Below are positions 1-64,000 of a DNA stretch of 64,000 bases, one piece after another. The translations under genes were made by a program, and so were the position numbers. Each line of letters opens with the position of its first letter. Within the stretch, counting starts at the first letter, position 1. The stretch comes from Thermodesulfovibrionales bacterium (GTDB taxonomy: Bacteria; Nitrospirota; Thermodesulfovibrionia; Thermodesulfovibrionales; SM23-35). The stretch covers positions 2,808,356-2,872,355 of the forward strand of contig OY970295.1 in assembly GCA_963716185.1 (NCBI GenBank), in the 5' to 3' direction. Below the pieces are notes generated by a model, which saw only the letters and a program-made list of their open reading frames with translations, ran no database searches and was not told where the DNA came from.

Positions 1-44
1 AAGGTCTCAGAATTGAATTTTATTACAAAAAATCTCTCCTTGCC

Positions 45-122
45 CCTCTTTGCTAAAGAGGAGAATGACACACCCTGACACCCCTCTTGATAGGGGGAAT
101 TCCTCCCTTTGGCAAAGGGAGG
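45..122. repeat. cluster of three short GC-rich hairpins (REP-like) just downstream of the 150..2402 gene
   Basis: Read directly: cctcttt-gct-aaagagg (45-61), cccct-cttgat-agggg (81-96), cctcccttt-ggc-aaagggagg (102-122). Confidence 0.6.
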
Positions 123-149
123 TTAGGAGGGATTTTACAAACAATGTCG

Positions 150-2402
150 TCAATAACTCCCCTCCTGTAAAACCTCTTCAAGGGCCTTCACGATCTGAGG
201 GTCATATGTGGAACCTGACCCCGCTTTAATTTCGGACAAAGCTTCCTCTTTTGTTAAATGCTTCTTATAATGCCTTTCTGAAAGCATTGCACAATAGGAA
301 TCGACTACCGACAGGACCCTCGATATAAAAGGTATGTCAGGTCCTTTCAATCCTTCGGGATAACCTGTGCCGTCATATTTTTCGTGGTGATGCAGGATCC
401 CCTTCTTGATGTCATCAGAAAACTCAAGGATATTTAACAGCGCGATTGTGGTATATGGATGGATTTTTAAATCCTGTAGTTCAGACGGCAAAAGCGCTTT
501 CTTCTTCAGAATATTCTCATCGATAAGCATAAGACCGAGGTCGTATATCATCGAGACATACAGGGCGTTCCTCTTGTCTTCCTCAGTCGCCTCCAGTCTG
601 TCCATGATCTTTGACACTAAATCGGGCGTGAACCTTTGTTTTTTGTCGTATCTTTTCACGGCATCTAAAAGATCGTCAAAAGAAGTAAGGATTTGATTCA
701 TGTCATTCTCTTTATATCCGCCCGAGTAAAGTCTTTCGAGAAAGTGTGAAATCCTTTCGCCGAAGACCGAGGCTATGTGAAAGTCCCTTTCATTAAATGT
801 TGTAGCGGTTTTCTTATTGTTCAGGTTTAACACGCCCACAACTTTGTCCCGTATCTTTAAAGGCAGGGAAAGAAGGGACCTCGTATTATATTGTGGGATG
901 CTCCTCTTCTTGAAATTCGGGTCCTTTTCGATGTCCTCTATCAAAAGCGGCTTGCCCTCCACTGCCACACAGCCCGAAATCTGGTCGCCGAAATTAATTC
1001 TTGTCCGTTTCACTATTTCGTCGCTCAAACCCCTTGACCCTTTTATTGTCAACTCGGATGTCAGGTCGTTGCAGAGCATTATGGAGCATATATTCAGATC
1101 CAGTAATTCCGAAATAAATTCCACAAACATGTCCATCGTTATATTGACAACGGTTTCCATTTTCTCTTTGGCGCCTACCGGAATAGTAAGAGAAATAAGG
1201 AAGGTATTATCGGTATTTCTTGCTTCGAAGATCCATCCATGCGCCTCGGCAACTTTCTTGGCAAGAGACAACCTTATCTTTTCCGTCGGCCAATCCGCAT
1301 AAAATACATATTTGGATTTATACAAGAATAACAAGACTTCATCCGGCAGCCTCCGGGAAATCGTGATACTGACTTTGATAAAATCATTTCTATCTGCGGC
1401 GATATTTATTGCATCGCCGCTCTGGAGGTAGTAGGACAATCCTTCCAGGAGATTAATGAATAACTGGACAACTTTTATCTTGTCTACCACGGTCTCGTAA
1501 TCACCCTGCTTAATATCCAGTGTAAATCGGAGGTTCTTTTTTGCTACCGCATTACTTATCCCCTTTGATCTTGACACTTCTTTCAGAATATCCGCCAGAT
1601 TTGCCAATGATTTCTTGACGACCATGACTTCGTTCTCAAGTCTCAGAAAATCGAGCAGGTTCTCGACAATAGTAATTAGTCCTGCGGTCTCCGTCGAAAT
1701 GATGTCATAAAACTCTTTTATTCTATTTTTGTTCAGGGTTTCCGACTGTTGCAGATAGTATGTGGCTCCTTTTATTGAATTGAGGGGAGAACGCAGTTCA
1801 TGGGAAATGCGGGTAATAAATTCCGTCTTGTCCATGTCGGTTTCTATAAGTTTCTTGTTTATTTCTTCAAGTTCGGAAGCTTTTGTCTTCAGCTGGTTCA
1901 TCAGAAAGGCATTTTCGATTGTTATGGCCGACTGATCGGCGATGATCTTCAAAAGATTAAACTCATCCTCTGTAAAAGGAGCGCCGTCTTTCTTGTCGTT
2001 GATATTGATAACACCGAGAACTTTATCTTTGCTTATAAGAGGACAGGAAATAAAAGATTTTGTTTTGTAATGGTCCCTTTTTGCACCTTTAAACCGTTGA
2101 TCCCTGTCGATGTCCTCAATAAGAACGGGAGAACGGTCCCGGGCAACTACACCTGCGATCCCCTCTCCCATTTTGATCTTGTAATTCTCGATGAATTGTA
2201 TATCGAAGCCTCTCGCGGCAATGATATACAATTCATTCTTTTCATTCAGCAGCATCACGGACCCCTTCTCTGCGTTTGCATAATTTATGGCACGGTCGAT
2301 CATGATATTTGCGAGGGCATTGACATTATTGGTCGCTGTAAAGACATTGGATATTTCCTGGAGGATCAGAAATTTTTTCTCAAATGACCGGGGGTCTTTC
2401 AT
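150..2402 (-). CDS. multidomain signalling protein: GAF - HisKA-like - GAF - HD-GYP (probable c-di-GMP phosphodiesterase)
   Basis: 750-aa ORF. Two GAF-like blocks (IAGVVARDRSPVLIEDI..., ISGCVAVEGKPLLIEDIEKD...), an H-box FITRISHELRSPLNSI, and the C-terminal HD-GYP signature HHHEKYDGTGYPEGL. Confidence 0.85.
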   Translation of the reverse strand: MKDPRSFEKKFLILQEISNVFTATNNVNALANIMIDRAINYANAEKGSVMLLNEKNELYIIAARGFDIQFIENYKIKMGEGIAGVVARDRSPVLIEDIDRDQRFKGAKRDHYKTKSFISCPLISKDKVLGVININDKKDGAPFTEDEFNLLKIIADQSAITIENAFLMNQLKTKASELEEINKKLIETDMDKTEFITRISHELRSPLNSIKGATYYLQQSETLNKNRIKEFYDIISTETAGLITIVENLLDFLRLENEVMVVKKSLANLADILKEVSRSKGISNAVAKKNLRFTLDIKQGDYETVVDKIKVVQLFINLLEGLSYYLQSGDAINIAADRNDFIKVSITISRRLPDEVLLFLYKSKYVFYADWPTEKIRLSLAKKVAEAHGWIFEARNTDNTFLISLTIPVGAKEKMETVVNITMDMFVEFISELLDLNICSIMLCNDLTSELTIKGSRGLSDEIVKRTRINFGDQISGCVAVEGKPLLIEDIEKDPNFKKRSIPQYNTRSLLSLPLKIRDKVVGVLNLNNKKTATTFNERDFHIASVFGERISHFLERLYSGGYKENDMNQILTSFDDLLDAVKRYDKKQRFTPDLVSKIMDRLEATEEDKRNALYVSMIYDLGLMLIDENILKKKALLPSELQDLKIHPYTTIALLNILEFSDDIKKGILHHHEKYDGTGYPEGLKGPDIPFISRVLSVVDSYCAMLSERHYKKHLTKEEALSEIKAGSGSTYDPQIVKALEEVLQEGSY

Positions 2403-2591
2403 TCTAAAAATCCTTTACGGGCCGTCGCCCAGATTTTTACAGATGTTTTCACCCTGTCTCAAAGGGCAAAAGAAGAAATATTGCTAATTATAACTATTTT
2501 GCCCAAAAATATGAACAGGATATTGATATTTCTCGATTATTAGTCCACTTACTAAGACGGTCATCAGTAAGGCAGCGTTCTTATTGCTCTT

Positions 2592-2660
2592 TGTCATTGC
2601 GGCTTGTCCGCAATCCTTCTGGATTTTTTTCAGAAAGATTCCCGACAAGCGGGAATGACA
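2592..2660. repeat. inverted pair of 24-nt hairpin units (REP-like) in the upstream region of the 150..2402 gene
   Basis: tgtcattgcggcttgtccgcaatc (2592-2615) versus the reverse complement of gattcccgacaagcgggaatgaca (2637-2660). 20/24 positions are identical, and the 4 differences are two compensatory base-pair swaps inside each unit's 7-bp stem. Confidence 0.6.
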
Positions 2661-2859
2661 TCAATGTAGCTTTTATTTATGGCCGATTTATCGGAACAGA
2701 ATTTACCTCGGAGGGCGATAGCCCGAGAATGAGCTCAAATACTGTATCTGCCGTGTTCGCCACTAATCTATGAATAATAAAGGTCAGACTTGAAGATACC
2801 AGGGGCCTCATGAATGGAGTAATGAAGAAGCTTATATCGGTATGTGACCGGGCCTCAAT

Positions 2860-3315
2860 TTAATCACATGCAAAAAATGTGACGTAGGCCCCCACCTTGG
2901 AAATACCTGCAAATTTTATATTCTTATTGACGAGATTAGCGTAATGTCCCTTTGAATTTATCCATGCCTTCAACTGGTCTTCAGGCGTCGGATAGTTCCA
3001 TCCGCAGTTTTCGACACAGTGCATATGCCCGCATTTTTCGAATCTATCGTTAAAATAGTCATGATTTAAAGAGTTTTCTCCATCCATATACTGACTGTGA
3101 CTTATTGCCAGTCTCTGCAAAGTTTTGTCGGCCGACAAAGTATTTAATCCTTTTGAGGCCCTGTATTGATTTATGCAGTGCAGGAGTTCCTTTTCGTAGG
3201 GGGACAAACGGCAGTCATGATCTGTTCCATAAATTACGCCGGCACTCAAAAATATTGTCACCGTCAGATAAAACAGGACCTGAAGAAATAAATAATATTT
3301 TGAATATCTGATCAT
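2860..3315 (-). CDS. secreted CAP/SCP (PR-1 / YkwD-like) domain protein
   Basis: 151 aa with an N-terminal hydrophobic segment. Motifs NQYRASKGLNTL, LQRLAISHSQYM and KGHYANL are typical of CAP-domain proteins. Confidence 0.65.
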   Translation of the reverse strand: MIRYSKYYLFLQVLFYLTVTIFLSAGVIYGTDHDCRLSPYEKELLHCINQYRASKGLNTLSADKTLQRLAISHSQYMDGENSLNHDYFNDRFEKCGHMHCVENCGWNYPTPEDQLKAWINSKGHYANLVNKNIKFAGISKVGAYVTFFACD

Positions 3316-3848
3316 TGTATCGCCCGATACTGATTCAGCGTCTCCGACCCCAACTTCTTTTTAATATGTTCTTCGACGATGAAGAGAGTATCCATCTCCG
3401 CCCCGGCAATTTCCTGCAGCCGGATCAATATATTATGCGGGATATTTTTTCGAAGTCTCCGACAGACATAATTGACGCAAATAATATGGCGTGCCCTGAG
3501 AGAACATCCTTCCTCCGTGAGGAAATAACACAAATCATGATAATATGGCCGCGCAGGCAGGGACCTGCGGAGAAGGAGATTAATCAGCAGCAGAACACCG
3601 TCACATTTATGCCCGGTATGTTTTCCGCAACAGGTTCCCTCGCCGTTGACCGCGCAGTCGGCGCATTCTTTCACTACCCCGGTTGAAATCATTCCCTTTT
3701 GTGTTGCCTCGATATTCTGATCGAGACGGGACAACAACGCTTTAAGCTTTTCATCTTCCAGCAGGGATTTTCCGAAGATTTTCTGAAGCAGAAGGGCCGA
3801 GGCTATTCGGTCGGCTACGGCATTACCGCTGCGCCCGATGGTATCCAT
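3312..3848 (-). CDS. cysteine-rich hypothetical protein (possible metal/Fe-S binding)
   Basis: 178-aa ORF with the clusters CADCAVNGEGTCCGKHTGHKC and CVNYVC. Stop overlaps the start of the 2860..3315 gene by 4 nt and its own start overlaps the stop of the 3815..4612 gene by 34 nt. Family not recognised with confidence. Confidence 0.45.
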   Translation of the reverse strand: MDTIGRSGNAVADRIASALLLQKIFGKSLLEDEKLKALLSRLDQNIEATQKGMISTGVVKECADCAVNGEGTCCGKHTGHKCDGVLLLINLLLRRSLPARPYYHDLCYFLTEEGCSLRARHIICVNYVCRRLRKNIPHNILIRLQEIAGAEMDTLFIVEEHIKKKLGSETLNQYRAIQ

Positions 3849-4612
3849 AAATAGTCTTCTATCCCGGTCTGCTGCCTCAGCCTATGATAGACAATATCCG
3901 CTATTTTAAAGAGGTTGACGGTATCTTCCTTATTATAGATTTTGAGCAATTCAAGCGCTTCGCTGCTTCCTCTCCGGCTGAATTCCCAGAGTTTAATTGC
4001 GTCATAGCCGTTCAGGTTTCTGACGGCAGAATCTCTTTTGATCCCGAGGTCGGTTTCAAGTTTCTTCAACCCCCCGTTAAATCCAATCCTTTTCGAACTG
4101 AAGCAGATGTCAAAATGGGGGATGTCGAACTTCAGCTCGGGCATTGACCTCATAAGGAACGGAACGTCAAAGCCGGCCCCAAAAAAAGTTATAAGGTATT
4201 TATATCTGGAGAATTCCTTTTTCAGGTGATCGCCGGTAAGGTTCTCATCCCTTAAAAAACATTTATAGTCAAAGCCGTCGTAAATTCCGACCACAGTCGC
4301 AAAGCCCCCGCGTCCGGGCATAAGGCCGTTTGTTTCTATGTCCAGGCAGGCCGCGTTGCCCTTGAATATATCGAAAAGCCTCCAGTGTTCTCTGCGTTTG
4401 ATTGTGCTCGCAAAGTATTTTGCATCGGCACTGTCAAGCGCTCTCGATGCGGAAGCCAGACATTCGTCGAACTGTCCTTTCTTGGGAGGGCTTATAAAGC
4501 CCATGTCGGAGGAACCGATGAAATCGTCCCATGTAAGTATGCCTGTTCTCCATAGCCTTTTTTCGAGCTTCTCGCCGATACCGTTTAAAATGCAGAAGGT
4601 ATTTCTGATCAT
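3815..4612 (-). CDS. RNase H-like (DEDD) exonuclease domain protein, YprB-type
   Basis: 265 aa. Motifs ACLDIETNGL, FFGAGFDVPFL and IYNKEDTVNL match the exonuclease I-III pattern. Confidence 0.6.
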   Translation of the reverse strand: MIRNTFCILNGIGEKLEKRLWRTGILTWDDFIGSSDMGFISPPKKGQFDECLASASRALDSADAKYFASTIKRREHWRLFDIFKGNAACLDIETNGLMPGRGGFATVVGIYDGFDYKCFLRDENLTGDHLKKEFSRYKYLITFFGAGFDVPFLMRSMPELKFDIPHFDICFSSKRIGFNGGLKKLETDLGIKRDSAVRNLNGYDAIKLWEFSRRGSSEALELLKIYNKEDTVNLFKIADIVYHRLRQQTGIEDYLWIPSGAAVMP

Positions 4613-4713
4613 GATATTCTAATTTACAAGTTCCATACAATTTTTTGCCATTTTTTAAGATACTCCTTACTTTTTTCAGACGCTTAGGGCTCGAACGCGG
4701 GACGCTGACCTAT

Positions 4714-5394
4714 CTATATTCTAGCTTCAGGAAGATTTATTTTGACGACCTGACCCTTTTCTCCGAGCTTGCCGATCTCTTTCCCGCTGAAGACCAATCG
4801 AACCCCGCCGGCATTACCGATTTTCAGAGAAAAACCTTGTTTTGCATGCCACGTAATCGACTCACCAGGTTTCATCAGTATCTCTTTGGAGTCAGTCTTG
4901 TCAATTATAACAAGAAGCCAGGTAGTGTCGGTAGCAAAGACTTCGAGAGCAAGCTCGGAATTTGCGGGCTTTACAAGGCTCTCTTTTTTTGTCGCCACGG
5001 TCGATACGGGCAAGGAGGCCGATTTTTTCTGACGAGCCGGGAATTGAGCCGACACTATGATTATTGCAGACACAACAAGCAGTGACACAATGAGCACATA
5101 TCTCAGCTTGAATCCTTTCCCCTGGACGACCTCCAGCTCGGAGATTGTATTTTTCTCCGGCTGAGGCGGTAATTTTTGCTGCACATAAGCATCTATCAGA
5201 ATCTTAGGATCCATGTGCAGGATCTTGGCATATTCCTGGATATAACCCTTTATATAAACTTCAGCGGGGATCTTTCCGAGGTCCTCGTCCTCGATCGCTT
5301 TCAGATAGTCATACCTTATTTTTAGGCCATTGGCGATTTCCCTGAGGTCCTGACCTAATTCTTCCCGCCTCTTTTTGAGTATCTCCCCTACCAT
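4714..5394 (-). CDS. rodZ: RodZ-like cytoskeleton protein (HTH + TM + C-terminal DUF4115-like domain)
   Basis: N-terminus GEILKKRREELGQDLREIANGLKIRYDYLKAIEDEDLGKIP, a central TM segment (YVLIVSLLVVSAIIIV), and a C-terminal beta-rich domain. Confidence 0.75.
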   Translation of the reverse strand: MVGEILKKRREELGQDLREIANGLKIRYDYLKAIEDEDLGKIPAEVYIKGYIQEYAKILHMDPKILIDAYVQQKLPPQPEKNTISELEVVQGKGFKLRYVLIVSLLVVSAIIIVSAQFPARQKKSASLPVSTVATKKESLVKPANSELALEVFATDTTWLLVIIDKTDSKEILMKPGESITWHAKQGFSLKIGNAGGVRLVFSGKEIGKLGEKGQVVKINLPEARI

Positions 5395-5502
5395 TGAACC
5401 CCCTCAAAAAAGGAGAAAATCTTTTTAATGATAACATATATGGCTTATGGAAGGGCAACAAATCAAAAGCAGGCAGAACAGCGCTATGCTATTATAGGCA
5501 AG

Positions 5503-6804
5503 ATGAACCGGGTTGTTGTAACAGGGATCGGTGTTCTTAGTCCTATCGGAAATTCGCTGCGTGCCGCCTGGGCCTCTGCAAAAGCAGGGATATCGGGTAT
5601 TATGCCGATAACAAGGTTTGATGCTTCCCGTATCAGGTGGCAATTCGCCGGACAGTTAAAGGGGTTCGATGCCGGGAAGTATCTGACCCGCAAGGAGATA
5701 ACCCGGCTCGATCCATTCGTGCATTATGCCGTTGCAGCCGCTGTAATGGCTGCGGAAGACGCGGGGCTGATAAAGCAGAATGCGGTATGCGGCATGCAGA
5801 ATGCAAATCCCCCTCTGCCTTATATTAGCAACCCGCTACTCGAAGAAGCCGGAGTCGTTATCGGGTCGAGCCGCGGCGGCGTTTGCACTTTAGAACAATC
5901 TTTGGTCGACGGGCATCGGTCTTACATAAAAGAGGACGGGGTATCTTGTGTTGGTCGCCGCATATCTGCATATCTTATGCCTTCGACTACGATAAGCATG
6001 GCTTCTTCTTATGTCGCGCAGAAACTCGGTATAAAGGGCTATTGCCTCGGGATATCCAATGCATGCGCTTCAGGCGCGAGTGCAATAGGGGAAGCATATA
6101 GATTGATCAAATCGGGTTATGAGAATCCTGTCCTCTGTGGAGGCGCCGAGGCCCCCATCTGCAGAATATGCATCGAAGGGTACGGCGCTTCCGGTGTCTT
6201 GTCCAGGATAGAAGATCCATCTGCAAGCAGGCCCTTTGACAGGACAAGGGACGGGTTTGTTCTTTCGGAAGGGGCGTGCATATTGGTTTTGGAAAATTAC
6301 ACGGGCGCTCTGAAAAGAGGAGCTGTGATCTACGGAGAGATCCTGGGTTACGGCAATACGACAGACGGGTTCCACCAGACTATGCCCTCCCCTGAAGGTG
6401 AGGCGAGGGCAATAAGGATTGCTATGGAGGAGGCGGGGCTGAAACCGGAGGAAATCCGTTTCATAAGCGCCCATGGCACCTCAACCCCCCTCGGAGATAA
6501 GACAGAGACCGAGGCGATAAAACTTTTTTTTGGAAGGAGCGCCTATCATATTCCTGTCGCTTCTCTTAAATCCTCGACAGGCCACATGCTCGCGGCATCG
6601 GGGGCGCTTGAAGCCGCGTTTACACTGATGAGCATGAACGAGGGGATAATACCTCCGACTATCAATCTGAAAGAGAGGGATCCCGAATGCGACCTCGATT
6701 ATGTAACTGAGCTTAGAAAATCCGGCATTAAGTTCGCTCTGTCCCAGTCATTTGGTTTCGGCGGATTGAACGCGGTCTTAATTTTCAAGAAGATGAAACC
6801 CTAA
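5503..6804 (+). CDS. fabF: beta-ketoacyl-ACP synthase II
   Basis: MNRVVVTGIGVLSPIG start. Active-site Cys in NACASGASAIG and His motifs AHGTSTPLGD and STGHMLAASG. The track ORF begins at 5428, but the conserved N-terminus starts at the ATG at 5503. Confidence 0.9.
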   Translation: MNRVVVTGIGVLSPIGNSLRAAWASAKAGISGIMPITRFDASRIRWQFAGQLKGFDAGKYLTRKEITRLDPFVHYAVAAAVMAAEDAGLIKQNAVCGMQNANPPLPYISNPLLEEAGVVIGSSRGGVCTLEQSLVDGHRSYIKEDGVSCVGRRISAYLMPSTTISMASSYVAQKLGIKGYCLGISNACASGASAIGEAYRLIKSGYENPVLCGGAEAPICRICIEGYGASGVLSRIEDPSASRPFDRTRDGFVLSEGACILVLENYTGALKRGAVIYGEILGYGNTTDGFHQTMPSPEGEARAIRIAMEEAGLKPEEIRFISAHGTSTPLGDKTETEAIKLFFGRSAYHIPVASLKSSTGHMLAASGALEAAFTLMSMNEGIIPPTINLKERDPECDLDYVTELRKSGIKFALSQSFGFGGLNAVLIFKKMKP

Positions 6805-6826
6805 CCTTCTCAGTACTACATCATTT

Positions 6827-7807
6827 TCATCCCTCATCCTTCAGAAGGAACTCCTTCATTGCTTCATCCTCCGGGCTGTCGGCCCGGTCCAGGTATCTGG
6901 GAGAGAAATGCATAACAACAAGATTTTTCACCCCGGCCCGCCTTGCGATTGTTCCGCTCATCTTAGCTGTGAGGTGGAATCTCTTTAATGCCCTGTCCAT
7001 ATCTTTATCCATAAAATACGCCTCGCAATATAACGTATCGGAATCACGGACGAATTCAATGACCTTTTTGACATTATCGTTGCTGATTGCCATGTCGGTC
7101 ACATAGGAGAGCTTCTGGCCTTTGGTAGTCATTGCGATATCACGAAGTTCTCCAAGCCTGTATCGCCTGTCCGAAATCACGAATTCTGTTTCTTCCGGCT
7201 TCTTTTCTCTGACAGCCTTTTTAAATTCCGAAAGCCATGGGCCTACCGGCAGACCTCTTTCTATCAGAGACGCCTTGTTGATATTAATATGAAATTCCTC
7301 CTCGGCTGTGAAAGCAAGACAGGGGGTTTGATGGTCAACCTGGAGGGCCCTTACAGTAAAGAAAGGTTCTTTTAACAGGATTCCCGTGAAGTCGGTCCTG
7401 TAATTCTCTGTCCTTGCAAAAGCGTTTTCGGCGTGGAAGTTCGACGAGATCAGCCGACCTTTATCTATGGAAAAAACTTCTATTTTCAAAGGGTATTCCT
7501 TTATAAAATTCCAGGTATAACCCCTGAGTTTGCCTTCCACGCAATCGGCTATATTAGAAGGGCCGTACACTCTTAAAGGAGTTTCTCTTCTTAAAAGGGA
7601 CCTTAGAAGCATATCGAATCCTATAAAGTGATCGATATGTGTATGAGTTACAAAGACGTCTGTCGTTTTCTGCAGGTCACCCGGGCCGAGCCTGGAAATA
7701 TTTCCTATATCGAAGAGAAAGGCCCTTTTTTCCCTTATAATCCTGACAAACAGTGAAGGATCTTCAAAAGGGCTGTTGACAAGGCTGTGAATGAATGTCG
7801 GTTTCAT
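6827..7807 (-). CDS. metallo-beta-lactamase fold hydrolase, RNase Z-like
   Basis: HxHxDH motif VTHTHIDHFIGFD. The conserved region starts at MKPTFIHS (ATG at 7807). The longer track ORF up to 8275 would overlap galT. Confidence 0.75.
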   Translation of the reverse strand: MKPTFIHSLVNSPFEDPSLFVRIIREKRAFLFDIGNISRLGPGDLQKTTDVFVTHTHIDHFIGFDMLLRSLLRRETPLRVYGPSNIADCVEGKLRGYTWNFIKEYPLKIEVFSIDKGRLISSNFHAENAFARTENYRTDFTGILLKEPFFTVRALQVDHQTPCLAFTAEEEFHININKASLIERGLPVGPWLSEFKKAVREKKPEETEFVISDRRYRLGELRDIAMTTKGQKLSYVTDMAISNDNVKKVIEFVRDSDTLYCEAYFMDKDMDRALKRFHLTAKMSGTIARRAGVKNLVVMHFSPRYLDRADSPEDEAMKEFLLKDEG

Positions 7808-7910
7808 TGTGATATAATAATACCAAATCGGGCAAAGTTCAAAAGGGCGTGGAATATAAGGCAAAAATTCATTAGTACTCAGCCCGCTTTTAGTAAAAGG
7901 TGGAGGAAAT

Positions 7911-8906
7911 ATGTCTGAATTGAGAAAGGATCCGATATCAGGGAGATGGGTCATCATCTCGGTCGAAAGGGGGAAAAGACCGACTGACTTTGTTTCTCCT
8001 TCCCAGAGGAAAAAGGGGGGCTTCTGCCCGTTCTGTCCGGGCAACGAATATACTACACCATCGGAGATAATAGCCTTCAGGCCGTCCAACACAAAGCCGA
8101 ATTCCCCGGGATGGACATTAAGAGTCATGCCGAATAAGTTTCCCGCCCTCCAGATATATGGAGATCTGAATAAATCGGGAGAGGGCATTTTTGACAAGAT
8201 GAGCGGGATCGGCGCCCATGAGGTCATTGTGGAGACGCCCGACCATATGCTGACCCTTGCAACAATGTCTCTCAAGGCGGTTGAGGATGCTCTTTGGGCC
8301 TATTATTCGAGGTTGACAGACCTGAGGAGAGACCGCAGGTTTAAATACGTGCTGATCTTCAAGAATGAAGGAGAAGCTGCGGGAGCCTCGCTTGAGCATT
8401 CTCATACACAGTTAATTGCGCTGCCCATCGTACCTAAACTCGTTAAGGAGGAGATGGATTCCGCCAAGCGTTATTACGATTTAAAGGAGAGGTGCATATT
8501 TTGCGATGTCATTAGCCAGGAACTGGAGTCCCGGAAAAGGGTGATATACGAAAACTCACAATATGTCGCCATTGCGCCCTTCGCCCCGAGCGCGCCCTTC
8601 GAGACGTGGATACTGCCCAAGAGGCACGATTCGGGGTTTAATCCTCCCGACAACAATTTTTTGTCCCTGGCGGAGATGCTCCAGGTCATCTTAAAGCAGA
8701 TAGACAAGATACTCGATATCCCGCCGTATAATTTTGTTCTTCATACTTCACCCTTTTCGGATGAAGTGAACGATTACTACCACTGGCATATCGAGCTTGT
8801 GCCGAAACTGACAAAGATAGCGGGCTTTGAATGGGGTTCCGGTTTCTATATCAATCCGACTCCTCCCGAAGAGTCCGCAAGATTTATGCGCGAAGCAAAG
8901 ATATGA
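7911..8906 (+). CDS. galT: galactose-1-phosphate uridylyltransferase-family (HIT class) nucleotidyltransferase/phosphorylase
   Basis: 331 aa. CPFCPGNE zinc knuckle, active-site SLEHSHTQLIA (HxHxQ) and PFETWILPKRH. Confidence 0.85.
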   Translation: MSELRKDPISGRWVIISVERGKRPTDFVSPSQRKKGGFCPFCPGNEYTTPSEIIAFRPSNTKPNSPGWTLRVMPNKFPALQIYGDLNKSGEGIFDKMSGIGAHEVIVETPDHMLTLATMSLKAVEDALWAYYSRLTDLRRDRRFKYVLIFKNEGEAAGASLEHSHTQLIALPIVPKLVKEEMDSAKRYYDLKERCIFCDVISQELESRKRVIYENSQYVAIAPFAPSAPFETWILPKRHDSGFNPPDNNFLSLAEMLQVILKQIDKILDIPPYNFVLHTSPFSDEVNDYYHWHIELVPKLTKIAGFEWGSGFYINPTPPEESARFMREAKI

Positions 8907-10360
8907 AAATACTGATAGCTTCACCGGAGGCGGTGCCATATGTAAAGACAGGCGGCCTTGCAGACGTGGCCGGCGCCCTGTGCAGGGAGTTCATAAAAAT
9001 GAACGAGGAAGCGAGGGTCGTGCTGCCTTTATATAAAAGGATAAAGGACAGCGGTGCGCCGCTGCGGGACACGGGAATCATTATTGATGTCCCTGTTGGA
9101 GATAGAATTGTGGCAGGCAGGATTTTCAGCGACGGGCCGTCAAACTTTTTTATAGAATGTGATGAATTTTTTGATCGACCGGAACTCTACGGAACTCCGG
9201 AGGGGGATTACAGCGATAACGCATCGAGGTTCGTATTCTTCTCAAGAGGCATTTTTGAGGCGTGCAAGGCCCTCGGCTTTAAACCCGATGTCATTCACTG
9301 CAACGACTGGCAGACCGGTCTTGTCCCTCTCTATCTGAAGACAATATACAGGACCGACAAGTTTTTCAGGAATACTGCCGCCTTGCTGACCATTCATAAT
9401 CTTGGGTATCAGGGTCTCTTTCCCGCATCAGATATGCCCGTAACGAATCTCGGATGGGAGCTTTTCACCCCGGAAGGCATCGAATTCTACGGAAAGGTGA
9501 ATTTCCTGAAAGCAGGGCTGCTTTCTGCGGATGTCCTCAGCACTGTCAGTACCACCTATGCGAAGGAAATTCTCGATGAAGAACATGGATTTGGCCTGGA
9601 TGGTCTATTGAGGAGCAGGGCCGGTTCTCTTTTCGGCGTTATAAACGGCATTGATTACGAAGAATGGGACCCGGCGGCGGACAAATTAATACCTGCCAAT
9701 TACAGCCGTTCCGATATTTCGGGAAAAGCAGTCTGCAAAATGGAGCTTTTGAAATCGCAGTTCAAAACCCCAAAGAGTGTTGCCGCCCGGAGCATGCCGC
9801 TCATAGGCATGGTCACAAGGTTGTCAGAACAAAAGGGACTCGACCTTGTTGTTCAGTCAATCCCCGGTGTCTTGTCCTGCGGGGTGAAGCTTGTTGTTCT
9901 GGGAAAGGGTGACGAAAGGTACCATAAAAGCTTGTCCGACATATCGGCGCGTTATCGGGGCAAAGTCTCTGTTACGATCGGCTTTGATGAAAAGCTTGCG
10001 CACGAGATTTATGCGGGCTCGGATTTTTTTCTCATGCCCTCGAAATATGAACCGTGCGGGCTGGGCCAGTTGATATCTGAGAGGTATGGTTCCATCCCTG
10101 TGGCAAGAAGGGTGGGAGGACTTGCCGATACGATAAAGGACTTTGAACCGTTGACCTCAAAGGGTACGGGTTTCCTTTTTTCCGATTACACATCTCCCGC
10201 CATGCAGGATGCCCTGAAAAGGGCTTTTTGCGTCTACACGGACGACGGCAAAAGGAAAAGGTTGATGGAAGAGGGAATGAAGACGGATTTCTCCTGGAGT
10301 AAGTCGGCATTGAGATATATTGAACTTTACAAGGTTGCCCTTAAGAAGGAAAGGCTATAA
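8903..10360 (+). CDS. glgA: glycogen (starch) synthase
   Basis: MKILIASPEAVPYVKTGGLADV N-terminus. GT5/GT1 motifs HCNDWQTGL and PSKYEPCGLGQL. The ATG at 8903 overlaps the galT stop (ATGA). Confidence 0.9.
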   Translation: MKILIASPEAVPYVKTGGLADVAGALCREFIKMNEEARVVLPLYKRIKDSGAPLRDTGIIIDVPVGDRIVAGRIFSDGPSNFFIECDEFFDRPELYGTPEGDYSDNASRFVFFSRGIFEACKALGFKPDVIHCNDWQTGLVPLYLKTIYRTDKFFRNTAALLTIHNLGYQGLFPASDMPVTNLGWELFTPEGIEFYGKVNFLKAGLLSADVLSTVSTTYAKEILDEEHGFGLDGLLRSRAGSLFGVINGIDYEEWDPAADKLIPANYSRSDISGKAVCKMELLKSQFKTPKSVAARSMPLIGMVTRLSEQKGLDLVVQSIPGVLSCGVKLVVLGKGDERYHKSLSDISARYRGKVSVTIGFDEKLAHEIYAGSDFFLMPSKYEPCGLGQLISERYGSIPVARRVGGLADTIKDFEPLTSKGTGFLFSDYTSPAMQDALKRAFCVYTDDGKRKRLMEEGMKTDFSWSKSALRYIELYKVALKKERL

Positions 10361-10370
10361 AGTATAGCTC

Positions 10371-12806
10371 ATGGACACAGCGAATAGAGAAAAGTTCACA
10401 GAGGTAATTTTTGAAAATGTCCGCGACGGCATTGTAATACTCGATAGAAACTTCAAAATTCTGGCTGTGAACAATTCTATAGGGAAGTGGATCGACAGGC
10501 CGGTTCCGGACCTTATAGATAAGGACTGCAGAGAAGTGTTCCATGGAATCAGCTGGGTATGTCCTCATTGTGCAGCGGAGGTAACTTTCGAAAAAGGCGA
10601 GGTCAGTATTCTGACCCAGAAGAGTGAGATCAATCATCACGTCTCCTATGCCGAGATATCAGCTTATCCTATAACCGACGGGACGGGCGCAGTTGGTGAG
10701 TGTATAGTGTTTATTCAGGATATAACCGACAGGATGCTCTGTCATGATGAAGTCCTCAGGCTTTATAACGAGGTTACACAGACAAAGGAATATCTCGAAG
10801 GCGTCATTGAGAATTCAGCAGACGCGATAGTCACATCCGACCTGAACGGCATCATCACCTCCTGGAATAAAGGAGCGGAAAGAATATATGGGTTTAAAAA
10901 GGAAGAAGCGATCGGCAGATTTTTGCCTTTTATCCCTGATTTCGTTATCGACCCGGAATGGGAAAACAACCAGAGGATAAGGAACGGGGAAGCATTCAAA
11001 AGGACCGAGACGTTCAGGAAGAGGAAGGACGGTGCAACCATAACGGTAAGCCTTACACTTTCACCAATTAAGAACATAGCGGGAGAGGTTATCGGTGTAA
11101 GCGGTATATCGAGGGACATTTCGGAAAAGAAAAACGTTGAAAAAGAGCTGGTCAGGAGAAACCAGGAACTTTCAAGATTATTTTTTATAAGTTCAGCGAT
11201 GAGGGGGACCCTCGAGCTCGACAGGCTGTTGAGGATGATCCTTACCGCTGTTACGATGGGAGACGGCCTCGGATTCAACAGGGCGATCCTTTTCCTCGTT
11301 GATGAAAACAGGAATGTTTTAAAGGGGGCGATGGGTGTCGGTCCCGCAAGTTATGAGGAGGCTTTTCAGATTTGGAACAGGATCTCCGTGGAAAAGAAGA
11401 CGCTGCCGGATATTATGGGCGATATAGAGATAGGTACCCGGAAGAAGGATTCTTTCTTTGACAAACTGACTCTTGACATAGAGATACCCCTGACGGAAGA
11501 AACTGTCCTCGCAAAGGCGGTGAAGGAGAAGAGGATATTTAATATTGAGAATGTAGCGCAGGAACCTCTTTCGGATCCGGTCATTATACAACAACTGGGG
11601 ACCCGTGCTTACGCCGCTGTCCCTCTTGTATCGAGAAACAGGGTGATAGGAGTTCTCTGGGTTGACAACTTCTTCAATAACAGATCTATTACCGAGGAGG
11701 ACATAAGGTTCTTGACCGCCTTTTCGAACAACGTCGCGTCGGCCATAGAGAATGCCCGGCTCTTTGAACAGGTGAAATTGACGGAGCAGGAACTTGAGAA
11801 CATCTTCGAATCGATATCGGATTTGGTCTACTTTATCGGCGAGGATTATGTCGTCAAAAATATTAATAAGGCGGTGAGCAAGAGATTGGGTAAACCGCCG
11901 GAGGAAATAATAGGAAAGAAGTGTTATGAAGTATTTCACGGCACAAAGGAGCCATGGGCCGAATGTCCCCATCAAAAAACTGTTGAAATGAGAGAGGCCT
12001 TTGTAAAAGAAGTTCAGGACCCTTATATGGGCGGCACTTTCATTATCTCAAGCTCGCCGATATTCGATATGACCGGGCAGTTTATGGGCACCGTGAATGT
12101 GGTCAGTGATATAACCGAATTGAACACCCTGAGACAGCGTGTCGTAAAGACCGAGAGGATGGCCGCGTTGGGAGAGGTGGCGGCAAGAGTGGCCCATGAG
12201 ATCAGAAATCCTCTTGTTTCCCTGGGCGGATTTGCAAAAAGGCTCGAAAAGAAATTAGAAGGTAACCTGAAGGAATATGCCGATATCATTTCAAAAGAAG
12301 TGGAGAGGCTTGAGGATATATTGAATGATATCCTCAGTTTTGTAAAGGAAACGAGGATCAGAAAAGAGGCGGTCTATTCCAACAGACTCATGGAAGATGT
12401 CATTTCTCTCATAGGCCCTGAGATCGCGGAGAAGAACATAACTCTTGTCAGAGAATTCGGGGAACCCTTGGAGTTATTCGTTGATCCTAACAGGATCAGA
12501 GATGCCCTGTTGAACATAATGAAGAACGCTGTTCAGGCCATAGGGACCAACGGCACAATAATGCTGAGGACGTACAGGAAGAACAAATTTTGCGTACTCG
12601 AAATAAAAGACACGGGCCCCGGCATCGGCCAGGAAGATTTGCCTTTTATATTCGACCCCTTTTACACGACAAAGAAAGGGGGTACCGGACTTGGTCTCAC
12701 CGTAACACACAGGATTATAGAAGAACATGAAGGTAATATAGAAGTGGAAAGCAGACCGGGTGCGGGAAGCACATTTCGCGTTTTAATTCCATTGAAGATA
12801 ATTTAA
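10371..12806 (+). CDS. sensor histidine kinase (PAS-PAS-GAF-PAS-HisKA-HATPase)
   Basis: 811 aa. H-box VAARVAHEIRNPL and G-boxes DTGPGI...GGTGLGL. The first and last PAS domains both carry a C-x-EVFHG...CPH Cys/His motif. Confidence 0.9.
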   Translation: MDTANREKFTEVIFENVRDGIVILDRNFKILAVNNSIGKWIDRPVPDLIDKDCREVFHGISWVCPHCAAEVTFEKGEVSILTQKSEINHHVSYAEISAYPITDGTGAVGECIVFIQDITDRMLCHDEVLRLYNEVTQTKEYLEGVIENSADAIVTSDLNGIITSWNKGAERIYGFKKEEAIGRFLPFIPDFVIDPEWENNQRIRNGEAFKRTETFRKRKDGATITVSLTLSPIKNIAGEVIGVSGISRDISEKKNVEKELVRRNQELSRLFFISSAMRGTLELDRLLRMILTAVTMGDGLGFNRAILFLVDENRNVLKGAMGVGPASYEEAFQIWNRISVEKKTLPDIMGDIEIGTRKKDSFFDKLTLDIEIPLTEETVLAKAVKEKRIFNIENVAQEPLSDPVIIQQLGTRAYAAVPLVSRNRVIGVLWVDNFFNNRSITEEDIRFLTAFSNNVASAIENARLFEQVKLTEQELENIFESISDLVYFIGEDYVVKNINKAVSKRLGKPPEEIIGKKCYEVFHGTKEPWAECPHQKTVEMREAFVKEVQDPYMGGTFIISSSPIFDMTGQFMGTVNVVSDITELNTLRQRVVKTERMAALGEVAARVAHEIRNPLVSLGGFAKRLEKKLEGNLKEYADIISKEVERLEDILNDILSFVKETRIRKEAVYSNRLMEDVISLIGPEIAEKNITLVREFGEPLELFVDPNRIRDALLNIMKNAVQAIGTNGTIMLRTYRKNKFCVLEIKDTGPGIGQEDLPFIFDPFYTTKKGGTGLGLTVTHRIIEEHEGNIEVESRPGAGSTFRVLIPLKII

Positions 12807-12826
12807 TAATAAGAGGGAGGAGGTAT

Positions 12827-13177
12827 ATGAAAATACTTGTCGTTGATGATGACCAGCATATCCAAAGGCTTTATAAAGAAGAGTTCGAAGACGAAGGCTA
12901 TGAAGTTGTCGTGGCATCCAACGGAAAGGAAGCGATGGATCTCTTTGACAGTGAATCGCCCGACATCGTTACACTTGACATACTTTTGCCTGATGTGGAC
13001 GGCATCCGGATATTGAGGCAGATGAAAGAAAAGAACCCCAAGATACCTGTTATCATGTCTACGGCTTATGACTACAGGGACGATTTTGCCGTATGGGCTT
13101 CCGAGGCATATATAGTCAAATCTTCGGATCTTGAAGAGCTGAAGATCATGATAAAGAAGCTGCTCAGTAAAGAGTAA
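12827..13177 (+). CDS. single-domain response regulator (CheY-like receiver)
   Basis: 116 aa. MKILVVDDD, phospho-acceptor context IVTLDILLPDVDG and a conserved K in AYIVKS. Confidence 0.9.
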   Translation: MKILVVDDDQHIQRLYKEEFEDEGYEVVVASNGKEAMDLFDSESPDIVTLDILLPDVDGIRILRQMKEKNPKIPVIMSTAYDYRDDFAVWASEAYIVKSSDLEELKIMIKKLLSKE

Positions 13178-15165
13178 TGTCCCGCGACATTTACCTTGAA
13201 AGCACACCTTTACATGAAGCGCTCACAAAGTGGCTTAAAAGACTCGACTCCGAAGGGGTCTTAGAGCCGCTTCCGGGAGAGCGTGTCAGGGTCATAGATT
13301 CCCTCTGCAGGGTTACCGCAGAGGCGGTGACCGCAAAAATATCCTCCCCTTTTTATCATTCCTCGGCAATGGACGGTTATGCCGTCAGGTTTGCAGAAAC
13401 CTTCGGTTCATCGGAAAGGGCCCCCAAAAGGCTCAGGATAGGAGAACAGGCCGTATATGTTGATACGGGCGATCCTATGCCGGACGGATTCAATGCTGTG
13501 GTAATGATCGAGGACGTAAATATTGTAAAAGGTCAACAGTCATCCCCTCCGGATCCCCGCTGTGCAAAGGAGGGAAAAGAGAGGGGATGTGATTCAGAAT
13601 ATATCGAAATAATCTCCCCTGCGACGCCATGGCAGCACGTCAGGGTCATCGGTGAGGACATCGTGGCGACCGAATTGATACTGCCTGAAAACCAGCAAAT
13701 AAGGCCGGTTGATATCGGGGCAATGCTCGCGGGCGGCCGTCTCGATGTTATGGTCAGGCAAAGGCCGAGAGCGGTCATTATGCCGACGGGCACCGAAATC
13801 GTCGAACCGGGGTCCATTCTAAAAAGAGGCGATATAATCGAATACAATTCGAGGGTGCTGGGCGGGCTTGTATCTGAATGGGGAGGCGATCCGGTCAGAT
13901 TCAGGATTGTGCCCGATGACCTCGAACAGTTGAAAAAGGCTGTACTTGATGCGCATAGCCTGGGAGATCTGATTGTCATTAATGCGGGTGCGTCGGCGGG
14001 GTCAGAAGACTTCACGGCGAAGGCCATAGGCGATCTCGGAGAAATCATCCTCCACGGGGTGAGCATAAAACCCGGCAAACCCCTTGTCCTCGGCTGGGTG
14101 AAAGGGAAACCCGTGCTCGGTATCCCTGGCTATCCCGTGTCCGCTTTTATAACGTTCACCCTTTTTGCTAAACCGCTCTTTTATCGATGGCAGGGTCTCG
14201 AAATGAAAGTGCCCGAAATGATGCAGGCAAAGATCTCGAGGCAGGTTGCGTCAACACTCGGTCAGGAGGAATTCCTGAGGGTAAAGCTTGGAAAGGTCGG
14301 TGATAATTTTATTGCGACTCCTGTCACCCGGGGAGCGGGGGTACTGATGTCCCTCGTCAGAGCTGACGGTATCGTGCGAATACCTGCCATGTCCGAAGGC
14401 ATAGGCGCCGGTTCGGAGATTGAAGCGGAATTGATGAGATCCAGGAGAGATATAGAAAATACGATCGTATGTATCGGAAGCCATGACAATGCCCTTGATC
14501 TGCTCGCCAACATACTGAAGAAGAGATATCCGGGATATTCACTCTCGTCGGCGCATGTCGGGTCAATGGGCGGTTTGATGGCCCTGAAAAGAGGTGAGGC
14601 CCATATGGCCGGGACTCACCTGCTCGACGAGGAAACAGCGGAATACAACATATCATTTATAAAAAGACTTCTCGCCGGCAGAAAAATTGTGCTCATCAAT
14701 CTCGTTTACAGGGAGCAGGGGCTTCTGGTGCCCAAAGGCAATCCGAAAAATATCACGGGGTTTAAAGATTTAACGAGGGGTGACATCGTGTTTGTTAACA
14801 GACAGCCGGGAGCAGGCACCAGACTGCTTACGGACAAATGCTTAAGAGAACTCGGTATAAACAATCAGGATGTCAAAGGGTATGAAAGGGAAGAATATAC
14901 TCATATGGGTGTGGCATCGGCGGTCCTGTCAGGGGTTGCGGATACGGGCCTCGCAATCCTTGCTTCCGCGAGGGCGCTCGGTCTCGATTTTATTCCCGTA
15001 GCAAAAGAGAGATATGACCTTGCAGTACCCCGGGAGTCTCTGGATTTAGAGATGGTGGGATGTCTTTTGAAGATCATAAGAGAGGATGCCGAATTCAGAG
15101 ACACGGTCGCCGGGTTGGGAGGATATGATATTTCGGATATGGGCCGCATTATTTATGAGAGCTGA
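13177..15165 (+). CDS. moeA: molybdopterin molybdotransferase MoeA fused to a C-terminal periplasmic-binding-protein-like domain
   Basis: 662 aa. MoeA motifs SPFYHSSAMDGYAV and GVSIKPGKPLVLG. The last ~230 aa resemble a type-2 PBP fold. The ATG shares 1 nt with the regulator's stop codon. Confidence 0.8.
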   Translation: MSRDIYLESTPLHEALTKWLKRLDSEGVLEPLPGERVRVIDSLCRVTAEAVTAKISSPFYHSSAMDGYAVRFAETFGSSERAPKRLRIGEQAVYVDTGDPMPDGFNAVVMIEDVNIVKGQQSSPPDPRCAKEGKERGCDSEYIEIISPATPWQHVRVIGEDIVATELILPENQQIRPVDIGAMLAGGRLDVMVRQRPRAVIMPTGTEIVEPGSILKRGDIIEYNSRVLGGLVSEWGGDPVRFRIVPDDLEQLKKAVLDAHSLGDLIVINAGASAGSEDFTAKAIGDLGEIILHGVSIKPGKPLVLGWVKGKPVLGIPGYPVSAFITFTLFAKPLFYRWQGLEMKVPEMMQAKISRQVASTLGQEEFLRVKLGKVGDNFIATPVTRGAGVLMSLVRADGIVRIPAMSEGIGAGSEIEAELMRSRRDIENTIVCIGSHDNALDLLANILKKRYPGYSLSSAHVGSMGGLMALKRGEAHMAGTHLLDEETAEYNISFIKRLLAGRKIVLINLVYREQGLLVPKGNPKNITGFKDLTRGDIVFVNRQPGAGTRLLTDKCLRELGINNQDVKGYEREEYTHMGVASAVLSGVADTGLAILASARALGLDFIPVAKERYDLAVPRESLDLEMVGCLLKIIREDAEFRDTVAGLGGYDISDMGRIIYES

Positions 15166-16302
15166 TTATCCTTCCTTTTGGGGGTCTGCCTTTTCATCTT
15201 TTACGTCCAGAAGCCTTTTCGCCCCGATGAATCTTTTGAAATAGTATGGCGTATCAAGACTGTCTATAGTCACTTTTTTGGACCCTGATGAGGCGTGAAT
15301 GAACAGATTATTACCGAGATAAATCCCCACATGTGAAGGAAAAGACGCATAGGTCCTGAAGAATACGAGGTCACCGATAGAGAGCTCTTCTCCATTGACA
15401 GGCGTTCCTTCCTGGAACTGCTCCCGTGCCGAACGGGGGAGGTCGATTCCGATCAGGCTGTAAACCTTTTTCACATATGCGGAACAGTCTATCCCGAAGA
15501 GACTGTTACCTCCGAACCTGTACGGGATGTCCAGCAGTTTCTTTGCGAAGAGTATGAGTTTGTCCTGCATCTTCAACTCGCCGCCCTCTTTGGATTCGGA
15601 TATTTTTTCTATCTCTTTTTCAACACCCCCATGAGAAAGCACCGCATCATAGGTTTTTGGTTCATTAGGTTCGGGTTCTGCGGTCAGGAGGATTTTCTGC
15701 CCGGGTTTTAACGAGTCTGTTTCAAGTCCGTTAATGTTCATCAATTCATCGGGATCAATATTAAATCTTCTGGCGATATCCCAGATCGAATCACCTCTTC
15801 TTACAGTGTAATCTTTGAGAGCACTCTTCGAGACGATGAGTTTTTGGCCCACTTTCAGCTTTTTTGATCTTATATCGTTGATCTCCTTCAGTTCATTCAC
15901 GGATATCGAATACTTCTTGGATATAGATAAGAGTGTATCACCCCTCTTTACTACGTGAAATGAAGAGTCCTCCTGATGTGTTACGGGCTTTTCCGCATCA
16001 TGTACGATCTTTGTATCCTTTTCTCTCTTGGTTTTACCGTACTTTGTTCTCGCGGCCCGTTCACCGGCAGGAATTTCTTTTTTCTTTGACGGAATAGTAA
16101 GTTTCGTGCCCGGTTTGAGTTTGCCGGATCTTAGATTATTTGCTTTAATGACGGATTGCGGGCTGACCTTAAATTTCTTGGCTATCTTGCGGGGACTGTC
16201 CCCCCTTTTTGATATGTAAGTAGTGTCAGCATGGACATTTCCTGTAATAAAGATTGCGAGTACAAGATTAGCGATGAAAAGACAAAAACCCTTCATTGTC
16301 AC
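15166..16302 (-). CDS. secreted peptidoglycan hydrolase, 3x LysM + NlpC/P60
   Basis: Signal peptide, then three LysM repeats (Y.V.RGD(S/T)...IAKKF..). C-terminal NlpC/P60 with the catalytic Cys context GIDCSAYV and HVGIYLG. Confidence 0.85.
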   Translation of the reverse strand: MTMKGFCLFIANLVLAIFITGNVHADTTYISKRGDSPRKIAKKFKVSPQSVIKANNLRSGKLKPGTKLTIPSKKKEIPAGERAARTKYGKTKREKDTKIVHDAEKPVTHQEDSSFHVVKRGDTLLSISKKYSISVNELKEINDIRSKKLKVGQKLIVSKSALKDYTVRRGDSIWDIARRFNIDPDELMNINGLETDSLKPGQKILLTAEPEPNEPKTYDAVLSHGGVEKEIEKISESKEGGELKMQDKLILFAKKLLDIPYRFGGNSLFGIDCSAYVKKVYSLIGIDLPRSAREQFQEGTPVNGEELSIGDLVFFRTYASFPSHVGIYLGNNLFIHASSGSKKVTIDSLDTPYYFKRFIGAKRLLDVKDEKADPQKEG

Positions 16303-16311
16303 CTCCTGTAA

Positions 16312-16845
16312 TCATGCTGCCTCTTCACGGATAAGATCTTTTAGAGTAGGCAATTCCGTGAGGTCCTTCAGTCCGAAATATTGCAGAAATTCTCTCGTCG
16401 TACCGTAAAAGAAAGGCCGTCCCGGCGCTTCCTTACGGCCCATTATTTTTATAAGCCTTTTTTCATAAAGAGTTCTTATGGCGCTGTCGGAATTGACCCC
16501 CCTGATCTGTTCGATCTCGGCCCTTATTATCGGCTGTTTATAAGCTATTATTGCGAGGGTTTCGAGCGCCGGCATGGACAGCTTGTTTGAAACATGGGTA
16601 CTCCTGAACTTCCTTACCCATTCGGCATATTCGGGATTTGTCACCATCTGATAGCCATGGGCTATCTCGACTATCATCACACCTGAATTGCGCTCTTTAT
16701 ATTCAGCCATGAGCTCTCCCATAAGCCTTTTTGCTTCAGACTCGGGAAGATCCAGAATATCCTTTATAGCAGCCACTGTCATGACCTCTCCCGAGAGGAA
16801 AAGAAGCGCTTCAAGTATCGATTTTTTTTCTCTGTCGTCGGACAT
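16312..16845 (-). CDS. scpB: segregation and condensation protein B
   Basis: ILEALLFLSGEVMTVAAI, GYQMVTNPEYAEWV and EALETLAIIAYKQPI-type motifs. The track ORF extends to 16884 through a TTG; the ATG at 16845 is more plausible. Confidence 0.85.
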   Translation of the reverse strand: MSDDREKKSILEALLFLSGEVMTVAAIKDILDLPESEAKRLMGELMAEYKERNSGVMIVEIAHGYQMVTNPEYAEWVRKFRSTHVSNKLSMPALETLAIIAYKQPIIRAEIEQIRGVNSDSAIRTLYEKRLIKIMGRKEAPGRPFFYGTTREFLQYFGLKDLTELPTLKDLIREEAA

Positions 16846-16880
16846 AAACCGCTTTAACTTACCAAAAAAAAGCGGAAAGT

Positions 16881-17060
16881 TCAATGATTTTCTTCGAAAA
16901 ACTCTTCTTCCAATGATTTTCTATTAAGTTCTTTTACACGTTTTCTCTCATACCCTCTCCTTCCTTTGCGTGTCGAAACCGGGTGGCTTCTAAGCTTCAG
17001 CGCCGCTTCGAGGGGAAGGCGAGGTTTGGGTTTTCTCCTTTTGAGTGGTTTTTTAGTCAC
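16881..17060 (-). CDS. possible small, very basic protein (59 aa, GTG start) upstream of scpB
   Basis: Hand translation: (M)TKKPLKRRKPKPRLPLEAALKLRSHPVSTRKGRRGYERKRVKELNRKSLEEEFFEENH. The stop overlaps the TTG-extended scpB frame. It is below the ORF-track size cut-off. Confidence 0.3.
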   Translation of the reverse strand: MTKKPLKRRKPKPRLPLEAALKLRSHPVSTRKGRRGYERKRVKELNRKSLEEEFFEENH

Positions 17061-17180
17061 GTTTTTCCTTATAAGAGATATTATGAGGAATTGCCCCTAA
17101 TGATGACAATAGAATTGCCGAGGGTGTATAATTTTCACCAGCAACGAATGCGGTGAACAAATGCAGAAGGGTAGTTTTAT

Positions 17181-18278
17181 ATGAAACGGCTTGTTGTAAA
17201 AATCGGCAGTAATATCCTCGCAGACGGAATAGAGGGGCTCGATACAAAAAGGATCTCCTCCATTGCACGCGATATCTCTGAATTGCAAGACAAGGGCTAT
17301 GATGTTGTGATTGTCTCATCGGGGGCTGTTGCGGCAGGCATGCGCAAACTCGGCCTGAGAGAAAAACCCAGGGACGTAAAACTCAAGCAGGCTGCGGCGG
17401 CAATAGGACAGAGCCATCTTATGTGGGCCTATGAGAGAAGTTTTGGAGGTTACGGGAAGAAAGTTGCACAGGTACTGCTCACGAGGGATGACTTTTCCGA
17501 CAGGAAGAGATATATAAATTCCAAGAACACTCTTATGACGTTAATCTCATACAGGGTTATTCCGATAATAAACGAGAATGATACCGTTGCTACCGACGAA
17601 ATAAAGTTTGGAGATAATGATTATCTTGCCTCTTTGGTTGCCGGTCTTGTCGAGTCCGATAGACTTGTAATCCTCTCGGATGTTGAAGGGCTATATACGG
17701 AGGACCCGGGGCGCAGCTCCCGCGCCAGGCTGATAGAATATGTGGAGGAAATAACGCCCGAGTTCGAAGAAATGGCGGGCGGGGCCGGCAGCACCGTCGG
17801 CACCGGGGGGATGTATTCAAAAATCCTGGCTGCAAAAAGGGCGGTAAACCACGGCATCGCGGTCCATATCATCAACGGAAGAAAGGACGGGCTCCTTGTA
17901 TCTCTTCTGAAAGGCGAACCCTGTGGTACTCTATTCAAGCCGAAGGAAGAGAGGTTGTCTTCGCGGAAGGGATGGATTGCGTACGGCAGCCGCTCAAAAG
18001 GGAATCTTATCGTAGATGAAGGCGCTGCGAAGGCCCTTGTCAAAGGCGGCAAGAGCCTCCTTCCGTCGGGGATCGTCTCTGTCGAAGGACATTTCGATAC
18101 GGGGGATGCGGTCTATTGTCTCGACGCCAAAGGTAACCGCATAGCAAAAGGTCTGACCAATTATTCTTCTTCAGAGGTCAAAAAAATAATGGGGGAGAGA
18201 ACATCCGATATCGAAAGAATCCTTGGATACAAATACTCTGAAGAAGTAATACACAGGGACAACCTGGTGTTGGTGTGA
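17181..18278 (+). CDS. proB: glutamate 5-kinase with PUA domain
   Basis: 365 aa. RLVVKIGSNIL, VIVSSGAVAAG, NENDTVATDEIKFGDND and a C-terminal PUA-like domain. Confidence 0.92.
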   Translation: MKRLVVKIGSNILADGIEGLDTKRISSIARDISELQDKGYDVVIVSSGAVAAGMRKLGLREKPRDVKLKQAAAAIGQSHLMWAYERSFGGYGKKVAQVLLTRDDFSDRKRYINSKNTLMTLISYRVIPIINENDTVATDEIKFGDNDYLASLVAGLVESDRLVILSDVEGLYTEDPGRSSRARLIEYVEEITPEFEEMAGGAGSTVGTGGMYSKILAAKRAVNHGIAVHIINGRKDGLLVSLLKGEPCGTLFKPKEERLSSRKGWIAYGSRSKGNLIVDEGAAKALVKGGKSLLPSGIVSVEGHFDTGDAVYCLDAKGNRIAKGLTNYSSSEVKKIMGERTSDIERILGYKYSEEVIHRDNLVLV

Positions 18279-18308
18279 ACAGGTTTTCGGGCATTTTGTT
18301 TTGATTCA

Positions 18309-18845
18309 TCAGTAACTTAATATCTTTTGAAACATTTGCCGCGCATTCATGAACACATCGATGCAGCTTTTCTCCTGATAGTCCATGTAGGTAAAAAGGT
18401 GCGGCTTGAAGGTGCCTTCTTTCTCTGTGTAAAGAAGAGTCACCTCGCCATAGATCCCTTTCCCTAAATAGATGCGGTGGGCGCGATTTTTCGTGGATGC
18501 GAGGACTATCCTTGACAGGGTGAGATAGCCCGGGTCCAGGTTTATCCGTCTTTTGTCGTCCACGGAAAAGGAGTCTTCGATCTCATTTGTCAGCAGCTTG
18601 ATGCCGGTCAGGTTCCCGGGGTCAATAGGGTTTCTAAAAAAAATGAATTGACGCATGATGGGCCATCCGAGTTCGTCTTTGTAATACGACGAATAATCCC
18701 ATGGCAGGGGAGGGCTTACGGATAAACTGTCTCCAAAGTTTCTTGTGAGGATTTCTTTTGATTGAACGAATATTTCATGGTCGGAATAGAGTGCGCCGAC
18801 GAAAAGCAAAGCCTGTTCAGGAGATTTGATTTTCCCCATGGTCAA
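18309..18845 (-). CDS. conserved hypothetical protein (DUF4416-like)
   Basis: 178-aa ORF with good coding appearance. The family assignment is from memory only. Confidence 0.45.
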   Translation of the reverse strand: MTMGKIKSPEQALLFVGALYSDHEIFVQSKEILTRNFGDSLSVSPPLPWDYSSYYKDELGWPIMRQFIFFRNPIDPGNLTGIKLLTNEIEDSFSVDDKRRINLDPGYLTLSRIVLASTKNRAHRIYLGKGIYGEVTLLYTEKEGTFKPHLFTYMDYQEKSCIDVFMNARQMFQKILSY

Positions 18846-18860
18846 GCTCCGGGAATAACT

Positions 18861-19391
18861 TTAAGATTCTTTCATGAGGGCATGAAAAGACTCGATTGCC
18901 TGTGGAGAATCCCATTCGGCGGGGCCGAGCACTTTATCCCTCAAGATGCCCTTTTTATCGATAATATATGTTTCCGGCACCCCGGTAATGCCAAAGATTT
19001 TAGCGGCAGACTCATCGGGATTGATAAAAACGGGGAACGTGTAACCGTTTTGCTTCATATAACTGGATGCATTAGAAATACTGTCTTTATAAAGGACGGT
19101 CACCATCTTAAATGAAGGGTCTCCTGAGAGAGATCTGAATAATTTCTCGATGGAAGGCAGTTCCTCGACACAGGACCCGCACCACGTGGCCCAGAAATTG
19201 ACGAAGACAACAGATCCCTTCATATCGGAAAGTTTGATCTTATTCCCGTTGAGGTCGACCAGTTCAAAATCCTCCGGAGAGCCGCCTGACTGCGTCATCC
19301 TCGGATTATGTGATGAAGGCCTTACGGTAAAAAAAGCGGCAGCGGCCACTATAACTATGATCAGAAACAGGATTAGAGCTTTAGGTTTCAC
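18861..19391 (-). CDS. TlpA/ResA-like thiol-disulfide oxidoreductase (membrane-anchored thioredoxin fold)
   Basis: N-terminal TM segment and the WATWCGSC active site. Confidence 0.85.
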   Translation of the reverse strand: MKPKALILFLIIVIVAAAAFFTVRPSSHNPRMTQSGGSPEDFELVDLNGNKIKLSDMKGSVVFVNFWATWCGSCVEELPSIEKLFRSLSGDPSFKMVTVLYKDSISNASSYMKQNGYTFPVFINPDESAAKIFGITGVPETYIIDKKGILRDKVLGPAEWDSPQAIESFHALMKES

Positions 19392-19427
19392 TGTGAATCT
19401 GCATGGCTTTCATTAAAGTTGTGCCGG

Positions 19428-21875
19428 TCAGTTGGCGCCGGACAGGATAGATACGGCTTCCTCGGCTTCGACAAATGCGGGCTTGTCGCCTTCGAGAACA
19501 ACTTTTATCTTATGGACGCTCTTAAATTTCCCTATCAGTATTTCCTCGGAAAGCGGATCTTCTATGACTTTCTGGACAGCCCTCCTCATCGGACGCGCGC
19601 CATATGTAGGCTGGTAGTACTTCTTTATCAGCCATTCTTTGACTTCCTGGGCGACCTCGATAACGAGCTCCTGCTGTTCGATCAACAATCTGTTTGTCTC
19701 TTCAACGAGCAGGTCGATAATCGAAAGGAGATGCTCCTTTTCCAGAGGATGGAATACCACTATCTCGTCCACGCGGTTCAGGAATTCAGGATTGAATGTC
19801 TTTTTCAGTTCATTCAAGACGTTTTCTTTTATCTTTTCATAGACCATCTCGGATATATTTCTCTGGAAGCCAAGGGGGGTCGCTTTCTCGATCAACCTCG
19901 CTCCAAGGTTTGAAGTCATGATTATCACGGTATTCCTGAAATCCACTTTTCTTCCAAAACTGTCCGTCAGCACCCCTTCATCAAGTACCTGAAGTAATAT
20001 ATTAAAGACATCGGGATGGGCCTTCTCAATCTCGTCAAAGAGGACAACGGAATAAGGTTTTTTTCTGATTCTCTCCGTCAGCTGTCCGCCTTCTTCATAT
20101 CCAACATAACCCGGAGGGGCCCCGGTCAGCCTTGACACATTAAACCTTTCCATATATTCCGACATGTCTATCTTGACAAGTGAAGATTCATCGTTGAACA
20201 GAAACCATGCGAGGGCCTTGGCGAGTTCCGTCTTGCCGACGCCCGTCGGACCGAGGAAGAAGAAAGAGCCTATAGGCTTCTTGCTGGATTTGAGCCCGGC
20301 CCTTGATCTCCTTATTGCTCTGGAGACCGCCTTTATCGCCTCTTCCTGCCCGATGATCCTTTTGTGAAGATTATCCTCCATCCGGATAAGTTTCTCCGAC
20401 TCCTTCTCTTCCAGTTTCACAAGAGGTATGCCGGTCATCTTGGAGACCGTATATTCGATATCCTCTTCCCTTACATAGGGTATTTCCTTGCTCAGATTAT
20501 CGACCCACTGCTTGTGCAGTTGTTCGTGGAGCCTTTTGAGCTTTTCTTCTTCCAGACGCAGGGACGACGCTTTCTCGAGGTCATGAAGCTTTATATAAAG
20601 ATTCTTCTCTTTCGAAAACCTGTGGATATCGGTCTCCAGGTCTTTGAGTTCCTGCGGGGGGGTATATCTCTTCAGTTTAATCCTTGAGCCCGTCTCATCG
20701 ATAACATCAATGGCCTTGTCAGGCAAATATCTGTCCGCGATATACCTGTCCGACAACTTCGCCGCGATTTCAACAGCGGAATCATTTATTTTGACTTTAT
20801 GGAAAGCCTCATATCTGGACTTCAGACCCTTGAGGATACTTATCGTATTTTCGACATTCGGCGGCTGCACGTATATCGGCTGGAACCTGCGTTCCAGTGC
20901 GCCGTCTTTTTCTATGTGTTTTCTGTATTCATCGGGTGTCGTCGCGCCTACACATTGTATCTCCCCGCGGGAAAGCGCGGGTTTAAGCATGCTCGATGCA
21001 TCGACGGAACCCTCCGCCGCGCCCGCCCCGATCAGCGTATGCAGCTCATCTATAAAGAGTATGACATTGTCCGACTGGGTGATCTCTTTCATCACGATCT
21101 TGAGCCTTTCCTCGAACTGTCCCCTATACTTTGTTCCGGCTATCAGCGCCCCGAGGTCAAGCGATACGATGCGTTTTCCCAAAAGGCTGTCAGGCACATT
21201 GCCGGAAACGATCTTCTGGGCAAGCCCTTCAACTATCGCGGTCTTTCCGACTCCGGGCTCTCCGATAATAACAGGGTTGTTCTTGATCCTTCTGCCGAGT
21301 ATCTGGATGAGACGTTCGATCTCGTCTTCCCTGCATATCACCGGATCGAGTTTCCCCTCTTTGGCAAGCTGAGTCAGGTCCCTACCGAATTCGTCAAGCG
21401 CAGGTGTCGAGCCCCTTTTGTCTTTTACCTGTGTGTGTGCCCTTATCGAAAAATTAATGGTGAGCTGCCTTGCGCCTAAAAGGTTGGCGCCAAAGCTTCT
21501 CAGGATTTTGCCGCCGATACCTTCTTCTTCTCTGATCAGGCCGAGAAAGATATGTTCGCTTCCGATGTAGTTGTGGCCGAGCAGCCTCGCTTCCTCTACA
21601 GCGAGTTCGAGGACCTTTTTGGCCCTGGGAGTAAACGGAATGTCCCCGAAAGTCATGATGTTGGTCCCCTGGGGGAGGTTCCTTTCGACTTCCAAACGGA
21701 CTTCCTCAGGGGTAATTCCCATTCTCTTGAGGATCGCCAAGGGCAGGCCGTCTTCTTCTTTCAGGACCGCAAGTAAAAGATGCTCCGTGCCGAGATAATC
21801 ATTTTGACGCCTCTCGGCTTCCTCTTTTGCATAAATGATTACTTTTCTGCCGCGTTCTGTGAACTTCTCAAACAT
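19428..21875 (-). CDS. clpC: ATP-dependent Clp protease ATP-binding subunit ClpC-type (class I AAA+)
   Basis: 815 aa. Clp_N repeats (GTEHLLLAVL, GSEHIFLGLI), two Walker A motifs (GEPGVGKT, GPTGVGKT) and a middle UVR-like coiled coil. Confidence 0.92.
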   Translation of the reverse strand: MFEKFTERGRKVIIYAKEEAERRQNDYLGTEHLLLAVLKEEDGLPLAILKRMGITPEEVRLEVERNLPQGTNIMTFGDIPFTPRAKKVLELAVEEARLLGHNYIGSEHIFLGLIREEEGIGGKILRSFGANLLGARQLTINFSIRAHTQVKDKRGSTPALDEFGRDLTQLAKEGKLDPVICREDEIERLIQILGRRIKNNPVIIGEPGVGKTAIVEGLAQKIVSGNVPDSLLGKRIVSLDLGALIAGTKYRGQFEERLKIVMKEITQSDNVILFIDELHTLIGAGAAEGSVDASSMLKPALSRGEIQCVGATTPDEYRKHIEKDGALERRFQPIYVQPPNVENTISILKGLKSRYEAFHKVKINDSAVEIAAKLSDRYIADRYLPDKAIDVIDETGSRIKLKRYTPPQELKDLETDIHRFSKEKNLYIKLHDLEKASSLRLEEEKLKRLHEQLHKQWVDNLSKEIPYVREEDIEYTVSKMTGIPLVKLEEKESEKLIRMEDNLHKRIIGQEEAIKAVSRAIRRSRAGLKSSKKPIGSFFFLGPTGVGKTELAKALAWFLFNDESSLVKIDMSEYMERFNVSRLTGAPPGYVGYEEGGQLTERIRKKPYSVVLFDEIEKAHPDVFNILLQVLDEGVLTDSFGRKVDFRNTVIIMTSNLGARLIEKATPLGFQRNISEMVYEKIKENVLNELKKTFNPEFLNRVDEIVVFHPLEKEHLLSIIDLLVEETNRLLIEQQELVIEVAQEVKEWLIKKYYQPTYGARPMRRAVQKVIEDPLSEEILIGKFKSVHKIKVVLEGDKPAFVEAEEAVSILSGAN

Positions 21876-22226
21876 TTATTTTTTTATCACCCCTGCTAAA
21901 TTAAATATACTTCTTTTATCTGTTCAAAGTCAACAATGCGCGCGCCTTCCAACCCGCCATGATACTTTATATACAGCCTAAAATAATGATAAGATTTTGT
22001 ATGACGAAATCTCCAAAGAAAAGGTATACTGTTGACAAGACGGAAAAGAATTTTAATAGAAGCCGGCTTAAGTCCGGGGATAGACATAAAGAAATCCAGG
22101 GAAGGAAAGAGTCCAATATATGTGCGAACTTCTCGTGCCGGATGAGGAAAGCGGGCTGCAAGGGGTTTGAGGGTTGTCCCGGTTATATGTCAAAATAAAA
22201 AATGAAATCTATATTGGGAGGATTGT

Positions 22227-22823
22227 ATGAAAAAACCGTTTTATTCTGTTTTTTTCTTTATATTTCTATGTATTTCCGGTCTCGGTATTTCCGGCTGCGG
22301 CTATAATACTATGCAGGCGAACGAAGAGGCTGTCAAGGCGGCATGGGGTGATGTTGAGGCATCATATCAGAGAAGAAGCGATCTCGTGCCGAACCTGGTG
22401 GAAGTCGTGAAGGCATATGCGAAACATGAGAGGGAAACCCTTACCGCGGTCACAGAGGCGAGGGCGAAGGTCGGAACAATTCAGATGTCGAAGAACATCA
22501 CCGACGATCCGAAGGCCTTTGCACAATTTCAGCAGGCACAGTCCGCCATGAGCAGCGCCCTTGCGAGACTCATGGTCGTCGTAGAAAGATATCCCGACCT
22601 CAAAGCAAACCAGAATTTCCAGGACCTCCAGCATCAGCTTGAAGGCACTGAAAACAGGATCAATGTTGCTCGTGTCCGCTATAACAAGGCAGTGGAGGCA
22701 TTCAATACATCCATAAGGATATTCCCGAACAGCCTTACTAACAGTGTCTTGCTCCACCTGAAACTCAAGGAGCCGTTCAAGGCCGAGGCAGGAGCCGAAA
22801 AAGCGCCAAAGGTCCAGTTCTGA
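22227..22823 (+). CDS. lemA: LemA family protein
   Basis: 198 aa with a lipoprotein-like N-terminus. Typical LemA motifs are QRRSDLVPNLVEVVKAYAKHE and RINVARVRYN. Confidence 0.85.
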   Translation: MKKPFYSVFFFIFLCISGLGISGCGYNTMQANEEAVKAAWGDVEASYQRRSDLVPNLVEVVKAYAKHERETLTAVTEARAKVGTIQMSKNITDDPKAFAQFQQAQSAMSSALARLMVVVERYPDLKANQNFQDLQHQLEGTENRINVARVRYNKAVEAFNTSIRIFPNSLTNSVLLHLKLKEPFKAEAGAEKAPKVQF

Positions 22824-22890
22824 CAGCATGATTCAGGATTCGCGATATACGATGCAAGATCCACAACGCACGATTCAGGATTCACGATGC

Positions 22891-23832
22891 ATGATACGCG
22901 ATGTAAGCCCCGTTTTTAATTCCGCCCCCGGCAAGGTCGCACAGAGAGGGGTTATCCCGTACTTGCTATCCTGTATCCTGTATCTCGTGTCATGTATCTT
23001 TCTCTTATCGCCTGCAGTCTACGCCCTTGACGTTCCTAAGCTTCAGGGCTATGTCAATGATTATGCGGATATGATATCCCCTCAGGTGAGGGATCAACTT
23101 ACTAATGAATTACATGCCTTCGAACAGAGCGATTCGACCCAGATAGTCATCCTGACTATCCCTTCTCTTGAAGGGGAGGCATTGGAAGATTTCAGCATAA
23201 AAGTTGCGGAAGCATGGAAGATAGGGCAGAAGAACAAAGATAACGGCGCGATCCTTCTTGTTGCAAAACAGGAAAGGAAAATCCGCGTGGAAGTGGGAAG
23301 AGGTCTGGAAGGCAGATTGACCGACCTCATGTCCGGAAGGATCATAGATCTTGTGATCCAGCCGAGGTTTAAGAGCGGTGATTTCGACGGAGGCTTTGCC
23401 GCGGGCGTTTCCGCGCTCATAGATGCGACGAGGGGAGAATTCAAGGCCGACGGGGACCGCTATCCCCAGAAACGTAATGGGTTCTCGCGCATTTTTACTT
23501 TCCTCATTTTTGGCGGGATGATCCTGCTCGCCCTCGGTAGTTTCTCGCGTATTCTGGGAGGTATCGCTGGTGCGGTCGGTCTGCCTTTTCTTGTATTTGC
23601 CTCAGGGTTCTCTATCGGTTTGATTTTACTGATCGTTCTTATTGCTGCGGGATTGGGTATAGGGCTATTACTCCCTGTGCTTTTTTCGTCAGGAGGACGC
23701 TATGGAGGCGGAGGTTTCTGGTCCGGCGGCGGGTTCTCGGGAATGGGCGGCTCGGGCGGCGGTGATTTTGGAGGGGGCTTCAGCGGCGGCGGCGGTGACT
23801 TCGGCGGCGGCGGAGCATCAGGGGGCTGGTAA
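22891..23832 (+). CDS. TPM-domain protein (YgcG-like) with TM segments and a Gly-rich tail
   Basis: LQGYVNDYADMISP...TQIVILTIPSL matches the TPM fold, and the C-terminus is a GGGGF/GGGDFGGG tail. The start is uncertain (ATG at 22828, 22852 or 22891); 22891 gives a normal signal peptide. Confidence 0.75.
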   Translation: MIRDVSPVFNSAPGKVAQRGVIPYLLSCILYLVSCIFLLSPAVYALDVPKLQGYVNDYADMISPQVRDQLTNELHAFEQSDSTQIVILTIPSLEGEALEDFSIKVAEAWKIGQKNKDNGAILLVAKQERKIRVEVGRGLEGRLTDLMSGRIIDLVIQPRFKSGDFDGGFAAGVSALIDATRGEFKADGDRYPQKRNGFSRIFTFLIFGGMILLALGSFSRILGGIAGAVGLPFLVFASGFSIGLILLIVLIAAGLGIGLLLPVLFSSGGRYGGGGFWSGGGFSGMGGSGGGDFGGGFSGGGGDFGGGGASGGW

Positions 23833-24476
23833 TGAAACATAAGATAAATGCTGATAGATTTTTTAACAAAGAAGAACGGGAAAGGATAACAAAAACGATC
23901 CGTGAAGTGGAATCCCGCACAATCGGAGAGGTTGTTGTTATGGTCGCCGACAGCAGCGACCAATACCAGGAGACCGAGGTGATGGGCGGAATCCTTCTCG
24001 GCGGCCTTTTGTCGCTGATTATAACCATTTATTTTTTCCACTCGTCCATATGGTCATACATACCGCTAAATTTCTTGTTCTTCTTCCCTTCGAAATATCT
24101 GTTCCGGAAAGTGCCTGTTCTTAAAGCCCCGTTCATCGGGATCAGGAGAAAAGAACATGCCGTGATGCAGAAGGCCGTCAGGACATTTTATGAGAAAAGT
24201 CTTTACAAAACGAGGAAGAACACAGGAGTCTTGTTCTTCCTCTCACTGCTCGAAAGGAAGGTATGGGTCCTTGCGGACAAGGGAATTTATGCTAAGATCG
24301 GTCAGGACACCTTGAATAAATTTGCAGGGTCTGTTTCTAAGGGAATAAAGGAGCGCCACGCCTGCAATGCTTTGTGCGAGGCGATCGAGATGTCGGGAGA
24401 ACTGCTCGCCAAACATTTTCCGATCACGCCGGACGATATTGATGAATTGTCCGATGAAGTCATGACGGAAGAGTAG
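23832..24476 (+). CDS. TPM-domain membrane protein (second member of the LemA-TPM-TPM trio)
   Basis: 214 aa. FFNKEERERITKTIREVESRTIGEVVVMV followed by TM helices. The start overlaps the upstream stop (TAATG). Confidence 0.7.
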   Translation: MKHKINADRFFNKEERERITKTIREVESRTIGEVVVMVADSSDQYQETEVMGGILLGGLLSLIITIYFFHSSIWSYIPLNFLFFFPSKYLFRKVPVLKAPFIGIRRKEHAVMQKAVRTFYEKSLYKTRKNTGVLFFLSLLERKVWVLADKGIYAKIGQDTLNKFAGSVSKGIKERHACNALCEAIEMSGELLAKHFPITPDDIDELSDEVMTEE

Positions 24477-24719
24477 ACCTGAACGTTGCAAAAAAGGTAA
24501 AGCAGATATACTCAAAAACTTTGCAACTCGACAAGATGTCATTGTGAAACGTGTGGCCGCATTCTTAACCTTTTATGCCTTTTGCAGGAAGCCTCCGCCA
24601 ACATTCAGGTCTCTGCGGTGTCTCAGTGCCCAGGCCTTTTCATCATATCCGCCTTCCAATTTCGAACAAATCTTATGCAGGTAATGGGTGGATCTTTCGG
24701 GTTTCAACGATTTGTTATA

Positions 24720-24728
24720 TGATATAAT
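24720..24728 (+). promoter_or_regulatory. candidate extended -10 promoter (TGnTATAAT) for the tRNA pair
   Basis: tgatataat lies ~32 nt upstream of the tRNA-Gln 5' end. No convincing -35 element. Confidence 0.35.
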
Positions 24729-24759
24729 ACTTTTTAATTTTTTCGTTCTATCGCTTTGT

Positions 24760-24833
24760 TGGGGAGTCGTCCAGGGGCAGGACGGCAGACTCTGGATCTG
24801 CTTACAGGGGTTCGAATCCTCTCTCCCCAGCCA
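24760..24833 (+). tRNA. tRNA-Gln (anticodon CTG)
   Basis: Hand-folded cloverleaf: acceptor TGGGGAG/CTCCCCA, D stem GTCC/GGAC, anticodon stem GCAGA/TCTGC with loop CTCTGGA, T arm AGGGG-TTCGAAT-CCTCT, encoded CCA. Confidence 0.9.
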
Positions 24834-24837
24834 ATTC

Positions 24838-24913
24838 GGTCCCATCGTCTAGAGGCCTAGGACGTGGCCCTCTCAAGGCTAAAACACGGGTTCGAATCCC
24901 GTTGGGACCGCCA
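24838..24913 (+). tRNA. tRNA-Glu (anticodon CTC); integration target of the downstream islands
   Basis: Hand-folded cloverleaf: acceptor GGTCCCA/TGGGACC, D stem GTCT/GGAC, anticodon stem TGGCC/GGCTA with loop CTCTCAA, T arm ACGGG-TTCGAAT-CCCGT, encoded CCA. Confidence 0.9.
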
Positions 24914-24926
24914 ATAAAATCAATGA
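24869..24926 (+). repeat. att copy A: 3' 45 nt of tRNA-Glu plus 13 nt downstream (left boundary of island I)
   Basis: The same 58 bp recur perfectly at 37092-37149. Confidence 0.9.
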
Positions 24927-24927
24927 G

Positions 24928-26005
24928 TTATGCCTCATTATAGGCCGCTACATTTAAGGACTGTGCCCCTTTTTGTGCCCCCGACTTCATATCTAATACA
25001 GAAATAGCCTCTCTCAGGTTTTCAACTGAAAGATGAGCATATCTCTGAGTCATGCGGATATCTTTGTGTCCAAGCAATTTTGAGATTGTGTGAAGGTCAA
25101 CGCCTCTTTGTCTGAGATAACTCGCAAAAGTGTGTCTGAGGTCTGAGATCGTGGAAATGAAAGTTTTCTATTCCGGCAACTTCACACGCCTTTTTAAATA
25201 CCCGTTGAAGTTTAACTGGATATATTCTCTTACCGTTGTTGTGGAAGACGAAGTCTTCAATATCCTTTACTTTTTGCATTTCCCTGAATGTCTCAATTGC
25301 TTCAATCGTGAGCGGTAGCCCGATGCTCTCTTTGTTTTTCATTAGAGCGCCCTCGATTACCAAACACCGGGAAAAGAGATTTAGCCATGACCACTTCATG
25401 TTGAGAAGATTTGATTCTCTTAGACCTGTGTTAAGTGCGATTATCACTATAGATTTCAGCCATGCGGGGGCTGTCTTGTCATCGAGAGCATTAAACAGCC
25501 TGCCATATTCATCTTCACTGAGATACCGGACACGCTCATTTTTAACTTGCGGCATTTCGATTGAGTTTACAGGATTGTCCTTGATCCATTTCCATTTTTT
25601 AATGGCGACATTGAACATTCGTTTGAGAAGTCCCATTTCTTTTACTATTGTTGCGGGCATAATCCCCTTGGAATATCTATAACTCTCGTACTCTCCGATA
25701 AGTCTTTCAATGTCCTGTAACTGAGTGTCCTCTCCGAAGTAGGCTTCCAAGTGTTTAAAGATGCTTCTATCCCTTGCCTGATATTGTCTCCTTGAAGTGT
25801 ATTCGGCATCATATTTCTCAATCATCTCTTTTAGCGTTCTTCTTCGAGCCTCAATCCCAAACCATTCGCCTTCTGCAAGTTCATTTAAGACTTTTATCTC
25901 GATTTTTCTGGCAAGTTCCTTACTGCTTGTACCAGTTGACTTTCTTATTAATTTTCCTTGCCATTTAATCTTTATCCACCAGACTCGGCCCCTCTTTAAA
26001 AGCAT
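24928..26005 (-). pseudogene. tyrosine recombinase / phage-type integrase, frameshifted by a 7-bp tandem duplication
   Basis: The track ORF 25097..26005 ends ...HFHDLRPQTHFCELSQTKRR. Deleting one copy of gtctgag (25134-25140 / 25141-25147) restores HDLRHTFASYLRQRGVDLHTISKLLGHKDIRMTQRYAHL..., which carries the catalytic His and Tyr, down to a stop at 24928-24930. Confidence 0.85.
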
Positions 26006-26105
26006 TACATCACCTCCCTCTTGAGGTGGTCTGGTCTCCCTTTACGGGAGTATAAATTGACCTTGCCCCCCAAAACCTCCACGGGGGCAAAAAAAGGATG
26101 AATTT

Positions 26106-26399
26106 GTGAGGGCTATATATTATCTCAGAGAATACTTTGAGCAACTGACAAAAAAACCTCTAATGGGGTTAATTTCTAATATTCTTGATGATACCTTGGC
26201 TGACGCAAACTCAATATGGTATAGAAGAAAAAATAGTGTTGACCTAAATGTCATGGGTATGAATTCTCTTTGTGCAATTCAGAGACAGTATGAATATTAC
26301 AATAACAAGGGTTACATAAAAAAATCATTTGATACAAAGACCCCTTTATGGGAAATAATCAAGGAAAAACACCAAGAGGCAACTGGAAAGCATGATTGA
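26106..26399 (+). CDS. hypothetical protein (GTG start)
   Basis: 97-aa ORF with no recognisable motif. Confidence 0.3.
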   Translation: MRAIYYLREYFEQLTKKPLMGLISNILDDTLADANSIWYRRKNSVDLNVMGMNSLCAIQRQYEYYNNKGYIKKSFDTKTPLWEIIKEKHQEATGKHD

Positions 26400-26457
26400 G
26401 GGAGGTTAGAATGGGCATAACTTATGAAAGACACAAACATGAATTGGTAAAACCATA

Positions 26458-26610
26458 GGACGGAACCCCCCCGCTTGTATGCCTTGCTCAGATTATCGAG
26501 ATTCATGAGAACGATAAACTGTCGGTCAGGGATATTGCAAAACAAACCAAGATACCCCGTTCAACAGTCTTCAGAACAATTAAGCAGTTTAAAGAGGGGG
26601 ATTATTGATA
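26458..26610 (+). pseudogene. fragment of a small helix-turn-helix protein (no usable start codon)
   Basis: Hand translation: ...LAQIIEIHENDKLSVRDIAKQTKIPRSTVFRTIKQFKEGDY*. This is an HTH pattern, but the frame opens right after a stop and has no ATG/GTG/TTG. Confidence 0.4.
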
Positions 26611-27528
26611 AAGAGGGACTCCCCATCAACGGAAATCGTGCTGTCCCAAAAGGCAATACTTTTTCCTGTGTATGAAACCCATGAAAATCGCCATTCCGTG
26701 GCTCCCTAAAAACCTGTCTAACAGGGATTACGTTTTGAGACGGTCAATGGAATTCTTTATACAAAGATTGGGCTGAAAGTTTTTGACTGACTGGCACGGG
26801 GCGGGGAAATGATGAAAAAAGGAAAGATAACGGTATCGAGTATTCCAAAAGACTTATTGCAAAAAATATCGAAAGAAACCCAAGGATGAGAAATTTAGGA
26901 CAATAGAAGAAGAAGGTAGATTTGCCTCTGAGGTTTGGAAGAGATGTTTGCATTATGAGGGGGATCCTATTGATGTGAGTAAATTGCCTAAAGATTATGA
27001 TGTAGATGAATTGAATTATGATCCTGAAACAGTGTACAAACCAAAATTGCGAAAGACTACTAAAAAAATAAGGTACCTACTAAGAAAAAGTGATAAAGCT
27101 GGCAAAGCAAAATAATCAGGTGCCGCAATCTATGCACCACTTCAAAATTTAAGTATCCTCCCCTTTGGTTTGCACAACGAATTCATAATGTTTTCATATT
27201 TTCTTCGCCATTTCTTCATTTTTCCATAGTAATCTAAAGGTAGAAAATAACCTTCAACGTTCTTTCAGTAGCAGCCAGTAATCCCTCCTACTGGCTGCTC
27301 ACTCCTTTTAAACTAGAAATAGCAAATGTTTTTTGCACCCCCTTGAGTTCTCAAGTTTTGATAAAAAGGAAAGGGCATCACACCCAAAAACAAGACATTA
27401 GATCGGCTGGTGCTCTTTAAAGCTATTTTTGAATGTCTTGATAAATAGGACTTGTTATCTCAGACAGCAGCATTATGCCTGTCTCCGCTCTGGGCAGGAA
27501 AGTATCGAAGCCTACCCTACTGAGAAAA

Positions 27529-27879
27529 TTAAGTTTTGTTGATGCCTGAGATAATCCCTTTGGATGCTGAGAGAAATATAGTCTGCTTCTTCTTGTCCAT
27601 GCTTCTGAAAAGGCTTAATATTTCCGCTAACTCGGTTTCGATACCTTTGTCAGTTCTTCCCTGAGATATACTGATAAGATCCGAGAGCGGAATGTCCAGA
27701 GCTTTAGCCACCATATAGAAGCTGTACATAGAGGCATTGACTTTTCCCCGTTCTATGTCGGAAATGTAAGTCGGGTGTAACCCTGAGAGTTCGGCAAGCC
27801 TTTCCTGGGATATCTTCCTTGATTTTCTAACAGCCCTTATTTTGCTGCCAATGGTCTTGAGAAATGTAGTTGTATTCAT
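27529..27879 (-). CDS. XRE-family (Cro/CI-type) HTH transcriptional regulator
   Basis: 116 aa. ISQERLAELSGLHPTYISDIERGKVNASMYSFYMVAKAL. Confidence 0.85.
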   Translation of the reverse strand: MNTTTFLKTIGSKIRAVRKSRKISQERLAELSGLHPTYISDIERGKVNASMYSFYMVAKALDIPLSDLISISQGRTDKGIETELAEILSLFRSMDKKKQTIFLSASKGIISGINKT

Positions 27880-27914
27880 GACTAAGAGGATAGGGGAAAA
27901 ATAGGGGAAATATT

Positions 27915-27956
27915 AATAGTCTATAGTCTATATTCTGCTTGACTTTATAGACTATT
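27915..27956. promoter_or_regulatory. candidate operator: 11-bp perfect inverted repeat in the divergent XRE/28044 intergenic region
   Basis: aatagtctata (27915-27925) and tatagactatt (27946-27956), with an extra gtctata half-site between them and TTGACT (27939-27944) inside the spacer. Confidence 0.55.
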
Positions 27957-28043
27957 TAGGATAATTCAGAAGTGAATGTACCGACAAAGTGGAAACAACT
28001 ATTGTCTTGCAAATATTCAAATAAGTTTAAGGGGAGGATACAA

Positions 28044-28412
28044 ATGAGTCTAAAGAGAATTATTTGCTGCGGACTTGTGCTATGCATTGTTGGATTTCAC
28101 TATACCAACACTGTAATTGCTTCTGAGTCCTTTGTCTTTGGTAAGGCATGTTTAATTCAACCTGAAGAGCGGGACACTAAGAGATCGCCTGAATGTGGGA
28201 TGGAAGAATCACGACCCGAACAACAATCCACCCATGAAGAAATATTTCTGAAATTATTAGGTCTTTACGATTACGCTGCCATCTATGGTTCGGAGGATTT
28301 TCAGGTATTTGGTAAGGATAGAGATAGAGTCCGAGCTTTCTTGATGGTGCAACCCATTTTTTATTATGAAATAAATTATACAAATAAAAGAGGGAAAGAC
28401 ATATCTTTATAG
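28044..28412 (+). CDS. secreted hypothetical protein
   Basis: The ATG at 28044 follows aaggggagga. Signal peptide MSLKRIICCGLVLCIVGFHYTNTVIA. The track ORF starts earlier, at 27972. Confidence 0.5.
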   Translation: MSLKRIICCGLVLCIVGFHYTNTVIASESFVFGKACLIQPEERDTKRSPECGMEESRPEQQSTHEEIFLKLLGLYDYAAIYGSEDFQVFGKDRDRVRAFLMVQPIFYYEINYTNKRGKDISL

Positions 28413-28464
28413 GTGTAAAAAACAAGCCTCAAACTTAGAAAGCTGACAACTTTCAAAAAAATTA

Positions 28465-28650
28465 CTACTCCCCCCCAGCCTGAACAACAACCTTCCTATC
28501 CCTTTCCCGATTATCAAAATCCATGAAGACTATCTGTTGCCATGTTCCTAAAGTCAGTTTCCCTTTGATTATTGGGATTGTCAGGGAATGTGCGTGATGT
28601 CGAGGAAGATGAGGAATAGCATGTTTCTCAACCTGAAAAACACAACTCAC
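28465..28650 (-). pseudogene. C-terminal remnant of a YjbQ/UPF0047-family protein
   Basis: The 61-aa ORF ends ...HAHSLTIPIIKGKLTLGTWQQIVFMDFDNRERDRKVVV, which matches the family's C-terminal third. The N-terminal two-thirds are absent. Confidence 0.55.
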
Positions 28651-28718
28651 CCTTCGGGTAGTGTTAGAGGAAGTTACTGCTTCCTTCCTGTAACAAATGG
28701 GATCAAGAATTGATATAA

Positions 28719-28931
28719 TTGTGCGGAGTAGACATGGTAATAAATGTCGAGCATGAAATCGTCCCTTTTATATGTTCTCAGTGCGGTAAGAGCTTCAGTT
28801 ATGACCGCGGGGGGAAATGTAAAGTATGCAACAAATTGTTTTGTATAAGTCACTTACATCGAACCATCCTCGAAGGCCAGCTAATTTTTCTTTGCAAATC
28901 TTACAAGAAAACCATGAAAGAAAAAGAATAA
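28719..28931 (+). CDS. small zinc-ribbon protein
   Basis: CSQCGK...CKVCNK Cys pairs. The likely real start is the ATG at 28734. Confidence 0.4.
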   Translation: MCGVDMVINVEHEIVPFICSQCGKSFSYDRGGKCKVCNKLFCISHLHRTILEGQLIFLCKSYKKTMKEKE

Positions 28932-28949
28932 CGGCAATAACTCAAAGAT

Positions 28950-29550
28950 AGGTAAGCCACTGGTTTGACCAGTGAGACTATAAAAGGTTTGACCTTGCAG
29001 GATTAAGTAAGATAAACCTCCAGAGAGGCTTGACGGTAGTCAAAGTCTATCTGGAGGTTTATGGATAGTTACAAGAGATTAACACACTCGAAGTACGATT
29101 GTAAGTATCATGTGGTATTTGTTCCCAAAGGTCGGAAGAAAACGCTCTTTGGGAAAATCAGGAAGTATCTGAAGGGAGTATTTCACGAATTGGCGCGGCA
29201 GAAGGGATGCGAGATCATTTCTGGGCACATGGCGATGGATCATGTGCACATGTGTATTTCGATTCCGCCGAAATACTCTGTCTCAGAGGTGATAGGGTAT
29301 CTGAAGGGCAAGAGTGCAATAGCCGTGGCACGGCAATTTGGAGACAAGCAGAGGAATTTCAATGGAGAAAACCTTTGGGCTCGCGGATATGCTGTGTCAA
29401 CGGTTGGCTTTGAGCTGGACAAGATCAAGGAGTACATTGCCCATCAGGAAAAGCTGGACAATGAACAAGAAGAGGGCAGGTTTTAGTATAAACCCAAACG
29501 GCCGTCTTTGAGACGGCTCATAACCGTCAAGCCTCCCTCTTTGAGGGAGT
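28950..29550 (+). mobile_element. IS200-type insertion sequence (tnpA only) with terminal hairpins; boundaries approximate
   Basis: Left hairpin cactggt-ttg-accagtg (28958-28974). An 11-bp stem aaacctccaga/tctggaggttt (29014-29024 / 29050-29060) covers the SD next to the ATG. Right hairpins are gccgtct-ttg-agacggc (29501-29517) and ctccctc-ttt-gagggag (29533-29549). Confidence 0.8.
29061..29486 (+). CDS. tnpA: IS200/IS605-family Y1 (HUH) transposase TnpA
   Basis: 141 aa. YDCKYHVVFVPKGRKK, HMAMDHVHMCISIPPKYS (HUH) and WARGYAVSTVG (catalytic Y). Confidence 0.92.
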   Translation: MDSYKRLTHSKYDCKYHVVFVPKGRKKTLFGKIRKYLKGVFHELARQKGCEIISGHMAMDHVHMCISIPPKYSVSEVIGYLKGKSAIAVARQFGDKQRNFNGENLWARGYAVSTVGFELDKIKEYIAHQEKLDNEQEEGRF

Positions 29551-29553
29551 GTT

Positions 29554-29772
29554 ATGACTATCTTTGCTTTCGATGAAGGACAAGGGTTAAGTGAGCATAC
29601 TGCACCCTTTGATGCAATGGTCAATGTCATTGACGGTGAAGTAAAAATTATTATTTCGGGGAAGGATGACCTACTGAAGGAGGGGGAGTTTATTATAATG
29701 CCAGCAAATGAACCTCATTCCTTAAAGGCTGTAAAAAGGTTTAAAATGATCTTAACTATGATCAGGTCTTAA
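29554..29772 (+). CDS. cupin-domain protein, apparently N-terminally truncated
   Basis: 72 aa. EHTAPFDAMVNVIDGEVKIIISGKD...MPANEPHSLKA is the cupin_2 core. It begins 4 nt after the IS200 right hairpin. Confidence 0.55.
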   Translation: MTIFAFDEGQGLSEHTAPFDAMVNVIDGEVKIIISGKDDLLKEGEFIIMPANEPHSLKAVKRFKMILTMIRS

Positions 29773-29812
29773 ATCGTACAAGCGACAAATAAAAGAAATA
29801 TAGGTAGCCAAG

Positions 29813-30376
29813 ATGAACGATGAAGAAAAAACGAAAGAACAACTCATAAATGAATTGAAAGAATTGCGTGACGAACTTGCTTTTTTTAGAGCATTAAGTT
29901 CCGAAAAGATGCAAATTACAAGGGTATTAGAGGATTTTAAGGAGATATACGAGAATTTCTATAAATCCAATCCGCATCCAATGTGGATTTATGACCTCGA
30001 AACTCTCGCCTTTCTTGATGTCAACGATGCAGCTATAAAACATTATGGTTATTCACGGAAAGATTTTCTTTCTATGACCATCGAGGATATTCGCCCACCT
30101 GAAGATATCCCAGCACTTCTTGAAAATATCACAAAGGTTACTAAAGGGCTTGATGTAGCTGGCACATGGAGGCATATTAAAAAGGACAGAACTTTAATCT
30201 ATGTAGAAATCATCTCTCACACGCTGACTTTTGCAGGGAAGAAGGCTGAAATAGTTATGGCATTTAATGTCACCGAAAGAAAGCAGATGGAAAAAGAACT
30301 GAATGACTATAAGCAAAAATATGGTGAATTGCACCCTCCGTCTGATAACGATAATTTTATTGGTGGTTTAGCCTGA
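29813..30376 (+). CDS. coiled-coil + PAS domain protein without an output domain
   Basis: 187 aa. PAS core PHPMWIYDLETLAFLDVNDAAIKHYGYSRKDFLSMTIEDI...VTERK. No kinase or effector domain follows. Confidence 0.6.
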   Translation: MNDEEKTKEQLINELKELRDELAFFRALSSEKMQITRVLEDFKEIYENFYKSNPHPMWIYDLETLAFLDVNDAAIKHYGYSRKDFLSMTIEDIRPPEDIPALLENITKVTKGLDVAGTWRHIKKDRTLIYVEIISHTLTFAGKKAEIVMAFNVTERKQMEKELNDYKQKYGELHPPSDNDNFIGGLA

Positions 30377-30416
30377 AGATTGGTACTGCTTAATCTCGAC
30401 TTTATCGGACATTGTC

Positions 30417-30623
30417 ATGGCGATATGGGAAAAGGAAGTATCAAGATTCGATTGGCATTATAATGTGACCGAAGAATGTTACCTACTAAAGGGAAAAGTT
30501 GTTGTGGAGAGAAAGGACGGGAAGGTCGAATTCGGAGCTGGGGATTTCGTGACATTCCCTGCTGGGCTGTCTTGTGTATGGGATATAAAGGAACCTATTA
30601 GGAAACATTATAATTTCCGTTAG
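30417..30623 (+). CDS. small cupin (DUF861/cupin_3-like)
   Basis: 68 aa. EECYLLKGKVVVERKDGKVEFGAGDFVTFPAGLSCVWDI. Confidence 0.55.
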   Translation: MAIWEKEVSRFDWHYNVTEECYLLKGKVVVERKDGKVEFGAGDFVTFPAGLSCVWDIKEPIRKHYNFR

Positions 30624-30760
30624 TCTGATAGAATCAAAGGGGGATGGATGACCAATAAATGCGGGATAGAGATTTATAAATAAAATTGCCCTGAGTAAAG
30701 GGTTTAGAGAAAAATATGATGAGTAGAAGACAGACATGGAGTGACAATCAGTAATTTATT

Positions 30761-31951
30761 ATGATGATAAGGAAATCACTACTTTTAAAAATATTTGATG
30801 CAGCATATATGCAGAGATGGAATGATAAAGTTCGACCTGTAGAATTAAGCGAATTAGATAAACAGGCTCATAAGATGCTTATTGCATATTTCTTAGGTAA
30901 ATTTGATGAAGATTCAAAGGGGTTTAGCTGGATAGAGATTATTGAGGGTGGTATCTTTGAACTTTTACAACGACTTGTTATTACTGATTTAAAACCACCA
31001 ATTTTTTATAAGATAAAAGCAGACCCCATTAAATATAGACAACTCAATGAATATGTTTATGGAGAACTGGAATCTATAATATCACCTCTTGGCAAAGATT
31101 TTTGTCGAAAGTTTAAAGACTATTTTACAAATTCAAAGGAGAACCTAAATCAAAGAATTCTTGCTGCTGCTCATTTTTATGCTACCAAATGGGAGTTCGA
31201 TATTATAGAGCGTTCAAATCCTAATGGATACGAGATAGCCCAAATAAAGGAACGACTCCAGAAAAAACAGGAAGAATACTATGATTTAAAAGGCATGGAT
31301 CAATTGACTAACAATATAAAGTATAGAGATTTCATTGATCTGTGTGGTCAACTTAGATTTCAGCAAAGATGGTCTAATTTCCACAGAATACCTAAAACCT
31401 CAGTCATAGCCCATTCATTATTTGTTGCAATATTGTCCTATTTATTCTCCCTTTCAATAAACGCTTGTAAAAAAAGGTCTGTAAATAATTATTTCACTGG
31501 CTTATTTCATGACCTGCCTGAAGTGTTAACAAGGGACATTATATCACCTGTAAAAAGATCTATTGAAGGATTAGTGGACTTAATAAAGGAGTATGAAAAA
31601 GAGCAGATGAGGATAGAGGTTTATGGTTTGATTCCGAAGGAATGGCATAAAGAAATAAGAATGTTTACTGAAAATGAGTTCGAAAATGTTGTAACTATAA
31701 ATCAGAAACTAACTAAAACTACAAGCAAAGAAATGAACCATAAATATAATGTTGATAAATATAATCCGAGAGATGGAGACATTGTCAAGGCAGCCGATGA
31801 CCTCGCTGCATTTATTGAAGCTTATTCAGCGATAAGGAATGGGAGTTCGCATGAGCAACTCCACGAAGCAAAAATGTCCATTAAAAGCAACTATGATAAG
31901 GCAAGTGTTTCAGGAATCAACTTTGGTGAAATATATGCCGATTTTGATTAA
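30761..31951 (+). CDS. HD-superfamily hydrolase, YfbR-like (5'-deoxynucleotidase fold) with a degenerate N-terminal repeat
   Basis: 396 aa. The C-terminal half aligns by eye to YfbR: LRFQQRWSNFHRIPKTSVIAHSLFVA, GLFHDLPEVLTRDIISPVK, IVKAADDLAAFIEA. The N-terminus repeats the first motif (YMQRWNDKVRPVELSELDKQAHKM) but lacks the HD dyad. Confidence 0.6.
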   Translation: MMIRKSLLLKIFDAAYMQRWNDKVRPVELSELDKQAHKMLIAYFLGKFDEDSKGFSWIEIIEGGIFELLQRLVITDLKPPIFYKIKADPIKYRQLNEYVYGELESIISPLGKDFCRKFKDYFTNSKENLNQRILAAAHFYATKWEFDIIERSNPNGYEIAQIKERLQKKQEEYYDLKGMDQLTNNIKYRDFIDLCGQLRFQQRWSNFHRIPKTSVIAHSLFVAILSYLFSLSINACKKRSVNNYFTGLFHDLPEVLTRDIISPVKRSIEGLVDLIKEYEKEQMRIEVYGLIPKEWHKEIRMFTENEFENVVTINQKLTKTTSKEMNHKYNVDKYNPRDGDIVKAADDLAAFIEAYSAIRNGSSHEQLHEAKMSIKSNYDKASVSGINFGEIYADFD

Positions 31952-32089
31952 AGTAAAATCATTTAAGAATTAGATAGGCAAGCTTAATTGGAGGATTAAA
32001 TGAATGCAGAACGAGATAAGATATAAATCAATGTGTGAATTAATATGGTTTGTAACCGGGATTGATAATCTTTTATACGATTAACTGTT

Positions 32090-32386
32090 ATGTCTATAAA
32101 GGAATTTATAGCCTTAAGGGAAGATATTGACAAGCTTATTGAGGAGACAAGAGATTGGATTCATAAAAAATCAATTACAAAATCTTGTAACCGAATCGAA
32201 AAATGCACTGAATTGCTCAATAGTCTCAATAGCTTGGCATCAGGTGATGTTCAAAATAGAGTGGTTTCAAATAGAAGAAATGAAATTGAATATTTAGCTA
32301 AACAGCTTGATGGAATATTATCAAAAAAAGAGGCAGGCAAAAAGGAGGATGGAAATATTGCCAATAAGAGCAAAAGACTAACATAG
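32090..32386 (+). CDS. hypothetical coiled-coil protein
   Basis: 98-aa ORF with no recognised motif. Confidence 0.35.
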   Translation: MSIKEFIALREDIDKLIEETRDWIHKKSITKSCNRIEKCTELLNSLNSLASGDVQNRVVSNRRNEIEYLAKQLDGILSKKEAGKKEDGNIANKSKRLT

Positions 32387-32395
32387 TAAAACAAA

Positions 32396-32424
32396 AGTGC
32401 CTCCACCAAATTAGCAGAGGCACT
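32396..32424. terminator. hairpin between convergent genes (8-bp stem agtgcctc/gaggcact)
   Basis: Followed on the minus strand by a T-rich run (tttgtttt), so it fits a rho-independent terminator for the HU gene. Confidence 0.5.
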
Positions 32425-32439
32425 CCCGATTCCAATAGA

Positions 32440-32712
32440 TTATTTTACTGCATCCTTGAAAGCCTTACCCGCCCTAAATTTTGGAATCTTTCTGGCAAGA
32501 ATTTTTATCGCTTCTCCCGTCCTCGGATTCCTTCCAATCCTGGCTTTCCTTTTGCCAACGTGGAATGTTCCGAAACCGATAAGGCTCACTTTACTTCCCT
32601 TCTTCAGTGCCTTCTTGATTCCATCAATCAGGGAATCGAGTGCTTTTTCTGCTTCTTTCTTGACAATCTTTGCCTCTTGTGCCATTTTGTCAATGAGGTC
32701 TGTTTTCGTCAT
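32440..32712 (-). CDS. hup: HU-family DNA-binding protein (island copy 1)
   Basis: 90 aa. GFGTFHVGKRKARIGRNPRTGEAIKI arm motif. Confidence 0.92.
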   Translation of the reverse strand: MTKTDLIDKMAQEAKIVKKEAEKALDSLIDGIKKALKKGSKVSLIGFGTFHVGKRKARIGRNPRTGEAIKILARKIPKFRAGKAFKDAVK

Positions 32713-32838
32713 ATATGCCTCCTCTTGATTGTTATGTAAAATTATATCAACTTCTTATTGTAAATCAACTGCATTTGTAAATTGTTCGATATATCATCAA
32801 TAATTAGTTATCATCAAAGATTAAGAGGCTATCCAATA

Positions 32839-34182
32839 ATGAAAGTTGGCAGAAATGACCCATGCCCCTGTGGGAGTGGTAAGAAATATAAAAAGTGCTG
32901 TCTCAGTGAAACCTATACCGAGGTGGGCAAAGAAGATTCTATTAGGGCAAGGCTCGTTGAGGAACTTCTTGGGTTCTTTAATAAGAACTATCTATACACC
33001 TTGGAAGATGCCGAGTTGCTGTTCTGGGATGACTTCATTCCAGAGGAGCATCTTCAAGGTATCACCCTTGATATAGCATACCAGAACTTCTGGGAGTGGC
33101 TTGTTTTTGACCACATGATTGATGTGGATAATGAAAAAACCCTCGTAGACCTGTATATGGAGAGTAAGAAACTATCCATAGATGAGCATAAAGTCTTAAG
33201 CATGATGAAAAATTCAGTTATAAGCCTTTACGAGGTTCAAGAGGTATTCCCTGAGAAAGGGCTATTGTTGAAAGACCTTCTAATAGGTGGAGAATATGAC
33301 GTAAGAGAAAAGTCTGCCACAAGAAGTGCCAGAAAATGGGACATCTTTGCTGCAAGACTGTTTCTTGTTGATAACACCCATATCATGAGTGGTTCTGTCT
33401 ATCCCTATAATTTACGACAGAAAGAAAGGATACTTGAGGACATCCATGCAGAGTTTAAGGATTACAAACAAGAAAAGGGTCCCGATGCTTCTATGGATGA
33501 TTTCTTAAAGTATAACAGCGAATACTTTAACTTCTATTGGTATGACTCAATCCAGAACCCTATCCCAATAAAATTGCATACGACAAGCGGGGAGCCATTA
33601 TTGTTTTCAAAGGCAATATTTGAAATAGGAAACAAAGAGGCTGTTTTGGATGGATTAGCAAAGATTAAGGGCTTTGAACAGGAAAAGGATAATTTTGTGT
33701 GGTTTGATAAACGTGACAAGGAAGGGAGTGCCACGATTCTCGGTAGGGCTGAAATAAAGGGCAACAAACTAATACTGGAGAGCAATTCTAAGGAAAGGAT
33801 AGAAGAGGGAAAGAGGCTTATCCTTGAGGCTTTATCAGATGCCGTTATCCACAAGGTAGACACTTTCCAAGACCCTATGGAAGCAATGAAATCGTACAAG
33901 GAGAGTCACACTGAGGGACCCGTAAATGAACTGCCGATGGAAATCCAACAGCAATTCTACACCGAATTTATGCAAAAACATTCTGAAAAGTGGTTAAGAG
34001 AGAAAATCCCTGCCCTGAATGGCAGAACCCCTATGCAAGCCGTAAAGACAGAAGAAGGCAAAAGAAAGGTCATTGAACTATTGAAATACATTGAAAACTC
34101 AGAGGAACATAACAAAAGGGAAGGCAGACCCTTTTATGACATCTCATGGATGTGGGAGAGGCTTAAGATTGAGAGAGAGTAG
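32839..34182 (+). CDS. protein with N-terminal SEC-C zinc-binding motif, function unknown
   Basis: MKVGRNDPCPCGSGKKYKKCC at the N-terminus, from the ATG at 32839 (track ORF starts at 32782). The C-terminal ...IPALNGRTPMQAVKTEEGKRKVIELL resembles antitoxin-type helical domains. 447 aa. Confidence 0.7.
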   Translation: MKVGRNDPCPCGSGKKYKKCCLSETYTEVGKEDSIRARLVEELLGFFNKNYLYTLEDAELLFWDDFIPEEHLQGITLDIAYQNFWEWLVFDHMIDVDNEKTLVDLYMESKKLSIDEHKVLSMMKNSVISLYEVQEVFPEKGLLLKDLLIGGEYDVREKSATRSARKWDIFAARLFLVDNTHIMSGSVYPYNLRQKERILEDIHAEFKDYKQEKGPDASMDDFLKYNSEYFNFYWYDSIQNPIPIKLHTTSGEPLLFSKAIFEIGNKEAVLDGLAKIKGFEQEKDNFVWFDKRDKEGSATILGRAEIKGNKLILESNSKERIEEGKRLILEALSDAVIHKVDTFQDPMEAMKSYKESHTEGPVNELPMEIQQQFYTEFMQKHSEKWLREKIPALNGRTPMQAVKTEEGKRKVIELLKYIENSEEHNKREGRPFYDISWMWERLKIERE

Positions 34183-34185
34183 GCA

Positions 34186-34500
34186 GTGAAACCGAAGAAA
34201 CCCAGAAAATCAGATCCATTCAAAGGCATGAAAAAAGTCATCCCCATCAGACCCCCTGAGAAGGAATTATCCTTTGAGGAGAAAGTTGAGAAGTTCGGAG
34301 AATACATGCATGATCCCGAACAGCACGGCAAGATATTCAGTGAGATGGGCTTTACCTATGTTGAAGATGGTTGTGGAGGTAATTGTGAAATCTGTGAACA
34401 AAAAGCCGACTGTACTGTTTACGAATCCGTTAAGGATTTTGAGATGTCCATAGAGAAAGAGAAGAAGACAAGAAAGGTAGTGCCTTTCAAGAAGAAATGA
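34186..34500 (+). CDS. hypothetical protein with a CGGNCEICEQKADC cluster
   Basis: 104 aa with a GTG start 3 nt after the upstream stop and lysine-rich termini. Confidence 0.5.
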   Translation: MKPKKPRKSDPFKGMKKVIPIRPPEKELSFEEKVEKFGEYMHDPEQHGKIFSEMGFTYVEDGCGGNCEICEQKADCTVYESVKDFEMSIEKEKKTRKVVPFKKK

Positions 34501-35090
34501 AAACCGCCATAGACCACAAGATAACCAAGCTGATAACAATGAGGGAGGACGTGGCGAAGGGAGAGGTCTTCCTGATTACTCGTTTGACCTCATTAAAAAG
34601 TATCTTTGAAACGAAAGCACAGGTGAATGATTTTGCATCCTACATAAGCAGAAAGACCCTATTGAGGATCGGTAAAACAAAACCCAAATATATTGATAAC
34701 TGGGAACAGGATAAAAAACTTATAAAAATTGCTATTACTACGGTTAGAAAGTATCTTGCCAACCCAAAGCAAGCCAGTACCGCTGAGTTAAGGGATGTTC
34801 TATATCGGTTAGAAAAGATTCAGGGATGGGGCAAGAATCCCTGGTGGTCGGGTCAATTGAGGATCATCAACAACTGCTATGCCCTAATCCTTGAAGATGC
34901 TTTATGCTGTATATTAGAGAAAGATATAGACGGCAGAAAAATATATGACATTGCAGCTCATTATGTACTGGCTTTTTCCAATAGTTTCGAAGGAGACATC
35001 ACAAAAAAATCTTTGCCCTATATAGATGATATCATCATATATCTGAGAAAGAACAACAAAACAATTAAAGCTATTACAACAAGAGGTTGA
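34497..35090 (+). CDS. hypothetical protein
   Basis: 197 aa. The start overlaps the upstream stop by 4 nt (ATGA). Confidence 0.5.
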   Translation: MKTAIDHKITKLITMREDVAKGEVFLITRLTSLKSIFETKAQVNDFASYISRKTLLRIGKTKPKYIDNWEQDKKLIKIAITTVRKYLANPKQASTAELRDVLYRLEKIQGWGKNPWWSGQLRIINNCYALILEDALCCILEKDIDGRKIYDIAAHYVLAFSNSFEGDITKKSLPYIDDIIIYLRKNNKTIKAITTRG

Positions 35091-35091
35091 G

Positions 35092-35853
35092 ATGGCCCAT
35101 ACAGGAAGAAACGATCCCTGCCCTTGTGGGAGTGGGAAGAAATACAAAAACTGCTGTCTGAATAGAAGTGGAAGAGACTATTTTGTCGAAAATATTAATA
35201 TAAGCAAGACAAGAGGGGATGATGACATTATTCCTGTAGACACGGTAATTGATTACGGGCAACCATTTACTGATGAATCTTTTTTTAATACCAACAGTGT
35301 GCATGAATTGTCAGGACCTCGATTACTTTATTCGCTGATCCTCAACCCCCATGTTGAGGAGTTAGCACATAAAGCAGTTCGTGGGTTTCTTAATAGAGGC
35401 AAAGAAGAAATGGATCGAATTATAAATGCTGATGATGTAAAGTCCCTGATAGAAATAATGAGGAGGAATCCAGACCCGATAAACCATGTACCACTCATGA
35501 AAAAGCTTGTAAGGTATAAGGAAGAGGCTGTGCCAATGATTCTTCGGGAACTTAAAGAGCCTCAAAATGATTCATTTGTAGAGCTTTCAGCCAGAATACT
35601 ACACAAGGCTGGAACAAATTACTCGAAGGATATTATTGATATTATTAAATCAGGCAACAACAGAAGAGCTTATGTAATTTCAGTGCTGTGTGTTCTGCTC
35701 GGTTTCTATGATAATGACGAATCTGAAAAACTGTTGTGGGATTACTATCATTGCATGAAGAATACATACCCGAATAATACCTATTCTGACGGTCCGTTGT
35801 TGGGCTTGAAAGAGATACGAGAAAGAAGAAGGGAAAAGGCATCCCTGAACTAA
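35092..35853 (+). CDS. second protein with N-terminal SEC-C motif
   Basis: MAHTGRNDPCPCGSGKKYKNCC. 253 aa. Starts 1 nt after the upstream stop. Confidence 0.7.
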   Translation: MAHTGRNDPCPCGSGKKYKNCCLNRSGRDYFVENINISKTRGDDDIIPVDTVIDYGQPFTDESFFNTNSVHELSGPRLLYSLILNPHVEELAHKAVRGFLNRGKEEMDRIINADDVKSLIEIMRRNPDPINHVPLMKKLVRYKEEAVPMILRELKEPQNDSFVELSARILHKAGTNYSKDIIDIIKSGNNRRAYVISVLCVLLGFYDNDESEKLLWDYYHCMKNTYPNNTYSDGPLLGLKEIRERRREKASLN

Positions 35854-35889
35854 TAAGAGAATATACTTAGGAGCGGGATTACCTTTGCC

Positions 35890-36303
35890 TTAAAATCCCA
35901 ACAATTCGGCGGTAATAGTTTTTGCAATATTGTCTTTTGGCATTCCTTTGCCCACATCATCCTGTATTCTTCTGTGCACTACGGCACATAACATCTCGAT
36001 ATTTTCTTTGTTATTTCCCCTGATATCCTCAAGAAGTGCCTTGTTCCCTGTCAAAAAGTTCTGAAGAGCTTCACTGGGAAAATACTTCTTGGTAGAGGTT
36101 ACAAAGTTATCAATGGACTTTCCGACAGCAATGGACGTACAGAGCATTATCGTCAGAAAGGAATAGAACTGAATTGTCTGTTCATCTCCGCTATCCTTGG
36201 CAATGTTCAATTGGATTTCTTCAAGAAGGTCTTTCTTGAACTCGGCAACAGTACAATCAGCCTTCCCGTTTCTGACATCTTCAGGCGTAAAATCCCATTT
36301 CAT
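35890..36303 (-). CDS. hypothetical protein
   Basis: 137-aa ORF, co-oriented with and 42 nt downstream of the second HU gene. Confidence 0.45.
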   Translation of the reverse strand: MKWDFTPEDVRNGKADCTVAEFKKDLLEEIQLNIAKDSGDEQTIQFYSFLTIMLCTSIAVGKSIDNFVTSTKKYFPSEALQNFLTGNKALLEDIRGNNKENIEMLCAVVHRRIQDDVGKGMPKDNIAKTITAELLGF

Positions 36304-36345
36304 AGGTTTATTAAAAAGTATTAAGGTCAGAGATAGATAAAATGC

Positions 36346-36618
36346 CTACTTTACTGAATCCTTGAAAGGCTTCCCGGCTGAAAATTTGGGTACTTTCCGA
36401 GCTGCAATCTTTATAGTTGCCCCAGTCTGAGGATTCCTTCCTGTCCGTGCTTTTCTTTTTGACACTGAGAATGATCCAAAGCCAACAAGTACAACCTTAT
36501 CCCCCTTCTTCAGAGCCTTAACAATGGAATCAATCGTTGCATTCAATGCCTTGCCTGCGTCAGCCTTTGAGAGTAAAGCTTCATTAGAGATTTTTTCAAT
36601 CAATTCTTCTTTTGTCAT
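36346..36618 (-). CDS. hup: HU-family DNA-binding protein (island copy 2)
   Basis: 90 aa. [26 protein letters not shown]. 58/90 positions are identical to copy 1 in my hand alignment. Confidence 0.92.
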
Positions 36619-37091
36619 AGAGTCCCTCCTTCAATATTGGTTGAGAGAAAGTATATCAAGAAGAAAGAATATAAACAAAAGGGGGAGAGCGGATCTTCCC
36701 GAAACTATTCAAGTTAAAAGAGGCTGGTGCGGTTATCGTGGGTTACCGATCGAGAGGGGAAAATTCCGCAGGGGCGTAAAATTACGTTTTCGTTAAAACT
36801 GGATCAGGGAAAAATTTTAAAATTTTGGCTACCTTCAAACTGGGGAAAAGCCGTTCTCCCGCTTTTTACTTTTTTGCTAAAGCAAAAAGTTCCCGAAATC
36901 TACCAAAACAAATTCGTTGACCTGCCAAAAGTATCTAAAAGACTGTGCCCCTTTTTGTGCCCCCTTAGCATGGAAAATAAGAGAAAATAATAGACACATT
37001 AGACACAATAGAAACTATAGAAATGGCTTAAAATAAGGCTTTGAAGGGAGACCAGCCACTATCAACGTTTTACAGAAAATCGCTTATTCGT

Positions 37092-37149
37092 CCTCTCAAG
37101 GCTAAAACACGGGTTCGAATCCCGTTGGGACCGCCAATAAAATCAATGA
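37092..37149 (+). repeat. att copy B: perfect 58-bp repeat of the tRNA-Glu 3' segment (island I / island II junction)
   Basis: cctctcaaggctaaaacacgggttcgaatcccgttgggaccgccaataaaatcaatga is identical to 24869-24926. Confidence 0.9.
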
Positions 37150-37716
37150 CTTACAACGTTTCTGCCTGTATCTTCTCATCTAAACGTGAAGAAAACGTGA
37201 AGTTGAGCTTCGACATTGCACTTCTCAACGAGTCTACATTGAGGTGTGCTAAAACCGTCAGTATTGCTCTCCTCCGAACAGAGAATAGGTTCCTGCTGTC
37301 CGTCAAAGAGGGTTCTCATAGTATCTTTTATCGCTTCATAAGTTCGAAATAATGTGCCGAAACAAATAGAATAGGATAGTCACCACTGAAAGAAAAACCA
37401 TACCCGAGACAGATAATATTCCTCTTAGAACATTTCTTAGATCTTCTACGGAGAGGCGTCCGGCCCACAGCAGTTGTATGAATGGCCACAGTATGTGCGG
37501 CGTTAGTTTCATCCTAATACGCATTTTGAACATGGGTCATTAGGTGAAGATTATTCTCGGAAATGTGCAGTCGAGGGGTTGCCGCGTTTGTGACTTCCGC
37601 CTATCGATACAGGTGATAAAATAAAATATATATCATATGGTCACAAGACTATCAAAGATTTCCTTGGGCACGGTAAAGATGGAATAGAATATAACGTTTT
37701 CAGTACCGGATCGCAT

Positions 37717-38965
37717 ATGAATAGGAAACAAGCACACATTCGGCATACTCCTAAATTAGGAGCTTTAGAAATCCTTAAATATATAGGGCCTGGATTTATT
37801 GTAACTGTCGGTTTTATAGATCCAGGAAATTGGGCTGCAAATGTAGCTGCCGGATCAATTTATGGATACAACCTTCTCTGGATGGTCACTCTCTCTACTA
37901 TCATGCTTATATTTTTACAGCATAATGCCGCACATCTGGGGATTGTTACCGGACTCTGCCTTGCTGAGGCTTCTACAAAATTCTTGGGTAAATGGATGAG
38001 CAGGGTATTCTTAGTCAGTGCAGTATTCGCAGCTATATCTACAGCTTTGGCAGAGATTCTTGGGGCTGCTATAGGGTTAAATATGTTATTCGGGATACCC
38101 CTTATTATCGGCTCATTTCTTACATCTATATTGGTCATCTGGATGCTCATTTCCAACAGTTATAGAAAATTAGAAAAATGGATTATTGGTTTTGTTGCAC
38201 TTATAGGCTTTCATTCATTATTGAATTAATTATCGTAAAATTCCAGTGGTATGAGGCTCTTAAGAACGGTTTTGTACCTTCTTTTCCTTTAGGCTCTATT
38301 CCAATTATCATGAGCGTTCTTGGAGCTATAGTAATGCCACATAACTTATTTTTGCATTCCGAAATCATCCAGAGTCGGCAATGGAATCTTCAAGATAAAC
38401 AGATTATAAGAAGGCAATCTAAGTTTGAATTTACAGATACACTCACTGCAATGGTTGCGGGATGGGCGATAAATAGCGCGATGATAATTGTAGCTGCATC
38501 AGTTTTTCATTCCCACGGGATAACCGTTACGGAACTGTCACAGGCGGAAGCAACTCTTAAACCACTTGCAGGAAATGCTTCTGCAATTATTTTTGCTCTC
38601 GCGTTAATCTTTGCAGGTTTTTCTTCATCAATTACAGCAGCACTGGCCGGTGGAAGCATTTACTCAGGCATTTTCCAAGAGCCCTTTGATATCTCTGATA
38701 ATCATTCACGCATAGGTATAATGTAACTACTTTGGGTGCTCTTCTTATTATTTTCTTCATCAGAGACCCTTTCCAGGGTCTTATCTGGAGCCAAATTGCT
38801 TTAAGCATTCAACTCCCGTGGACTATTTTCGCACTTATTTCCCTTACTTCGTCTTCCAAAGTCATGGACGACTTTTCCAATAGTAAAAGTAATAAATTAT
38901 CTCTTTGGTTCATCGCTGCTATAGTTTCTTTTTTGAATGTAATGCTGCTTATTCAGATAATCTAA
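37717..38965 (+). pseudogene. mntH: NRAMP-family divalent metal transporter, broken by two frameshifts
   Basis: Three consecutive track ORFs in different frames (37717-38229, 38178-38726, 38732-38965) together spell an NRAMP protein (GPGFIVTVGFIDPGNWAANVAAGS..., MPHNLFLHSEI...). Confidence 0.8.
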
Positions 38966-39161
38966 TAAATGTAATTATTCGTGGAGATCCCCTAAATCCA
39001 GAGTCGGCAGTGTTTGTTGCTTTTGGTAATCAATGCACAACGTGACCACTACACGGAAAATGCAGCTTCGTCCTGAAGAATGCACAGCCTTGGAGCGGGC
39101 AAGGTAGTCTTGCGATCTAGACTCCACCTGCCCTCTATGGGTACAACTAAACGTGGTTCAA

Positions 39162-39803
39162 TTAAACCTCGTCAGGAGAACGCAGCTCAGCAGCCTGCAT
39201 TCTCTCTATCCTCTTTATGTCCCGCATGGAAGGTTTGGCCGGTGTTTCCGTATCCTGCGTGCCCACAGCCCAGCTGAGAGGGCGCTTTTCCTCAGCCACT
39301 GCCTTCTGCAGTAACAGTAATCCTTCCATGAAGGCATCGGGACGGGGAGGGCAGCCGGGTATGTAGACATCAACGGGAAGAAATTTGTCGACGCCTTGAA
39401 CCACGCTGTAAATATCATACATCCCTCCCGAGTTGGCACATGATCCCATAGAGATTACCCATCGCGGCAGCATCATCTGCTGGTAGAGGCGTTCTATAAC
39501 AGGGGCCATTTTAATGAAGACCGTGCCGGCGATAACCATCACATCAGCCTGACGGGGTGTGCCCCTGAGTACTTCTGCCCCGAAGCGCGCGATATCGTAT
39601 TTGCTGGTTATGCTCGCAGCCATTTCTACAAAACAACAGGAGAGTCCGAAGTTAAAGGGCCAGAGGGAATTCTTGCGGCCCCAGGCCATAAGATCCTGCA
39701 GCCGGGCAAAAATGACGGAGCGGCGCATGGCATGATCAATAGAGGAGCTTTCAATGATGTCCATTGTCAATGGAGATAATGCCTTTTTCAGTCGCTGTTT
39801 CAT
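39162..39803 (-). CDS. nuoB: NuoB-like (20 kDa / PSST) subunit of complex I-type oxidoreductases; orphan
   Basis: [19 protein letters not shown] and IPGCPPRP Fe-S ligand motifs. No nuoA/C/D neighbours. The true start may be the internal MDIIESS. Confidence 0.8.
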
Positions 39804-40204
39804 GAAGTGGTCATTCTTCCTGTCTGGTTCTCCTTGATTTCGACCTATCAGGGCCCCAATTTAGCGCACCCAACTGCAACAAATAAAGAAGTATTTTAAT
39901 AACGTGACAGAGCAAAGTTCTCATTGGAATTATACCCTATTTCTGTCTGCGCAGACGAGCAATATTTGAAGACAGTTCCACCCATTTCACATCCTGGGGT
40001 TCTATGCACAAATCACCCAAATGTTTTATAGCCTAACCATCGCTACAGATTAAAGACGAAGGTGCTTGATGAAGAGTTGAGGGAAAAGTTTAACCAGCGG
40101 TATCCTGGATTTGAAAAAAATCCGGAAGCTGCGAAAATGGCCACTTAGGTCCCGCGGTTTTTTGCACTCTCCAAGGTGTGCGTGTCATTCCTACGGCACA
40201 GGCG

Positions 40205-41407
40205 TTAGCTCGTTCTTGCCCCGGCTGTTTTCACGGGCATACCCCTAATTCCCATCATCAATCGCACCAAACCATAACTGAGCCAGCTCATGAACCGCAA
40301 ACAAGCGGGTTGCTGTTTCCAATTGTCCTTCAATATCCGCCGGCCATCAGTCTCCATGGTCTGTTTCAGGCTTTGCGTCAGGCTCACGCCAAATTCTTCG
40401 TTTTCAACAACAACATTTGCTTCGCGTGAAAGCAGCAGGCTGAACGGATCGATATTCGAAGACCCCACCGTCGCCCAATGCCCGTCGATCACCGCTACTT
40501 TGGCGTGCAGGAAGCTCCTACGGTATTCGTAAATTTCAATTCCCGCATCGAGGAGATTGCCGTAAAGCGCCCGCGAGGCATAATGCTGGAGAAAATATTC
40601 CACCCTCCCCTGCAGCAGCAAACTCACCCTTACGCCTCGCCCGGCCGCATTGATAAGCGCATGACGAAAATCAAGTCCCGGCAAAAAGTAGGCATGGGCA
40701 AGAATGATCTCGGATTCCGCCTGCTCGATCGCCCGCATATACGCCGCTTCAATGTCCCGGCGATGGCGGAAATTGTCCCGTACCAGGAATGCCGCGCTCA
40801 TGTGCCCCCCGGCAGAGGTTGAAGCAGGCAGTGCCCCGCCCCGGACCGTCCCTTTGCGAAAATAACTCCACGCCACCATTGACCACAGGCGCTGGGCGGA
40901 AAGGCGGATCATGTCCACCAACGGCCCTTCCACGGCTACTGCGTAGTCGTAGCGAGGGGGCATGTCGCTCGTCGTTTCACTGTCATCAATAATGTTGATC
41001 CCCCCGACAAAGGCGATCTCCCGGTCCACGACCGCGATTTTCCGGTGCATCCGGCGCAGGCGCTTGCGCCGAAACGTCCAGGGGGATATCTTGGGCCGAT
41101 AGATGAGCGCCTTCACACCGTCCGCCCGCAGGTTGTCCAGCATGTTCCGCTGCAGGTCCTTGGACCCGTAGCCGTCGATCAGCACATAGACGTTTACGCC
41201 GTGCAGGGCAGCCCGCTTTAGCGCGTTCGCAATCCGCCGTCCGGTGGCGTCATTTTCGTAAATATACGTTTCAAGATAAATTTCATGCCTTGCCCGGTCG
41301 AACGCCGCTTCGATGGCGGGGAAATAGCCTTCTCCGTTCTGTAACAGGGTGACCTGATTGCCCGAAATAAAGCGGGACATGCTCTCGGGTAAGACAGCTT
41401 GATGCAA
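40205..41407 (-). CDS. clsB: ClsB-type cardiolipin synthase / PLD-family phosphatidyltransferase
   Basis: Two HKD motifs: MHRKIAVVDREIAFVGGINI and LHAKVAVIDGHWATVGSSNID. Confidence 0.85.
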   Translation of the reverse strand: MHQAVLPESMSRFISGNQVTLLQNGEGYFPAIEAAFDRARHEIYLETYIYENDATGRRIANALKRAALHGVNVYVLIDGYGSKDLQRNMLDNLRADGVKALIYRPKISPWTFRRKRLRRMHRKIAVVDREIAFVGGINIIDDSETTSDMPPRYDYAVAVEGPLVDMIRLSAQRLWSMVAWSYFRKGTVRGGALPASTSAGGHMSAAFLVRDNFRHRRDIEAAYMRAIEQAESEIILAHAYFLPGLDFRHALINAAGRGVRVSLLLQGRVEYFLQHYASRALYGNLLDAGIEIYEYRRSFLHAKVAVIDGHWATVGSSNIDPFSLLLSREANVVVENEEFGVSLTQSLKQTMETDGRRILKDNWKQQPACLRFMSWLSYGLVRLMMGIRGMPVKTAGARTS

Positions 41408-41584
41408 ACTGTGGCGATGTCGTTTCCTGTGGGGGGATCTCTTCGCCCGGAGGAACTCGGCCTGACACTGAAAGAAGCCAAGGACCTCTTGAAAGGGATT
41501 CTACAGGTAATGGTTGAAACACAAACCGAAGAATATCTTGAACAACAATGTCTGTGTCCTTCATGCGGGGTAACAAAATATTAG
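41399..41584 (+). pseudogene. N-terminal fragment of an ISKra4-type transposase
   Basis: 61 aa: ...ELGLTLKEAKDLLKGILQVMVETQTEEYLEQQCLCPSCG. The pattern is recalled from ISKra4-family N-termini, and the catalytic part is absent. Confidence 0.45.
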
Positions 41585-41595
41585 TGAGGTAGATC

Positions 41596-41892
41596 ATGAC
41601 GAAAGTGGCTTTCTTTAATGTGGATGAAAAAGAACAGGCTGTACTATCAAAGGAATTTGCAGGAGAAAAAACATTTGAATTAAGGTTTAACCCAAAATCT
41701 CTCGATAAACATACTGCATGTATAGCAAAAGAGGCTGGAGGAATAGGGATATTCATCCAATCTAAGATTACTCAGGAGGTGCTTGACCACTTACCGATGG
41801 TGCGCTTCATCAAACACTCATTTTGGATCATGGTCATTCAGTACGGCCTGCACCAAAGAAGTAAAGTCGTCATCAAGGAGCACTATGGATGA
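41596..41892 (+). pseudogene. N-terminal fragment of a D-2-hydroxyacid (D-lactate) dehydrogenase
   Basis: MTKVAFFNVDEKEQAVLSKEF...HTACIAKEAGGIGIFIQSKITQEVLDHLP matches the substrate-binding lobe. Homology is lost after ~70 aa, and the NAD domain is absent. Confidence 0.5.
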
Positions 41893-42019
41893 AGCCTCGC
41901 GAAGTACTTCCCTGAAGTCCTCGAAACTGCTTTCTGATATAATTAAGTAGATCATGAGTGGTAATTAATAAATATGACATAGAGCATCAGAATACATAAT
42001 TACACTCTTCCCATAATAT

Positions 42020-42301
42020 ATGAGAAAAGTTAAACAAATTAATTTTAAAGTTTCCCGTCTTATTTATTCTACGGTTCTTGAAAACATATTTCTTACTGTA
42101 GCTTTAACAGCAATTATTTCTGCCACGATCACCCTGAATTACAAAGATATAATTCGTATAATTTCCAAAATATATTTTTCACTATTCATCTTAATCTTTT
42201 TAATTCTTTATTATTGTTTCGCTTATGAAAATTTTATAAAGAAAGTTAACGGGTGCTGGCTGGCGGTCAACCATAAAGAAAGGGTTGAGGGATCTAATTG
42301 A
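42020..42301 (+). CDS. possible small membrane protein in an AT-rich spacer
   Basis: 93-aa ORF with two hydrophobic stretches and no other support. Confidence 0.25.
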
Positions 42302-42320
42302 TGAAGAAACGGAGGTCATC

Positions 42321-44729
42321 ATGGTTAAATCAGTAGTTTCTCTACCTATGATGTCAGAAGGACCTCTTGACGCAGAGGAACTTCGGAAGATTGACGCCTA
42401 TTGGCGCGCAACCCTTTATTTGTGCGTGGGCATGATTTTTTTGAAGAACAATCCGTTGCTGAAAGAGCCCCTACAGATTGCTCACATCAAGAAGCGCCTG
42501 CTGGGGCATTGGGGATCTGATCCTGGTCAGGCGTTGACCTGGGTGCACCTGAACCGGCTGATCAAGAAATACAACGTGAATATGATCTACATCTCAGGTC
42601 CTGGTCACGGCTCCCCAGCCACCCTCTCCAACGCATACCTGGAAGGGACCTACTCCGAGGTTTACCCGGATAAGAGCGAAGACGAGGAAGGCATGCGAAA
42701 GTTCTTTAAGGAATTTTCATTCCCCGGCGGCATCGGCAGCCACTGTACCCCCGAAACTCCAGGCTCGATTCATGAGGGGGGCGAGCTCGGCTACAGCATC
42801 TCCCATGCCTTCGGGGCAGCCTTCGATAATCCTGATCTGATAGTTGCGGTCATGGTGGGCGACGGTGAGGCTGAAACCGGTCCTCTGGCCACGGCGTGGC
42901 ATTCCAACAAGTTTCTCAATCCCATCCGTGACGGGGCGGTGCTTCCCATCCTGCACCTGAACGGTTACAAAATCGCCAATCCAACAGTGTTGGCAAGAAT
43001 AAGCCACAAGCAACTCGATAGCATGTTTATCGGCTACGGGTATAAGCCCTATTTTATCGAAGGTTCTGATCCAGAAGCTATGCACCAGGTGATGGCTCAG
43101 ACACTGGAAACTGTGATAGCTGAAATCAAAAAGATCCAGCTTGAAGCGCGGACTAAGGGGTTTGATCAATTGCCGCAGTGGCCGATCATCGTGCTTCGCA
43201 CCCCAAAAGGTTGGACCGGCCCCAAAGAAGTAGACGGACACAAAGTGGAGGGCTCCTGGCGGGCCCATCAGGTACCTTTCCAGATTCACGAAAATCCCGC
43301 TCACCTGAAACTGCTTGAAGAGTGGATGCGGAACTACAGGCCAGAAGAATTGTTTGACGAGAATGGCAAGCTGATTCAGGAGCTGAAGGAATTGGCTCCC
43401 ACGGGCTCCCGCCGCCTGAGTGCCAATCCTATTGCCAATGGCGGCCTGGTGCGCAAGGCATTGCGTCTGCCCGATTTCCGCGGCTATGCCGTTGAGGTGG
43501 CTAAGCCCGGCGTCACCCTGGTTGAAAACACCTATGTTCTAGGGGTCTTCCTGCGCGATGTGATGCGCAACAACATGACTAGTTTTCGTGTCTTCTGTCC
43601 GGATGAAACTGCCTCCAACCGCCTCACTGCTATCTACGAAGCAACCAAGAAGACCTGGATGGAGGAAATCAAACCCGAGGATGCTGATGGCGGCGAACTG
43701 TCCCCTGACGGTCGTGTGATGGAAATGCTCAGCGAGCACACCCTGGAGGGCTGGCTGGAAGGTTACTTGCTGACCGGACGCCATGGCCTTTTCGCTTCGT
43801 ATGAAGCCTTCATCCACGTGATTGACTCGATGTTCAACCAGCACGCCAAGTGGCTGGAGAAGTGCCGGGATGTTACTTGGCGAGTTCCCGTTTCCTCCCT
43901 AAACATATTGATTTCTTCCGTTGTGTGGCGCCAGGATCACAACGGCTTCAGTCACCAGGATCCCGGCTTCCTGGATATAGTCACCAACAAGAGCCCTAAA
44001 GTCACCCGTATCTACCTGCCCCCCGATGCCAACTGCCTGTTGTCGGTTGCGAACCATTGCCTGCGCAGTACGGACAATATCAACGTCATCGTTTCGGATA
44101 AGCAGCTTCACCTCCAATACCTGAACATTGATGAAGCCATCCTGCACTGCACAAAGGGGATCGGAATCTGGGATTGGGCCAGCACCGATCAGGGAGGCGA
44201 ACCCGACGTGGTGATTGCTTGCGCAGGCGATGTCCCCACCGCGGAAGCCCTGGCGGCGGACGCCTTGCTGCAGGAGCACTTTCCGGATCTCAAAATACGT
44301 TTCATCAATGTCGTCGACCTATTCAAATTGCAGCCGCAGACTGAACACCCCCACGGCCTGTCAGACAGGGACTTTGACAGCCTGTTCACCACAGACAAAC
44401 CGATCATTTTCAACTTTCACGGCTATCCCTGGCTGATTCACAAGCTCGCTTATCGCCGCACCAATCACGATAACCTTCACGTGCGTGGCTACAAGGAAAA
44501 AGGGAATATCAACACGCCGCTGGATCTGGCTATGCTCAATCAGATTGATCGGTTCAACTTGACGATTGATGTCATCGACCGGGTTCCCAAGCTGCGAGTC
44601 GTAGGGGCTCATGTCAAGGAGTGGTTAAAGAACCAGATTATCGAGAATACCAACTATGCCTACGAGAACGGCATTGATAAGCCTGAAATCACCGAATGGA
44701 AATGGCCGGATCAGACCGATGGACAGTGA
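42321..44729 (+). CDS. xfp: phosphoketolase (xylulose-5-P / fructose-6-P)
   Basis: About 800 aa. [37 protein letters not shown]. The ATG at 42321 follows ggagg. Confidence 0.92.
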
Positions 44730-44863
44730 CCGGTAAGCATTCAATTATATATATAGGTGCTTTATTCACCTATCCCATGAACTTTATTCTATCTTGGGGG
44801 GTTGCTATACAGGTCTCACAGAATAGTTTTCTGGGGATTCCTTGGCAGTATCCCTGAAGTAAG

Positions 44864-45513
44864 ATGATAACATCGAAAAGAGAATTTGTATTTTTGTTTG
44901 ATGTTGACAATACTCTGCTCGACAATGACAGAGTGGAAAGCGACCTCAGGAGCATGTCGAAAGCGCGTTTGGGCTGAAAGCAGGGATCGGTATTTTGCTA
45001 TCTTGGAAGAGTTGCGAACTGAGCTAGGGTACACAGACTACTTGGGGGCGCTGCAACGCTACCGGCTCGAGGAAATGTGCGATCCTCGACTGCGACAGGT
45101 TGTACTACAGTTCACTTGCTGCCCTTCGGCATGTTAGCGTGTGGGGGGCAACGGTTAGCCTGTCCGATGGCGATGCAGTCTTTCAACCTCGCAAAGTGCA
45201 CCGATCGGGGCTGTGGGATGCGGTTGAAGGACGGGTCCTGATTTATATACACAAAGAGCAGATGCTGGCTGACGTCGAGCGGCGATACCCTGCCCGGCAT
45301 TACGTCATGATTGACGACAAGTTGCGCATTCTCACAGCGATGAAAGAGGCATGGAGGGACCGGCTGACTACAGTTTTTCCACGTCAGGGACACTATGCGC
45401 TTGACACTGGAAATGTCACTGCCTATCCGCCGGCCGACATCACTATTGAGCACATCAGCGATCTGGTCAATTACGATCTGTCTGCATTTATAGGCACCGG
45501 CGCCGGAGAATGA
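44864..45513 (+). pseudogene. HAD-family hydrolase, disrupted (three frames)
   Basis: Hand translation from the ATG at 44864 gives MITSKREFVFLFDVDNTLLDND... (DxDxT), which stops at ~44975. Homology continues in the other two frames (track ORFs 44886-45137 and 45100-45513: ...SLSDGDAVFQPRKV...VMIDDKLRIL). Confidence 0.65.
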
Positions 45514-45675
45514 AACTGTCGTTGTGGCGTAGACGCTGTTTTCGATGACATACTTGAAGGACACAATAGATGAGTAATCCAAGAAGAATCAGCAGCCCGA
45601 TATACGCTTTTCTATCCACTGACGTGAGGGATTCGATTTCCTTACAGAGCTTGCTCCATGTACCTGACCATTCAG

Positions 45676-48105
45676 CTATAAGCCGAATCTTCTGAATAGA
45701 TAGTATTTAGGAAAATCAATGCCGAGCATAAAGATCGCAGAGATTCCCAGAACAATAAGCACCTGATATGCAGCAAGGGCAGGGACAAATATACCGTATA
45801 CCCCCATGAGTGTAAATACGGTAAGGGTCGCCACTGTAGAGAGAAGCAATGCATTGCCTGGCCGTGATGACCAGAAGTATCTTCTCTCCCTTACTACGAG
45901 CACCCGAAACTGACTTGTAAATACAAGGAGCAACATTACAAAGGTCTGTAGTTTCTGTCCTTCTAAACGGAAATAATTTGAACCGACCAGAATTACAATA
46001 ATGCCTTCCGCAATTAACAGTATCCCTATAATAAGTGATGCTAAAGTAATATTCTTTACATTCCACTTATTAGGGTTGCTTGTATACTTTACATTATCAG
46101 TTGCCAGAGACATTGTCACAAAATCGTTTGCAAATACAATGAGTGCCATATCTAAGAGAGAAAGCACCATCACGCGTAACAAGAAAAAACCTGCAGTCAA
46201 TAAGCCGATAACCTGTATAACCTTGGTAACCTTATTTATAACCCATGTAAGCATTCGCTGGTATGTCTTTCTGCTTACTTCTATTGCATCAATTATAACC
46301 CTTAACCCCGGTTCTGTTAATACGATGCTTGCGGACGCCTTTGCCACATCTGTTGAATTACTCACTGCTATTCCCATTTCTGCTTGTTTTAGCGCCGGAG
46401 CATCGTTTGCGCCATCTCCGGTCATTCCTACCATGTGGCCCCTGGATTGCAGGAGTTTCACGATCTTATACTTATCCTCGGGATATATCTCGGCAAACCC
46501 GTCGCTTTCTCCAACAATCTTCATCTGTTCATCTTCGTTTAAACCTTCAATGTCCGCCATCCTGATAATGTTACCGCCAATCCCTACCTTGCCGGCTATT
46601 TCTTTACCTATGGCAATGTTATCACCTGTAAGCATCATAGGTTTTATTCCCATCTTTTTTGCTTCTTCTATCATGGTTATTGAATCTCCTCTGGGCGGGT
46701 CTGACAGCGGCACAAATCCCGCAAGTCTGAAGTTATCCATGTCTTCGCCTTCTGATCTTGCAACTGCAATCGTTCTGTACCCTTTCCGTGATAACTCTTC
46801 TAATGTTTTGTTTGTCTTCTCCATGGTATCTTTATCGATCCCGCGACACATAGATATAACTATCTGGGCCGCACCCTTAATGCCCTTAAACCGTTTTCCA
46901 TCGGCTTCAACGATTGCCTCTGTTCTCTTGGTTGAAGGATTAAAAGGCGCATACGATATCTGCTTGTATGCATTGATATCGGTTCCAATGGTTTTGGCAT
47001 ATTCAATAATGGCAAGATCTATTAGGTCCATGCCTTCCTCTTTAGACGCCAAAGCAGCTATGGCGATAACATCCTCTTTTTTATATCCGGAAAACGGTAT
47101 GCTGTCAGTGACTGACAATTTATTCTGTGTTATCGTACCTGTCTTATCGAGGCAAAGAACGTCTATAGAAGCGGCATCCTCGATCGAATCGAGCTTGGTT
47201 ACCAGCACCCCCTTTTTGACAAGCTCCATTGCACCAGCAGCCTGAACTATGGTGAGCACGGCGGGAAGGGCTACAGGGACCGCTCCCATAAGGAAGATCA
47301 CAGCGAAAGTCAGTACTGTTACAATATGTTCTTTCTGATGCACCAACAAACCGAATGCCAAAACGGAAAGTAATGCGGCTATCCCTAAATACATCATATT
47401 TTTGATTATAGCCATCATTATTTCCTCTTGATGAGACTTCGGCTTTGCTATTTTGACCAATTCGGCTGTTTTGCCGAAGTATGTATTTGCTCCAGTGTTG
47501 ACTACCACACACCTGGCTTCTCCTCGCCTCACCGTGGAGCTGGAGTAGATGATGTCCGATTGATGCGTATCTACGGGAAGCGATTCACCGGTCAGGGCCG
47601 ATTGATCAATTGAGAGTTCGCCGCTCACAATTCGAGCATCTGCCGGTACTATATCCCCAAGTCCGACAGAGATGATGTCTCCCGGCACAATCTCTTTAGC
47701 CCCTGCCGTCACCCATTTCCCATCTCGCAATACCTTTGCTTCGATTGCCAGCTTTTTCTTGAGAAGCTCGACTGCCTTTTGTGAGCCGCGGGAGTGTATG
47801 TGGCCTATGATGGCATTTATCGTGAGCAGCACAAAGATAATTATCCCTTCAAGGTAATGTTTCAATGCGAACGAGAGCCCCATAGCCAGCTCCAGCAACC
47901 ACGGCATGGGACCCCAGTAGCGCAGCAAAAATTCGAGAAAGGGATTCTTCTTTTTCTCTACTATTTCGTTATACCCGAATATCTTGAGACGATTTGTCAC
48001 TTCAGATTCAGAAAGGCCGTCTGTAGTTGTCTCTAAGAACTTAAGGGTCTCCTCCAAAGAGATTTTTTTGTATTCGGATGTGTTTCTGAGTTTTAGATCC
48101 ATCAA
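45676..48105 (-). CDS. P-type ATPase, plasma-membrane H+-ATPase-like (P3A-type)
   Basis: 809 aa. GLSESEVTNRLKIFGYNEI, TGES, CLDKTGTITQNKL, MLTGDN, GMTGDGANDAPALKQAEMGIAV. Confidence 0.88.
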   Translation of the reverse strand: MMDLKLRNTSEYKKISLEETLKFLETTTDGLSESEVTNRLKIFGYNEIVEKKKNPFLEFLLRYWGPMPWLLELAMGLSFALKHYLEGIIIFVLLTINAIIGHIHSRGSQKAVELLKKKLAIEAKVLRDGKWVTAGAKEIVPGDIISVGLGDIVPADARIVSGELSIDQSALTGESLPVDTHQSDIIYSSSTVRRGEARCVVVNTGANTYFGKTAELVKIAKPKSHQEEIMMAIIKNMMYLGIAALLSVLAFGLLVHQKEHIVTVLTFAVIFLMGAVPVALPAVLTIVQAAGAMELVKKGVLVTKLDSIEDAASIDVLCLDKTGTITQNKLSVTDSIPFSGYKKEDVIAIAALASKEEGMDLIDLAIIEYAKTIGTDINAYKQISYAPFNPSTKRTEAIVEADGKRFKGIKGAAQIVISMCRGIDKDTMEKTNKTLEELSRKGYRTIAVARSEGEDMDNFRLAGFVPLSDPPRGDSITMIEEAKKMGIKPMMLTGDNIAIGKEIAGKVGIGGNIIRMADIEGLNEDEQMKIVGESDGFAEIYPEDKYKIVKLLQSRGHMVGMTGDGANDAPALKQAEMGIAVSNSTDVAKASASIVLTEPGLRVIIDAIEVSRKTYQRMLTWVINKVTKVIQVIGLLTAGFFLLRVMVLSLLDMALIVFANDFVTMSLATDNVKYTSNPNKWNVKNITLASLIIGILLIAEGIIVILVGSNYFRLEGQKLQTFVMLLLVFTSQFRVLVVRERRYFWSSRPGNALLLSTVATLTVFTLMGVYGIFVPALAAYQVLIVLGISAIFMLGIDFPKYYLFRRFGL

Positions 48106-48176
48106 AGCCTTTCTTTTTTTCCGAATTGTAATTGCAGCCGGTTCCCTTTGTGCTTCCTTGGGAACTGCGCCATTGA

Positions 48177-49319
48177 CTAAACGCCGAATTCCTGCAAGGT
48201 CCGCAGATAGCCGATAATATCCTCCCGGCTGAGCATGCCCTGAATCTGTCCGTCTACCATTACGGGAAGTTGATTGACCCCGTCGCGGTCCATCTCTTCA
48301 AGCGCTGTCCACAACTCCTCATCCGGCCGCACCCGTTTCGTTTGCTCTATCGGGATCATGGCTTGACCTATGGTCATCGCTGGCCATTCAGACCGCGGGA
48401 CCTCCTTTATGTGATGCAAGGTCAACAGGCCAATAACATCATCACCCCGCTTGACCACGAAACTCCGGCGACCGCCGCCCAAAATGTGATCGTCTACCAG
48501 TTTCTGCAAGGTAGTGCTGGCAGGGAGGGCTGCGTATTGCCGATTCATTGCCTGCGACACTTTATGACCTGCCAGCATATCCTGGAGCGCCAGTTGCTGA
48601 ACCTGCCCCCGGGCGGCGCTCTCCAGGAACCAGCCGATGAATGCTATCCAGAGGCCATTGACGAAGTTACCGGCAAACATTTGCCACACACCGAAGAAGA
48701 TGAAGATGTAGGCGACGAAACGCCCCACATTTGCAGCGATGAATGTCGCCCGGCGCATGTTGTGGGTGATGCGCCAGACAATGGCACGGAAGACACCGCC
48801 ACCGTCCAATGGAAAGCCCGGGATAAGATTGAACAGACCCAAAGCGATGTTGATATAGACCAGATACTTGAACAGGGCGAGAAGCGGGGCTATACCTGAG
48901 AAGAAAGAATGCATCAGACTGAAAAGGGCTGCCAAAATGAAACTGACAACAGGGCCTGCAATAGAGATCCAAAAACCGGCTGCGGCGCTTGGCGGTTCGG
49001 CGCCGATGAGGGATACGCCGCCAAATATAAAGAGCGTGATGCTTCGCACCGAAATTTTGTAATGCATCGCCACCACCGAATGTCCCAACTCGTGCAGCAG
49101 TACGCTCACAAACAACATAACGGCTGTTACCGCGCCCATGACCCAATATTGGGCCGTGGGCCAGCTCTTAAACTCAGCCGGGTAGTAGCCAACGGCCATC
49201 GTCCAGGTGAGCAGTACAAAAATCAAAAACCAGGAATAATCCAGTCCAATAGGGATACCTAAAATACGTCCTAATGAAATTGTATGTCGGTTCATTTCCT
49301 CTACCTCCTCCCTCTTCAT
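48177..49319 (-). CDS. site-2 protease (M50) family metalloprotease with a C-terminal CBS pair
   Basis: HELGHSVVA (HExxH) and NLIPGFPLDGG. The C-terminal CBS-like repeats end ...NQLPVMVDGQIQGMLSREDII. Confidence 0.85.
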   Translation of the reverse strand: MKREEVEEMNRHTISLGRILGIPIGLDYSWFLIFVLLTWTMAVGYYPAEFKSWPTAQYWVMGAVTAVMLFVSVLLHELGHSVVAMHYKISVRSITLFIFGGVSLIGAEPPSAAAGFWISIAGPVVSFILAALFSLMHSFFSGIAPLLALFKYLVYINIALGLFNLIPGFPLDGGGVFRAIVWRITHNMRRATFIAANVGRFVAYIFIFFGVWQMFAGNFVNGLWIAFIGWFLESAARGQVQQLALQDMLAGHKVSQAMNRQYAALPASTTLQKLVDDHILGGGRRSFVVKRGDDVIGLLTLHHIKEVPRSEWPAMTIGQAMIPIEQTKRVRPDEELWTALEEMDRDGVNQLPVMVDGQIQGMLSREDIIGYLRTLQEFGV

Positions 49320-49402
49320 TTGATTGTCTTTCTCATTTTTCTTCCTCCTTGTGCAAACAAAACATCATACTTCCACTCTTCCTCAAGAGAAGAGGATGAA
49401 GG

Positions 49403-50134
49403 TCACTTCATCCTGAGCAGAGGAACGAGGACGATGCCGATAAAATCCTGGAGGAAGTGCATCACGATGGGCGCAACGAGGCTTTGTCGCCACAGGTATA
49501 CGAGCGCGAACACCGCCCCCATCACTCCAACGGTGACCACCCCAGCCGAACCCTCATAGCCGTGGCCGAGGGAAAAGATTGCAGCCGAAAGTAATACCGA
49601 TACCGCAGGACTTTGTGTGATCGCTTTGAAACGCAGGATGAGGTATCCGCGAAAAATAGTTTCCTCTGCCACGGCAACGACAATAACCAGAATGAAGGCG
49701 AGCAGAAATTCTGTTACTCTTTTTTCGTCGACTAATGCAGGCAATGGAGTCGATGGGACTGAGAGACCAGCCTTCTGTAAAGCACTTTCCAGAACAGATG
49801 CACCAAAGAATAGGGGAATAAAGAGTCCTATGCCCAAGCCGACTTCTTTCCAACCGTTCTTCAAAGTCCAGCCTATATCTATGACATGCTCCTTATTGTG
49901 CCAGAGAAAGAAAAGGACGAGGCTAACAAGAGCAAGGTCACGCAGAATGGTCGCAGATGACACGAGCACGAAACTCAAGGTTCCCGGCTTAATCACGAAG
50001 AAGGAGAGCACCATGGACGGTACGATAAGAAAAAGAAAAACGAAGACCTCGATGAGCTTCTCCTTCCGACCGAGATGGATGCTGCTTCTCGAGTTCGTAT
50101 CGCTCTGATTCAAGCCTGCTCTCATGGATACCAT
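49403..50134 (-). CDS. CPBP-family (CAAX/Abi-type) intramembrane glutamic endopeptidase
   Basis: AVAEETIFRGYL (EExxxR) and FSLGHGY motifs with multiple TM helices. Confidence 0.8.
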   Translation of the reverse strand: MVSMRAGLNQSDTNSRSSIHLGRKEKLIEVFVFLFLIVPSMVLSFFVIKPGTLSFVLVSSATILRDLALVSLVLFFLWHNKEHVIDIGWTLKNGWKEVGLGIGLFIPLFFGASVLESALQKAGLSVPSTPLPALVDEKRVTEFLLAFILVIVVAVAEETIFRGYLILRFKAITQSPAVSVLLSAAIFSLGHGYEGSAGVVTVGVMGAVFALVYLWRQSLVAPIVMHFLQDFIGIVLVPLLRMK

Positions 50135-50302
50135 CTCCCGTTTTCTCGCTCCCTTTGTTCTCTGCCTTTCACCATTCTTGCCCTTTTCTTATCAAACTTG
50201 CCGTAACGGAAGGACAGGGTGGGCAGTGCCAGAAGATTTAGAACTGTCGCGGTCATGAGACCTCTAGGGAAAGACCATCACCAGTAGTTCAATACCTCCT
50301 TT

Positions 50303-50818
50303 TTAAGAGCTATGAATCGTCGTCTCAGTTGCGTGAGTCGTCTCTAAGATCTTTTTTGCCTTTTCCACTTCTTCACCCGTACCATGCGCAACCAGCAGGA
50401 ACTTATTTGACTTAAGAGAAGTTTCGTATTTAACGACACTGTCCTTTGGAATACCGATACTGTATAACGCTGCTCCAACAGCGCTCAGGCCACCCAGAAC
50501 AGCGGCACCTTCAAGTGCGCCAATAATCCACGACACCAGTGGACCGGCTACGACTATCGGACCAATGCCGGGAATGAAAAAGAAGGCAGAACCGAAAAGA
50601 AATCCCCATATGCCGCCCCAGAATGCCCCCAACTTTCCCCAGTATTTAACACGGTCACCCGTATTGTAATAGCCCACCACATGCTCATCAGAATGATAGT
50701 CCTTGCCTACGATAGATAGCTTCTTCATTTCAAATCCTGCTTTCTGCAGTTCCTTGATAGCATCCTCTGCCTCTGTGTGGGTGTTGTAAATAGATACAAC
50801 CGAATTTTTCTCTGACAT
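50303..50818 (-). CDS. general-stress-type membrane protein (YflT/DUF1269-like)
   Basis: MSEKNSVVSIYNTHTEAEDAIKELQKAGF... then Gly-zipper TM segments (GAFWGGIWGFLFG...). The ATG at 50818 is preferred over the track start at 50944. Confidence 0.6.
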   Translation of the reverse strand: MSEKNSVVSIYNTHTEAEDAIKELQKAGFEMKKLSIVGKDYHSDEHVVGYYNTGDRVKYWGKLGAFWGGIWGFLFGSAFFFIPGIGPIVVAGPLVSWIIGALEGAAVLGGLSAVGAALYSIGIPKDSVVKYETSLKSNKFLLVAHGTGEEVEKAKKILETTHATETTIHSS

Positions 50819-51341
50819 GATTTTAATCCTTTCCTTAGTAAGGTATTTTTTTAAAGCCACCGACAAGATCGTTGGTAGTTTACTTACTCTTTCCTTTTGT
50901 TTTCGCCGCTGGAGTTTTCTTTTCCAAAGACTTGATATAGGCAACTATATCTTTCATTTCTTGCGATTTTGTATCAAGGGCTTACCCTTTTAATTCATTT
51001 ACAATACAAGTGTTTATAGACTCTTTCACCTCATCTCCTTTCATCATAGGATTAGTGCTATAACCCTGTCAGAAAATTAGGAAAGCCGAACTTATAAAGT
51101 TTATCCTTCAGTTGCAATATACATGCCCGAACAAAACTTGTTGCTTTTATTGAGAATTAAAAAGAAAGAGTTGTATTTCTGCCAGGGAAAATACCCGACT
51201 AATAGGGCATTTTACCCCAAATAATGTAATAAACAATATTGTTGTCTATTTGTCTATGGTTGAAATCTTTACAGATTAGGGAGAATCTATAAATCATACT
51301 TTAGTAAGGAACTCATACAAAAGTTTTTTTGAGAAGATAAC

Positions 51342-52489
51342 CCACTAGTGTAATGTCCCACTAATATCTTGACAATAATGGTTTATTGTGGTAAACTTTT
51401 TTTATGTGGGAAAAGGCAAACGCGTTGAAGATGACAAACGACCAGCGTGCGACATTGGAAGCTTGGAATCGGGCGAAGACCAGCCCTCAGCGAACGGTTC
51501 TACGGGCGCGCATTTGCCTGTTGGCGGCGGACGGCCTGTCGAATAACGCTATCGCCGCCCAACTGTCCACCTCCCGCCCGACAGTAATTCAATGGCGCAA
51601 ACGTTTTGAGGAGCACGGACCGATTGGATTGGCTGAGGACGCACCCCACGGCCCGAGTCCTCAGGCTCTTCCACTGGACCGAGTGAAGGCCATTATCGAG
51701 GCTACTCTCCACACGACCCCTCGCGATGCCACGCATTGGTCCGTGCGTTCGATGGCCAAGGCCCAGGGGGTCGGGAAGTCCACGGTGCAACGGATATGGG
51801 ACGCGCACGGTCTTCAACCCCATCGAATCGAGACATTCAAGTTGTCCAAGGACAAGCGGTTTGTCGAGAAACTGACGGATGTGGTTGGAGTATACCTGAA
51901 TCCTCCGGACAAGGCGGTGGTGCTGTGCGTCGACGAGAAAAGCCACGTTCAGGCATTGGACCGGACGCAGCCCGGCTTGCCGATGAAAAAGGGGCGATGC
52001 CGAACCATGACCCATGACTACAAACGCAACGGCACCACATGCCTATTCGCGGCATTGAACGTGCTGGAGGGTAAGGTCATTGGCTCCTGCTATCCGAGAC
52101 ATCGCAATATTGAATTTCGGAAGTTCCTGCGACAGATCGACGCAGCTGTGCCCGCAGAGTTGGCCATCCACATGATTTTGGACAACTATGGCACCCACAA
52201 CCACCCCAAGGTCAAAGCGTGGCTGGAAAAACATCCGCGTTTTCACCTTCATTTCACGCCGACCAGTTCATCGTGGTTGAACTTGGTGGAGAGATGGTTC
52301 GGAGAAATAACGCGGAAACGCATTCGGCGCGGAGTTTTCCGAAACGTCCCGGAACTCGTCGCGGCAATCGAAGATTTCATCCATATCAACAATGAGAATC
52401 CAAAGCCGTTCGTCTGGACGAAAAAGGTCGATGCTATATTGGAAAAGGTCGCTCATTGTAAAGCCGTTATAGGGACACTACACTAGTTG
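51342..52489 (+). mobile_element. IS630-family insertion sequence
   Basis: Terminal inverted repeats actagtgtaatgtccc (51344-51359) and gggacactacactagt (52472-52487), with 15/16 complementary. Single transposase ORF. Target duplication not resolved. Confidence 0.8.
51404..52486 (+). CDS. IS630-family DDE transposase
   Basis: 360 aa with an N-terminal HTH. VLCVDEKSHVQAL, DYKRNGTTCLFAAL, MILDNYGTHNHPKVKAWL, TPTSSSWLNLVERWF. Confidence 0.92.
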   Translation: MWEKANALKMTNDQRATLEAWNRAKTSPQRTVLRARICLLAADGLSNNAIAAQLSTSRPTVIQWRKRFEEHGPIGLAEDAPHGPSPQALPLDRVKAIIEATLHTTPRDATHWSVRSMAKAQGVGKSTVQRIWDAHGLQPHRIETFKLSKDKRFVEKLTDVVGVYLNPPDKAVVLCVDEKSHVQALDRTQPGLPMKKGRCRTMTHDYKRNGTTCLFAALNVLEGKVIGSCYPRHRNIEFRKFLRQIDAAVPAELAIHMILDNYGTHNHPKVKAWLEKHPRFHLHFTPTSSSWLNLVERWFGEITRKRIRRGVFRNVPELVAAIEDFIHINNENPKPFVWTKKVDAILEKVAHCKAVIGTLH

Positions 52490-52522
52490 CATAAAATAAT
52501 GCGAAAAAAAACGACTAAATCA

Positions 52523-52597
52523 TTGTAGTGGCCTCCTGTGTTGGATAAAATGGCGTTGCATGACATCTAAAATATCCAACACAGGAGGCCACTACAA
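52523..52597. repeat. 25-bp perfect inverted repeat with a 25-nt spacer
   Basis: ttgtagtggcctcctgtgttggata (52523-52547) and tatccaacacaggaggccactacaa (52573-52597). Confidence 0.9.
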
Positions 52598-52700
52598 GTG
52601 AATTTTAGCATAACATGCGGACGACACCTTCTTGGGTCTCGCACGGCCTGGCATCTTCTCTCCAGAGCAGACAAGGGCACGCCCCAATAAAGTGCCTTCC

Positions 52701-53666
52701 TTAGGCCCTCGCCTCACGCCGCGCGAGGATCAGCCCGGGCGCCATGGGCAGCCAGAAGGTGAAGAAGCGGAAGAGTAGTGTCGCCGCGAGAGCGGCGGCG
52801 ACCGGCACTCCGATGAGCTTGAGCGTGGCCACGGAGACGGCCTCGAAAACCCCAAGCCCCCCAGGAACTACTCCAAGCGTCCGCGCCAACGTCGAGAGCA
52901 TGAAGCTCGCAAAGACTGGCGCTGGATTGACCGTAAGACCGAGGGCCCACAGCATGACCCAGAGTGTCCCCGCATCGAGAACGAGGATCGCGAGCTGGAG
53001 GCCCGTGCACCGCGTGATGAGCGAGACATCGTGAGCAATGGCTGGCGTCGCCTCACCAAGCACTCGAAGTGCTGGCCTGATGAAGGGTAGCCGCTCGATC
53101 CAACCGGGCAGCGTCCGGCCGCGGCTCACCCACAGGAGGGCCATGGGAACGGCTGTTGCCAGGGGCGCGAAGATGCCCGCTGGCACGGCCATCAACGGTG
53201 TGAGGTCGCCGTGTACCCAGACGATACTGAGAGCGATGCCCAGAGCCAGAGTGTAGGCGGCGTAGTAGCTCACGAGATCGATGACGACCGCGGCCATACT
53301 TGCGCCACGCGGCACGTCGTGGCGGTCCAGTGCCCGGATGACGAGCAACGTGCCGCTCAGGCCAACGCTGGGAATGGCCTGGTCCATGAAGAGCTTCGAC
53401 AGCCCCAAACCGACATAGGACCGGAACGGCCTCGATATATTCGCGCGGCAAAGGACTCGCTGCCAGATCAGGGCGTCCGTCATGTAGGTTCCAATCTGGA
53501 GCAAGAGGGCGACGAGCAGCCAAGCAGGCCGAGCGTGGAGCATGAGCTGAGCGAAGGCCATCTCCTGGCTGTAGTGTGTGGCGAACATCACCACGGCGAC
53601 CAGGAGGCCCAGCCCAAAGAACCACGAGACCCAACGGGCGATAGCCTTTGGTCGACCCACTGTCAT
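52701..53666 (-). CDS. UPF0104 / lysyl-phosphatidylglycerol-synthase-TM-like flippase-type membrane protein
   Basis: 321 aa with ~8 TM helices, in a very GC-rich segment. The family call is from overall pattern only. Confidence 0.55.
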   Translation of the reverse strand: MTVGRPKAIARWVSWFFGLGLLVAVVMFATHYSQEMAFAQLMLHARPAWLLVALLLQIGTYMTDALIWQRVLCRANISRPFRSYVGLGLSKLFMDQAIPSVGLSGTLLVIRALDRHDVPRGASMAAVVIDLVSYYAAYTLALGIALSIVWVHGDLTPLMAVPAGIFAPLATAVPMALLWVSRGRTLPGWIERLPFIRPALRVLGEATPAIAHDVSLITRCTGLQLAILVLDAGTLWVMLWALGLTVNPAPVFASFMLSTLARTLGVVPGGLGVFEAVSVATLKLIGVPVAAALAATLLFRFFTFWLPMAPGLILARREARA

Positions 53667-53914
53667 CGTAAGCCCACAAGTCCAAGCAAGCGCCCAATAA
53701 CCGTCGTAACGGCCATATCGAAGCCGGCACCGACAACAGTTCGAATTGTTGCATGGCGGGTGTCCACCTCGGCGTGCGTGAGCCCTGTTTCTGGGTTCAC
53801 GCGGTGCTCCGCGAGCGCGTCGGAGACCGGCACGAAAGCGATATCGGGCTCCCTATCCGTTGCCGGCTTCGAGGTCGGGCTTTCCACTACGGATTTCTTT
53901 GTGACTGTTTGCAT
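53663..53914 (-). CDS. hypothetical protein (possibly a remnant of a cation-ATPase N-terminus)
   Basis: 83 aa. ...LAEHRVNPETGLTHAEVDTR resembles Cation_ATPase_N. The stop overlaps the downstream start (ATGA). Confidence 0.3.
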   Translation of the reverse strand: MQTVTKKSVVESPTSKPATDREPDIAFVPVSDALAEHRVNPETGLTHAEVDTRHATIRTVVGAGFDMAVTTVIGRLLGLVGLR

Positions 53915-53919
53915 AGTGA

Positions 53920-54053
53920 CTATCCTCCGATTCTTGTTACACCGACCACCACGGGGAAGCCGTGGTCGGCCATGTTCAGCAGGAGATACGCCCTATGACG
54001 CCCAAGCCGATTATGCCGATTTCATGTCCTGGTTGTGGACGCTTATTCGTCAT
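53920..54053 (-). pseudogene. N-terminal fragment of 6-phosphogluconate dehydrogenase (frameshifted)
   Basis: Hand translation: MTNKRPQPGHEIGIIGLGVIGRISC*, then in the next frame LLLNMADHGFPVVVG. Together these give the GxGxxG NAD-binding start of Gnd. Confidence 0.5.
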
Positions 54054-54072
54054 TGTTTTGCCTTCCGTAAGA

Positions 54073-54430
54073 TCAGCGCTGCCACAGGATCCGAGAAGCT
54101 TCCAGGGGAACCGTAACGCCGTCGTAGGACGGTATCACTCGCGCCGTATAGTCCTTAGATAGACGTGCCGTAGGCACCTGCGCGCTATAAACATAGTCGC
54201 TAGCCGTGCCTGCCAAGTGCAGGACACGCGTCATCTAATGCCGCACCGGATCGCCGCCGTTGACATTGCAGGAGAAGATATCTGGATAGAAGAAGAATTT
54301 CTCAAACGGGATGATCTGCCAGCCATTGCTTTAAGAGAGGCAATGGAGAGTTTTTCGGATCATGCGTTCCGAACGTGCAATCCTCACTTCGTCAGCATAA
54401 AGGTCGACTCGCACTGCATTCGAGTCGAGG
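54073..54430 (-). pseudogene. decayed 3' end of an alpha-glucan phosphorylase-like gene
   Basis: Hand translation on the minus strand, interrupted by stops: LDSNAVRVDLYADEVRIARSERM..., ...GGDPVRH*, ...YVYSAQVPTARLSKDYTARVIPSYDGVTVPLEASRILWQR*. Recalled as the C-terminal signature of that family. Confidence 0.4.
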
Positions 54431-54827
54431 TAAGAGAAGGTTTCAGCGGAGTTGGTTTCTTTTTGGCTATCATTAGTTCCTTTTATAAAAAGCAATTTTA
54501 TCACAAAGCATATTCATTTTCAAATTTTTTCTCCCTGTCCGGTTAGACATCAGCTACACCTAAAAATGAAGAAATATGTTTGGTGATTTACGTTTGAATT
54601 GCCGTATCGCAACCTGAAGTTCAAATATATATTTATGTACGTACATCACTCTCGCACCGGGGCATCGCATTGTGAGTTATTTTCAGTAATCAGCAGGGGA
54701 CGGAAATCTAAAAAACATTTAGTACTATGAGTTATGAGCAATAATTTCAAACAATTACTTGCGCGTAGTTGAAGGGGGACCTATGAACAATAGGTAAAAA
54801 GGAAAGCGATATTAGCCTTTAAGATAA

Positions 54828-55100
54828 TCATGAGTGCCGATCGATAAGTCTGCCTGATAAAAATTTATGTATAATGCTTGATACCAGTGTCTGATAGGGT
54901 ATTCCTTCCTCTATAGCCTTTACCTTTAAGGCGTCAAGGTCTTTTTTAGCTATACGGATATTCATACGCTGGTCTTTTGTTATGGTCGCTCTTGCATACG
55001 CTTTTGACCTTTTTATTTCTTCCTTCAGGTTGGGAATGGTCTTCCACTCATCTTTCTCAAGCGATTCCATCAATTCCTTTTCTTCTTTTGTCAGTTTCAT
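54828..55100 (-). CDS. brnA: BrnA-type (CopG/RHH) antitoxin
   Basis: 90 aa. ...DQRMNIRIAKKDLDALKVKAIEEGIPYQTLVSSIIHKFLSG. Confidence 0.7.
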   Translation of the reverse strand: MKLTKEEKELMESLEKDEWKTIPNLKEEIKRSKAYARATITKDQRMNIRIAKKDLDALKVKAIEEGIPYQTLVSSIIHKFLSGRLIDRHS

Positions 55101-55381
55101 TTTTGCTCTCCTTCCCTCCGCAGATATTTCTGGGTATATTTGCGGCTTGGGAATATTGTCTTTAAAAAACGCACCCCTCTTCTATCTTCGAAGGGTACTA
55201 CATATGCATAGTCGTCAACATCAATGACGTAGAGCTTTTGATCACTGTATTTCATCCTGGTTGGATGTTCCAGGATATCAAGTATACGGTCATTTAAAAT
55301 AAGAAACACAATTTGCTCAAATGAAATGCCTCGCTCCCTCTTGAGGTGCTCATTCTTGTCGTTGTCCCAATCAAAAACCAC
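55097..55381 (-). CDS. brnT: BrnT-type (DUF497) ribonuclease toxin
   Basis: 94 aa. MVFDWDNDKNEHLKRERGISFEQ... The stop overlaps the brnA start by 4 nt. Confidence 0.7.
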   Translation of the reverse strand: MVFDWDNDKNEHLKRERGISFEQIVFLILNDRILDILEHPTRMKYSDQKLYVIDVDDYAYVVPFEDRRGVRFLKTIFPSRKYTQKYLRREGEQK

Positions 55382-55635
55382 GATAATATGATAATCCTTT
55401 ATGTGTGCCTTTTGTCAATACAATAATTCAGCATAAGAGCTCCGAGTCCCCTCTGTTTGTGAATCAGGTAGACCTACTGAATCTCATAAACGCACCGTGA
55501 AGAAAACGTGAAGTAAACATATCTAAAACGATATAAACATATCGAAACATATAGAAGAGGGGAGGGCGGTGAAAAGCTTAATCTGCAAGGGTTTTTCCGG
55601 TATTTTCAAGCACTTGTCAGATCCTGCCTTTAACT

Positions 55636-55689
55636 CTCTCAAGGCTAAGACACTGGTTCGAATCCCGTTGGGACCGTCAAGCAAAATTC
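55636..55689 (+). repeat. att copy C: decayed repeat of the tRNA-Glu 3' segment (island II / III junction)
   Basis: ctctcaaggctaaGacacTggttcgaatcccgttgggaccgTca has 3 substitutions in the tRNA-derived part, and the tail has diverged. Confidence 0.8.
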
Positions 55690-56054
55690 TTAATAATTAC
55701 GGTATCTTTCCTTATTTAAAACCATTCTACGGAATGCTAAGAAATTCGTCGAATGAGTATTCATTTTGGTGTTTTTGTTGGTGTTTTAGAAATAGCGGCT
55801 CCAGTCGAGTCTGGTGATGACTTCTTAGCTTTTGGGGACGACGTGGGGATGACGTAGCGTCGTCTTCAGAGATGAGTGCACGGCTACGGACAGTGAACGA
55901 TTAAGTCCTGTCTGCTCGTCTCTTTACGAAAGGAACACCTCTTCCTCACATTGACCGATGTAATTAACACCTCCTACAAGCAGAGAATTTTATAAATCGG
56001 GGGACTTATTTATTTCCAAAAGAATATTTGGTATAAAGCTGAGTTTCAGAATAC

Positions 56055-57038
56055 TTAAGTGCTACCCTCTCTATCACGAATTGTGAAGTAAAAAGTCGAA
56101 CCTTTTCCAGGTTTAGACTCTACCCAGATTCTTCCTCCATGATGTTCTACGATTTTCTTACAGACTGCAAGTCCTATGCCGGTGCCTTGATATTCGTTTC
56201 TTGTATGTAATCGCTGGAAGAGTGAGAATATTCGTTCAAAAAATCTCGGCTCTATTCCAATGCCGTTATCCTTAATAGGGAAAACCCATTCATCTCCTTT
56301 CTGTTCGGCTGAGATATGGATTTTTAGGGGTTCATTGCCACGAAACTTAATAGCATTGCCTATTAAGTTCTGGAATAATCGGCTTAATTGAGAAGCATCT
56401 GCCGTTACAGTTGGCAGGAGATCATATGTCAGTTCTACATTGCTTTCTTTTATAACTGTGCGAAGATTGTAAATAGCCTCCTCTAAGGCTACTGAGCAAT
56501 TTATAGGTCTAAAGTTTTGTCTCTTTGTCTCTACCTGTGAATACGTCAGCAGATCTTTAATGAGTAGTTCCATTATTTTGACACCTGAAACTATATAATC
56601 AATGAACTCATCAGCTTTTTCATCGAGTTTGTCTTTGTATCGTTTCTCCAGTAATTGCACAAAGCTCGCTATAGTACGTAAGGGTTCCTGTAGGTCATGT
56701 GAGGCTACATAGGCAAATTGTTGGAGATCGGCATTCGACCGAGCCAGTTCCTTCATTAATATCTTCGACTGCTCCTCCGCCTGCTTGCGTTTTGTGATAT
56801 CTCGAATGTTGCATTGGATAACTCTGTTGCCATTCACAAGATAAACGTTACTGACAAACTCCACGTTGATGTTACGACCGTCTTTTGTTTCAAGCGGCAA
56901 ATCTTCATAACGGATATAACCTTTCTTTTGCAATTCTGAAAAAGCATTCTGTGATGACACAATATCTTTAAAAAGACCGATTTCCCAGAGTTTCTTTCCC
57001 AAAAACTCCTCATGAGGTAATACACTATCGATTTCCAT
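56055..57038 (-). CDS. PAS - HisKA - HATPase histidine kinase (cytoplasmic)
   Basis: 327 aa. H-box YVASHDLQEPLRTI, N-box NLIGNAIKF, G-boxes DNGIGI...GTGIGL. Confidence 0.88.
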   Translation of the reverse strand: MEIDSVLPHEEFLGKKLWEIGLFKDIVSSQNAFSELQKKGYIRYEDLPLETKDGRNINVEFVSNVYLVNGNRVIQCNIRDITKRKQAEEQSKILMKELARSNADLQQFAYVASHDLQEPLRTIASFVQLLEKRYKDKLDEKADEFIDYIVSGVKIMELLIKDLLTYSQVETKRQNFRPINCSVALEEAIYNLRTVIKESNVELTYDLLPTVTADASQLSRLFQNLIGNAIKFRGNEPLKIHISAEQKGDEWVFPIKDNGIGIEPRFFERIFSLFQRLHTRNEYQGTGIGLAVCKKIVEHHGGRIWVESKPGKGSTFYFTIRDREGST

Positions 57039-57182
57039 TTACATGCTGCATCTTATTAAGTATATAGCTGAGTTGACAAGGAAGAAGATGAGACTTGGTC
57101 TTTCTATGTCTGATAGGGCGAGTCCTATCTTCTATATTTTCTATAAAAAAGGAGCTTATTGGCCGGGCTCGCTCAATACAAA

Positions 57183-58286
57183 TCAATTTAGATGTGAACT
57201 AAATATTTCATCAAAACGGAAAGCTATTTGGGTGAATGCATTCAAAACAGCAGGGTTAAAGTGCTGTGGCATTGTCCTTCCGTCTCCCTCCGTAATGGTT
57301 CTGAAAGCTTCTTCATGACTCAAAGGAGGCTTGTACGGTCGTTTACTTCTGAGAGCGTCATACTGGTCTACAAGCATAACTATCCTGCCTTCAAGCGGTA
57401 TCTCGTCCTCCATCAACCCTCTCGGATACCCTCCGCCACACCATCTTTCATGATGATTTAATGCAATGGATGCTGCCAACTGTATTATCGGATTCGATGA
57501 ATCTGCCAATATCTTGCTTCCGAGGGTAGTATGTGTTTTCATTGTCTCAAACTCTTCCACTGTCAGACTGCCTGGTTTTAAGAGTATATTGTCAGGTATC
57601 CCGAGTTTCCCTATATCGTGCAGCGGGGCCGCGAGGATTATTGTCTCGACCAAATCATTATCTGAGTCCAGAGCTCTGGCAATTTCCCTTGAATAGTATC
57701 CTATCCGAGCAATATGGGCACCCGTATCAGTATCCCTGAATTCAGCAGTTGTGGATAACCGCTGTATAATCTCTAAGCTCATGTTTTTGACAGTAGATAC
57801 GGCATCAGCCAATTCATTCGTTCTAAGCATAACAGTATCTTCCAGGGTATTTTGATAATTATTTTGAGTCTCTGTTTTTTTGTAATAGTGAATAGCTTTC
57901 TCTATGACACGGATAAGATTGGCTGACTTATACGGCTTTGTAACGAAATCAAAGGCACCTCGTTTTATCGCATCGACAGCAATATCAAGTTCCGCATATG
58001 CAGTCATTAAAATTACCGGGATTTCAGGTTTAACATTATGGATCTTCTCAAGAAGCTCGATACCTGACACCACAGGCATCCTGATATCTGTCAGTACAGT
58101 AACAATTCTATTGTCTTGTAATTTATTGATGGCATCTTCTGCGTTTTCACAAGTGATAACTGACAAGCTATGGGATCTGATCAATGAGGAAACAGCTTCA
58201 AGAACATCGATATCATTATCTACAACAAGGATCTTTCCTTCTGTGTTGGTACTTATTAATTCCGGCATTTTCTTCACTTCTCTCAA
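57183..58286 (-). CDS. response regulator with HD-GYP output domain (RpfG-like)
   Basis: 367 aa. REC (ILVVDNDID...VLTDIRMP) followed by HD-GYP ([11 protein letters not shown]...[14 protein letters not shown]). Confidence 0.88.
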
Positions 58287-58667
58287 AAGCTTTTATCAGC
58301 AATTCGATTATCTTTCCTTCTCTCAAGTTACTCTTAGTTTCAGCGCATACGGGAAAAATGTCAATCCTACCGGGGTAGGGATGGTCGAGGCCCTTCTTAA
58401 CTTAAGACTTGGTAAATTCGTTATCTATTTTTATTTGTACTCGTGAGAATTGTCGCAGGCGCAAGGGGTGTTTGTAACAGAAAGGAAGGAGGTATTATTG
58501 AAAAAAAGATCTTGATTGGTGTCATTTTCGAGCCGAACTAATTTAGGTCGTACTCGATCCCACCGCATCGCCTCAGTTAAAAAGGATGCTGCGACGCAAC
58601 TGGCCCTTTTGGTGTTTTTTGGGTGTCACTACTTATAACTAATTGATAAATAAAGAATGGCGAAGCT

Positions 58668-58721
58668 CTCTCAAGGCTAAAACGCGGGTTCGAATCCCGT
58701 TGGGACCGCCAATAAAATCAA
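58668..58721 (+). repeat. att copy D: 54-bp repeat of the tRNA-Glu 3' segment, 1 mismatch (island III / IV junction)
   Basis: ctctcaaggctaaaacGcgggttcgaatcccgttgggaccgccaataaaatcaa. Confidence 0.88.
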
Positions 58722-58825
58722 GCACTTAGAGCTATTTTGCACTTTCTGTCACTTCAGAATGTAGCAGATTTGTAGCAAGCGCATTGAACTTCAGGAATTG
58801 TTTTATATTTTGTTATAATTAGTGT

Positions 58826-59044
58826 ATGAAGACTGTAACTTTAAAAGAAAAAGCCATAAATATGCTGGAGAGCTTGCCAGAAGATAAACTTGAATCTGCA
58901 ATAGATTATCTAAAGTTCCTGCAGGGCGATTACGACTTGTATGATGTTAATAAGAACCTTAAAGAAGCCCTCAGCGAGGTTAAGTTAATAAGAGAGGGAA
59001 AGATAAAGACTAAAACGCTCAAACAATTTCTGAATGAGCTATAA
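58826..59044 (+). CDS. putative antitoxin of the downstream RelE/HigB-like toxin
   Basis: 72 aa. Overlaps the toxin ATG (59034) by 11 nt. N-terminal MKTVTLKEKAINMLESLPEDKLESAIDYLKFL. Confidence 0.55.
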   Translation: MKTVTLKEKAINMLESLPEDKLESAIDYLKFLQGDYDLYDVNKNLKEALSEVKLIREGKIKTKTLKQFLNEL

Positions 59045-59142
59045 AATAATCCCTGCCCCTCGTTTCCAAAGAGATGTTAAATTCCTCAAAAAGAAATATC
59101 GAAATATCATCTCTGATCTTGATGAATTCAACATCATCCTTA

Positions 59143-61100
59143 CCCATCTTCAACACTTCGCCAAAAATAATTTAGGAATAACAATAAGTTACGAGGGGGG
59201 GAAATAGGCGTGGCACTATGAAATGATCTATTCTTATGTTTTATGAGCATCATCTTAATCAAACCGTACTCTTATCGTCCGTGCTCATAATTCTCACAGT
59301 TGGTGGAACAGCTACCCCCGCTGCCTGAAATGCCTTGCCGGCATCTCCCTTCAGTTCGCTCCTGAGAAGAACTTCCTTGCCGCCGGTCTGTATCCTGATT
59401 TCTTTCACTTCCTCAAGATCATTCATAAGGTCTGCCCATTCTACCTGCCATCCTCTTTGATCCATTCGTCTCTGCAATTCCTTGATAAGAAGGAGTGACA
59501 GGAAGCTGCAAAATACATGGCCCCGTATTGTCTCATCACATTTGTGGTATATCGGTCGGGTACTCAATATGCTCTTCATAGTACGGAATATCTGCTCCAC
59601 CATCCACAGTTGTTTGTATTGAAGCGCTACCTCACGGGATGGCAGATCCGAATTAGTCGTTAATACCCATTTGCCGTCATACCGGGATTCTTCCTTTATC
59701 TTCTCTTCGTCTATTTGAAACCTCGTCCCCGTAAGCTTGAGATATTTCCTGTATCCTTTATTGCCGACCAGTGCCTTCTCGCTCCGTTTGATTTTATCCT
59801 TTAAGGTGGCAATGATCGTCTCCCTGTCCAAGGCGTCTTTCTTGGCTTGGTCTTCATTGAGACAAATAATATATCGCCTGTCTTTGGCTATGACCTCTTT
59901 GACTTTCAGCGGCGACGGGGACTTGCTGTGCGTTCCTTTCGGATACACCTCCTCATAACGGCCACCTCGCCCCATGACTTCTTCTTTCACCTCTTTCTGC
60001 CGTCTCATCCTGACCCCTAAAATATATTGTATCCCTTTCGTCCTCTCTATCTCTTTGATCGTCTCTTTGCTGATCATTCCCCTATCGGCCACTATACAAA
60101 CCCTCTGTATCGCAAACCGGCTCCTTAATCGATCCATCACCGGCAGCAACGTCTTCACATCTGTCGTATTGCCGGGCCAAAGCTCACAGCATATCGGCCT
60201 GCCTTCATTGTCTATGATAATCCCTACGACCATCTGCTTCAGATCAGGCCGATGATCCTTTGAATGCCCATAGGCCCCGATCTCCTCCCCTCCGTTTCCC
60301 TCAAAATAGATGCTCGTCGTATCAAAAAACACCAGGGTGAGGTCTCTGAATAAACTCCTCTCCCTTTGAAATATCCCCTCTTCGATCAGGTCCTTTATGC
60401 ATCTCGGTGCAAACGGCGTCGCCCCTTTTTGTTCTTCCTCCGGCAGCTCTTCCCCAAGCCATGCCATCGCCCTGTACAAATGATGAAGGTCTATCTTCTC
60501 CGTCCCGGCAATCTTGTACTGCTCCTTCCACTTCTCCGCCGCCCGGTCAGAGCCCGATACGCTTAATCTGTGCAGCACAGTTAAGAAGATCGCTCGCTCT
60601 ACCGGAAACTGATACTTCCTCTCCCCCAACAACTCTTCGATCACACACTGTATCCCAGTATCTTTCCATAACCGTCCAAATACCATAGGTATACCGACTT
60701 TTGCATCTTCCACTGAGGGAACAACGCCTTTTTCATAGGAGTCAATGATTGCCAGTTTTTCGGAAAAGCGCACCCCAGACCGCAGGAGACTGTCGAGTTC
60801 CCCTGTTTCTTCCAACCTGTCAAGGCGTCCCAAGGTGCCGATAACCTTTTGCCGGACATGTCCCTTATCCCATATGCTCTTTACGATTTGAATATATTTT
60901 CTTGGACCGGATGGCTTTATCCTGATAAACATAGCATTAGTATTATAGGTATTTAAGCACGACATTTCAACCTAATAATGCTATCAACGTGGCACTATGT
61001 TTGACCCTTATTCTCATTTGCTTTTCTCGTAAGTAGGCTTAAATACTGGGTTTCCGTCTTTGAGGTGTCGCTTTTTTAGGGGGCAACTGTTGAAAATGAG
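59143..61100 (-). mobile_element. IS1634/IS4-type insertion sequence (1958 bp)
   Basis: Terminal inverted repeats cccatcttcaacacttcgcc (59143-59162) and gggcaactgttgaaaatgag (61081-61100), with 15/20 complementary. 5-bp direct target duplication CCTTA (59138-59142 and 61101-61105). Confidence 0.8.
59259..60965 (-). CDS. IS1634/IS4-family DDE transposase
   Basis: 568 aa. The N-terminus FIRIKPSGPRKYIQIVKSIWDKGHVRQKVIGTLGRLD is typical of IS1634-type enzymes. D...D...E blocks (FFDTTSIYF, IVADRGMIS, ...YKQLWMVEQIFRTMK). Confidence 0.8.
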   Translation of the reverse strand: MSCLNTYNTNAMFIRIKPSGPRKYIQIVKSIWDKGHVRQKVIGTLGRLDRLEETGELDSLLRSGVRFSEKLAIIDSYEKGVVPSVEDAKVGIPMVFGRLWKDTGIQCVIEELLGERKYQFPVERAIFLTVLHRLSVSGSDRAAEKWKEQYKIAGTEKIDLHHLYRAMAWLGEELPEEEQKGATPFAPRCIKDLIEEGIFQRERSLFRDLTLVFFDTTSIYFEGNGGEEIGAYGHSKDHRPDLKQMVVGIIIDNEGRPICCELWPGNTTDVKTLLPVMDRLRSRFAIQRVCIVADRGMISKETIKEIERTKGIQYILGVRMRRQKEVKEEVMGRGGRYEEVYPKGTHSKSPSPLKVKEVIAKDRRYIICLNEDQAKKDALDRETIIATLKDKIKRSEKALVGNKGYRKYLKLTGTRFQIDEEKIKEESRYDGKWVLTTNSDLPSREVALQYKQLWMVEQIFRTMKSILSTRPIYHKCDETIRGHVFCSFLSLLLIKELQRRMDQRGWQVEWADLMNDLEEVKEIRIQTGGKEVLLRSELKGDAGKAFQAAGVAVPPTVRIMSTDDKSTV

Positions 61101-61338
61101 CCTTAGTGATAATCCTTTTTATGGTGAAGCCATCCCGGGGTTAGAAGGAAAGGTATTTAAGGCGCGTCTTGCAAGTTCGGATATGAAAAGCGGGAAAAGT
61201 AAAGGCTATCGCATAATCTGTTACGCTCTGATAAAGGAAAACACCATCTACTTGCTTACTATCTATGATAAGGCATATAAAGAAAACATCTCGGCGGGAG
61301 AAATTAAAGAAATAATTTTAAAATATGGACTTTAAACC

Positions 61339-61364
61339 AAGGGGCAAAATAGAACCGTCCCCTT
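61339..61364 (+). terminator. hairpin aagggg-N14-cccctt followed by a T-rich run, downstream of the toxin 3' part
   Basis: Read directly. 6-bp stem, then tatttctgtt. Confidence 0.35.
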
Positions 61365-61428
61365 TATTTCTGTTCGATGATAATGAGCGTATCGCTGAGT
61401 CATTCTGCCGTCCCTGTATCTCAAGAGT

Positions 61429-61617
61429 TTACCCTTCCGATTTCATTCTTGGTGCCTGCTGTTTCAGTCGTTCTGGCAGCCATACCTTTATGAGCGACTG
61501 GTAAGGCACATCTCGTTTATTTGCCTCAATGCGTATCGCTTCAAGGAGCGAGAGAGGTAGCCGCAAGGAAATGGATTGAGTAGAAGGCTTCAGATCCGGG
61601 AAACGGGCGCGAACCAT
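61429..61617 (-). CDS. brnA: BrnA-like (CopG/RHH) antitoxin, second copy; start uncertain
   Basis: ...FPDLKPSTQSISLRLPLSLLEAIRIEANKRDVPYQSLIKVWLPERL. Family-like sequence (KKLKAIPKFKSEAEERRFWETHDTTEYFD) continues upstream in frame to 61740, but with no canonical start codon. Confidence 0.55.
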   Translation of the reverse strand: MVRARFPDLKPSTQSISLRLPLSLLEAIRIEANKRDVPYQSLIKVWLPERLKQQAPRMKSEG

Positions 61618-61714
61618 CTTAGAGGAATCAAAATACTCGGTCGTATCATGTGTCTCCCAAAAACGGCGCTCTTCCGCCTCTGACTTAAACTTCGGGATTG
61701 CTTTTAATTTTTTG

Positions 61715-61864
61715 CTAATATAACTTCCTTTCTTTGGCGTTCATATTACGGGCGGATATAACCCGCACCAGGGTGCCAGCATGTCTCACTGTGAAAATGA
61801 CCATCAAGCGTCGACCGTTTGCCGTTTCTCCGAGAGCCCGATATCTCCGTTCGGATTCAAGGTC
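61715..61864 (-). pseudogene. C-terminal remnant of a BrnT (DUF497) toxin
   Basis: Hand translation: DLESERRYRALGETANGRRLMVIFTVRHAGTLVRVISARNMNAKERKLY*. The N-terminal half is missing, and the frame opens right after the vapC stop region. Confidence 0.55.
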
Positions 61865-61883
61865 TTAAGCAGACTTTACGGCG

Positions 61884-62306
61884 TTAGGATATCAAGTGAC
61901 TCTTCAGCTGCAATTTGCAAAGGCGACGGTCGGAAGAAACAAAAGTCACATTATCGCGCTTCAGGTTCAGGGCTATTGCAAGCTGAACACTGTCAACCGG
62001 TTTCATGTATCTTTTCAGAATAAGATCCTCGGCTTTGATAATGTCTTCTGCAGATACGTCGAGGATAGTAATATTAAGAGCACCGATATCCTGGTAGAAG
62101 AAAGTGCGTTGCTTCAAGAACTGTTCCTCTGTTGTGATCTTGTCGATTTCACAAAGCCTCTTCAGGTTGGAAATGATTTCAATAATAGTTATCGAAGATA
62201 TGAAGATAGGATCATCGGATTCTTCGAGTATCCGGGAGACCAATGCGGTCCCTTTCTCGGCCTGGTATCTTTTGAATAAAGCGCTTGTGTCTATGAAAAA
62301 GGGCAT
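61884..62306 (-). CDS. vapC: PIN-domain toxin VapC
   Basis: 140 aa. MPFFIDTSALFKRY (first acidic residue), later ISSITIIEI and ...FVSSDRRL. Confidence 0.8.
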   Translation of the reverse strand: MPFFIDTSALFKRYQAEKGTALVSRILEESDDPIFISSITIIEIISNLKRLCEIDKITTEEQFLKQRTFFYQDIGALNITILDVSAEDIIKAEDLILKRYMKPVDSVQLAIALNLKRDNVTFVSSDRRLCKLQLKSHLIS

Positions 62307-62309
62307 CAG

Positions 62310-62483
62310 CTATCGCTTTTCTCTTTCTTCAATAACTCTCCTGGAAAGAGAAATGCCGATGCCTGACAGACTCCGCTGTATGTCCTTCAAAGTAACATCT
62401 GTGTGGCCCTGTCTCTTCAGATGCCGGTGAAGCTTTGTGCTCATGCGAGGCTGACTCGGAGTTTTCGCAAGGGCTTTTGACAT
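62310..62483 (-). CDS. putative VapB-position antitoxin (57 aa, below the ORF-track cut-off)
   Basis: Hand translation: MSKALAKTPSQPRMSTKLHRHLKRQGHTDVTLKDIQRSLSGIGISLSRRVIEEREKR*. Strong SD (aaggaggtg) 8 nt upstream, and the stop lies 3 nt before the vapC ATG. Confidence 0.6.
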   Translation of the reverse strand: MSKALAKTPSQPRMSTKLHRHLKRQGHTDVTLKDIQRSLSGIGISLSRRVIEEREKR

Positions 62484-63264
62484 GATTCTAACACCTCCTT
62501 ATTGCCTCAGTTTATCAAGGGACGAATACTTCGGTCAAGATGCCAATTATTTATCATTTCTTCTCATGCTATATAAGATATCTTGTTGCCTACTCCGAAG
62601 GTGACTGCACAATAGAAATGATGATTATCATTCGAGACGGGGCACCCTTCTATGAGCCGGTGCACAATACGGGAAGTGTCTCTTATTTTTTTCTTTCTGA
62701 TTTGTGAACATAGAAAACTTGACCCGTGCGCCGTTTTGCTGGGCATGCTATATTTCAAGACCCTACATTACTACGCTACGCATTGCAATATGCTTGCCGG
62801 TGTTTTGGAATTCAGGATTTCTTCAAACTCTCCTTTTGTCAATTTCAAAGAATTGACCCCATATTACATCTCACAATCTTTTAAAACTATGGCGTAGCGG
62901 TAAGATGGTTTTAAATGAAAACTGATAACCAGGATAGAAGGGCAATATCGATCAATGAGCAACGAAGGATCAGGGCGCGATTTATGATTCTGCACCCGAG
63001 GACATTACCATCACTTTCTTAAAGGTGCTTGTTTGAATAATATTCGTGCAACGGACTCTTAAGTCATCTCTTATTTTTTCAAGCCATTGAATTCAGAGGT
63101 GGCCCCAGCTGTTAATAACTTGATTACTTCACTCATAATCACTACTATAGATATTTAAGAATTAAGTGTCAACAACTGCAATTTGTTCATATGGGAATCA
63201 GTGCATTTAGATTGCACTTTTCAGTGAGGGTCTTTGTGTCCATTTCTTTGATGAAGAATAAACG

Positions 63265-63453
63265 ATGAAAGAGCTACTTGAGCTTTTAACAGAATTCGCA
63301 AAGAAATATCCCAAATTACAGTGGCCGACTCTTTTCCTGATCTGTGCGGTAATAATATTAATTTGGAAGTTGATAGAAAAACTCCTTCCCAAGGCGGTCG
63401 CTCAATTAATGAAAACATTAGAAAAGCGATTTTCAGCGAGGAGGGTGCGCTAA
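63265..63453 (+). CDS. possible small membrane protein
   Basis: 62 aa with one TM segment (PTLFLICAVIILIW). Weak support. Confidence 0.25.
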   Translation: MKELLELLTEFAKKYPKLQWPTLFLICAVIILIWKLIEKLLPKAVAQLMKTLEKRFSARRVR

Positions 63454-63693
63454 TGCACAAGAAACCGCGATACGTGAATTTACAGTTAATATGCAGACAC
63501 CCAACTGGTTATCTTGTATACGTTCTGTGGCGAAATACCATACTGATGCTCCCTTGGATGCTGTTTATAATCCCTTGCGTTTCAAATTCTCCCATCGTGC
63601 TCTGCAATATACATCTACTACTATTGAACGAATACTCTCCGAAGCTAATCCGGTCGCTATCACGGGCCACCTGGCAGTGGAAAATCCACAGTG

Positions 63694-64000
63694 ATGAGCA
63701 TTTTGGCAATTGCGTATGCTAAAGATGCGGTGGTTGGCTTATTTACGTTATTACCCTTATTCGTGCCTATTTGTATATTAATAAAGCTTGACTCGTCTGG
63801 TCCCGTGATGATTCGTCTTCAAAGAGTTGGGAAGGACGGTCGCATCTTCGCACTTCTGAAGTTCCGGACTATGCACTCTGACATAGAAGGTAGAGCGGGC
63901 GCGATTTGGTCACAGGCAAGCGATCCGCGGATTACAAGAATTGGAAGATTCTTGAGGAAAATCGGTATCGACGAGTTTCCCCAGTTCTACAATATCCTCA
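63694..64000 (+). CDS. undecaprenyl-phosphate sugar phosphotransferase (bacterial sugar transferase family), 3' end outside the window
   Basis: Hand translation: MSILAIAYAKDAVVGLFTLLPLFVPICILIKLDSSGPVMIRLQRVGKDGRIFALLKFRTMHSD...DPRITRIGRFLRKIGIDEFPQFYNIL. The ORF runs off the window, so it is absent from the track. Confidence 0.8.
   Translation, partial: MSILAIAYAKDAVVGLFTLLPLFVPICILIKLDSSGPVMIRLQRVGKDGRIFALLKFRTMHSDIEGRAGAIWSQASDPRITRIGRFLRKIGIDEFPQFYNIL

What the first reader, a model, noticed from the sequence alone, without database searches (positions are those of the whole stretch)
24760..58721. Four copies of the tRNA-Glu 3' segment delimit a head-to-tail array of integrated elements
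The att copies:
- The last 45 nt of tRNA-Glu(CUC) plus 13 nt of flank (58 bp, 24869-24926) recur perfectly at 37092-37149.
- They recur with one mismatch at 58668-58721.
- They recur in decayed form at 55636-55689.
- All copies lie in the same orientation.
- A tyrosine integrase gene ends 2 nt after the first copy.

The bounded segments:
- They measure 12.2, 18.5 and 3.0 kb, and a fourth is still open at 62.5 kb.
- They contain IS elements, TA modules, pseudogenes and compositionally foreign patches.
- My single-line spot counts give about 30% GC at 31021-31080 and about 63% GC at 53041-53100.
- Uninterrupted housekeeping genes stop at the tRNA.

This is the signature of serial site-specific integration into one tRNA. 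Decay of the att copies is not monotonic with distance: copy C is worst and copy D is nearly intact. That implies different ages, secondary-site use or rearrangement.
Basis: partly seen in the sequence, partly recalled or inferred. Interest (0 to 1): 0.8.

Follow-up and report, generated by a model that had tools for sequence, protein, structure and literature searches.

The report
Stacked decayed islands at tRNA-Glu
Four copies of the tail of a tRNA-Glu gene mark where about four related mobile DNA elements inserted one behind another in an uncultured Thermodesulfovibrionales bacterium; none keeps a working integrase, so this is a real but ordinary pile-up of genomic islands.

Summary
tRNA-Glu(CUC) lies at 24838-24913. 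Its last 45 nt plus 13 nt of flank (24869-24926) recur at 37092-37149 (58/58) and at 58668-58721 (53/54). A decayed copy lies at 55636-55689. All copies are on the + strand and there are no others.

The serial-integration reading is supported.
- The adjacent integrase belongs to a family whose members at 53% identity or more sit next to tRNA-Glu(CUC) wherever a tRNA is visible.
- An intact 10.6-kb relative has the same att repeat.
- Elements 1 and 2 each carry a private 7-mer dyad, about +36 nt inside the left att and 140-147 nt before the right att. The intact relative has a matching layout.
- Synteny with relatives stops at the tRNA, and tetranucleotide usage changes there.

Amendments:
- Integrase 1 is a pseudogene, frameshifted by a 7-bp duplication.
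- Integrase 2 is a remnant of about 35 codons. Element 3 has none. Element 4 has two scraps.
- No xis or primase survives, so the array is a fossil.
- The non-monotonic att decay is 3 versus 1 substitutions (p=0.62) and says nothing about age.
- No empty site was found.

This is a new member of a known kind (tandem accretion) and of low interest.

The parts
24760..24833 (+). tRNA-Gln(CUG), 4 nt upstream of tRNA-Glu; the pair is conserved in relatives
24838..24913 (+). Intact tRNA-Glu(CUC), the integration target (attL of element 1). It is 100% identical to the gene in relatives L011 and L040.
24869..24926 (+). att copy A: from the anticodon loop to the tRNA 3' end, plus 13 nt of flank (AATAAAATCAATGA)
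24928..26005 (-). Tyrosine integrase pseudogene of element 1. A 7-bp tandem duplication (CTCAGAC, 25134-25147) shifts the frame at the HxxR box. The repaired product is 356 aa and 81% identical to the intact homologue P0001.
24962..24982 (+). P'-arm dyad of element 1 (TGTGCCCC-TTTT-TGTGCCCC), +36 from att A, inside the codons of the integrase C-terminal tail
24927..37091 (.). Element 1 (12.2 kb, 38.8% GC). It holds the int pseudogene, an Xre HTH, an IS200 transposase, cupin and PAS fragments, an HD-domain protein and two SEC-C-motif proteins. It has no xis, no primase and no phage structural genes.
36944..36964 (+). P-arm dyad of element 1, identical to the P' dyad, 147 nt before att B. It is followed at 36991-37026 by four tandem 9-mers (TAGACACNN).
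37092..37149 (+). att copy B (58/58 to A): attR of element 1 and attL of element 2
37151..37270 (-). Integrase C-terminal remnant of element 2 (...LAHLNVDSLRSAMSKLNFTFSSRLDEKIQAETL*), with its stop codon 1 nt after att B
   Evidence: read against the family alignment
37185..37202 (+). P'-arm dyad of element 2 (CGTGAAG-AAAA-CGTGAAG), +36 from att B
37150..55635 (.). Element 2 (18.5 kb). It holds Nramp in three pieces (37717-38965), an orphan nuoB, a PLD-family protein, phosphoketolase, a P-type ATPase, an M50 protease, a CAAX protease, YflT, an IS630 transposase and a 61% GC patch with an LPG-synthase-TM gene. Its GC is core-like, but its tetranucleotide correlation to the core is only 0.46-0.75.
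54828..55381 (-). BrnA-like and BrnT-like pair at the right end of element 2. It is 87.5% identical in DNA to a pair that follows the tRNA-Glu remnant in relative L011.
55496..55513 (+). P-arm dyad of element 2, identical to its P' dyad, 140 nt before att C. It is followed at 55515-55553 by three AAACATATC/A repeats.
55636..55689 (+). att copy C (decayed): 3 substitutions in 44 nt and a diverged flank. It is attR of element 2.
55690..58667 (.). Segment 3 (3.0 kb, 40% GC): a histidine kinase (56055-57038) and a response regulator with an HD domain (57183-58286). It has no integrase remnant. The only candidate arm repeat is TTTTGGTGTTTTT, at 55764 and 58607.
58668..58721 (+). att copy D (53/54 to A): attL of element 4
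58760..58777 (+). P'-arm dyad of element 4 (TGTAGCA-GATT-TGTAGCA), +39 from att D. It has no partner in the window, so the distal end lies beyond 64 kb.
58722..64000 (.). Element 4 (open at the window end).
- A possible integrase tail of about 22 codons next to D.
- A candidate antitoxin ORF (58826-59044, no Pfam match) next to a RelE-like toxin that appears split by an IS4 element (transposase 59259-60965; toxin C-terminal part 61060-61335).
- An integrase box-II scrap (RMTQRYAH, 61383-61433, minus strand).
- BrnA (61429-61617) with a truncated BrnT.
- A PIN toxin (61884-62306).

Best explanation
The window shows a tandem array of at least three, probably four, integrative elements of one family. 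They entered the same tRNA-Glu(CUC) gene of a Thermodesulfovibrionales (Nitrospirota) chromosome by tyrosine-integrase site-specific recombination.

How integration works (inferred from the anatomy):
- Each element's attP carries a copy of the tRNA from the anticodon loop to the 3' end, plus about 12 nt.
- Recombination at the left edge of this block rebuilds the tRNA from element DNA.
- The old 3' part is displaced to the far end of the element.
- Repeated events therefore leave a row of same-orientation tRNA 3' fragments.

Shown directly:
- The four att copies.
- An integrase pseudogene abutting the tRNA.
- An integrase remnant abutting copy B.
- Element-specific arm dyads pairing A with B and B with C.
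- The tRNA-Glu specificity of the family, and the same layout in an intact 10.6-kb relative.
- The break in synteny and composition at the tRNA.

Inferred:
- The dyads are arm-type integrase binding sites.
- The tRNA-proximal element 1 arrived last and the distal ones earlier, because backbone decay increases with distance.
- The array is now immobile. Every integrase is broken or gone and no xis or primase remains.
- TA modules and IS elements are what has persisted or accumulated.
For: The repeats are exact and non-random.

The integrase:
- It hits PF00589 plus N-terminal SAM-like domains.
- The repaired reading frame has HDLRHTF, LLGH and RYAH motifs.
- It is 81% identical to the uninterrupted 357-aa homologue P0001.
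- The 7-bp duplication is also present in an independent Logan unitig of run ERR12035932.

Family specificity:
- Homologues at 53-75% identity in loci L073, L075-77, L078, L158-161 and L163 all end a few nt to a few tens of nt from tRNA-Glu(CUC). So do the C-terminal remnants in L107 and L129.
- These loci lie in at least three chromosomal contexts: LemA-TPM, TIM-SecG and NrdR-SHMT.
- Relatives at about 40% identity use tRNA-Ala and other tRNAs instead.

Intact reference element L158/L160:
- attL and attR match 55/56 and lie 10,569 bp apart.
- It carries int, an HTH_17 xis (called in L160) and a Prim-Pol/DnaB_C gene.
- Its dyad TGTGATAGATT x2 lies 49 nt past the tRNA 3' end, and recurs about 159 nt before attR.

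Arm dyads in the window:
- The only exact 7-mer dyads that recur anywhere in the 64 kb are GTGCCCC-N5 (24963 and 36945) and CGTGAAG-N4 (37185 and 55496).
- They lie +36/+37 after the left att and 147/140 nt before the right att.
- Copy D has TGTAGCA-N4 at +39.

Other support:
- Integrase remnants follow B and lie inside element 4.
- Synteny with L011, L040 and L073 ends at the tRNA.
- Tetranucleotide correlation to the core is 0.85-0.93 left of the tRNA and 0.46-0.84 right of it.
- Tandem arrays bounded by repeats of a tRNA or tmRNA 3' end are a described phenomenon (PMC3146451; PMC5812530).
Against: - No relative with a demonstrably empty tRNA-Glu site was found. L011 has a remnant, L040's contig ends 9 nt after the tRNA, and L073 is occupied.
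- Segment 3 has no integrase remnant, and only a weak, differently placed candidate arm repeat. It could be a leftover piece of a neighbour rather than an element of its own.
- The right end of the array is outside the window.
- No read-level or circular-junction data are available.
- No protein-DNA evidence supports the arm-site role of the dyads.
- The source is a metagenome-derived 3.59-Mb contig whose reads I cannot inspect.
Confidence: 0.85

Rival explanations
1. The array was acquired en bloc. The elements accreted in another host and arrived as a single unit through the outermost att sites, rather than by serial integration in this chromosome.
For: Accretion followed by co-mobilisation of tandem islands is documented for other systems (PMC3146451). 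Nothing in the window dates the individual events.
Against: - The arm dyads are heterotypic: TGTGCCCC at A, CGTGAAG before C and TGTAGCA after D. An outer-site excision would therefore pair non-cognate arms.
- Backbone decay is graded from element 1 outwards.
- A and B match 58/58 while C is decayed, which fits separate events.
Confidence: 0.07
2. The array is still mobile. Segments 2-4, and element 1, behave as cis-mobilisable elements that are excised in trans by an intact cognate integrase and xis encoded elsewhere in the genome.
For: - att A, B and D are intact or nearly so.
- The dyad pairs of elements 1 and 2 are perfectly conserved, 19/19 and 18/18.
- Cis-mobilisable elements (att sites only, recombinase supplied in trans) are a recognised category (PMC3146451).
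- A unitig from the window's own sample breaks inside att A.
Against: - No intact integrase, xis or primase homologue is present in the 64 kb.
- Each element has a different dyad type, so several different helper integrases would be needed.
- The unitig break is expected from the repeat alone.
Confidence: 0.06
3. The row of att copies is an assembly artefact. Different strains carry different islands at tRNA-Glu, and the assembler concatenated them at the shared 58-bp repeat.
For: The source is a metagenome. Unitigs from the window's own sample end at the repeat and at tRNA-Gln, and a strain variant exists at this locus.
Against: - The contig is 3,585,087 bp. That size implies long reads, which span a 58-bp repeat easily.
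- The cognate arm dyads sit on the correct sides of B and C, as expected for genuine attR/attL hybrids.
- The flanks of the att copies are unique sequence.
Confidence: 0.02

Closest known systems
Dehalococcoides ssrA genomic islands (McMurdie et al. 2011, PMC3146451)
   Same: - Multiple tandem islands lie downstream of one small-RNA gene.
- Each is bounded by a direct repeat of the gene's 3' end.
- The integration module sits next to attL on the reverse strand.
- Some units lack a module and are read as cis-mobilisable or fixed relics.
   Different: - The target there is tmRNA (T-loop) with a 20-bp repeat, and the integrase is a serine recombinase.
- Here the target is tRNA-Glu(CUC) from the anticodon loop, with a 56-58-bp repeat and a tyrosine integrase.
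- No module survives intact in this window.
Tandem accretion and CIMEs of ICESt1-related elements in Streptococcus thermophilus (Pavlovic et al. 2004, as cited in PMC5812530); SXT/R391 tandem arrays at prfC
   Same: Site-specific integration next to a resident element yields same-orientation att copies. Internal units keep att sites but lose their recombination genes (title and citations seen; the mechanism is from my own knowledge).
   Different: Those elements are conjugative or mobilisable, and their targets are protein-coding genes. No relaxase or conjugation gene was detected in the window.
tRNA-gene integration with crossover in the anticodon loop (Williams 2002, Nucleic Acids Res 30:866; my own knowledge, not read here)
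   Same: The identity block starts at the first base of the anticodon loop. It runs through the 3' end so that the tRNA is rebuilt.
   Different: The crossover position is inferred only from where identity begins. It was not mapped.
Lambda-type attP with arm-type integrase sites (established knowledge)
   Same: Short direct repeats, distinct from the core, lie on both arms at fixed distances. Further tandem repeats lie between the P-arm site and the core, where Xis sites lie in lambda.
   Different: - Binding is untested.
- The P' dyad lies inside the codons of the integrase's own C-terminal tail.
- Family members share the core but differ in dyad sequence.

Membership tests
Tyrosine recombinase / phage integrase family (PF00589) | Catalytic domain with the conserved Arg, His-x-x-Arg, His/Trp and Tyr motifs | tested here: met
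   PF00589 E=5e-23, plus SAM-like N-terminal domains. The repaired frame shows TGLRES, HDLRHTF, LLGH and RYAH. As encoded, the gene is frameshifted before the His/Trp and Tyr, so it is a pseudogene.
tRNA-integrated genomic island | Integrase gene adjacent to the 3' end of a tRNA gene | tested here: met
   The integrase stop codon lies 15 nt after the tRNA-Glu 3' end.
tRNA-integrated genomic island | Direct repeat of the tRNA 3' segment at the distal boundary | tested here: met
   Copies B, C and D.
tRNA-integrated genomic island | Absent from, or different in, related genomes (break of synteny at the tRNA) | tested here: met
   L011, L040 and L073 share the upstream genes. What follows the tRNA differs in L011 and L073, and L040's contig ends there. 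A truly empty site was not seen.
tRNA-integrated genomic island | Deviating base composition | tested here: met
   GC is 38.8% in element 1 against 46.9% in the core. Tetranucleotide correlation drops from 0.85-0.93 to 0.46-0.84.
tRNA-integrated genomic island | Excision to a circular form with attP, and restoration of attB | not testable with these tools
   No reads or experiments are available.
Tandem array formed by accretion | Three or more att copies in one orientation, each interval with its own recombination module or remnants of one | tested here: met
   There are four copies. Elements 1, 2 and 4 have integrase remains and their own dyads. Segment 3 has none, so the count of elements is 3 to 4.
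Cis-mobilisable element (CIME) | Functional att sites at both ends, no recombination or transfer genes, mobilised by a related element in trans | tested here: inconclusive
   The structure fits element 2 (att plus both dyads, no integrase) and segment 3. No helper integrase is present in the window, and function is not testable.
Integrative conjugative or mobilisable element (ICE/IME) | Relaxase and/or type IV secretion genes | tested here: not met
   Pfam scans of the ORFs of 80 aa or more, plus most smaller ones, found none. The only related hit is a borderline TrbK match, just below the Pfam cutoff, on an 83-aa ORF.
Prophage | Capsid, terminase, tail or lysis genes | tested here: not met
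   The PHROGs scan of element 1 gave only a repressor-type HTH and an HD protein of unknown function. Elements 2-4 were not scanned against PHROGs; their Pfam scans show no phage structural genes. The integrase family has no close relatives in IMG/VR (38% identity or less).

The most novel reading that the evidence does not exclude
The tRNA-Glu(CUC) elements of Thermodesulfovibrionales (int, xis and Prim-Pol backbone) may form a family that shares one core att site but has diversified its arm-type sites. Seen so far are TGTGCCC, CGTGAAG, TGTAGCA, TGTAACC and TGTGATA, always as an 11-12-bp-phased dyad. One copy is embedded in the codons of the integrase's own C-terminal tail. The integrase N-terminal domain evolves fast alongside. 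Such heterotypic arms would make co-resident elements recombinationally independent. That would explain how several related elements can stack at one tRNA without excising each other.
Probability: 0.3. Interest if true: 0.45.

Novelty: new member of a known kind. Interest (0 to 1): 0.25.

Why it matters
The window documents a tRNA-Glu(CUC)-specific integrase family, and its integration hotspot, in a little-studied uncultured lineage (Thermodesulfovibrionales).

It also gives a clean anatomical example of how such elements decay:
- The recombination genes are lost first.
- The att sites and arm repeats outlast them.
- TA modules and IS elements persist or accumulate.

For annotation, it flags about 39 kb right of the tRNA as horizontally acquired, largely pseudogenised DNA. 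It does not open a new question. Tandem accretion at tRNA and tmRNA genes is well described.

Tried and rejected
- **Empty-site control.** A genome-contig scan with the upstream TPM protein gave 71 loci. Of the 27 closest that I scanned for tRNAs, only L011 and L040 have the tRNA pair after the operon, and neither is an empty site.
- **Source contig.** Exact look-ups returned only short Logan unitigs, so I could not walk past 64 kb.
- **A fifth att copy or tRNA-Gln fragments.** None were found.
- **Integrase, xis or Prim-Pol homologues elsewhere in the window.** Only the scrap at 61383-61433 turned up.
- **Cargo shared with other family loci.** Only the BrnTA pair is shared, with L011.
- **Known defence systems in element 1.** PADLOC and NCBIfam gave nothing beyond SEC-C motif matches.
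- **Prophage reading.** Rejected.
- **Dispersed-repeat reading.** Rejected: the copies start exactly at the anticodon loop, occur only here, and are followed by integrase remains.
- **tRNA-Gln strain variant.** A search with its 42-aa recombinase fragment found no homologue.
- **Programmed frameshift in the integrase.** Considered and rejected by inference: there is no slippery heptamer, and homologues are uninterrupted.

Full report
**Observation**

ARAGORN finds tRNA-Gln(CUG) at 24760-24833 and tRNA-Glu(CUC) at 24838-24913. Rfam agrees and finds no other RNA family in the window.

The 58-bp block 24869-24926 begins one base before the anticodon loop. It contains the last 45 nt of the tRNA plus 13 nt of flank. 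Its copies are:
- 37092-37149 (B), a 58/58 match.
- 58668-58721 (D), a 53/54 match.
- 55636-55689 (C), with three substitutions in the tRNA part and a diverged flank.

No shuffled control gave any match. A sensitive blastn found no fifth copy. All copies are on the + strand, and start-to-start spacings are 12223, 18543 and 3032 bp.

**The integrase next to copy A**

The ORF 25097-26005 (minus strand, 302 aa) hits PF00589 but stops inside the domain. Reading the sequence shows a 7-bp tandem duplication, CTCAGAC-CTCAGAC, at 25134-25147. It lies exactly at the His-x-x-Arg box.

Removing one copy restores a 356-aa protein that continues through LLGH and RYAH. Its stop codon is at 24928-24930, 2 nt after the repeat. 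The repaired protein is 81% identical to an uninterrupted 357-aa homologue, P0001.

An independently assembled unitig from run ERR12035932 is 100% identical over 24897-26063, including the duplication. Its contig ends inside the att repeat. The lesion is therefore real, and the integrase lacks its catalytic tyrosine.

**Host and neighbourhood**

The genes left of the tRNA are ordinary chromosomal genes: starch synthase, MoeA, glutamate-5-kinase-like, ClpB-like and LemA-TPM-TPM.

The upstream TPM protein finds relatives only in Nitrospirota/Thermodesulfovibrionales and Thermodesulfobacteriota MAGs. I scanned the 27 closest loci for tRNAs. Only L011 and L040 keep the order TPM, tRNA-Gln, tRNA-Glu, and their tRNA-Glu is 100% identical to the window's. 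Synteny with these two loci ends at the tRNA.

**The integrase family is specific for tRNA-Glu(CUC)**

Homologues at 53-75% identity, together with two C-terminal remnants, all end a few nt to a few tens of nt from a tRNA-Glu(CUC) that is preceded by tRNA-Gln(CUG). The loci are L073, L075-77, L078, L107, L129, L158-161 and L163. They lie in at least three chromosomal contexts: LemA-TPM, TIM-SecG and NrdR-SHMT. Relatives at about 40% identity sit next to tRNA-Ala, Pro or Val instead.

L073 is particularly informative. It has the same LemA-TPM-TPM-tRNA context as the window, but a different element: a 61% identical integrase, HTH_17 and Prim-Pol genes, and cargo that includes a DNA methylase, an HD-CE protein and Vsr. 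The site is thus a recurrent hotspot with variable content.

**An intact reference element**

In L158/L160 the tRNA-Glu 3' block recurs 10,569 bp away with 55/56 identity. It starts at the first base of the anticodon loop and ends 12 nt past the tRNA. Between the two copies lie an intact 356-aa integrase, an HTH_17 excisionase-type gene (called in L160) and a Prim-Pol/DnaB_C gene.

A tandem dyad, TGTGATAGATT x2, lies 49 nt after the tRNA end, inside the integrase tail codons. It recurs about 159 nt before the distal att.

**The same architecture in the window**

I listed every exact 7-mer dyad with a 3-6-nt spacer in the 64 kb. Only two kinds recur:
- GTGCCCC-N5-GTGCCCC at 24963 and 36945.
- CGTGAAG-N4-CGTGAAG at 37185 and 55496.

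Each pair lies +36/+37 nt after a left att copy and 147/140 nt before the next att copy. Copy D is followed at +39 by TGTAGCA-N4-TGTAGCA. That dyad has no partner in the window, so element 4 must end beyond 64 kb.

Tandem 9-mers lie between each P-arm dyad and the core: TAGACACNN x4 at 36991-37026 and AAACATATC/A x3 at 55515-55553. By analogy with lambda-type attP sites, I read the dyads as arm-type integrase sites and the 9-mers as possible Xis sites. This is inference only.

The dyads prove that A pairs with B and B pairs with C as the two ends of distinct elements. That is the strongest internal evidence for a true tandem array.

Other family members carry dyads at the same position: TGTAAC-type in L073, L075, L107 and L129, and TGTGCCCC in L078, whose integrase is 75% identical to that of element 1. 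The N-terminal 60 residues are the most divergent part of the integrase, at 32-58% identity among non-sister pairs against 55-71% for the catalytic domain. The sample is small.

**State of the other elements**

- After copy B, the minus strand encodes ...LAHLNVDSLRSAMSKLNFTFSSRLDEKIQAETL*. This aligns with the integrase tail, and its stop lies 1 nt after the repeat. Nothing upstream of it is integrase-like.
- After copy D there is a possible tail of about 22 codons.
- A box-II scrap (RMTQRYAH) lies at 61383-61433. It is separated from copy D by a candidate antitoxin ORF (no Pfam match), a RelE-like toxin and an IS4 element that appears to split that toxin.
- Segment 3 (C to D) holds only a histidine kinase and a response regulator with an HD domain. 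It has no integrase trace and only a weak candidate arm repeat.
- No homologue of the family's xis or Prim-Pol genes exists anywhere in the window.

The cargo is littered with fragments:
- Nramp in three pieces with two frameshifts.
- An orphan nuoB.
- A 98-aa 2-Hacid_dh fragment and PAS and cupin fragments.
- A truncated BrnT.

Three IS transposases are present: IS200, IS630 and IS4. Element 1 has no phage structural genes and no recognised defence system. The family is absent from IMG/VR at more than 38% identity.

**Composition**

Element 1 is 38.8% GC against 46.9% for the core. Element 2 has core-like GC (48.3%), but its tetranucleotide usage correlates with the core at only 0.46-0.75. 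Core windows correlate at 0.85-0.93 with the rest of the core. The change occurs at the tRNA.

**Order and age**

Backbone decay increases with distance from the tRNA. Element 1 has one lesion. Element 2 keeps about 35 integrase codons. Segment 3 keeps none, and element 4 keeps scraps. This fits insertion of each newcomer into the functional tRNA, which pushes older elements outward (inference).

It carries no information about age. If the crossover is at the anticodon loop, the 3' part and flank of each copy come from the attP of the element on its right. The odd flank of copy C may then be the native sequence of segment 3 rather than decay.

**Comparison with known systems**

Rows of islands bounded by repeats of the 3' end of a tRNA or tmRNA gene are well described. 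Some of their units lack recombination genes. Examples are the Dehalococcoides ssrA islands (PMC3146451), the ICESt1-related accretion and the SXT/R391 arrays cited in PMC5812530, and the Klebsiella asn tDNAs (PMC4891358).

The present case is a new member of that kind, in a new lineage and with a newly delineated integrase family. The only mildly new angle is the shared core with heterotypic arm dyads, one of them inside the integrase's own tail codons. That might let related elements stack without cross-excision. It is untested.

**Limits**

- No empty site was found.
- The array's right end lies outside the window.
The 3.59-Mb contig length and the correctly sided cognate dyads argue against one.

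**Verdict**

The structure is ordinary and decayed. Interest is 0.25.

Noticed in passing
window 24797/24798 (inside the tRNA-Gln anticodon loop); L166:1511-1687; L165: A contig from another sample (SRR28002944) is 99.5% identical over window 23271-24797. It diverges exactly inside the tRNA-Gln(CUG) anticodon loop and runs into the C-terminus of a different tyrosine recombinase (…LLGHKHLSTTEIYAKV…SSGS*). A unitig from the window's own sample ends at the very same base. This suggests a second integration or rearrangement hotspot 75 nt upstream of the tRNA-Glu one, or a strain variant in which tRNA-Gln is split.
   Followed up: partly
window 54827-55470; L011:11915-12559: The BrnA-like and BrnT-like pair at the right end of element 2 is 87.5% identical in DNA to a pair in relative L011. 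There it directly follows a tRNA-Glu-adjacent integrase remnant and a TGTGATA dyad. That is far more conserved than the flanking core genes (TPM protein 64% aa). The TA module seems to travel with, or outlive, elements of this family.
   Followed up: partly
window 30761-31951 (+): A 396-aa HD-domain protein (HD_3/YfbR-like C-terminal half) lies in the 33% GC core of element 1. It matches phrog_30941 (unknown function) over its full length, E=2.5e-85.
   Followed up: no
window 32782-35853 (+): A four-gene run in element 1 starts and ends with proteins that carry an N-terminal SEC-C metal-binding motif (466 aa and 253 aa). The first also has an Xre/MbcA/ParS-type antitoxin C-terminal domain. The two genes between them (104 and 197 aa) have no family match. 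This could be an unrecognised TA or defence-like module.
   Followed up: no
window 58826-61335: An IS4-family element (568-aa transposase, 59259-60965) appears to sit inside the toxin gene of a RelE-type TA module. The toxin N-terminal part starts near 59047 and the C-terminal part lies at 61060-61335. The split is read from the six-frame translation; only the C-terminal part has a (weak) RelE Pfam match.
   Followed up: partly
window 52523-52597 and 52600-54200: A perfect 25-nt inverted repeat with a 25-nt loop lies just after the IS630 transposase gene. Next to it is a 61% GC patch carrying an LPG_synthase_TM gene, the most GC-rich stretch of the window.
   Followed up: no
window 39162-39803 (-): A solitary nuoB (NADH-quinone oxidoreductase subunit B, E=9e-73) has no neighbouring nuo genes inside element 2.
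   Followed up: no
window 62500-64000: The last 1.5 kb of the window has no convincing ORF and no family hits. It looks like degraded or non-coding DNA.
   Followed up: no
L158:1-561 (HicA/HicB next to attR): In the intact reference element's locus, a HicAB TA pair lies immediately outside attR. This is again a TA module sitting right next to an att copy, as in L011 and in the window.
   Followed up: no

Follow-up and report, generated by a model that had tools for sequence, protein, structure and literature searches.

In the 64-kb window (the whole stretch of DNA that was analyzed), the 3′ half of a tRNA-Glu(CTC) gene is present in four copies that bound four islands, designated I to IV, as determined with ARAGORN and by comparison of repeat families. 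ARAGORN called the tRNA gene itself at 24838 to 24913 on the plus strand. Its 3′ part, starting in the anticodon loop, constitutes att-A and supplies the core of the island I attL (24870 to 24923; plus strand; repeat family D1). Repeat comparison placed the other copies on the same strand: att-B, which is both attR of island I and attL of island II (37093 to 37146), the degenerate att-C (55636 to approximately 55680), and att-D (58668 to 58721). The array is a set of four fossil integrative elements that have decayed in tandem at the tRNA-Glu gene.

The integrase gene of island I (Int I; 24928 to 26005, minus strand; Pfam PF00589, E value of 1.8e-40) is a pseudogene, frameshifted by a 7-bp tandem duplication (GTCTGAG twice, 25134 to 25147). 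Repair gives a product of 356 amino acids and leaves 15 bp between the stop codon and the tRNA 3′ end. After repair of the 7-bp duplication, PF00589 covers residues 161 to 325 of Int I, and the R..K..H-x-x-R..H..Y set is complete; R196, K223, H285, R288, H311, and Y320 show no variation among 38 relatives. A remnant of about 16 codons of an xis-like HTH_17 gene (26010 to 26057, minus strand) precedes int. This gene adjoins int in intact relatives and directly abuts it in L014, L029, L032, L082, L083, and L084. Island I also carries two minus-strand genes of the HU family, one at 32440 to 32712 (PF00216, E value of 1.9e-33) and a second that adjoins its P arm at 36346 to 36618 (PF00216, E value of 2.9e-34). 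Only integrase tail scraps are left in islands II to IV, among them a C-terminal scrap of the island II integrase ending in AHLNVDSLRSAMSKLNFTFSSRLDEKIQAETL and a stop (37151 to 37270, minus strand). Since Int I is frameshifted, xis is truncated, and int has been lost from islands II to IV, the system is dead in this genome, and the sites described below are probably relics in all four islands.

Islands I, II, and III each carry an island-specific tandem 7- to 8-mer, with a period of 11 to 12 bp, just inside both ends. The longest word common to the two arms of an island was 24 nucleotides (nt) for island I, 19 nt for island II, and 13 nt for island III, compared with a maximum of 11 nt in controls of approximately 490 random windows each. 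In island I, the motif AAGGACTGTGCCCCTTTTTGTGCCCCC occurs at 24956 to 24982 and at 36938 to 36964, with 26 of 27 positions identical; it repeats the unit TGTGCCCC with a period of 12 bp rather than 11 bp. The P′-arm tandem site (24959 to 24982, minus strand) reads GGGGGCACAAAAAGGGGCACAGTC on the int strand, codes for the tail SGAQKGAQS, and has its proximal unit 48 bp from the tRNA 3′ end; the identical 24-mer is found in the intact relative L083. The P-arm tandem site (36941 to 36964, minus strand) lies 128 bp from att-B. The island II motif CGTGAAGAAAACGTGAAGT is identical at all 19 positions in its two copies and has a period of 11 bp. The P′ copy (37185 to 37203, minus strand), 48 bp from the pseudo-tRNA end, reads ACTTCACGTTTTCTTCACG on the int strand, codes for NFTFSSR, and recurs in L002 to L007 and in eight integrase tails from metagenomes. 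The P-arm copy (55496 to 55514, minus strand), 121 bp from att-C, recurs in 10 metagenomic P arms, 7 of which have identical spacing to the T-loop. In every island, the left-end copy falls within the 3′ coding end of a tyrosine integrase gene on the minus strand.

The other two islands are less complete. In island III, the P′-arm tandem site (55764 to 55787, minus strand) directly follows an integrase tail scrap ending in AAISKTPTKTPK and a stop, and the P-arm copy is at 58607 to 58626 (minus strand); the two have a 13-mer in common and are one indel apart. The geometry is noncanonical, with the P′ site 88 bp from the pseudo-tRNA end and the P copy 41 bp from att-D rather than approximately 125 bp. 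The motif is of low complexity and was found in none of the relatives' loci that were fetched. Island III is thus the weakest case. Island IV has the motif TGTAGCAGATTTGTAGCA as a P′-arm tandem site (58760 to 58777, minus strand) 48 bp from the pseudo-tRNA end; it reads TGCTACAAATCTGCTACA on the int strand, and the tail scrap there ends in ATNLLHSEVTESAK and a stop. No partner copy was found within the 64-kb window, and the same motif class is present on both arms of the relative L051.

These results bear out the motif coordinates given in the first-pass annotation for all four islands, as well as its claim that the sequences are unique to each island, as no further copies of the island motifs were found within the 64 kb. 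The claim that each island has its own tandem pair at both ends holds for islands I, II, and III; of island IV, only the left copy is in the window. Likewise, the proposed conserved offsets from the att sites apply to part of the array: the left motif starts 48 bp from the tRNA or pseudo-tRNA 3′ end in islands I, II, and IV, and islands I and II have their right copy 121 to 128 bp short of the next att, while island III departs from both values.

The additional short tandem repeats that had been noted in the right arms are real. Between the P-arm site and the core of island I, approximately four copies of a phased short repeat with a period of 9 to 10 bp occupy 36973 to 37023 (no strand assigned). 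They are TTTCTAT-like on the int strand, and TTCTAT-type repeats are found at the equivalent place in relatives (alignment A2). In island II, 4.2 copies of a AAACATAT-type repeat with a period of 10 bp occupy 55515 to 55556 (no strand assigned), and this array is also present in L144. Such phased repeats were seen on the P arm only and are probably candidate sites for the directionality factor, Xis. Closer to the core of island I, a conserved P-arm block read from the sequence (37047 to 37073, minus strand; TAAAACGTTGATAGTGGCTGGTCTCCC on the int strand) includes TAAAACGTTGATA, which fits the IHF consensus YAANNNNTTGATW. Both the IHF-consensus-like block and the phased repeats are conserved in the P arms of relatives.

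The layout seen in the window recurs across a family of related loci. In about 65 of 80 loci, the int stop codon lies 6 to 30 bp from a convergent tRNA gene. Of 65 loci, 54 have a tandem motif (match of at least 7 of 8 positions, 11-bp period) approximately 48 bp from the tRNA 3′ end, compared with 131 of 1,600 control windows (8%). Both ends could be reached in 13 relatives, every one of which carries a second copy approximately 125 to 140 bp inside the far att, and no stray copies were found elsewhere in those 13 apart from one weak match with three mismatches. For islands I, II, and IV, intact relatives with matching motifs were identified. A single relative of class I or II with both arms on one contig was not recovered from the 10-kb flanks and short contigs, and a scan of metagenomes returned P′ and P arms separately, with no contig spanning both ends and with L144 exceptional in having two P arms. 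The family occurs in Nitrospirota, Desulfobacterota, Planctomycetota (anammox), and other metagenome-assembled genomes (MAGs). The motifs, of the form xxxxCAC(A/G), fall into at least 15 classes; GGGGCACA and CTTCACG are examples of distinct classes. The idea that one tRNA-Glu core is shared while the arms have diverged is upheld, with the qualification that the target tRNAs of the family include those for Ala, Pro, Arg, Thr, and Gly as well as Glu.

Given that the left copies fall in coding sequence, that the tail peptides STNLAQS, NFTFSS, and GAQKGAQ look conserved, and that integrase scraps abound at the locus, the repeats might not be DNA sites at all: the right-end copy could be an int 3′ leftover of a mostly deleted earlier tandem element, or the repeat could be kept for its C-terminal peptide. 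The homology of the right copy, however, ends at the motif edges with no att remnant beside it, and its offset of 125 to 140 bp recurs in 13 independent elements. The tail of Int I is also predicted to be disordered (pLDDT below 60 after residue 337). Third-codon identity is 0.89 within the motif, and the best conserved catalytic box reaches 0.46; the motif DNA is read in two frames among relatives (FSTNLAQS and DYHKFSTM); and in L015, L054, and L078 it is located past the stop codon. The conserved wobble positions, the use of two frames, and the copies past the stop codon argue from the sequence record that the motif is selected at the DNA level rather than at the peptide level. An origin as a leftover or a conserved peptide is very improbable, and we consider it largely refuted.

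If the motifs are DNA sites, the question is which protein reads them. Searches of Int I against Pfam and NCBIfam, including residues 1 to 60 alone, returned no arm-binding domain, and PF12167 (Arm-DNA-bind_2) matched weakly in 4 of 38 relatives. The AlphaFold2 model of Int I nevertheless predicts strands at residues 2 to 5, 8 to 15, and 18 to 23 followed by a helix at 29 to 44 (pLDDT of approximately 78 to 87), that is, a separate N-terminal domain with a three-stranded sheet and a helix in a three-domain architecture like that of lambda Int. The best Foldseek match in the PDB was full-length lambda Int (1z1b/1z1g; E value of 1.8e-12, 336 to 347 aligned columns). Consistent with a role for this domain, motif similarity correlated with N-domain identity when catalytic identity was accounted for (partial Mantel test, partial r of 0.49, P ≤ 0.0005, with the linkage of xis to the int 5′ end remaining in this value), and the reverse partial correlation, for the catalytic domain, was 0.05. 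Int I and the L054 integrase, for example, have a common motif, with 35% identity in the catalytic domain and 54% in the N domain.

The same correlation bears on another candidate reader. The tandem repeats could be sites of an accessory protein (the HTH_17 Xis-like factor, an island HU protein, or a regulator) that organizes both ends of the element. Because xis and the int 5′ end are neighbors on the DNA, the Int N-terminal domain and Xis are not completely resolved by the covariation test: in intact relatives, the xis-like gene lies directly upstream of int and is coinherited with that domain, and the motif could be covarying with Xis instead. Winged-helix directionality factors would also be well served by repeats arranged head to tail with a period of about one helical turn, and island I encodes two HU proteins. 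In lambda and L5, directionality-factor sites are on one arm only. Here that one-arm position is held by the separate phased repeats, whereas the tandem pair sits on both arms; moreover, HU binds without sequence specificity, and the lambda-like N-terminal domain of Int would otherwise have no target. We therefore regard an accessory protein as an unlikely reader of the tandem pair.

Short direct repeats with an 11-bp period are also typical of iterons, and some relatives carry primase- or replication-like genes, such as DUF3987 in L083, so the repeats might instead serve a plasmid-like, replicating form of the element as iterons or partition sites. An iteron-type origin would comprise at least three iterons, with a rep gene and an AT-rich region alongside. 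Each site here has only two units, with no other copies in the elements; the sites flank the att core at fixed distances, never near the replication-like genes, and the motif covaries with the Int N-terminal domain. A replication function for the repeats is accordingly most improbable.

Together, the family geometry, the copies on both arms, the covariation with the N-terminal domain, the conservation at the DNA level, and the lambda-like fold indicate that each tandem 7- to 8-mer pair is most likely an arm-type binding site of its own island's heterobivalent, lambda-type tyrosine integrase. The first-pass annotation had suggested arm-type recombinase sites, and this gains support from the complete relatives (13 of 13), the wider set of loci (54 of 65), the covariation, the Int model, and the motifs in the intact relatives of islands I, II, and IV. 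In the free element, attP would run from the P-arm tandem site through approximately 40 to 60 bp of phased short repeats, probably Xis sites, and an IHF/HU bend site to the core, which would sit at the anticodon loop with the 44-nt tRNA 3′ half coming next; about 48 bp farther on would come the P′-arm tandem site, within the final codons of int. Int would contact the arm repeats through its N-terminal beta-beta-beta-alpha domain and grip the core with its core-binding and catalytic domains, and bending of the DNA would bring arms and core together in an intasome. Once integrated into tRNA-Glu, the island would then have one arm pair at either end. We infer the binding of Int to the arms, the bridging of arm and core, and the roles of Xis and HU/IHF from these combined features.

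The proposed mechanism is that of classical lambda and L5 integration. Lambda Int is a heterobivalent tyrosine integrase whose attP has the arm-type sites P1, P2, and P′1 to P′3 along with IHF and Xis sites. Like lambda, the family has an integrase with a predicted three-domain architecture, arm sites that are unlike the core sequence and lie on both sides of the core, a long P arm with a bend-site-like block and phased repeats beside the arm sites, and, in intact relatives, a small xis-like gene upstream of int. Unlike lambda, to whose Int sequence identity is approximately 22%, the family has its predicted core in the tRNA anticodon loop within a 44-nt identity block, exactly two similarly oriented arm units on each arm, P′ sites inside the int coding sequence, and an Xis-like protein of the HTH_17 type.

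The first-pass annotation cited no earlier description of this geometry for the tRNA-Glu element family; the geometry is already published for Cluster J mycobacteriophages, in which paired, imperfect direct-repeat arm-type sites flank each side of a 44-bp tRNA-derived core near the int 3′ end (PMC3706429). As in L5 and Cluster J, attP is on the 3′ side of int, the 44-bp common core starts in the tRNA anticodon loop, the N-terminal arm-binding domains differ among related integrases, and an HTH gene upstream of int is a putative directionality factor (PMC3706429). In Cluster J, the core lies approximately 100 bp beyond the int 3′ end, and arm-like inverted sites are found at the int start (PMC3706429). 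The family int, in contrast, ends 7 to 15 bp from the tRNA gene, and the P′ sites are therefore coding; the hosts (Nitrospirota, Desulfobacterota, and Planctomycetota MAGs) are also unrelated.

Inverted sites at the int start are not a family feature here. The inverted pair TTGCCCCC / GGGGGCAA at 26063 to 26090 (no strand assigned), which had been described as related to the arm motif, does exist beside the xis truncation point, but its match to the arm unit is imperfect, at 7 of 8 positions. In the 220 bp upstream of int, arm-like units were rarer in relatives (4 of 46) than in control windows (74 of 440), and the pair is absent from the three closest intact relatives, where the xis gene occupies its place. 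The pair was therefore rejected as a family-wide Int operator.

Recombination-site DNA also overlaps integrase coding sequence in Mx8 of Myxococcus and in SSV, in which the crossover is inside int and integration alters or splits the gene (PMC6070905, PMC7253208). In the present family, the overlap is limited to the arm sites: att identity starts in the anticodon loop, and int stops 7 to 15 bp outside the tRNA 3′ end. An attP inside int of the Mx8/SSV type is thus not what is found here. The crossover, in the anticodon loop, is at least 50 bp past the stop codon, and int is consequently unchanged by integration.

The integrases of L026 and L029, which come from one MAG, have N-terminal domains that are 100% identical, catalytic parts that are 40% identical, and different tRNA targets. 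It is conceivable, though we hold it only tentatively, that the arm pair and the Int N-terminal domain form an exchangeable specificity module that evolves apart from the core and catalytic module and that different arm classes keep coresident islands at one tRNA gene from cross-assembly with, or excision by, each other's integrase. As the P′ site is coding, every switch of arm class would then also rewrite the integrase tail. If true, distinct arm classes would permit tandem accretion at a single tRNA gene.

The layout is thus one already described for Cluster J, found here in an unstudied family with coding P′ sites. Island-specific repeats that were otherwise puzzling thereby gain a probable function, and a large integrase family that had not been studied is delineated. 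The regularity of attP makes element ends and arm sites predictable from sequence, at approximately 48 bp from the tRNA end and approximately 125 bp inside the far att. Further, the family's natural pairings of an N-terminal domain with an arm site, which number in the dozens, provide material with which to decode, and then engineer, DNA reading by arm-binding domains.

The 3′ part of tRNA-Glu(CTC) (24838-24913, placed by ARAGORN beside tRNA-Gln at 24760-24833) recurs from the anticodon loop onward at 37093, 55636 (a degenerate copy) and 58668; four islands, I to IV, therefore lie head to tail, of about 12.2, 18.5 and 3.0 kb, with island IV open-ended. The tandem motifs that the first-pass annotation had reported at the island ends were found where it had placed them, and its additional right-arm micro-repeats proved real. 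The repeat is a 27-mer in two copies in island I (26/27 match) and a 19-mer in two copies in island II (19/19 match). The island III copies have a 13-mer in common and are one indel apart, and island IV has one motif copy. The longest word common to both arms was 24, 19 and 13 nt in islands I, II and III; control windows drawn at random, about 490 per island, gave at most 11 nt.

The offsets from att, which had been described as conserved, were so only in part. Islands I, II and IV agree in having the proximal unit of the left-end site (the P′ arm) start 48 bp from the (pseudo)tRNA 3′ end; the right-end copy (the P arm) lies 128 bp (island I) or 121 bp (island II) inside the far att. Island III departs from this, with offsets of 88 and 41 bp rather than 48 and about 125 bp. 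Since the distance of its P′ site from the end of the integrase AISK helix is normal, indels during island decay would be the likeliest explanation.

The left-end copy always falls within the final codons of a minus-strand tyrosine integrase gene (int), which had been overlooked. In Int I, the island I integrase (26005 to 24928, minus strand), a 7-bp duplication (25134-25147, two tandem copies of GTCTGAG as read on the plus strand) breaks the frame between HFHDLR and HTFASY. Removal of one copy yields a full 356-aa integrase ending in ...AISVLDMKSGAQKGAQSLNVAAYNEA*, in which GAQKGAQ is the repeat translated. The integrases of islands II, III and IV are reduced to tail scraps (...SAMSKLNFTFSSRLDEKIQAETL*, ...AAISKTPTKTPK* and ...ATNLLHSEVTESAK*, respectively). 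A further scrap, KLLRYRDGRMTQRYAH, lies isolated at 61383-61430 (minus strand), about 2.7 kb right of att-D, the tRNA-Glu copy at 58668, with neither a tRNA fragment nor a tandem motif beside it.

Other repeats and genes were seen within the islands. A 56-nt repeat in island I (32848-32903 and 35104-35159, 86% identical) codes for the SEC-C motif at the N-terminus of each of two proteins (32782-34182 and 35092-35853), the first with an additional Xre/MbcA/ParS antitoxin C-terminal domain. Island I also contains an IS200-like Y1 transposase (29061-29486, plus strand), and island IV contains a DDE (IS4-like) transposase (59259-60965, minus strand) adjoining a small two-gene cassette (58826-59207). 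Between 52000 and 54000 in island II, G+C reaches 54-62%, versus about 40% in island I, and the cargo consists of transporter-like and other chromosomal-looking genes without mobility genes; it is therefore compositionally foreign to its neighbours.

Repaired Int I had 1753 homologues at E <= 1e-20, mainly in Nitrospirota/Thermodesulfovibrionales metagenomes, with C-terminal tail classes that include GAQKGAQ, NFTFSS, ITNLSQS, STNLAQS and ATNLLHS. In about 65 of the 80 genomic loci fetched, a convergent tRNA is found 6-30 bp from the int stop codon, mainly Glu-CTC or Glu-TTC but also Ala, Pro, Arg, Thr or Gly. A tandem (>=7/8 match, 11-bp period, scanned 25-90 bp beside the tRNA) was present in 54/65 of these loci versus 131/1600 control windows within int. 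The units fit a consensus xxxxCAC(A/G) whose 5′ half varies (for example, TTAGCACA, TGACTACA, CTGCTACA, TTATCACA, GGGGCACA, CTTCACG and TGGTTACG). Most loci have the end of the proximal unit 46-50 bp from the tRNA, and smaller groups have it at 59-61 or 66-69 bp, a shift of one or two turns of the helix; these steps suggest that phasing is kept when spacing shifts.

The far att copy, a 44- to 45-nt identity block from the tRNA 3′ end to the anticodon loop, was in reach in 13 loci, delimiting elements of 4.2-9.8 kb. All 13 carry the same tandem in direct orientation about 125-140 bp inside it. When the 19-nt tandem was searched for, allowing at most 3 mismatches, a second same-strand copy occurred only in those loci and only inside the far att; the sole stray match (locus L046) was weak, with 3 mismatches, on the opposite strand. 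Examination of relatives had been proposed as a check, and their two-arm geometry is that of islands I and II.

Relatives of the window's own motif classes were also found. The island I 24-mer is identical in L083, which has an intact integrase 71% identical to Int I, and near variants occur in L082 and L084. L082 is the closest intact relative (integrase 81% identical) and has in common with window positions 23832-24913 the order 214-aa TPM-like gene, tRNA-Gln, tRNA-Glu, int; its source is probably a related organism still holding a live island I-type element. The island II motif occurs in NFTFSS tails of L002-L007 and 8 metagenome contigs, and as a P arm in 10 more, 7/10 exactly at the window's 141-142 nt from the T-loop. 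Metagenome contig Ga0209164_1006560 (L144) has two class II P arms, at 42-59 and 9451-9468, which share one orientation and are separated by 9.4 kb, with a degenerate att core after the first; the arrangement resembles a further tandem array of island II-type elements. The island IV class occurs in both arms of L051 and in L055, L062 and L064. The island III motif was absent from the fetched loci.

Conservation of the P′ site was examined at the codon level. In TTAGCACA-class loci, third-codon identity is 0.89 within the motif and 0.46 in the strongly conserved HxDxRMTxRYxH box. One arm-site DNA (TATCACAAATTTAGCACA-like) is read in two frames in different lineages, as DYHKFSTM in L017, L018, L022, L023 and L025 and as FSTNLAQS in L014, L026, L027 and L029. 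In L015, L054 and L078, the motif lies past the stop codon yet keeps its usual spacing to the tRNA, and the Int I tail is predicted to be disordered after residue 337. These patterns indicate that selection targets the DNA rather than the peptide; the conserved tail peptide is thus a by-product of the DNA site.

In an AF2 model of Int I (pLDDT 84.6), residues 2-44 fold into an N-terminal beta-beta-beta-alpha unit, and core-binding and catalytic domains come after it. The PDB entries that match the model best are chains of full-length lambda integrase (E 1.8e-12, 336-347 aligned columns), and Pfam Arm-DNA-bind_2 matched weakly in 4/38 relatives. Across 47 integrases, motif similarity followed N-domain identity with catalytic identity removed (partial r 0.49, permutation p <= 0.0005); the converse test, for the catalytic domain with N-domain identity removed, gave a partial r of 0.05. 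Int I and L054 have the GGGGGCACA motif in common with 35% catalytic and 54% N-domain identity. In MAG JACOUO01, loci L026 and L029 both carry the TTAGCACA motif, and their integrases are 100% identical over the N-terminal domain (about 50 aa) but only 40% identical in the catalytic part; their target tRNAs differ (Glu-TTC and Ala-CGC), a pattern suggestive of a domain swap. The covariation does not fully separate the N-terminal domain from the linked directionality factor, Xis, as the motif reader. Together, the geometry in relatives, the DNA-level selection and the covariation with the N-terminal domain support the first-pass reading of the repeats as putative arm-type integrase sites.

Alignment of P arms gave the order, from the core outward, of a CTTGATTTTG..GGTTTCCCCGTTTT block, an IHF-consensus fit, TTCTAT-type phased repeats and the tandem pair. 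The IHF consensus WATCAANNNNTTR could be fitted in many P arms (e.g., AATCAAGCAGTTA). Island I matches this layout, with TAAAACGTTGATA at 37060-37072 and TTTCTAT-like repeats at 36973-37023, both on the int strand. The phased repeats occur in the P arm only and, by likeness to lambda and L5, are best read as candidate Xis sites. An HTH_17 (excisionase-family) gene abuts int in intact relatives; in the window only about 16 of its codons are left. The inverted pair at 26063-26090, which had been linked to the arm motifs, coincides with the xis truncation point and is not kept in relatives.

The lambda intasome is defined by two-sided arm-type sites, an IHF bend and Xis sites on one arm. In Cluster J mycobacteriophages, attP lies on the int 3′ side, with a 44-bp tRNA core from the anticodon loop and direct-repeat pairs of arm-type sites flanking the core on each side (PMC3706429). 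The design is therefore already known. Particular to the family here are the P′ pair within the int coding sequence, unlike Mx8 and SSV, in which the crossover itself is within int (PMC6070905, PMC7253208), the unusually constant spacing and the wide range of arm classes. All four islands are dead, and the sites in this genome are therefore relics; particular to the window is the presence of several distinct arm classes in one tandem array.

Follow-up and report, generated by a model that had tools for sequence, protein, structure and literature searches.

A frameshifted tyrosine integrase in a tandem island array at tRNA-Glu looks like an ordinary pseudogene rather than a mobility switch

Described systems and the array at tRNA-Glu

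Inactivation is frequent among the integrases of genomic islands, and it fixes the islands in the chromosome. The phenomenon is known, and a single locus of this kind matters little when taken alone. Tandem accretion of elements at one att site, including integrase-less elements referred to as 'cis-mobilizable', has been described in work on streptococcal ICEs (PMC5704250, PMC7563491). Frameshifting repeats have been described in other settings as well. According to PMC11163986, which cites Waite et al. (2001), the pneumococcal type 3 capsule gene cap3A is switched by tandem duplications within its open reading frame (ORF), and the simple-sequence-repeat contingency loci of Haemophilus and Neisseria consist of tetra- to heptanucleotide tracts (PMC4235727). 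The locus presented here can be compared with each of these systems, and it resembles all of them in part.

The window, by which is meant the whole 64-kb stretch of DNA that was analyzed, contains an array of islands at a tRNA-Glu(CUC) gene (Table 1). Island I has the features of a tRNA-linked island, namely a tRNA gene with an att repeat, an integrase encoded next to that tRNA, and a G+C content that is foreign to the core. The 58-bp repeat ends at 24926, leaving one base between att copy 1 and the integrase stop codon. An Rfam scan of the window returned two tRNAs and nothing else. Set against the accretion arrays of streptococcal ICEs, four att copies, all in direct orientation, here bound three islands that differ in cargo and have their own pairs of end motifs. 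Also as in such arrays, a near-complete integrase gene is present only in the tRNA-proximal island, and islands II and III have att sites without an integrase. The differences are that no conjugation or mobilisation genes are seen and that the last integrase is itself broken. Since this one remaining integrase is broken, mobilisation in cis cannot currently occur.

A motif built of tandem heptamers is found as a pair in each island; it is specific to the element and has the same orientation at both ends. The pair of island I is listed in Table 1. In island II, CGTGAAGAAAACGTGAAGT lies at both ends (37185-37203 and 55496-55514; 36 and 122 nt from att), and TTTTGGTGTTTTT..GGTGT lies near both ends of island III (55764-55784 and 58607-58626). 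The island I motif encodes GAQKGAQ, a stretch that is also kept in the closest relatives of the integrase (P0001, P0003, P0004 and P0006). The end motifs look like arm-type integrase binding sites. These element-specific heptamer motifs at both ends of each island are the most useful by-product of the analysis.

Table 1. Features of the island array and of the island I integrase, with positions in the window
Feature	Position or length	Strand	Remarks
tRNA-Gln(CUG)	24760-24833	+	Rfam
tRNA-Glu(CUC), integration target of the array	24838-24913	+	Rfam; just before the integrase 3' end
att copy 1 (attL of island I)	24869-24926	+	Runs from the tRNA-Glu anticodon loop and extends 13 nt beyond the 3' end of the tRNA
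Out-of-frame integrase 3' part	24928-25133	-	Repaired residues 289-356 and stop; contains LLGH (H311) and RYAH (Y320)
GTGCCCCTTTTTGTGCCCC, candidate arm-type site of island I	24963-24981	+	Inside the integrase 3' tail, 37 nt right of att copy 1
Truncated integrase ORF, 302 aa	25097-26005	-	Arm-binding-like N-terminus, SAM-like core-binding domain, catalytic domain up to HDLR
7-nt tandem duplication (CTCAGAC twice on the coding strand)	25134-25147	-	Integrase codons Leu287-His289; downstream frame +1
Excisionase-family (HTH_17 / TIGR01764) remnant	26005-26043	-	Last 12 codons 26043-26008 (...GRPDHLKREVM) and a stop overlapping the integrase ATG
GTGCCCCTTTTTGTGCCCC, second copy, other end of island I	36945-36963	+	129 nt left of att copy 2
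att copy 2, boundary of islands I and II	37092-37149	+	58/58 identical to copy 1
Island II integrase C-terminal remnant	37154-37315	-	Profile positions 322-351, E 8e-4; directly beside att copy 2
att copy 3, boundary of islands II and III	55636 to about 55686	+	Most diverged; four or five mismatches to copy 1
att copy 4, right end of island III	58668-58721	+	One mismatch to copy 1
Another integrase remnant, KLLRYRDGRMTQRYAH	61335-61442	-	E 5e-6; beyond att copy 4
Island I	12.2 kb		G+C 35-41% (core 46-50%); broken integrase, Xre regulator, IS200-type transposase, PAS, HD, SEC-C and HU proteins
Island II	18.5 kb		Split Nramp gene, hydrogenase-type small subunit, PLD enzyme, phosphoketolase, P-type ATPase, M50 protease, IS630-type transposase, others
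Island III	3.0 kb		Histidine kinase and HD-GYP response regulator

Several other observations concern the array and its contents. Transposase genes of three different IS types lie in or next to it (IS200-like Y1 at 29061-29486, IS630-like DDE_3 at 51404-52486 and IS4-like DDE_Tnp_1 at 59259-60965), as would suit a region in which mobile DNA gathers. The core gene for a ClpA/ClpC-type AAA+ Clp ATPase (19428-21875) and non-coding DNA of island I share CCTTGCTCAGATTATCGA, an 18-nt direct repeat without mismatch (20486-20503 and 26482-26499); by our own estimate, about 0.03 such exact 18-nt matches are expected in 64 kb. The Nramp-type metal transporter gene of island II is broken up into a pair of ORFs that overlap (37717-38229 and 38178-38726), with the change of frame near GGCTTTCATTC (about 38208-38218) fitting the loss of 1 nt beside a T run. 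The same gene is apparently truncated at its 3' end too, at profile position 288 of 357. The split could represent either a real pseudogene or a homopolymer error, and some indels of the assembly could be errors.

To survey integrase genes, a profile made from 100 full-length relatives was run against all six frames of the window. It matched the two pieces of the island I integrase and two short remnants; no further integrase genes were found by this search in the 64 kb. The remnant beyond att copy 4 is neighbored by the IS4-like transposase gene, a RelE-like gene (61060-61335) and a PIN toxin gene (61884-62306), and no tRNA-Glu-like repeat was found near it. The preliminary description of this DNA had called the island I gene the only integrase of the array, a statement that is right for near-complete genes and needs amending for the remnants. 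Older integrase copies have left traces in the window.

The integrase gene and its upstream neighbor

The lesion of the island I integrase is a tandem duplication of 7 bp. On the plus strand, GTCTGAGGTCTGAG comprises GTCTGAG twice in immediate succession (25134-25140 and 25141-25147), with AAAGTGT to its left and ATCGTGG to its right. When the window was scanned for this 14-mer with at most one mismatch allowed, it was matched only here, against 0.01 matches expected from shuffles. The heptamer periodicity covers exactly two units, and the repeat is preceded by T and followed by A. A separate third GTCTGAG is present at 25110-25116. As for the origin of the duplication, slippage by way of microhomology was considered and set aside, as the junction (T before, A after) has none. 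A 9-nt repeat of the unduplicated gene, ATCTCAGAC, whose copies are 24 nt apart, was rejected as well, since it predicts a change of 24 nt and not of 7.

Both the presence of this duplication and the shift of frame directly past HDLR had been reported in the preliminary description, and both are borne out, the latter by translation of the minus-strand ORF. The native protein reads ...IENFHFHDLR, continues as PQTHFCELSQTKRR and then stops. Its tail after HDLR counts 14 residues, where 20 had been given. The 302-aa product retains R196, the Lys region at MKNK, H285 and R288, and in agreement with the earlier account it has neither the His of LLGH (H311) nor the Tyr of RYAH (Y320), so that a single polypeptide with a complete active site is not encoded. 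With no second His and no nucleophilic Tyr, the native product would be unable to cut or rejoin DNA. From the established chemistry of tyrosine recombinases, it is predicted to be catalytically dead.

Deleting one heptamer copy in silico gives an integrase of 356 aa that ends with a stop codon at 24930-24928 and reads ...HDLRHTFASYLRQRGVDLHTISKLLGHKDIRMTQRYAHLSVENL... across the repaired site. The key residues R196, H285, R288, H311 and Y320 are then all present, the motifs falling at 285-289 (HDLRH), 308-311 (LLGH) and 319-322 (RYAH), and the protein aligns with XerC-like, XerA, XerD and lambda integrase structures through HxxR, LLGH and RY. The Pfam domains of the integrase are Phage_integrase (PF00589), a SAM-like domain and Int_N. 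Against PF00589, the native product scores 82.2 bits (cut-off 27.1) over profile positions 2-133 of 172, which places it in the family, and the repaired product scores 138.9 bits over positions 2-170 of 172. The earlier claim that removal of one copy restores a full-length recombinase ending at 24928 beside the att repeat therefore holds, and its own check, the return of the C-terminal catalytic motifs with the frame, came out in its favor. As it stands, the locus appears to be a pseudogene of an integrase rather than an active PF00589 member.

In its domain layout the gene is like the tyrosine (lambda-type, 'phage') integrases of tRNA-linked islands, and it adjoins a tRNA gene, the 3' part of which recurs at the opposite end of the island. 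In contrast to those integrases, however, the series R...K...HxxR...H...Y is complete only after repair, the native gene being frameshifted with the active-site His and Tyr gone. A further difference is that the excisionase-family gene that overlaps the integrase from upstream in its relatives is deleted here. In two related contigs (L035 and L036), this gene encodes 82-83 aa, overlaps the integrase start codon, is matched by Pfam HTH_17 and passes the NCBI excisionase-family model TIGR01764 with 63.7 and 45.8 bits (cut-off 28.8). In the window, just its last 12 codons are matched and the remaining part is absent by tblastn. The frame upstream of the 12 codons is full of stops, and homology to L035 ends at 26063. 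A crude scan found no sigma-70-like promoter upstream on the integrase strand. Since the xis-like gene has been cut to 12 codons, a 7-nt reversion would not rebuild the original xis-int module. The loss of the excisionase-like gene is thus a second lesion of the recombination module, and one that is non-revertible.

Relatives and the age of the lesion

The nearest full-length relative of the integrase (P0001) has 357 aa, is 81% identical and is encoded on L035, a JGI contig. This contig is syntenic with the window, with TPM-domain genes and tRNAs followed by the integrase, and its nucleotide identity is 83% over window positions 24717-26063 and 77% over the TPM genes. At the site of the lesion it reads CATGATCTTCGTCACACC, a single copy in frame, and its 357-aa integrase is intact. 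The motif HD[LCF]RH is likewise without insertion in all 22 related loci in which it could be located. The heptamer repeat occurs at this site in none of about 100 related loci from genomes and metagenomes, which were retrieved mainly through a C-terminal peptide pattern. The 120 best relatives include no protein from the source contig itself (3.58 Mb), which makes it unlikely that a close paralogue could act in trans. In a scan of genome contigs, which did not recover the source genome, the best match was 61% identical. The names that the best relatives bear suggest a lineage that is probably Nitrospirota-like.

The part of the gene that is now out of frame has not drifted: compared with L035, residues 289-336 show 11 synonymous changes and a single non-synonymous one (dN/dS 0.02). 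For the part upstream of the lesion, the same comparison gives a dN/dS of 0.13. Together with the perfect 58-bp att pair, this points to a recent lesion and to a recent arrival of island I.

In other metagenomes, related copies of the integrase carry lesions of their own. A 2-nt AG tandem duplication is found at the same Arg288 codon in L079 (3108-3135), and 1 nt is lost from an A run near codon 297, about 9 codons downstream, in L088 (about 1745). At L021:5001 (the same as L083:3001), an integrase remnant begins exactly at codon 289, and five further loci (L019, L066, L068, L080 and L023) have integrase copies truncated at the 5' end. These frameshifts and truncations amount to the same decay reached by other routes. 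The recurrence of codons 288/289 in the window, L079 and L021/L083 raised the idea of a mutational hotspot, which was treated as coincidence. Such a hotspot is not established, because the loci were retrieved by a C-terminal pattern, tblastn matches often start at box II, and the other lesions lie elsewhere.

Alternative readings and meaning

A real, recent frameshift that abolished the function of the island I tyrosine integrase is, in our assessment, a highly probable account of the locus. The 7-nt tandem duplication would have hit the box II (HxxR) region of the integrase of island I, which is the youngest of at least three islands arrayed in tandem in tRNA-Glu(CUC) and the one proximal to the tRNA. 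The shifted frame comes to its stop 14 codons on, sparing the DNA-binding domains, the first catalytic Arg, the Lys and HxxR. Frameshift and loss of the excisionase-like gene together would fix island I, and hence the whole array, in the chromosome. The older islands of the array and the relatives in other genomes show this decay at more advanced stages. One heptamer copy could be lost precisely by chance, with nothing to indicate that a switch has evolved.

This account presupposes that the duplication is real. An artefact of sequencing or assembly, in which case the true genome would have a single copy and an intact integrase, had been offered as an option in the preliminary description. Judged by the relatives and the run accession, the source is apparently a metagenome assembly, and the Nramp gene within the array (37717-38726) is split beside a T run, which is a typical context for long-read errors. 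However, the 302-aa product is on record both from the NCBI/ENA contig of 3,585,087 bp and from the Logan assembly of run ERR12035932, a separate assembly made with a different assembler, possibly from the same reads as the deposited genome. The Logan contig (L001, 1167 bp) is 100% identical to window positions 24897-26063, the 14-mer included, and on the left it reaches 30 nt into the 58-bp att repeat, which is what a k=31 graph should give. Moreover, the core genes scanned over about 24 kb upstream are all unsplit and match almost the whole length of their Pfam profiles, which shows that indel errors are uncommon in this assembly; among them are genes for a ClpA/ClpC-type AAA+ Clp ATPase, a starch synthase, a PAS/GAF histidine kinase, MoeA-PBP, NlpC/P60 and glutamate kinase. 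Base-calling or consensus errors also do not typically take the form of a clean tandem copy of 7 nt in sequence that is otherwise non-repetitive. Given the same 14 nt in the Logan contig and the full-length core genes nearby, an artefact is unlikely. As a separate observation, the Logan contig ends at 26063 as well, where homology to L035 stops; the sample may hold a second sequence that diverges at this point.

If the duplication is real, it could still be reversible. The preliminary description had proposed an on/off switch for island mobility, in which the heptamer is gained and lost by slippage and the integrase, and with it the mobility of the array, is turned off and on. The duplication is perfect, exact loss of one copy restores a flawless gene, the downstream catalytic segment is undamaged and the att sites of island I are perfect. 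In cap3A, moreover, there is a precedent for duplication as the off state and reversion as the on state (PMC11163986), and the present duplication is likewise a perfect one within an ORF, whose exact loss would turn the gene on. The likeness to cap3A ends at the second lesion, since the loss of the excisionase-like gene is not reversible and reversion of the heptamer alone would probably not bring back regulated excision; nor were reversion or a mixture of alleles seen in the collections searched. The cap3A duplications are reportedly longer than the 7-nt one described here. Turning to simple-sequence-repeat contingency loci, a short tandem unit in a coding region shifts the frame in both cases, but theirs are long tracts kept across strains, whereas here there are two copies in one genome. 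Contingency loci are marked by many tandem units and by a repeat tract that varies in length among orthologues or strains; exactly two units are found here, and a tract in 0 of the 22 loci with a locatable motif and in 0 of the roughly 100 loci overall, so this is not a site that was shaped as a contingency locus. They are also marked by on and off alleles within one population. On this point, an exact-sequence look-up did not find the repaired protein in a collection of 15 billion proteins, there is no other cluster of more than 90% identity, and either allele used as a DNA pattern gave 0 matches in JGI metagenomes. With the promoter scan negative and the neighborhood clearly decaying, the proposal of an evolved switch is not upheld, and we rate it improbable. 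A bolder form would have the duplication act as a reversible off state that gates excision of up to about 34 kb, or else have the 302-aa product shield the att and arm sites from related incoming integrases; this is slightly more doubtful still. If the off-state reading were true, the sole integrase able to act on the four near-identical att sites would be re-armed whenever, on rare occasions, one copy was lost exactly.

Two further alternatives accept the duplication and assign it another effect or origin, and both are considered very improbable. The ribosome could bypass the lesion by a low-level +1 slip on U UUU G, four codons past the duplication, yielding a trickle of active integrase. 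The shifted frame has CAC UUU UGC at this point, where tRNA-Phe could pair again in the original frame, at +1, and for one ICE the excision activator is reported to be controlled by programmed +1 frameshifting (PMC4755241). However, no other genome shows this arrangement, so that there is no conserved recoding signal, and the orthologues are read in a single frame through the region. No stimulatory element was identified either, and the product would read HDLR-PQTH-FAS in place of HDLR-HT-FAS, with two residues inserted right after the catalytic Arg. The +2 lesion of L079 at the same codon would, in addition, need a slip in the opposite direction. The other alternative regards the duplication as the footprint of a transposable element that duplicated 7 bp of its target site on insertion and whose subsequent excision left the two copies behind. 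That the two copies abut without microhomology at the junction, and that three IS-type transposase genes lie in the window, would agree with this. Yet the IS families present do not fit a 7-bp duplication, as IS200-like elements produce no target-site duplication, IS630-like elements duplicate TA and IS4-like elements produce duplications longer than 7 bp. Excision that leaves the duplication intact is unusual in bacteria, and no element is present at this site in any relative.

Overall, the locus looks like an ordinary integrase pseudogene in a decaying tRNA-Glu array, and not like a mobility switch. Were both alleles to occur in the reads, it would instead be a rare example of a mobility switch based on a duplication. 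As a pseudogene, it belongs to a tidy decay series that can be dated: island I has a fresh frameshift and a lost excisionase-like gene, island II has a short C-terminal integrase remnant, and island III has none. The series could be used as a small case study of the way in which tRNA-linked arrays of an uncultured bacterium lose their mobility.

What the first reader, a model, noticed from the sequence alone, without database searches (positions are those of the whole stretch)
32440..36618. HU-bracketed four-gene SEC-C cassette of unknown function (candidate undescribed system)
**Layout.**
- Four plus-strand genes are packed with gaps of 3, -4 and 1 nt: 32839-34182, 34186-34500, 34497-35090 and 35092-35853.
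- The first and last genes both begin with the SEC-C zinc motif: RNDPCPCGSGKKYK(K/N)CC. In SecA this motif is C-terminal.
- The two middle genes (104 and 197 aa) match nothing I recognise. The 104-aa protein has a CGGNCEICEQKADC cluster.

**Flanks.**
- Two 90-aa HU paralogues bracket the block, with 58/90 identical positions by my hand count. Both lie on the minus strand.
- The right-hand HU is followed by a 137-aa unknown.
- The left-hand HU is divergent from the first SEC-C gene across a 126-bp spacer.

**Other points.**
- The large SEC-C protein ends in a helical segment (PALNGRTPMQAVKTEEGKRKVIELL) reminiscent of the toxin-binding domains of Xre/MbcA/ParS-type antitoxins.
- None of the members shows a catalytic motif.
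- A duplicated nucleoid-protein gene, duplicated zinc-knuckle proteins and a location inside an integrative element together suggest a DNA- or nucleoid-associated module. Candidate roles are island maintenance or silencing, excision control, or defence.
Basis: partly seen in the sequence, partly recalled or inferred. Interest (0 to 1): 0.7.

Follow-up and report, generated by a model that had tools for sequence, protein, structure and literature searches.

The report
Mobile-element SEC-C/DUF2384 gene cluster beside HU genes
The four genes and two HU genes are real cargo of a 12-kb island inserted at a tRNA gene, and the largest gene belongs to a big uncharacterised family carried by transposons, plasmids and islands, so this is a mobile-element accessory module of unknown biochemistry, not a proven new system.

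Summary

The "HU-bracketed four-gene system" is only partly conserved.
- Gene C (197 aa) exists in about 10 sequence clusters.
- There it always abuts an N-terminal SEC-C protein, either D-type or a second full-length copy of A.
- B precedes C, or is fused to it.
- HU-R and the 137-aa gene are syntenic in one further lineage. HU-L is seen only here.

A is the anchor. Its family has at least 1,221 clusters and occurs on 142 plasmids.
- It is the only cargo of three minimal Tn3-family transposons (tnpA-tnpR-A).
- It abuts or overlaps a RecD2-like helicase gene in three Nitrospirota lineages.
- It lies beside HU/IHF genes in four independent lineages, against 0 of 74 control loci.

D-type proteins occur in defence islands. 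No catalytic or effector domain and no known defence system was found.

Best reading, with 0.4 confidence: a mobile-element maintenance or conflict module that acts by protein binding. Function remains untested.

The parts
24869..24930 (+). attL: 62-nt direct repeat covering the 3' half of tRNA-Glu (tRNA at 24838-24913) plus 17 nt
   Evidence: the repeat finder family D1, 98% identical to 37092-37153. The tRNA is called.
25097..26005 (-). Tyrosine integrase of the island
   Evidence: Pfam Phage_integrase 82 bits, Phage_int_SAM_5, Int_N.
32392..32428 (-). Terminator-like hairpin (17-bp stem plus T run) downstream of HU-L
   Evidence: It lies in a 76-nt stretch that is 85% identical to an intergenic stretch of L100.
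32440..32712 (-). HU-L, a 90-aa HU-family protein. This copy was not found in any other locus.
   Evidence: PF00216 115 bits. 64% identical to HU-R. No counterpart upstream of A in L127 or L006.
32713..32838 (.). 126-bp divergent spacer with back-to-back promoter-like sites
   Evidence: On the - strand, TTGATT-16-TATAAT (10/12, TG-extended) at 32768-32741. On the + strand, candidates at 32775-32804 and 32786-32814. These are consensus matches only.
32839..34182 (+). A: N-terminal SEC-C zinc knuckle, DUF7986 core and C-terminal DUF2384 (Xre/MbcA/ParS toxin-binding type) domain
   Evidence: Pfam. Precomputed PF25948. Family of at least 1,221 clusters. Plasmid and Tn3 homologues.
34186..34500 (+). 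B: 104-aa basic protein with a conserved Cx3Cx2Cx5C cluster. It is fused to C in one lineage.
   Evidence: Cluster conserved in five variants. Fusion protein P0005.
34497..35090 (+). C: 197-aa all-helical protein of a family that has no Pfam model
   Evidence: AF2 pLDDT 81, pTM 0.80. 10 close clusters. 209 representatives at 50% identity by profile search.
35092..35853 (+). D: 253-aa protein with an N-terminal SEC-C motif; the rest is unassigned
   Evidence: Pfam SEC-C only. Family of 182 clusters. Its slot is taken by a full-length A paralogue in L102-L104, L106 and L108.
35890..36303 (-). U137: 137-aa unknown, downstream of HU-R on the minus strand after a 42-nt gap
   Evidence: Syntenic with HU in L127 and L128. 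Truncated and without HU in L002-L005.
36346..36618 (-). HU-R, a 90-aa HU-family protein, orthologous to the HU of L127 (76%) and L006 (72%)
   Evidence: PF00216 118 bits. tblastn.
37092..37153 (+). attR: second copy of the 62-nt repeat, the right end of the 12.2-kb island

Best explanation
**What it is.** The block is cargo of a 12.2-kb island integrated at tRNA-Glu. It is a mobile-element accessory module built round gene A.

**Gene A.**
- A belongs to a large cross-phylum family carried by transposons, plasmids and islands.
- The family has a conserved core (DUF7986), a C-terminal DUF2384 domain and an optional N-terminal SEC-C zinc knuckle.
- DUF2384 is the fold that antitoxins of RES/ParT/MbcT toxins use to grip their partner.

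**Inferred mechanism (not shown).**
- A is a non-catalytic binding protein that benefits the element that carries it, by stabilisation, addiction, exclusion or defence.
- It is expressed together with the element's DNA-handling genes.
- It acts by sequestering or releasing a partner through the tethered DUF2384 domain.
- B (a Cys4 metal site) and C (a helical protein) form a clade-specific adaptor pair. This pair docks on an N-terminal SEC-C protein, either A itself or the D-type protein that follows C.

**The HU genes.** They are not structural members of a fixed cassette. HU-R and U137 form a neighbouring convergent gene pair. HU-L is seen only in this island. Their recurrence next to A-type genes fits a shared place in the DNA-transaction and maintenance region of mobile elements.
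For: **Shown: island and operon layout.**
- att repeats and an integrase define the island. Its G+C is low.
- A-B-C-D are tightly packed. Promoter-like sites diverge from HU-L.

**Shown: co-conservation with rearrangement.**
- A-B-C-D synteny is kept in L001-L005, L097-L101 and L127-L130.
- A-(B~C fusion)-TPR occurs in L006. A-B-C-A' occurs in L102. C-A occurs in L103, L104, L106 and L108.
- In every C-subfamily locus with enough flank, C is followed by an N-terminal SEC-C protein.

**Shown: A family on mobile elements.**
- The family has at least 1,221 clusters.
- It occurs on 142 plasmids, 110 of them with at least 80% coverage of the query.
- It is the only gene besides tnpA and tnpR inside the terminal inverted repeats of three Tn3-family transposons. 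Its start abuts or overlaps tnpR. The three A-likes are 45-65% identical to each other.
- It lies next to repC and a resolvase gene, next to tyrosine recombinases, and among TA modules.
- In Nitrospirota chromosomes it sits in variable, TA-rich regions. In three lineages it abuts or overlaps a RecD2-like helicase gene.

**Shown: HU/IHF linkage.** HU/IHF genes lie within about 5 kb in 4 independent lineages of 26 contexts, against 0 of 74 control loci (1.18 Mb). Fisher p = 0.004 (Methylomonas and Legionella).

**Shown: conflict flavour.**
- The DUF2384 hit is above the Pfam cut-off.
- RES-Xre toxin-antitoxin pairs lie within 350 nt of A-likes in two plasmids.
- D-type proteins sit inside a type I R-M operon and beside a SIR2_2 giant protein.
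- Rugutis is a precedent: a single-gene abortive-infection protein with an N-terminal SEC-C motif (PMC11381338, PMC13064643).
- TA modules occupy an equivalent place, integrated in the transposition module of Tn3-family transposons (PMC7157771).
Against: - No effector, toxin or nuclease domain was found in any member. PADLOC hits are limited to the 20-residue SEC-C motif.
- No RES or ART partner is encoded in the cassette.
- A is 447 aa and lacks the HTH of true Xre antitoxins.
- A and D mostly occur without B and C. Remote C relatives occur without any SEC-C protein.
- The contexts equally fit a helper role in recombination or replication: tnpR, RecD2, repC and HU/IHF are neighbours.
- The control loci for the HU test are not matched for mobile-element content.
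- The AF2 model of A is poor (pLDDT 63), so no fold argument is possible.
- Nothing was tested experimentally.
Confidence: 0.4

Rival explanations
1. **DNA-transaction helper.** A-type proteins are accessory factors of the element's own recombination or replication machinery: resolvase, integrase, Rep, RecD2 helicase. HU/IHF act as architectural cofactors. B, C and D tune this in one clade.
For: - A-like genes are translationally coupled or abutting with tnpR in four plasmids or transposons.
- A abuts or overlaps recD2 in three Nitrospirota lineages within a syntenic neighbourhood of rhomboid and YjbQ genes.
- An A-like gene lies directly after repC and before a resolvase gene, with a RecD-like helicase gene 4.6 kb away.
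- IHF-beta and HU genes lie immediately downstream on a Methylomonas plasmid.
- HU enrichment has p = 0.004.
- Here, promoter-like sites diverge between A and HU-L.
Against: - TnpR-type resolvases need no protein helper (established knowledge of Tn3 resolution).
- No DNA-binding domain was detected in A-D apart from a possible role for the zinc knuckle.
- DUF2384 is known only as a protein-binding antitoxin domain.
- Genes on mobile elements are near recombinases by default.
- Many A copies stand alone among TA modules.
Confidence: 0.25
2. **Autoinhibited single-chain toxin-antitoxin or abortive-infection protein.**
- The conserved central domain of A is a cryptic effector. Its invariant positions include Y131, E132, D146, E157 and R173.
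- The tethered C-terminal DUF2384 domain holds it in check in cis.
- A trigger, for example a phage protein sensed through B/C/D or the SEC-C knuckle, releases it.
For: - A-type genes mostly occur alone.
- They occupy a place in the Tn3 transposition module like that of TA pairs (PMC7157771).
- The DUF2384 domain follows a low-confidence linker, residues 345-363.
- The most conserved block across phyla is central: residues 128-186.
- Contexts are rich in defence and TA genes.
- Rugutis is a precedent (PMC11381338). The fused-TA logic itself is known from CapRel (own knowledge).
Against: - No toxin fold or motif was recognised, and the central domain could not be modelled.
- There are no PADLOC or PHROGs hits beyond the motif.
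- Homology to Rugutis could not be tested.
- The very high conservation, 60-80% identity among more than 100 clusters, is not typical of fast-evolving sensors.
Confidence: 0.15
3. **Classical two-partner toxin-antitoxin pair.** C is a toxin neutralised by the DUF2384 domain of A. B and D are accessories.
For: - A has a DUF2384 domain.
- A and C are tightly coupled, and both gene orders occur.
- The C subfamily is small and patchy.
Against: - C is an all-helical protein with no RES or ART similarity.
- The A family is about 100 times larger than the C subfamily and is mostly found alone.
- Remote C relatives lack any DUF2384 neighbour.
- An antitoxin of 447 aa without an HTH is atypical.
Confidence: 0.08
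4. **No functional unit.** The genes are independent island cargo that happen to be adjacent. The two HU genes are ordinary element-borne nucleoid proteins.
For: - A, C and D families each occur alone elsewhere.
- HU-L is not conserved.
- The right flank differs in the closest relatives, L002-L005.
Against: - Overlapping or abutting reading frames.
- The B~C fusion.
- The invariant 'C followed by an N-terminal SEC-C protein' rule across three arrangements.
- 80% DNA identity over the whole 3.8 kb from A to HU-R in L100, although the A gene has diverged to 64% protein identity.
Confidence: 0.12

Closest known systems
Xre/MbcA/ParS antitoxins of RES/ParT/MbcT type II toxin-antitoxin systems (Pfam PF09722, DUF2384)
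   Same: A carries the C-terminal toxin-binding domain at 35.2 bits, above the Pfam cut-off. The profile weakly reaches ParS 6d0h (E = 0.41). Two A-likes lie within 350 nt of real RES-Xre pairs.
   Different: A is 447 aa, not about 100-150 aa. It has no Xre HTH. Instead it has a SEC-C knuckle and a DUF7986 core. No RES or ART toxin gene is adjacent. NCBIfam Xre_ParS_antitoxin scores 27.9 bits against a cut-off of 90.
Rugutis, a single-gene lactococcal plasmid Abi-like antiphage protein (PMC11381338; PMC13064643)
   Same: The SEC-C motif is at the N-terminus of an otherwise novel protein. It is carried by a mobile element and has no recognisable effector domain. Bacillota proteins of 330-370 aa share A's first roughly 160 profile positions (L056).
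   Different: Rugutis is 359 aa and works alone. Homology is therefore untested.
Toxin-antitoxin modules integrated in the transposition module of Tn3-family transposons (PMC7157771)
   Same: A-like genes sit in the transposition module next to tnpR. In three cases they are the only other gene between the terminal repeats.
   Different: This is one 450-aa gene, not a two-gene TA pair. It lies downstream of tnpR, not next to res site I. Its function is unknown. The paper does not mention it.
SecA, YecA and YchJ metal-binding domains (Pfam SEC-C, PF02810)
   Same: The same CxCx8CC zinc-knuckle motif, with PDB sequence matches to SecA and YchJ peptides.
   Different: The motif is N-terminal here. 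There is no SecA ATPase, UPF0149 or NTF2-like domain. The knuckle is dispensable in the family, because alphaproteobacterial A-likes lack it.
HU/IHF genes carried by plasmids and islands (element-borne nucleoid-associated proteins; own knowledge)
   Same: Two canonical 90-aa HU genes lie inside an integrative island. HU/IHF genes lie next to A-likes on Methylomonas and Legionella plasmids.
   Different: No evidence ties these HU proteins functionally to A-D. The bracketing arrangement is not conserved.

Membership tests
Xre/MbcA/ParS-RES type II toxin-antitoxin system | Antitoxin carries the C-terminal DUF2384 toxin-binding domain | tested here: met
   PF09722 at A residues 383-419, 35.2 bits against a cut-off of 24.5.
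Xre/MbcA/ParS-RES type II toxin-antitoxin system | Antitoxin has an N-terminal Xre-type HTH and is small (about 100-150 aa) | tested here: not met
   No HTH family hit. A is 447 aa with SEC-C and DUF7986. The NCBIfam subfamily model scores 27.9 against a cut-off of 90.
Xre/MbcA/ParS-RES type II toxin-antitoxin system | Adjacent RES or ART-fold toxin gene | tested here: not met
   B, C, D and U137 have no RES or ART hit in Pfam or NCBIfam. C is all-helical.
SEC-C + DUF7986 + DUF2384 family (Pfam PF25948; uncharacterised) | Full-length homology to family members, including the DUF7986 core | tested here: met
   Precomputed PF25948 on the identical protein and on its homologues. The A1 profile covers positions 1-447 in Nitrospirota loci and about 80-446 in plasmid homologues. 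My own hmmscan of the local Pfam copy did not list PF25948.
SecA/YecA/YchJ-type SEC-C proteins | SEC-C zinc-binding motif | tested here: met
   PF02810 at 40 bits in both A and D.
SecA/YecA/YchJ-type SEC-C proteins | Motif at the C-terminus of a SecA ATPase, UPF0149 or NTF2-like protein | tested here: not met
   The motif lies at residues 5-23. No such domains were found.
Rugutis antiphage protein | N-terminal SEC-C motif on an otherwise novel protein | tested here: met
   description in PMC11381338.
Rugutis antiphage protein | Sequence or fold homology beyond the motif; antiphage activity | not testable with these tools
   The Rugutis sequence is not held. tblastn of a Bacillota relative against the plasmid collection found no lactococcal match.
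Known anti-phage defence systems (PADLOC-DB) | Match of any member to a system protein model over more than a short motif | tested here: not met
   Only 20-25-residue SEC-C matches to PDC-S12 and CBASS E2 models. B, C, U137 and the HU proteins gave nothing.
DUF416 / YjaG (for protein C) | Fold and profile similarity to DUF416 | tested here: not met
   Foldseek against 3f7c gives probability 0.82 but E = 0.31 and TM = 0.41. hhalign of the 67-sequence C profile against E. coli YjaG gives probability 0.7%. There is no Pfam DUF416 hit in 67 members.
HU family (flanking genes) | Full-length Bac_DNA_binding domain of 90 aa | tested here: met
   PF00216 at 115 and 118 bits over positions 1-90. Both score below the HU-alpha and HU-beta equivalog cut-offs.
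tRNA-integrated genomic island | Direct repeat of the tRNA 3' end at both ends, an integrase next to the tRNA, and deviant composition | tested here: met
   62-nt repeat. Integrase. G+C 0.388 against 0.47.

The most novel reading that the evidence does not exclude
The A family could be a previously unrecognised core accessory of mobile elements across phyla. It is the third gene of minimal Tn3-family transposons and a partner of RecD2-like helicases and HU/IHF genes. In Thermodesulfovibrionia it would assemble with a Cys4 protein (B), a helical protein (C) and a second SEC-C protein (D or A') into a multi-protein maintenance or conflict system. That system would have no known effector domain, and would therefore work by a new mechanism. 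One possibility is a single-chain effector held in check by its own antitoxin-type domain.
Probability: 0.25. Interest if true: 0.75.

Novelty: new variant of a known kind. Interest (0 to 1): 0.5.

Why it matters
- A protein family with more than a thousand sequence clusters rides on transposons, plasmids and islands in several phyla. It is the sole cargo of some minimal Tn3-family transposons. It has no described function.
- Knowing what it does would explain why mobile elements keep it. The candidates are stabilisation, exclusion, defence, or help with recombination.
- It would also extend the use of the DUF2384 'toxin-gripping' domain beyond classical antitoxins.
- The window offers the richest version of the module (A with B, C and D, plus element-borne HU genes). 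It is therefore a good entry point for experiments.
- If the genes prove unrelated in function, the finding reduces to ordinary island cargo.

Tried and rejected
1. **C as a DUF416/YjaG protein.** E. coli yjaG does sit next to hupA. The link rests only on a weak Foldseek hit (TM 0.41). Profile tests reject it.
2. **A related to the DUF3843 proteins that precede remote C relatives.** hhalign found nothing.
3. **D as a clear truncated paralogue of A.** Outside the SEC-C motif the similarity is only 25% over 65 aa (E = 0.001). The A profile covers only the motif in D-like proteins. I keep only the positional argument, that A' replaces D.
4. **A as part of a transposon-like unit in Nitrospirota.** DNA similarity stops at the ORF ends.
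5. **Known defence systems, phage families and RNA families.** PADLOC and PHROGs gave only motif-level hits. Rfam gave only the two tRNAs. There were no relatives in viral contigs or phage genomes. The BFVD fold search was empty.
6. **The genome-contig scan for A.** It was swamped by the SEC-C motif and yielded only six true relatives.
7. **Finding Rugutis or a lactococcal homologue in the plasmid collection.** None was found.
8. **Fold assignment for A.** The model was too poor (pLDDT 63). Only weak local hits to TBP-like or RnlA-like alpha/beta domains appeared.
9. **Literature searches.** Searches for DUF7986, SEC-C with DUF2384, SEC-C with RecD2, and Tn3 with Sphingobium found nothing on this family.

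Full report
**1. The observation**

The layout is exactly as described. A (32839-34182, 447 aa), B (34186-34500, 104 aa), C (34497-35090, 197 aa) and D (35092-35853, 253 aa) lie on the + strand with gaps of 3, -4 and 1 nt. HU-L (32440-32712), U137 (35890-36303) and HU-R (36346-36618) lie on the - strand. The HU-L/A spacer is 126 bp.

Pfam finds SEC-C at A 5-22 and D 6-23, at 40 bits each. It also finds the Xre_MbcA_ParS_C (DUF2384) domain at A 383-419, with 35.2 bits against a cut-off of 24.5. The two SEC-C motifs are the only ones in the 64-kb window.

The HU proteins are canonical (PF00216, 115 and 118 bits) and 58/90 identical. B, C and U137 match nothing in Pfam, NCBIfam, PADLOC or PHROGs. 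PADLOC hits to A and D cover only the 20-residue motif.

**2. The island**

tRNA-Gln and tRNA-Glu lie at 24760-24913. A 62-nt direct repeat, 24869-24930 and 37092-37153 (98% identical), delimits a 12.2-kb element.

Its cargo includes:
- a tyrosine integrase (25097-26005), an HTH_3 regulator and an IS200-type transposase;
- PAS, cupin and HD_3 proteins;
- the whole HU-L ... HU-R block.

G+C is 0.388 inside against 0.47 and 0.465 outside.

**3. Operon signals**

The 126-bp spacer holds back-to-back promoter-like sites. The minus-strand site has a 10/12 match with an extended -10 element. HU-L is followed by a 17-bp-stem terminator. HU-R lies upstream of U137 on the minus strand with a 42-nt gap, convergent with A-D. 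These are consensus matches only.

**4. Is the cassette conserved?**

C has only 10 close clusters in 5.8 billion proteins. Contexts come from exact-protein look-ups and a metagenome scan.

| Arrangement | Loci |
|---|---|
| A-B-C-D (with U137 where the flank is present) | L001-L005, L097-L101 |
| RecD2-like helicase, A, B, C, D, U137(-), HU(-) | L127-L130 (= L100) |
| RecD2-like helicase, A, B~C fusion (301 aa), TPR gene, then HU 1.2 kb on | L006 |
| A-B-C-A' | L102 |
| C-A | L103, L104, L106/L007, L108 |

- In L100, DNA is 80% identical to the window over 32842-36645.
- In every C-subfamily locus with enough flank, C is immediately followed by an N-terminal SEC-C protein, either D-type or a full-length A paralogue.
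- B precedes C or is fused to it, except in the C-A group. B's Cx3Cx2Cx5C cluster is conserved in five variants.
- This pattern of fusion, order change and partner replacement argues for a functional link between A-type proteins, B and C.
- The bracket is not conserved. HU-L has no counterpart elsewhere. HU-R and U137 are syntenic only in L127 and L128. In the closest relatives (L002-L005) U137 is truncated and followed by MacB/FtsX genes.

**5. Each family is wider than the cassette**

*Family A.* It has at least 1,221 clusters. The best 120 are 61-100% identical and come mostly from Thermodesulfovibrionia and Nitrospirota. On long contigs A often stands alone.
- Its neighbours there are PIN, HEPN/MNT, HigBA-like and SocA modules, IS110, a group II intron and a small terminase gene.
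- In three lineages it abuts or overlaps a RecD2-like helicase gene, within a neighbourhood that shares YjbQ or rhomboid genes.

*Family C.* A profile search finds 209 representatives at 50% identity. None has a Pfam domain.
- Its remote members have no A, B, D, SEC-C or HU neighbour.
- They often follow a DUF3843 protein, which shows no similarity to A.

*Family D.* It has 182 clusters.
- D-like genes sit inside a type I R-M operon between hsdS and hsdR (L147).
- One lies beside a Schlafen/AlbA_2 ATPase and a SIR2_2 protein of more than 2,300 aa (L150).
- Beyond the motif, D resembles A only weakly: 25% over 65 aa, E = 0.001.

**6. The A family on plasmids and transposons**

tblastn finds the A core, without the motif, on 142 plasmids. 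In 110 of them the match covers at least 80% of the query. Most are Alphaproteobacteria, with Methylomonas, Legionella and Rhodococcus as well. The alphaproteobacterial proteins lack the SEC-C knuckle, so it is an optional add-on.

In three sphingomonad plasmids, 37-63-nt terminal inverted repeats enclose only tnpA, tnpR and the A-like gene. These are L132 1706-7046, L146 1005-6134 and L145 1098-6291. The A-like start abuts or overlaps tnpR. The three A-likes are 45-65% identical, so this is an old architecture.

Other contexts:
- tnpR followed by an A-like gene in Agrobacterium;
- an A-like gene just outside a Tn3-type transposon in pSmeSM11b;
- directly after repC and before a resolvase gene, with a RecD-like helicase gene 4.6 kb away;
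- a tyrosine recombinase upstream and ImmA/IrrE downstream;
- a 9.8-kb plasmid with four TA-type modules or toxin genes;
- RES-Xre pairs within 350 nt, in two plasmids.

No relatives occur in phage genomes or viral contigs.

**7. HU linkage**

An HU profile finds HU/IHF genes near A-type genes in these places:
- the window lineage (window, L127, L006);
- L007, beside a second A copy;
- a Methylomonas plasmid, where IHF-beta lies 36 nt and HU about 0.4 kb downstream of the A-like gene;
- a Legionella plasmid.

That is four independent lineages of 26 contexts. None occurs in 74 control loci (1.18 Mb) that share only the SEC-C motif. Fisher p = 0.004. The controls are not matched for mobile-element content, so the enrichment is suggestive and not conclusive.

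**8. Structure**

C models well (pLDDT 81, pTM 0.80) as an eight-helix protein. It has no significant PDB or viral match. The DUF416 lead fails profile tests.

A models poorly (pLDDT 63). The cross-phylum conserved block at 128-186 is unmodelled. Residues 257-343 form a confident alpha/beta region with only weak local matches. A low-confidence linker (345-363) precedes the helical DUF2384 end. By sequence, A's profile reaches only SEC-C peptides and, marginally, ParS.

**9. Interpretation**

*Shown.* This is island cargo. A, B and C are linked. A belongs to a mobile-element-borne family. HU/IHF, recombinase and RecD2 neighbours recur. No catalytic or effector domain was found.

*Inferred.* A-type proteins are non-catalytic binding proteins that serve the element that carries them.
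- I give 0.4 to a maintenance or conflict role. This means addiction, exclusion or defence, with DUF2384 sequestering a partner and B/C acting as a clade-specific adaptor on SEC-C proteins.
- I give 0.25 to a helper role in the element's recombination or replication with HU/IHF.
- I give 0.15 to the sharper variant, an autoinhibited single-chain effector.
- I give 0.08 to a classical A:C toxin-antitoxin pair.
- I give 0.12 to unrelated cargo.

Two precedents bear on this. Rugutis is a single-gene Abi-like protein with an N-terminal SEC-C motif, triggered by the phage large terminase subunit (PMC11381338, PMC13064643). TA pairs can be integral parts of Tn3 transposition modules (PMC7157771). 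Neither paper describes this family, and literature searches found no description of it.

**10. Verdict**

The cluster is not a member of any described system. It is a new arrangement built on a Pfam-catalogued but uncharacterised family. Interest is moderate (0.5). The most valuable by-product is that this family is the sole cargo of three minimal Tn3-family transposons and recurs beside HU/IHF and RecD2 genes.

Noticed in passing
L132 1706-7046; L146 1005-6134; L145 1098-6291 (sphingomonad plasmids): Minimal Tn3-family transposons carry, between their 37-63-nt terminal inverted repeats, only tnpA, tnpR and an A-like gene. That gene lacks the SEC-C motif and has DUF7986 plus DUF2384. The three A-likes are 45-65% identical. 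No description was found in the literature searches.
   Followed up: partly
L147 6310-10843; L150 7001-14753: D-type SEC-C proteins lie inside a type I R-M operon, between hsdS and hsdR, overlapping an unknown 234-aa gene. Another lies next to a Schlafen/AlbA_2 ATPase and a SIR2_2 protein of more than 2,300 aa. These are defence-island contexts.
   Followed up: partly
L112, L118-L120, L124, L125: Remote relatives of C (25-34% identical) are immediately preceded by DUF3843 proteins of 516-946 aa. This may be a second, unrelated two-gene pairing for the C family.
   Followed up: partly
window 37717-38965: The Nramp transporter gene just right of attR is split over at least two reading frames (37717-38229 and 38178-38726). 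It is probably a pseudogene.
   Followed up: no
window 24956-24982 and 36938-36964: A second direct repeat of 27 nt (96% identical) lies just inside both ends of the island. It could be integrase arm sites or a remnant of an earlier element.
   Followed up: no
window 32375-32450; L100 2047-2120: A 76-nt stretch containing the HU-L terminator hairpin is 85% identical to an intergenic stretch 4 kb upstream of A in L100. It may be a repeated palindromic element.
   Followed up: partly
window 29061-29486 and 30761-31951: The island cargo also includes an IS200-type Y1 transposase. It also includes a 396-aa HD_3/YfbR-like (5'-deoxynucleotidase-type) protein with a long N-terminal extension of about 190 aa that matches no family.
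   Followed up: no
L139 7540-8762; L146 6412-7138: Genuine RES-Xre(DUF2384) toxin-antitoxin pairs lie within 350 nt of A-like genes on Rhodococcus and Sphingomonas paucimobilis plasmids.
   Followed up: no
L134 154-624; L135 9396-9665; L144 3055-3306: Small WGR-domain genes recur within a few kb of A-like genes on Legionella, Acidibrevibacterium and Ruegeria plasmids.
   Followed up: no
L009 1147-4914: In a Thermodesulfobacteriota contig, the A-like region (SEC-C ... DUF2384) lies in one 1,255-aa reading frame with about 780 N-terminal residues of HEAT and TPR repeats. This echoes the TPR gene after the B~C fusion in L006.
   Followed up: no
L140 3005-4054 (E. coli K-12): yjaG (DUF416) lies directly upstream of hupA. 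I checked this because of a weak fold hit of C to DUF416. No sequence relationship to C was found.
   Followed up: yes
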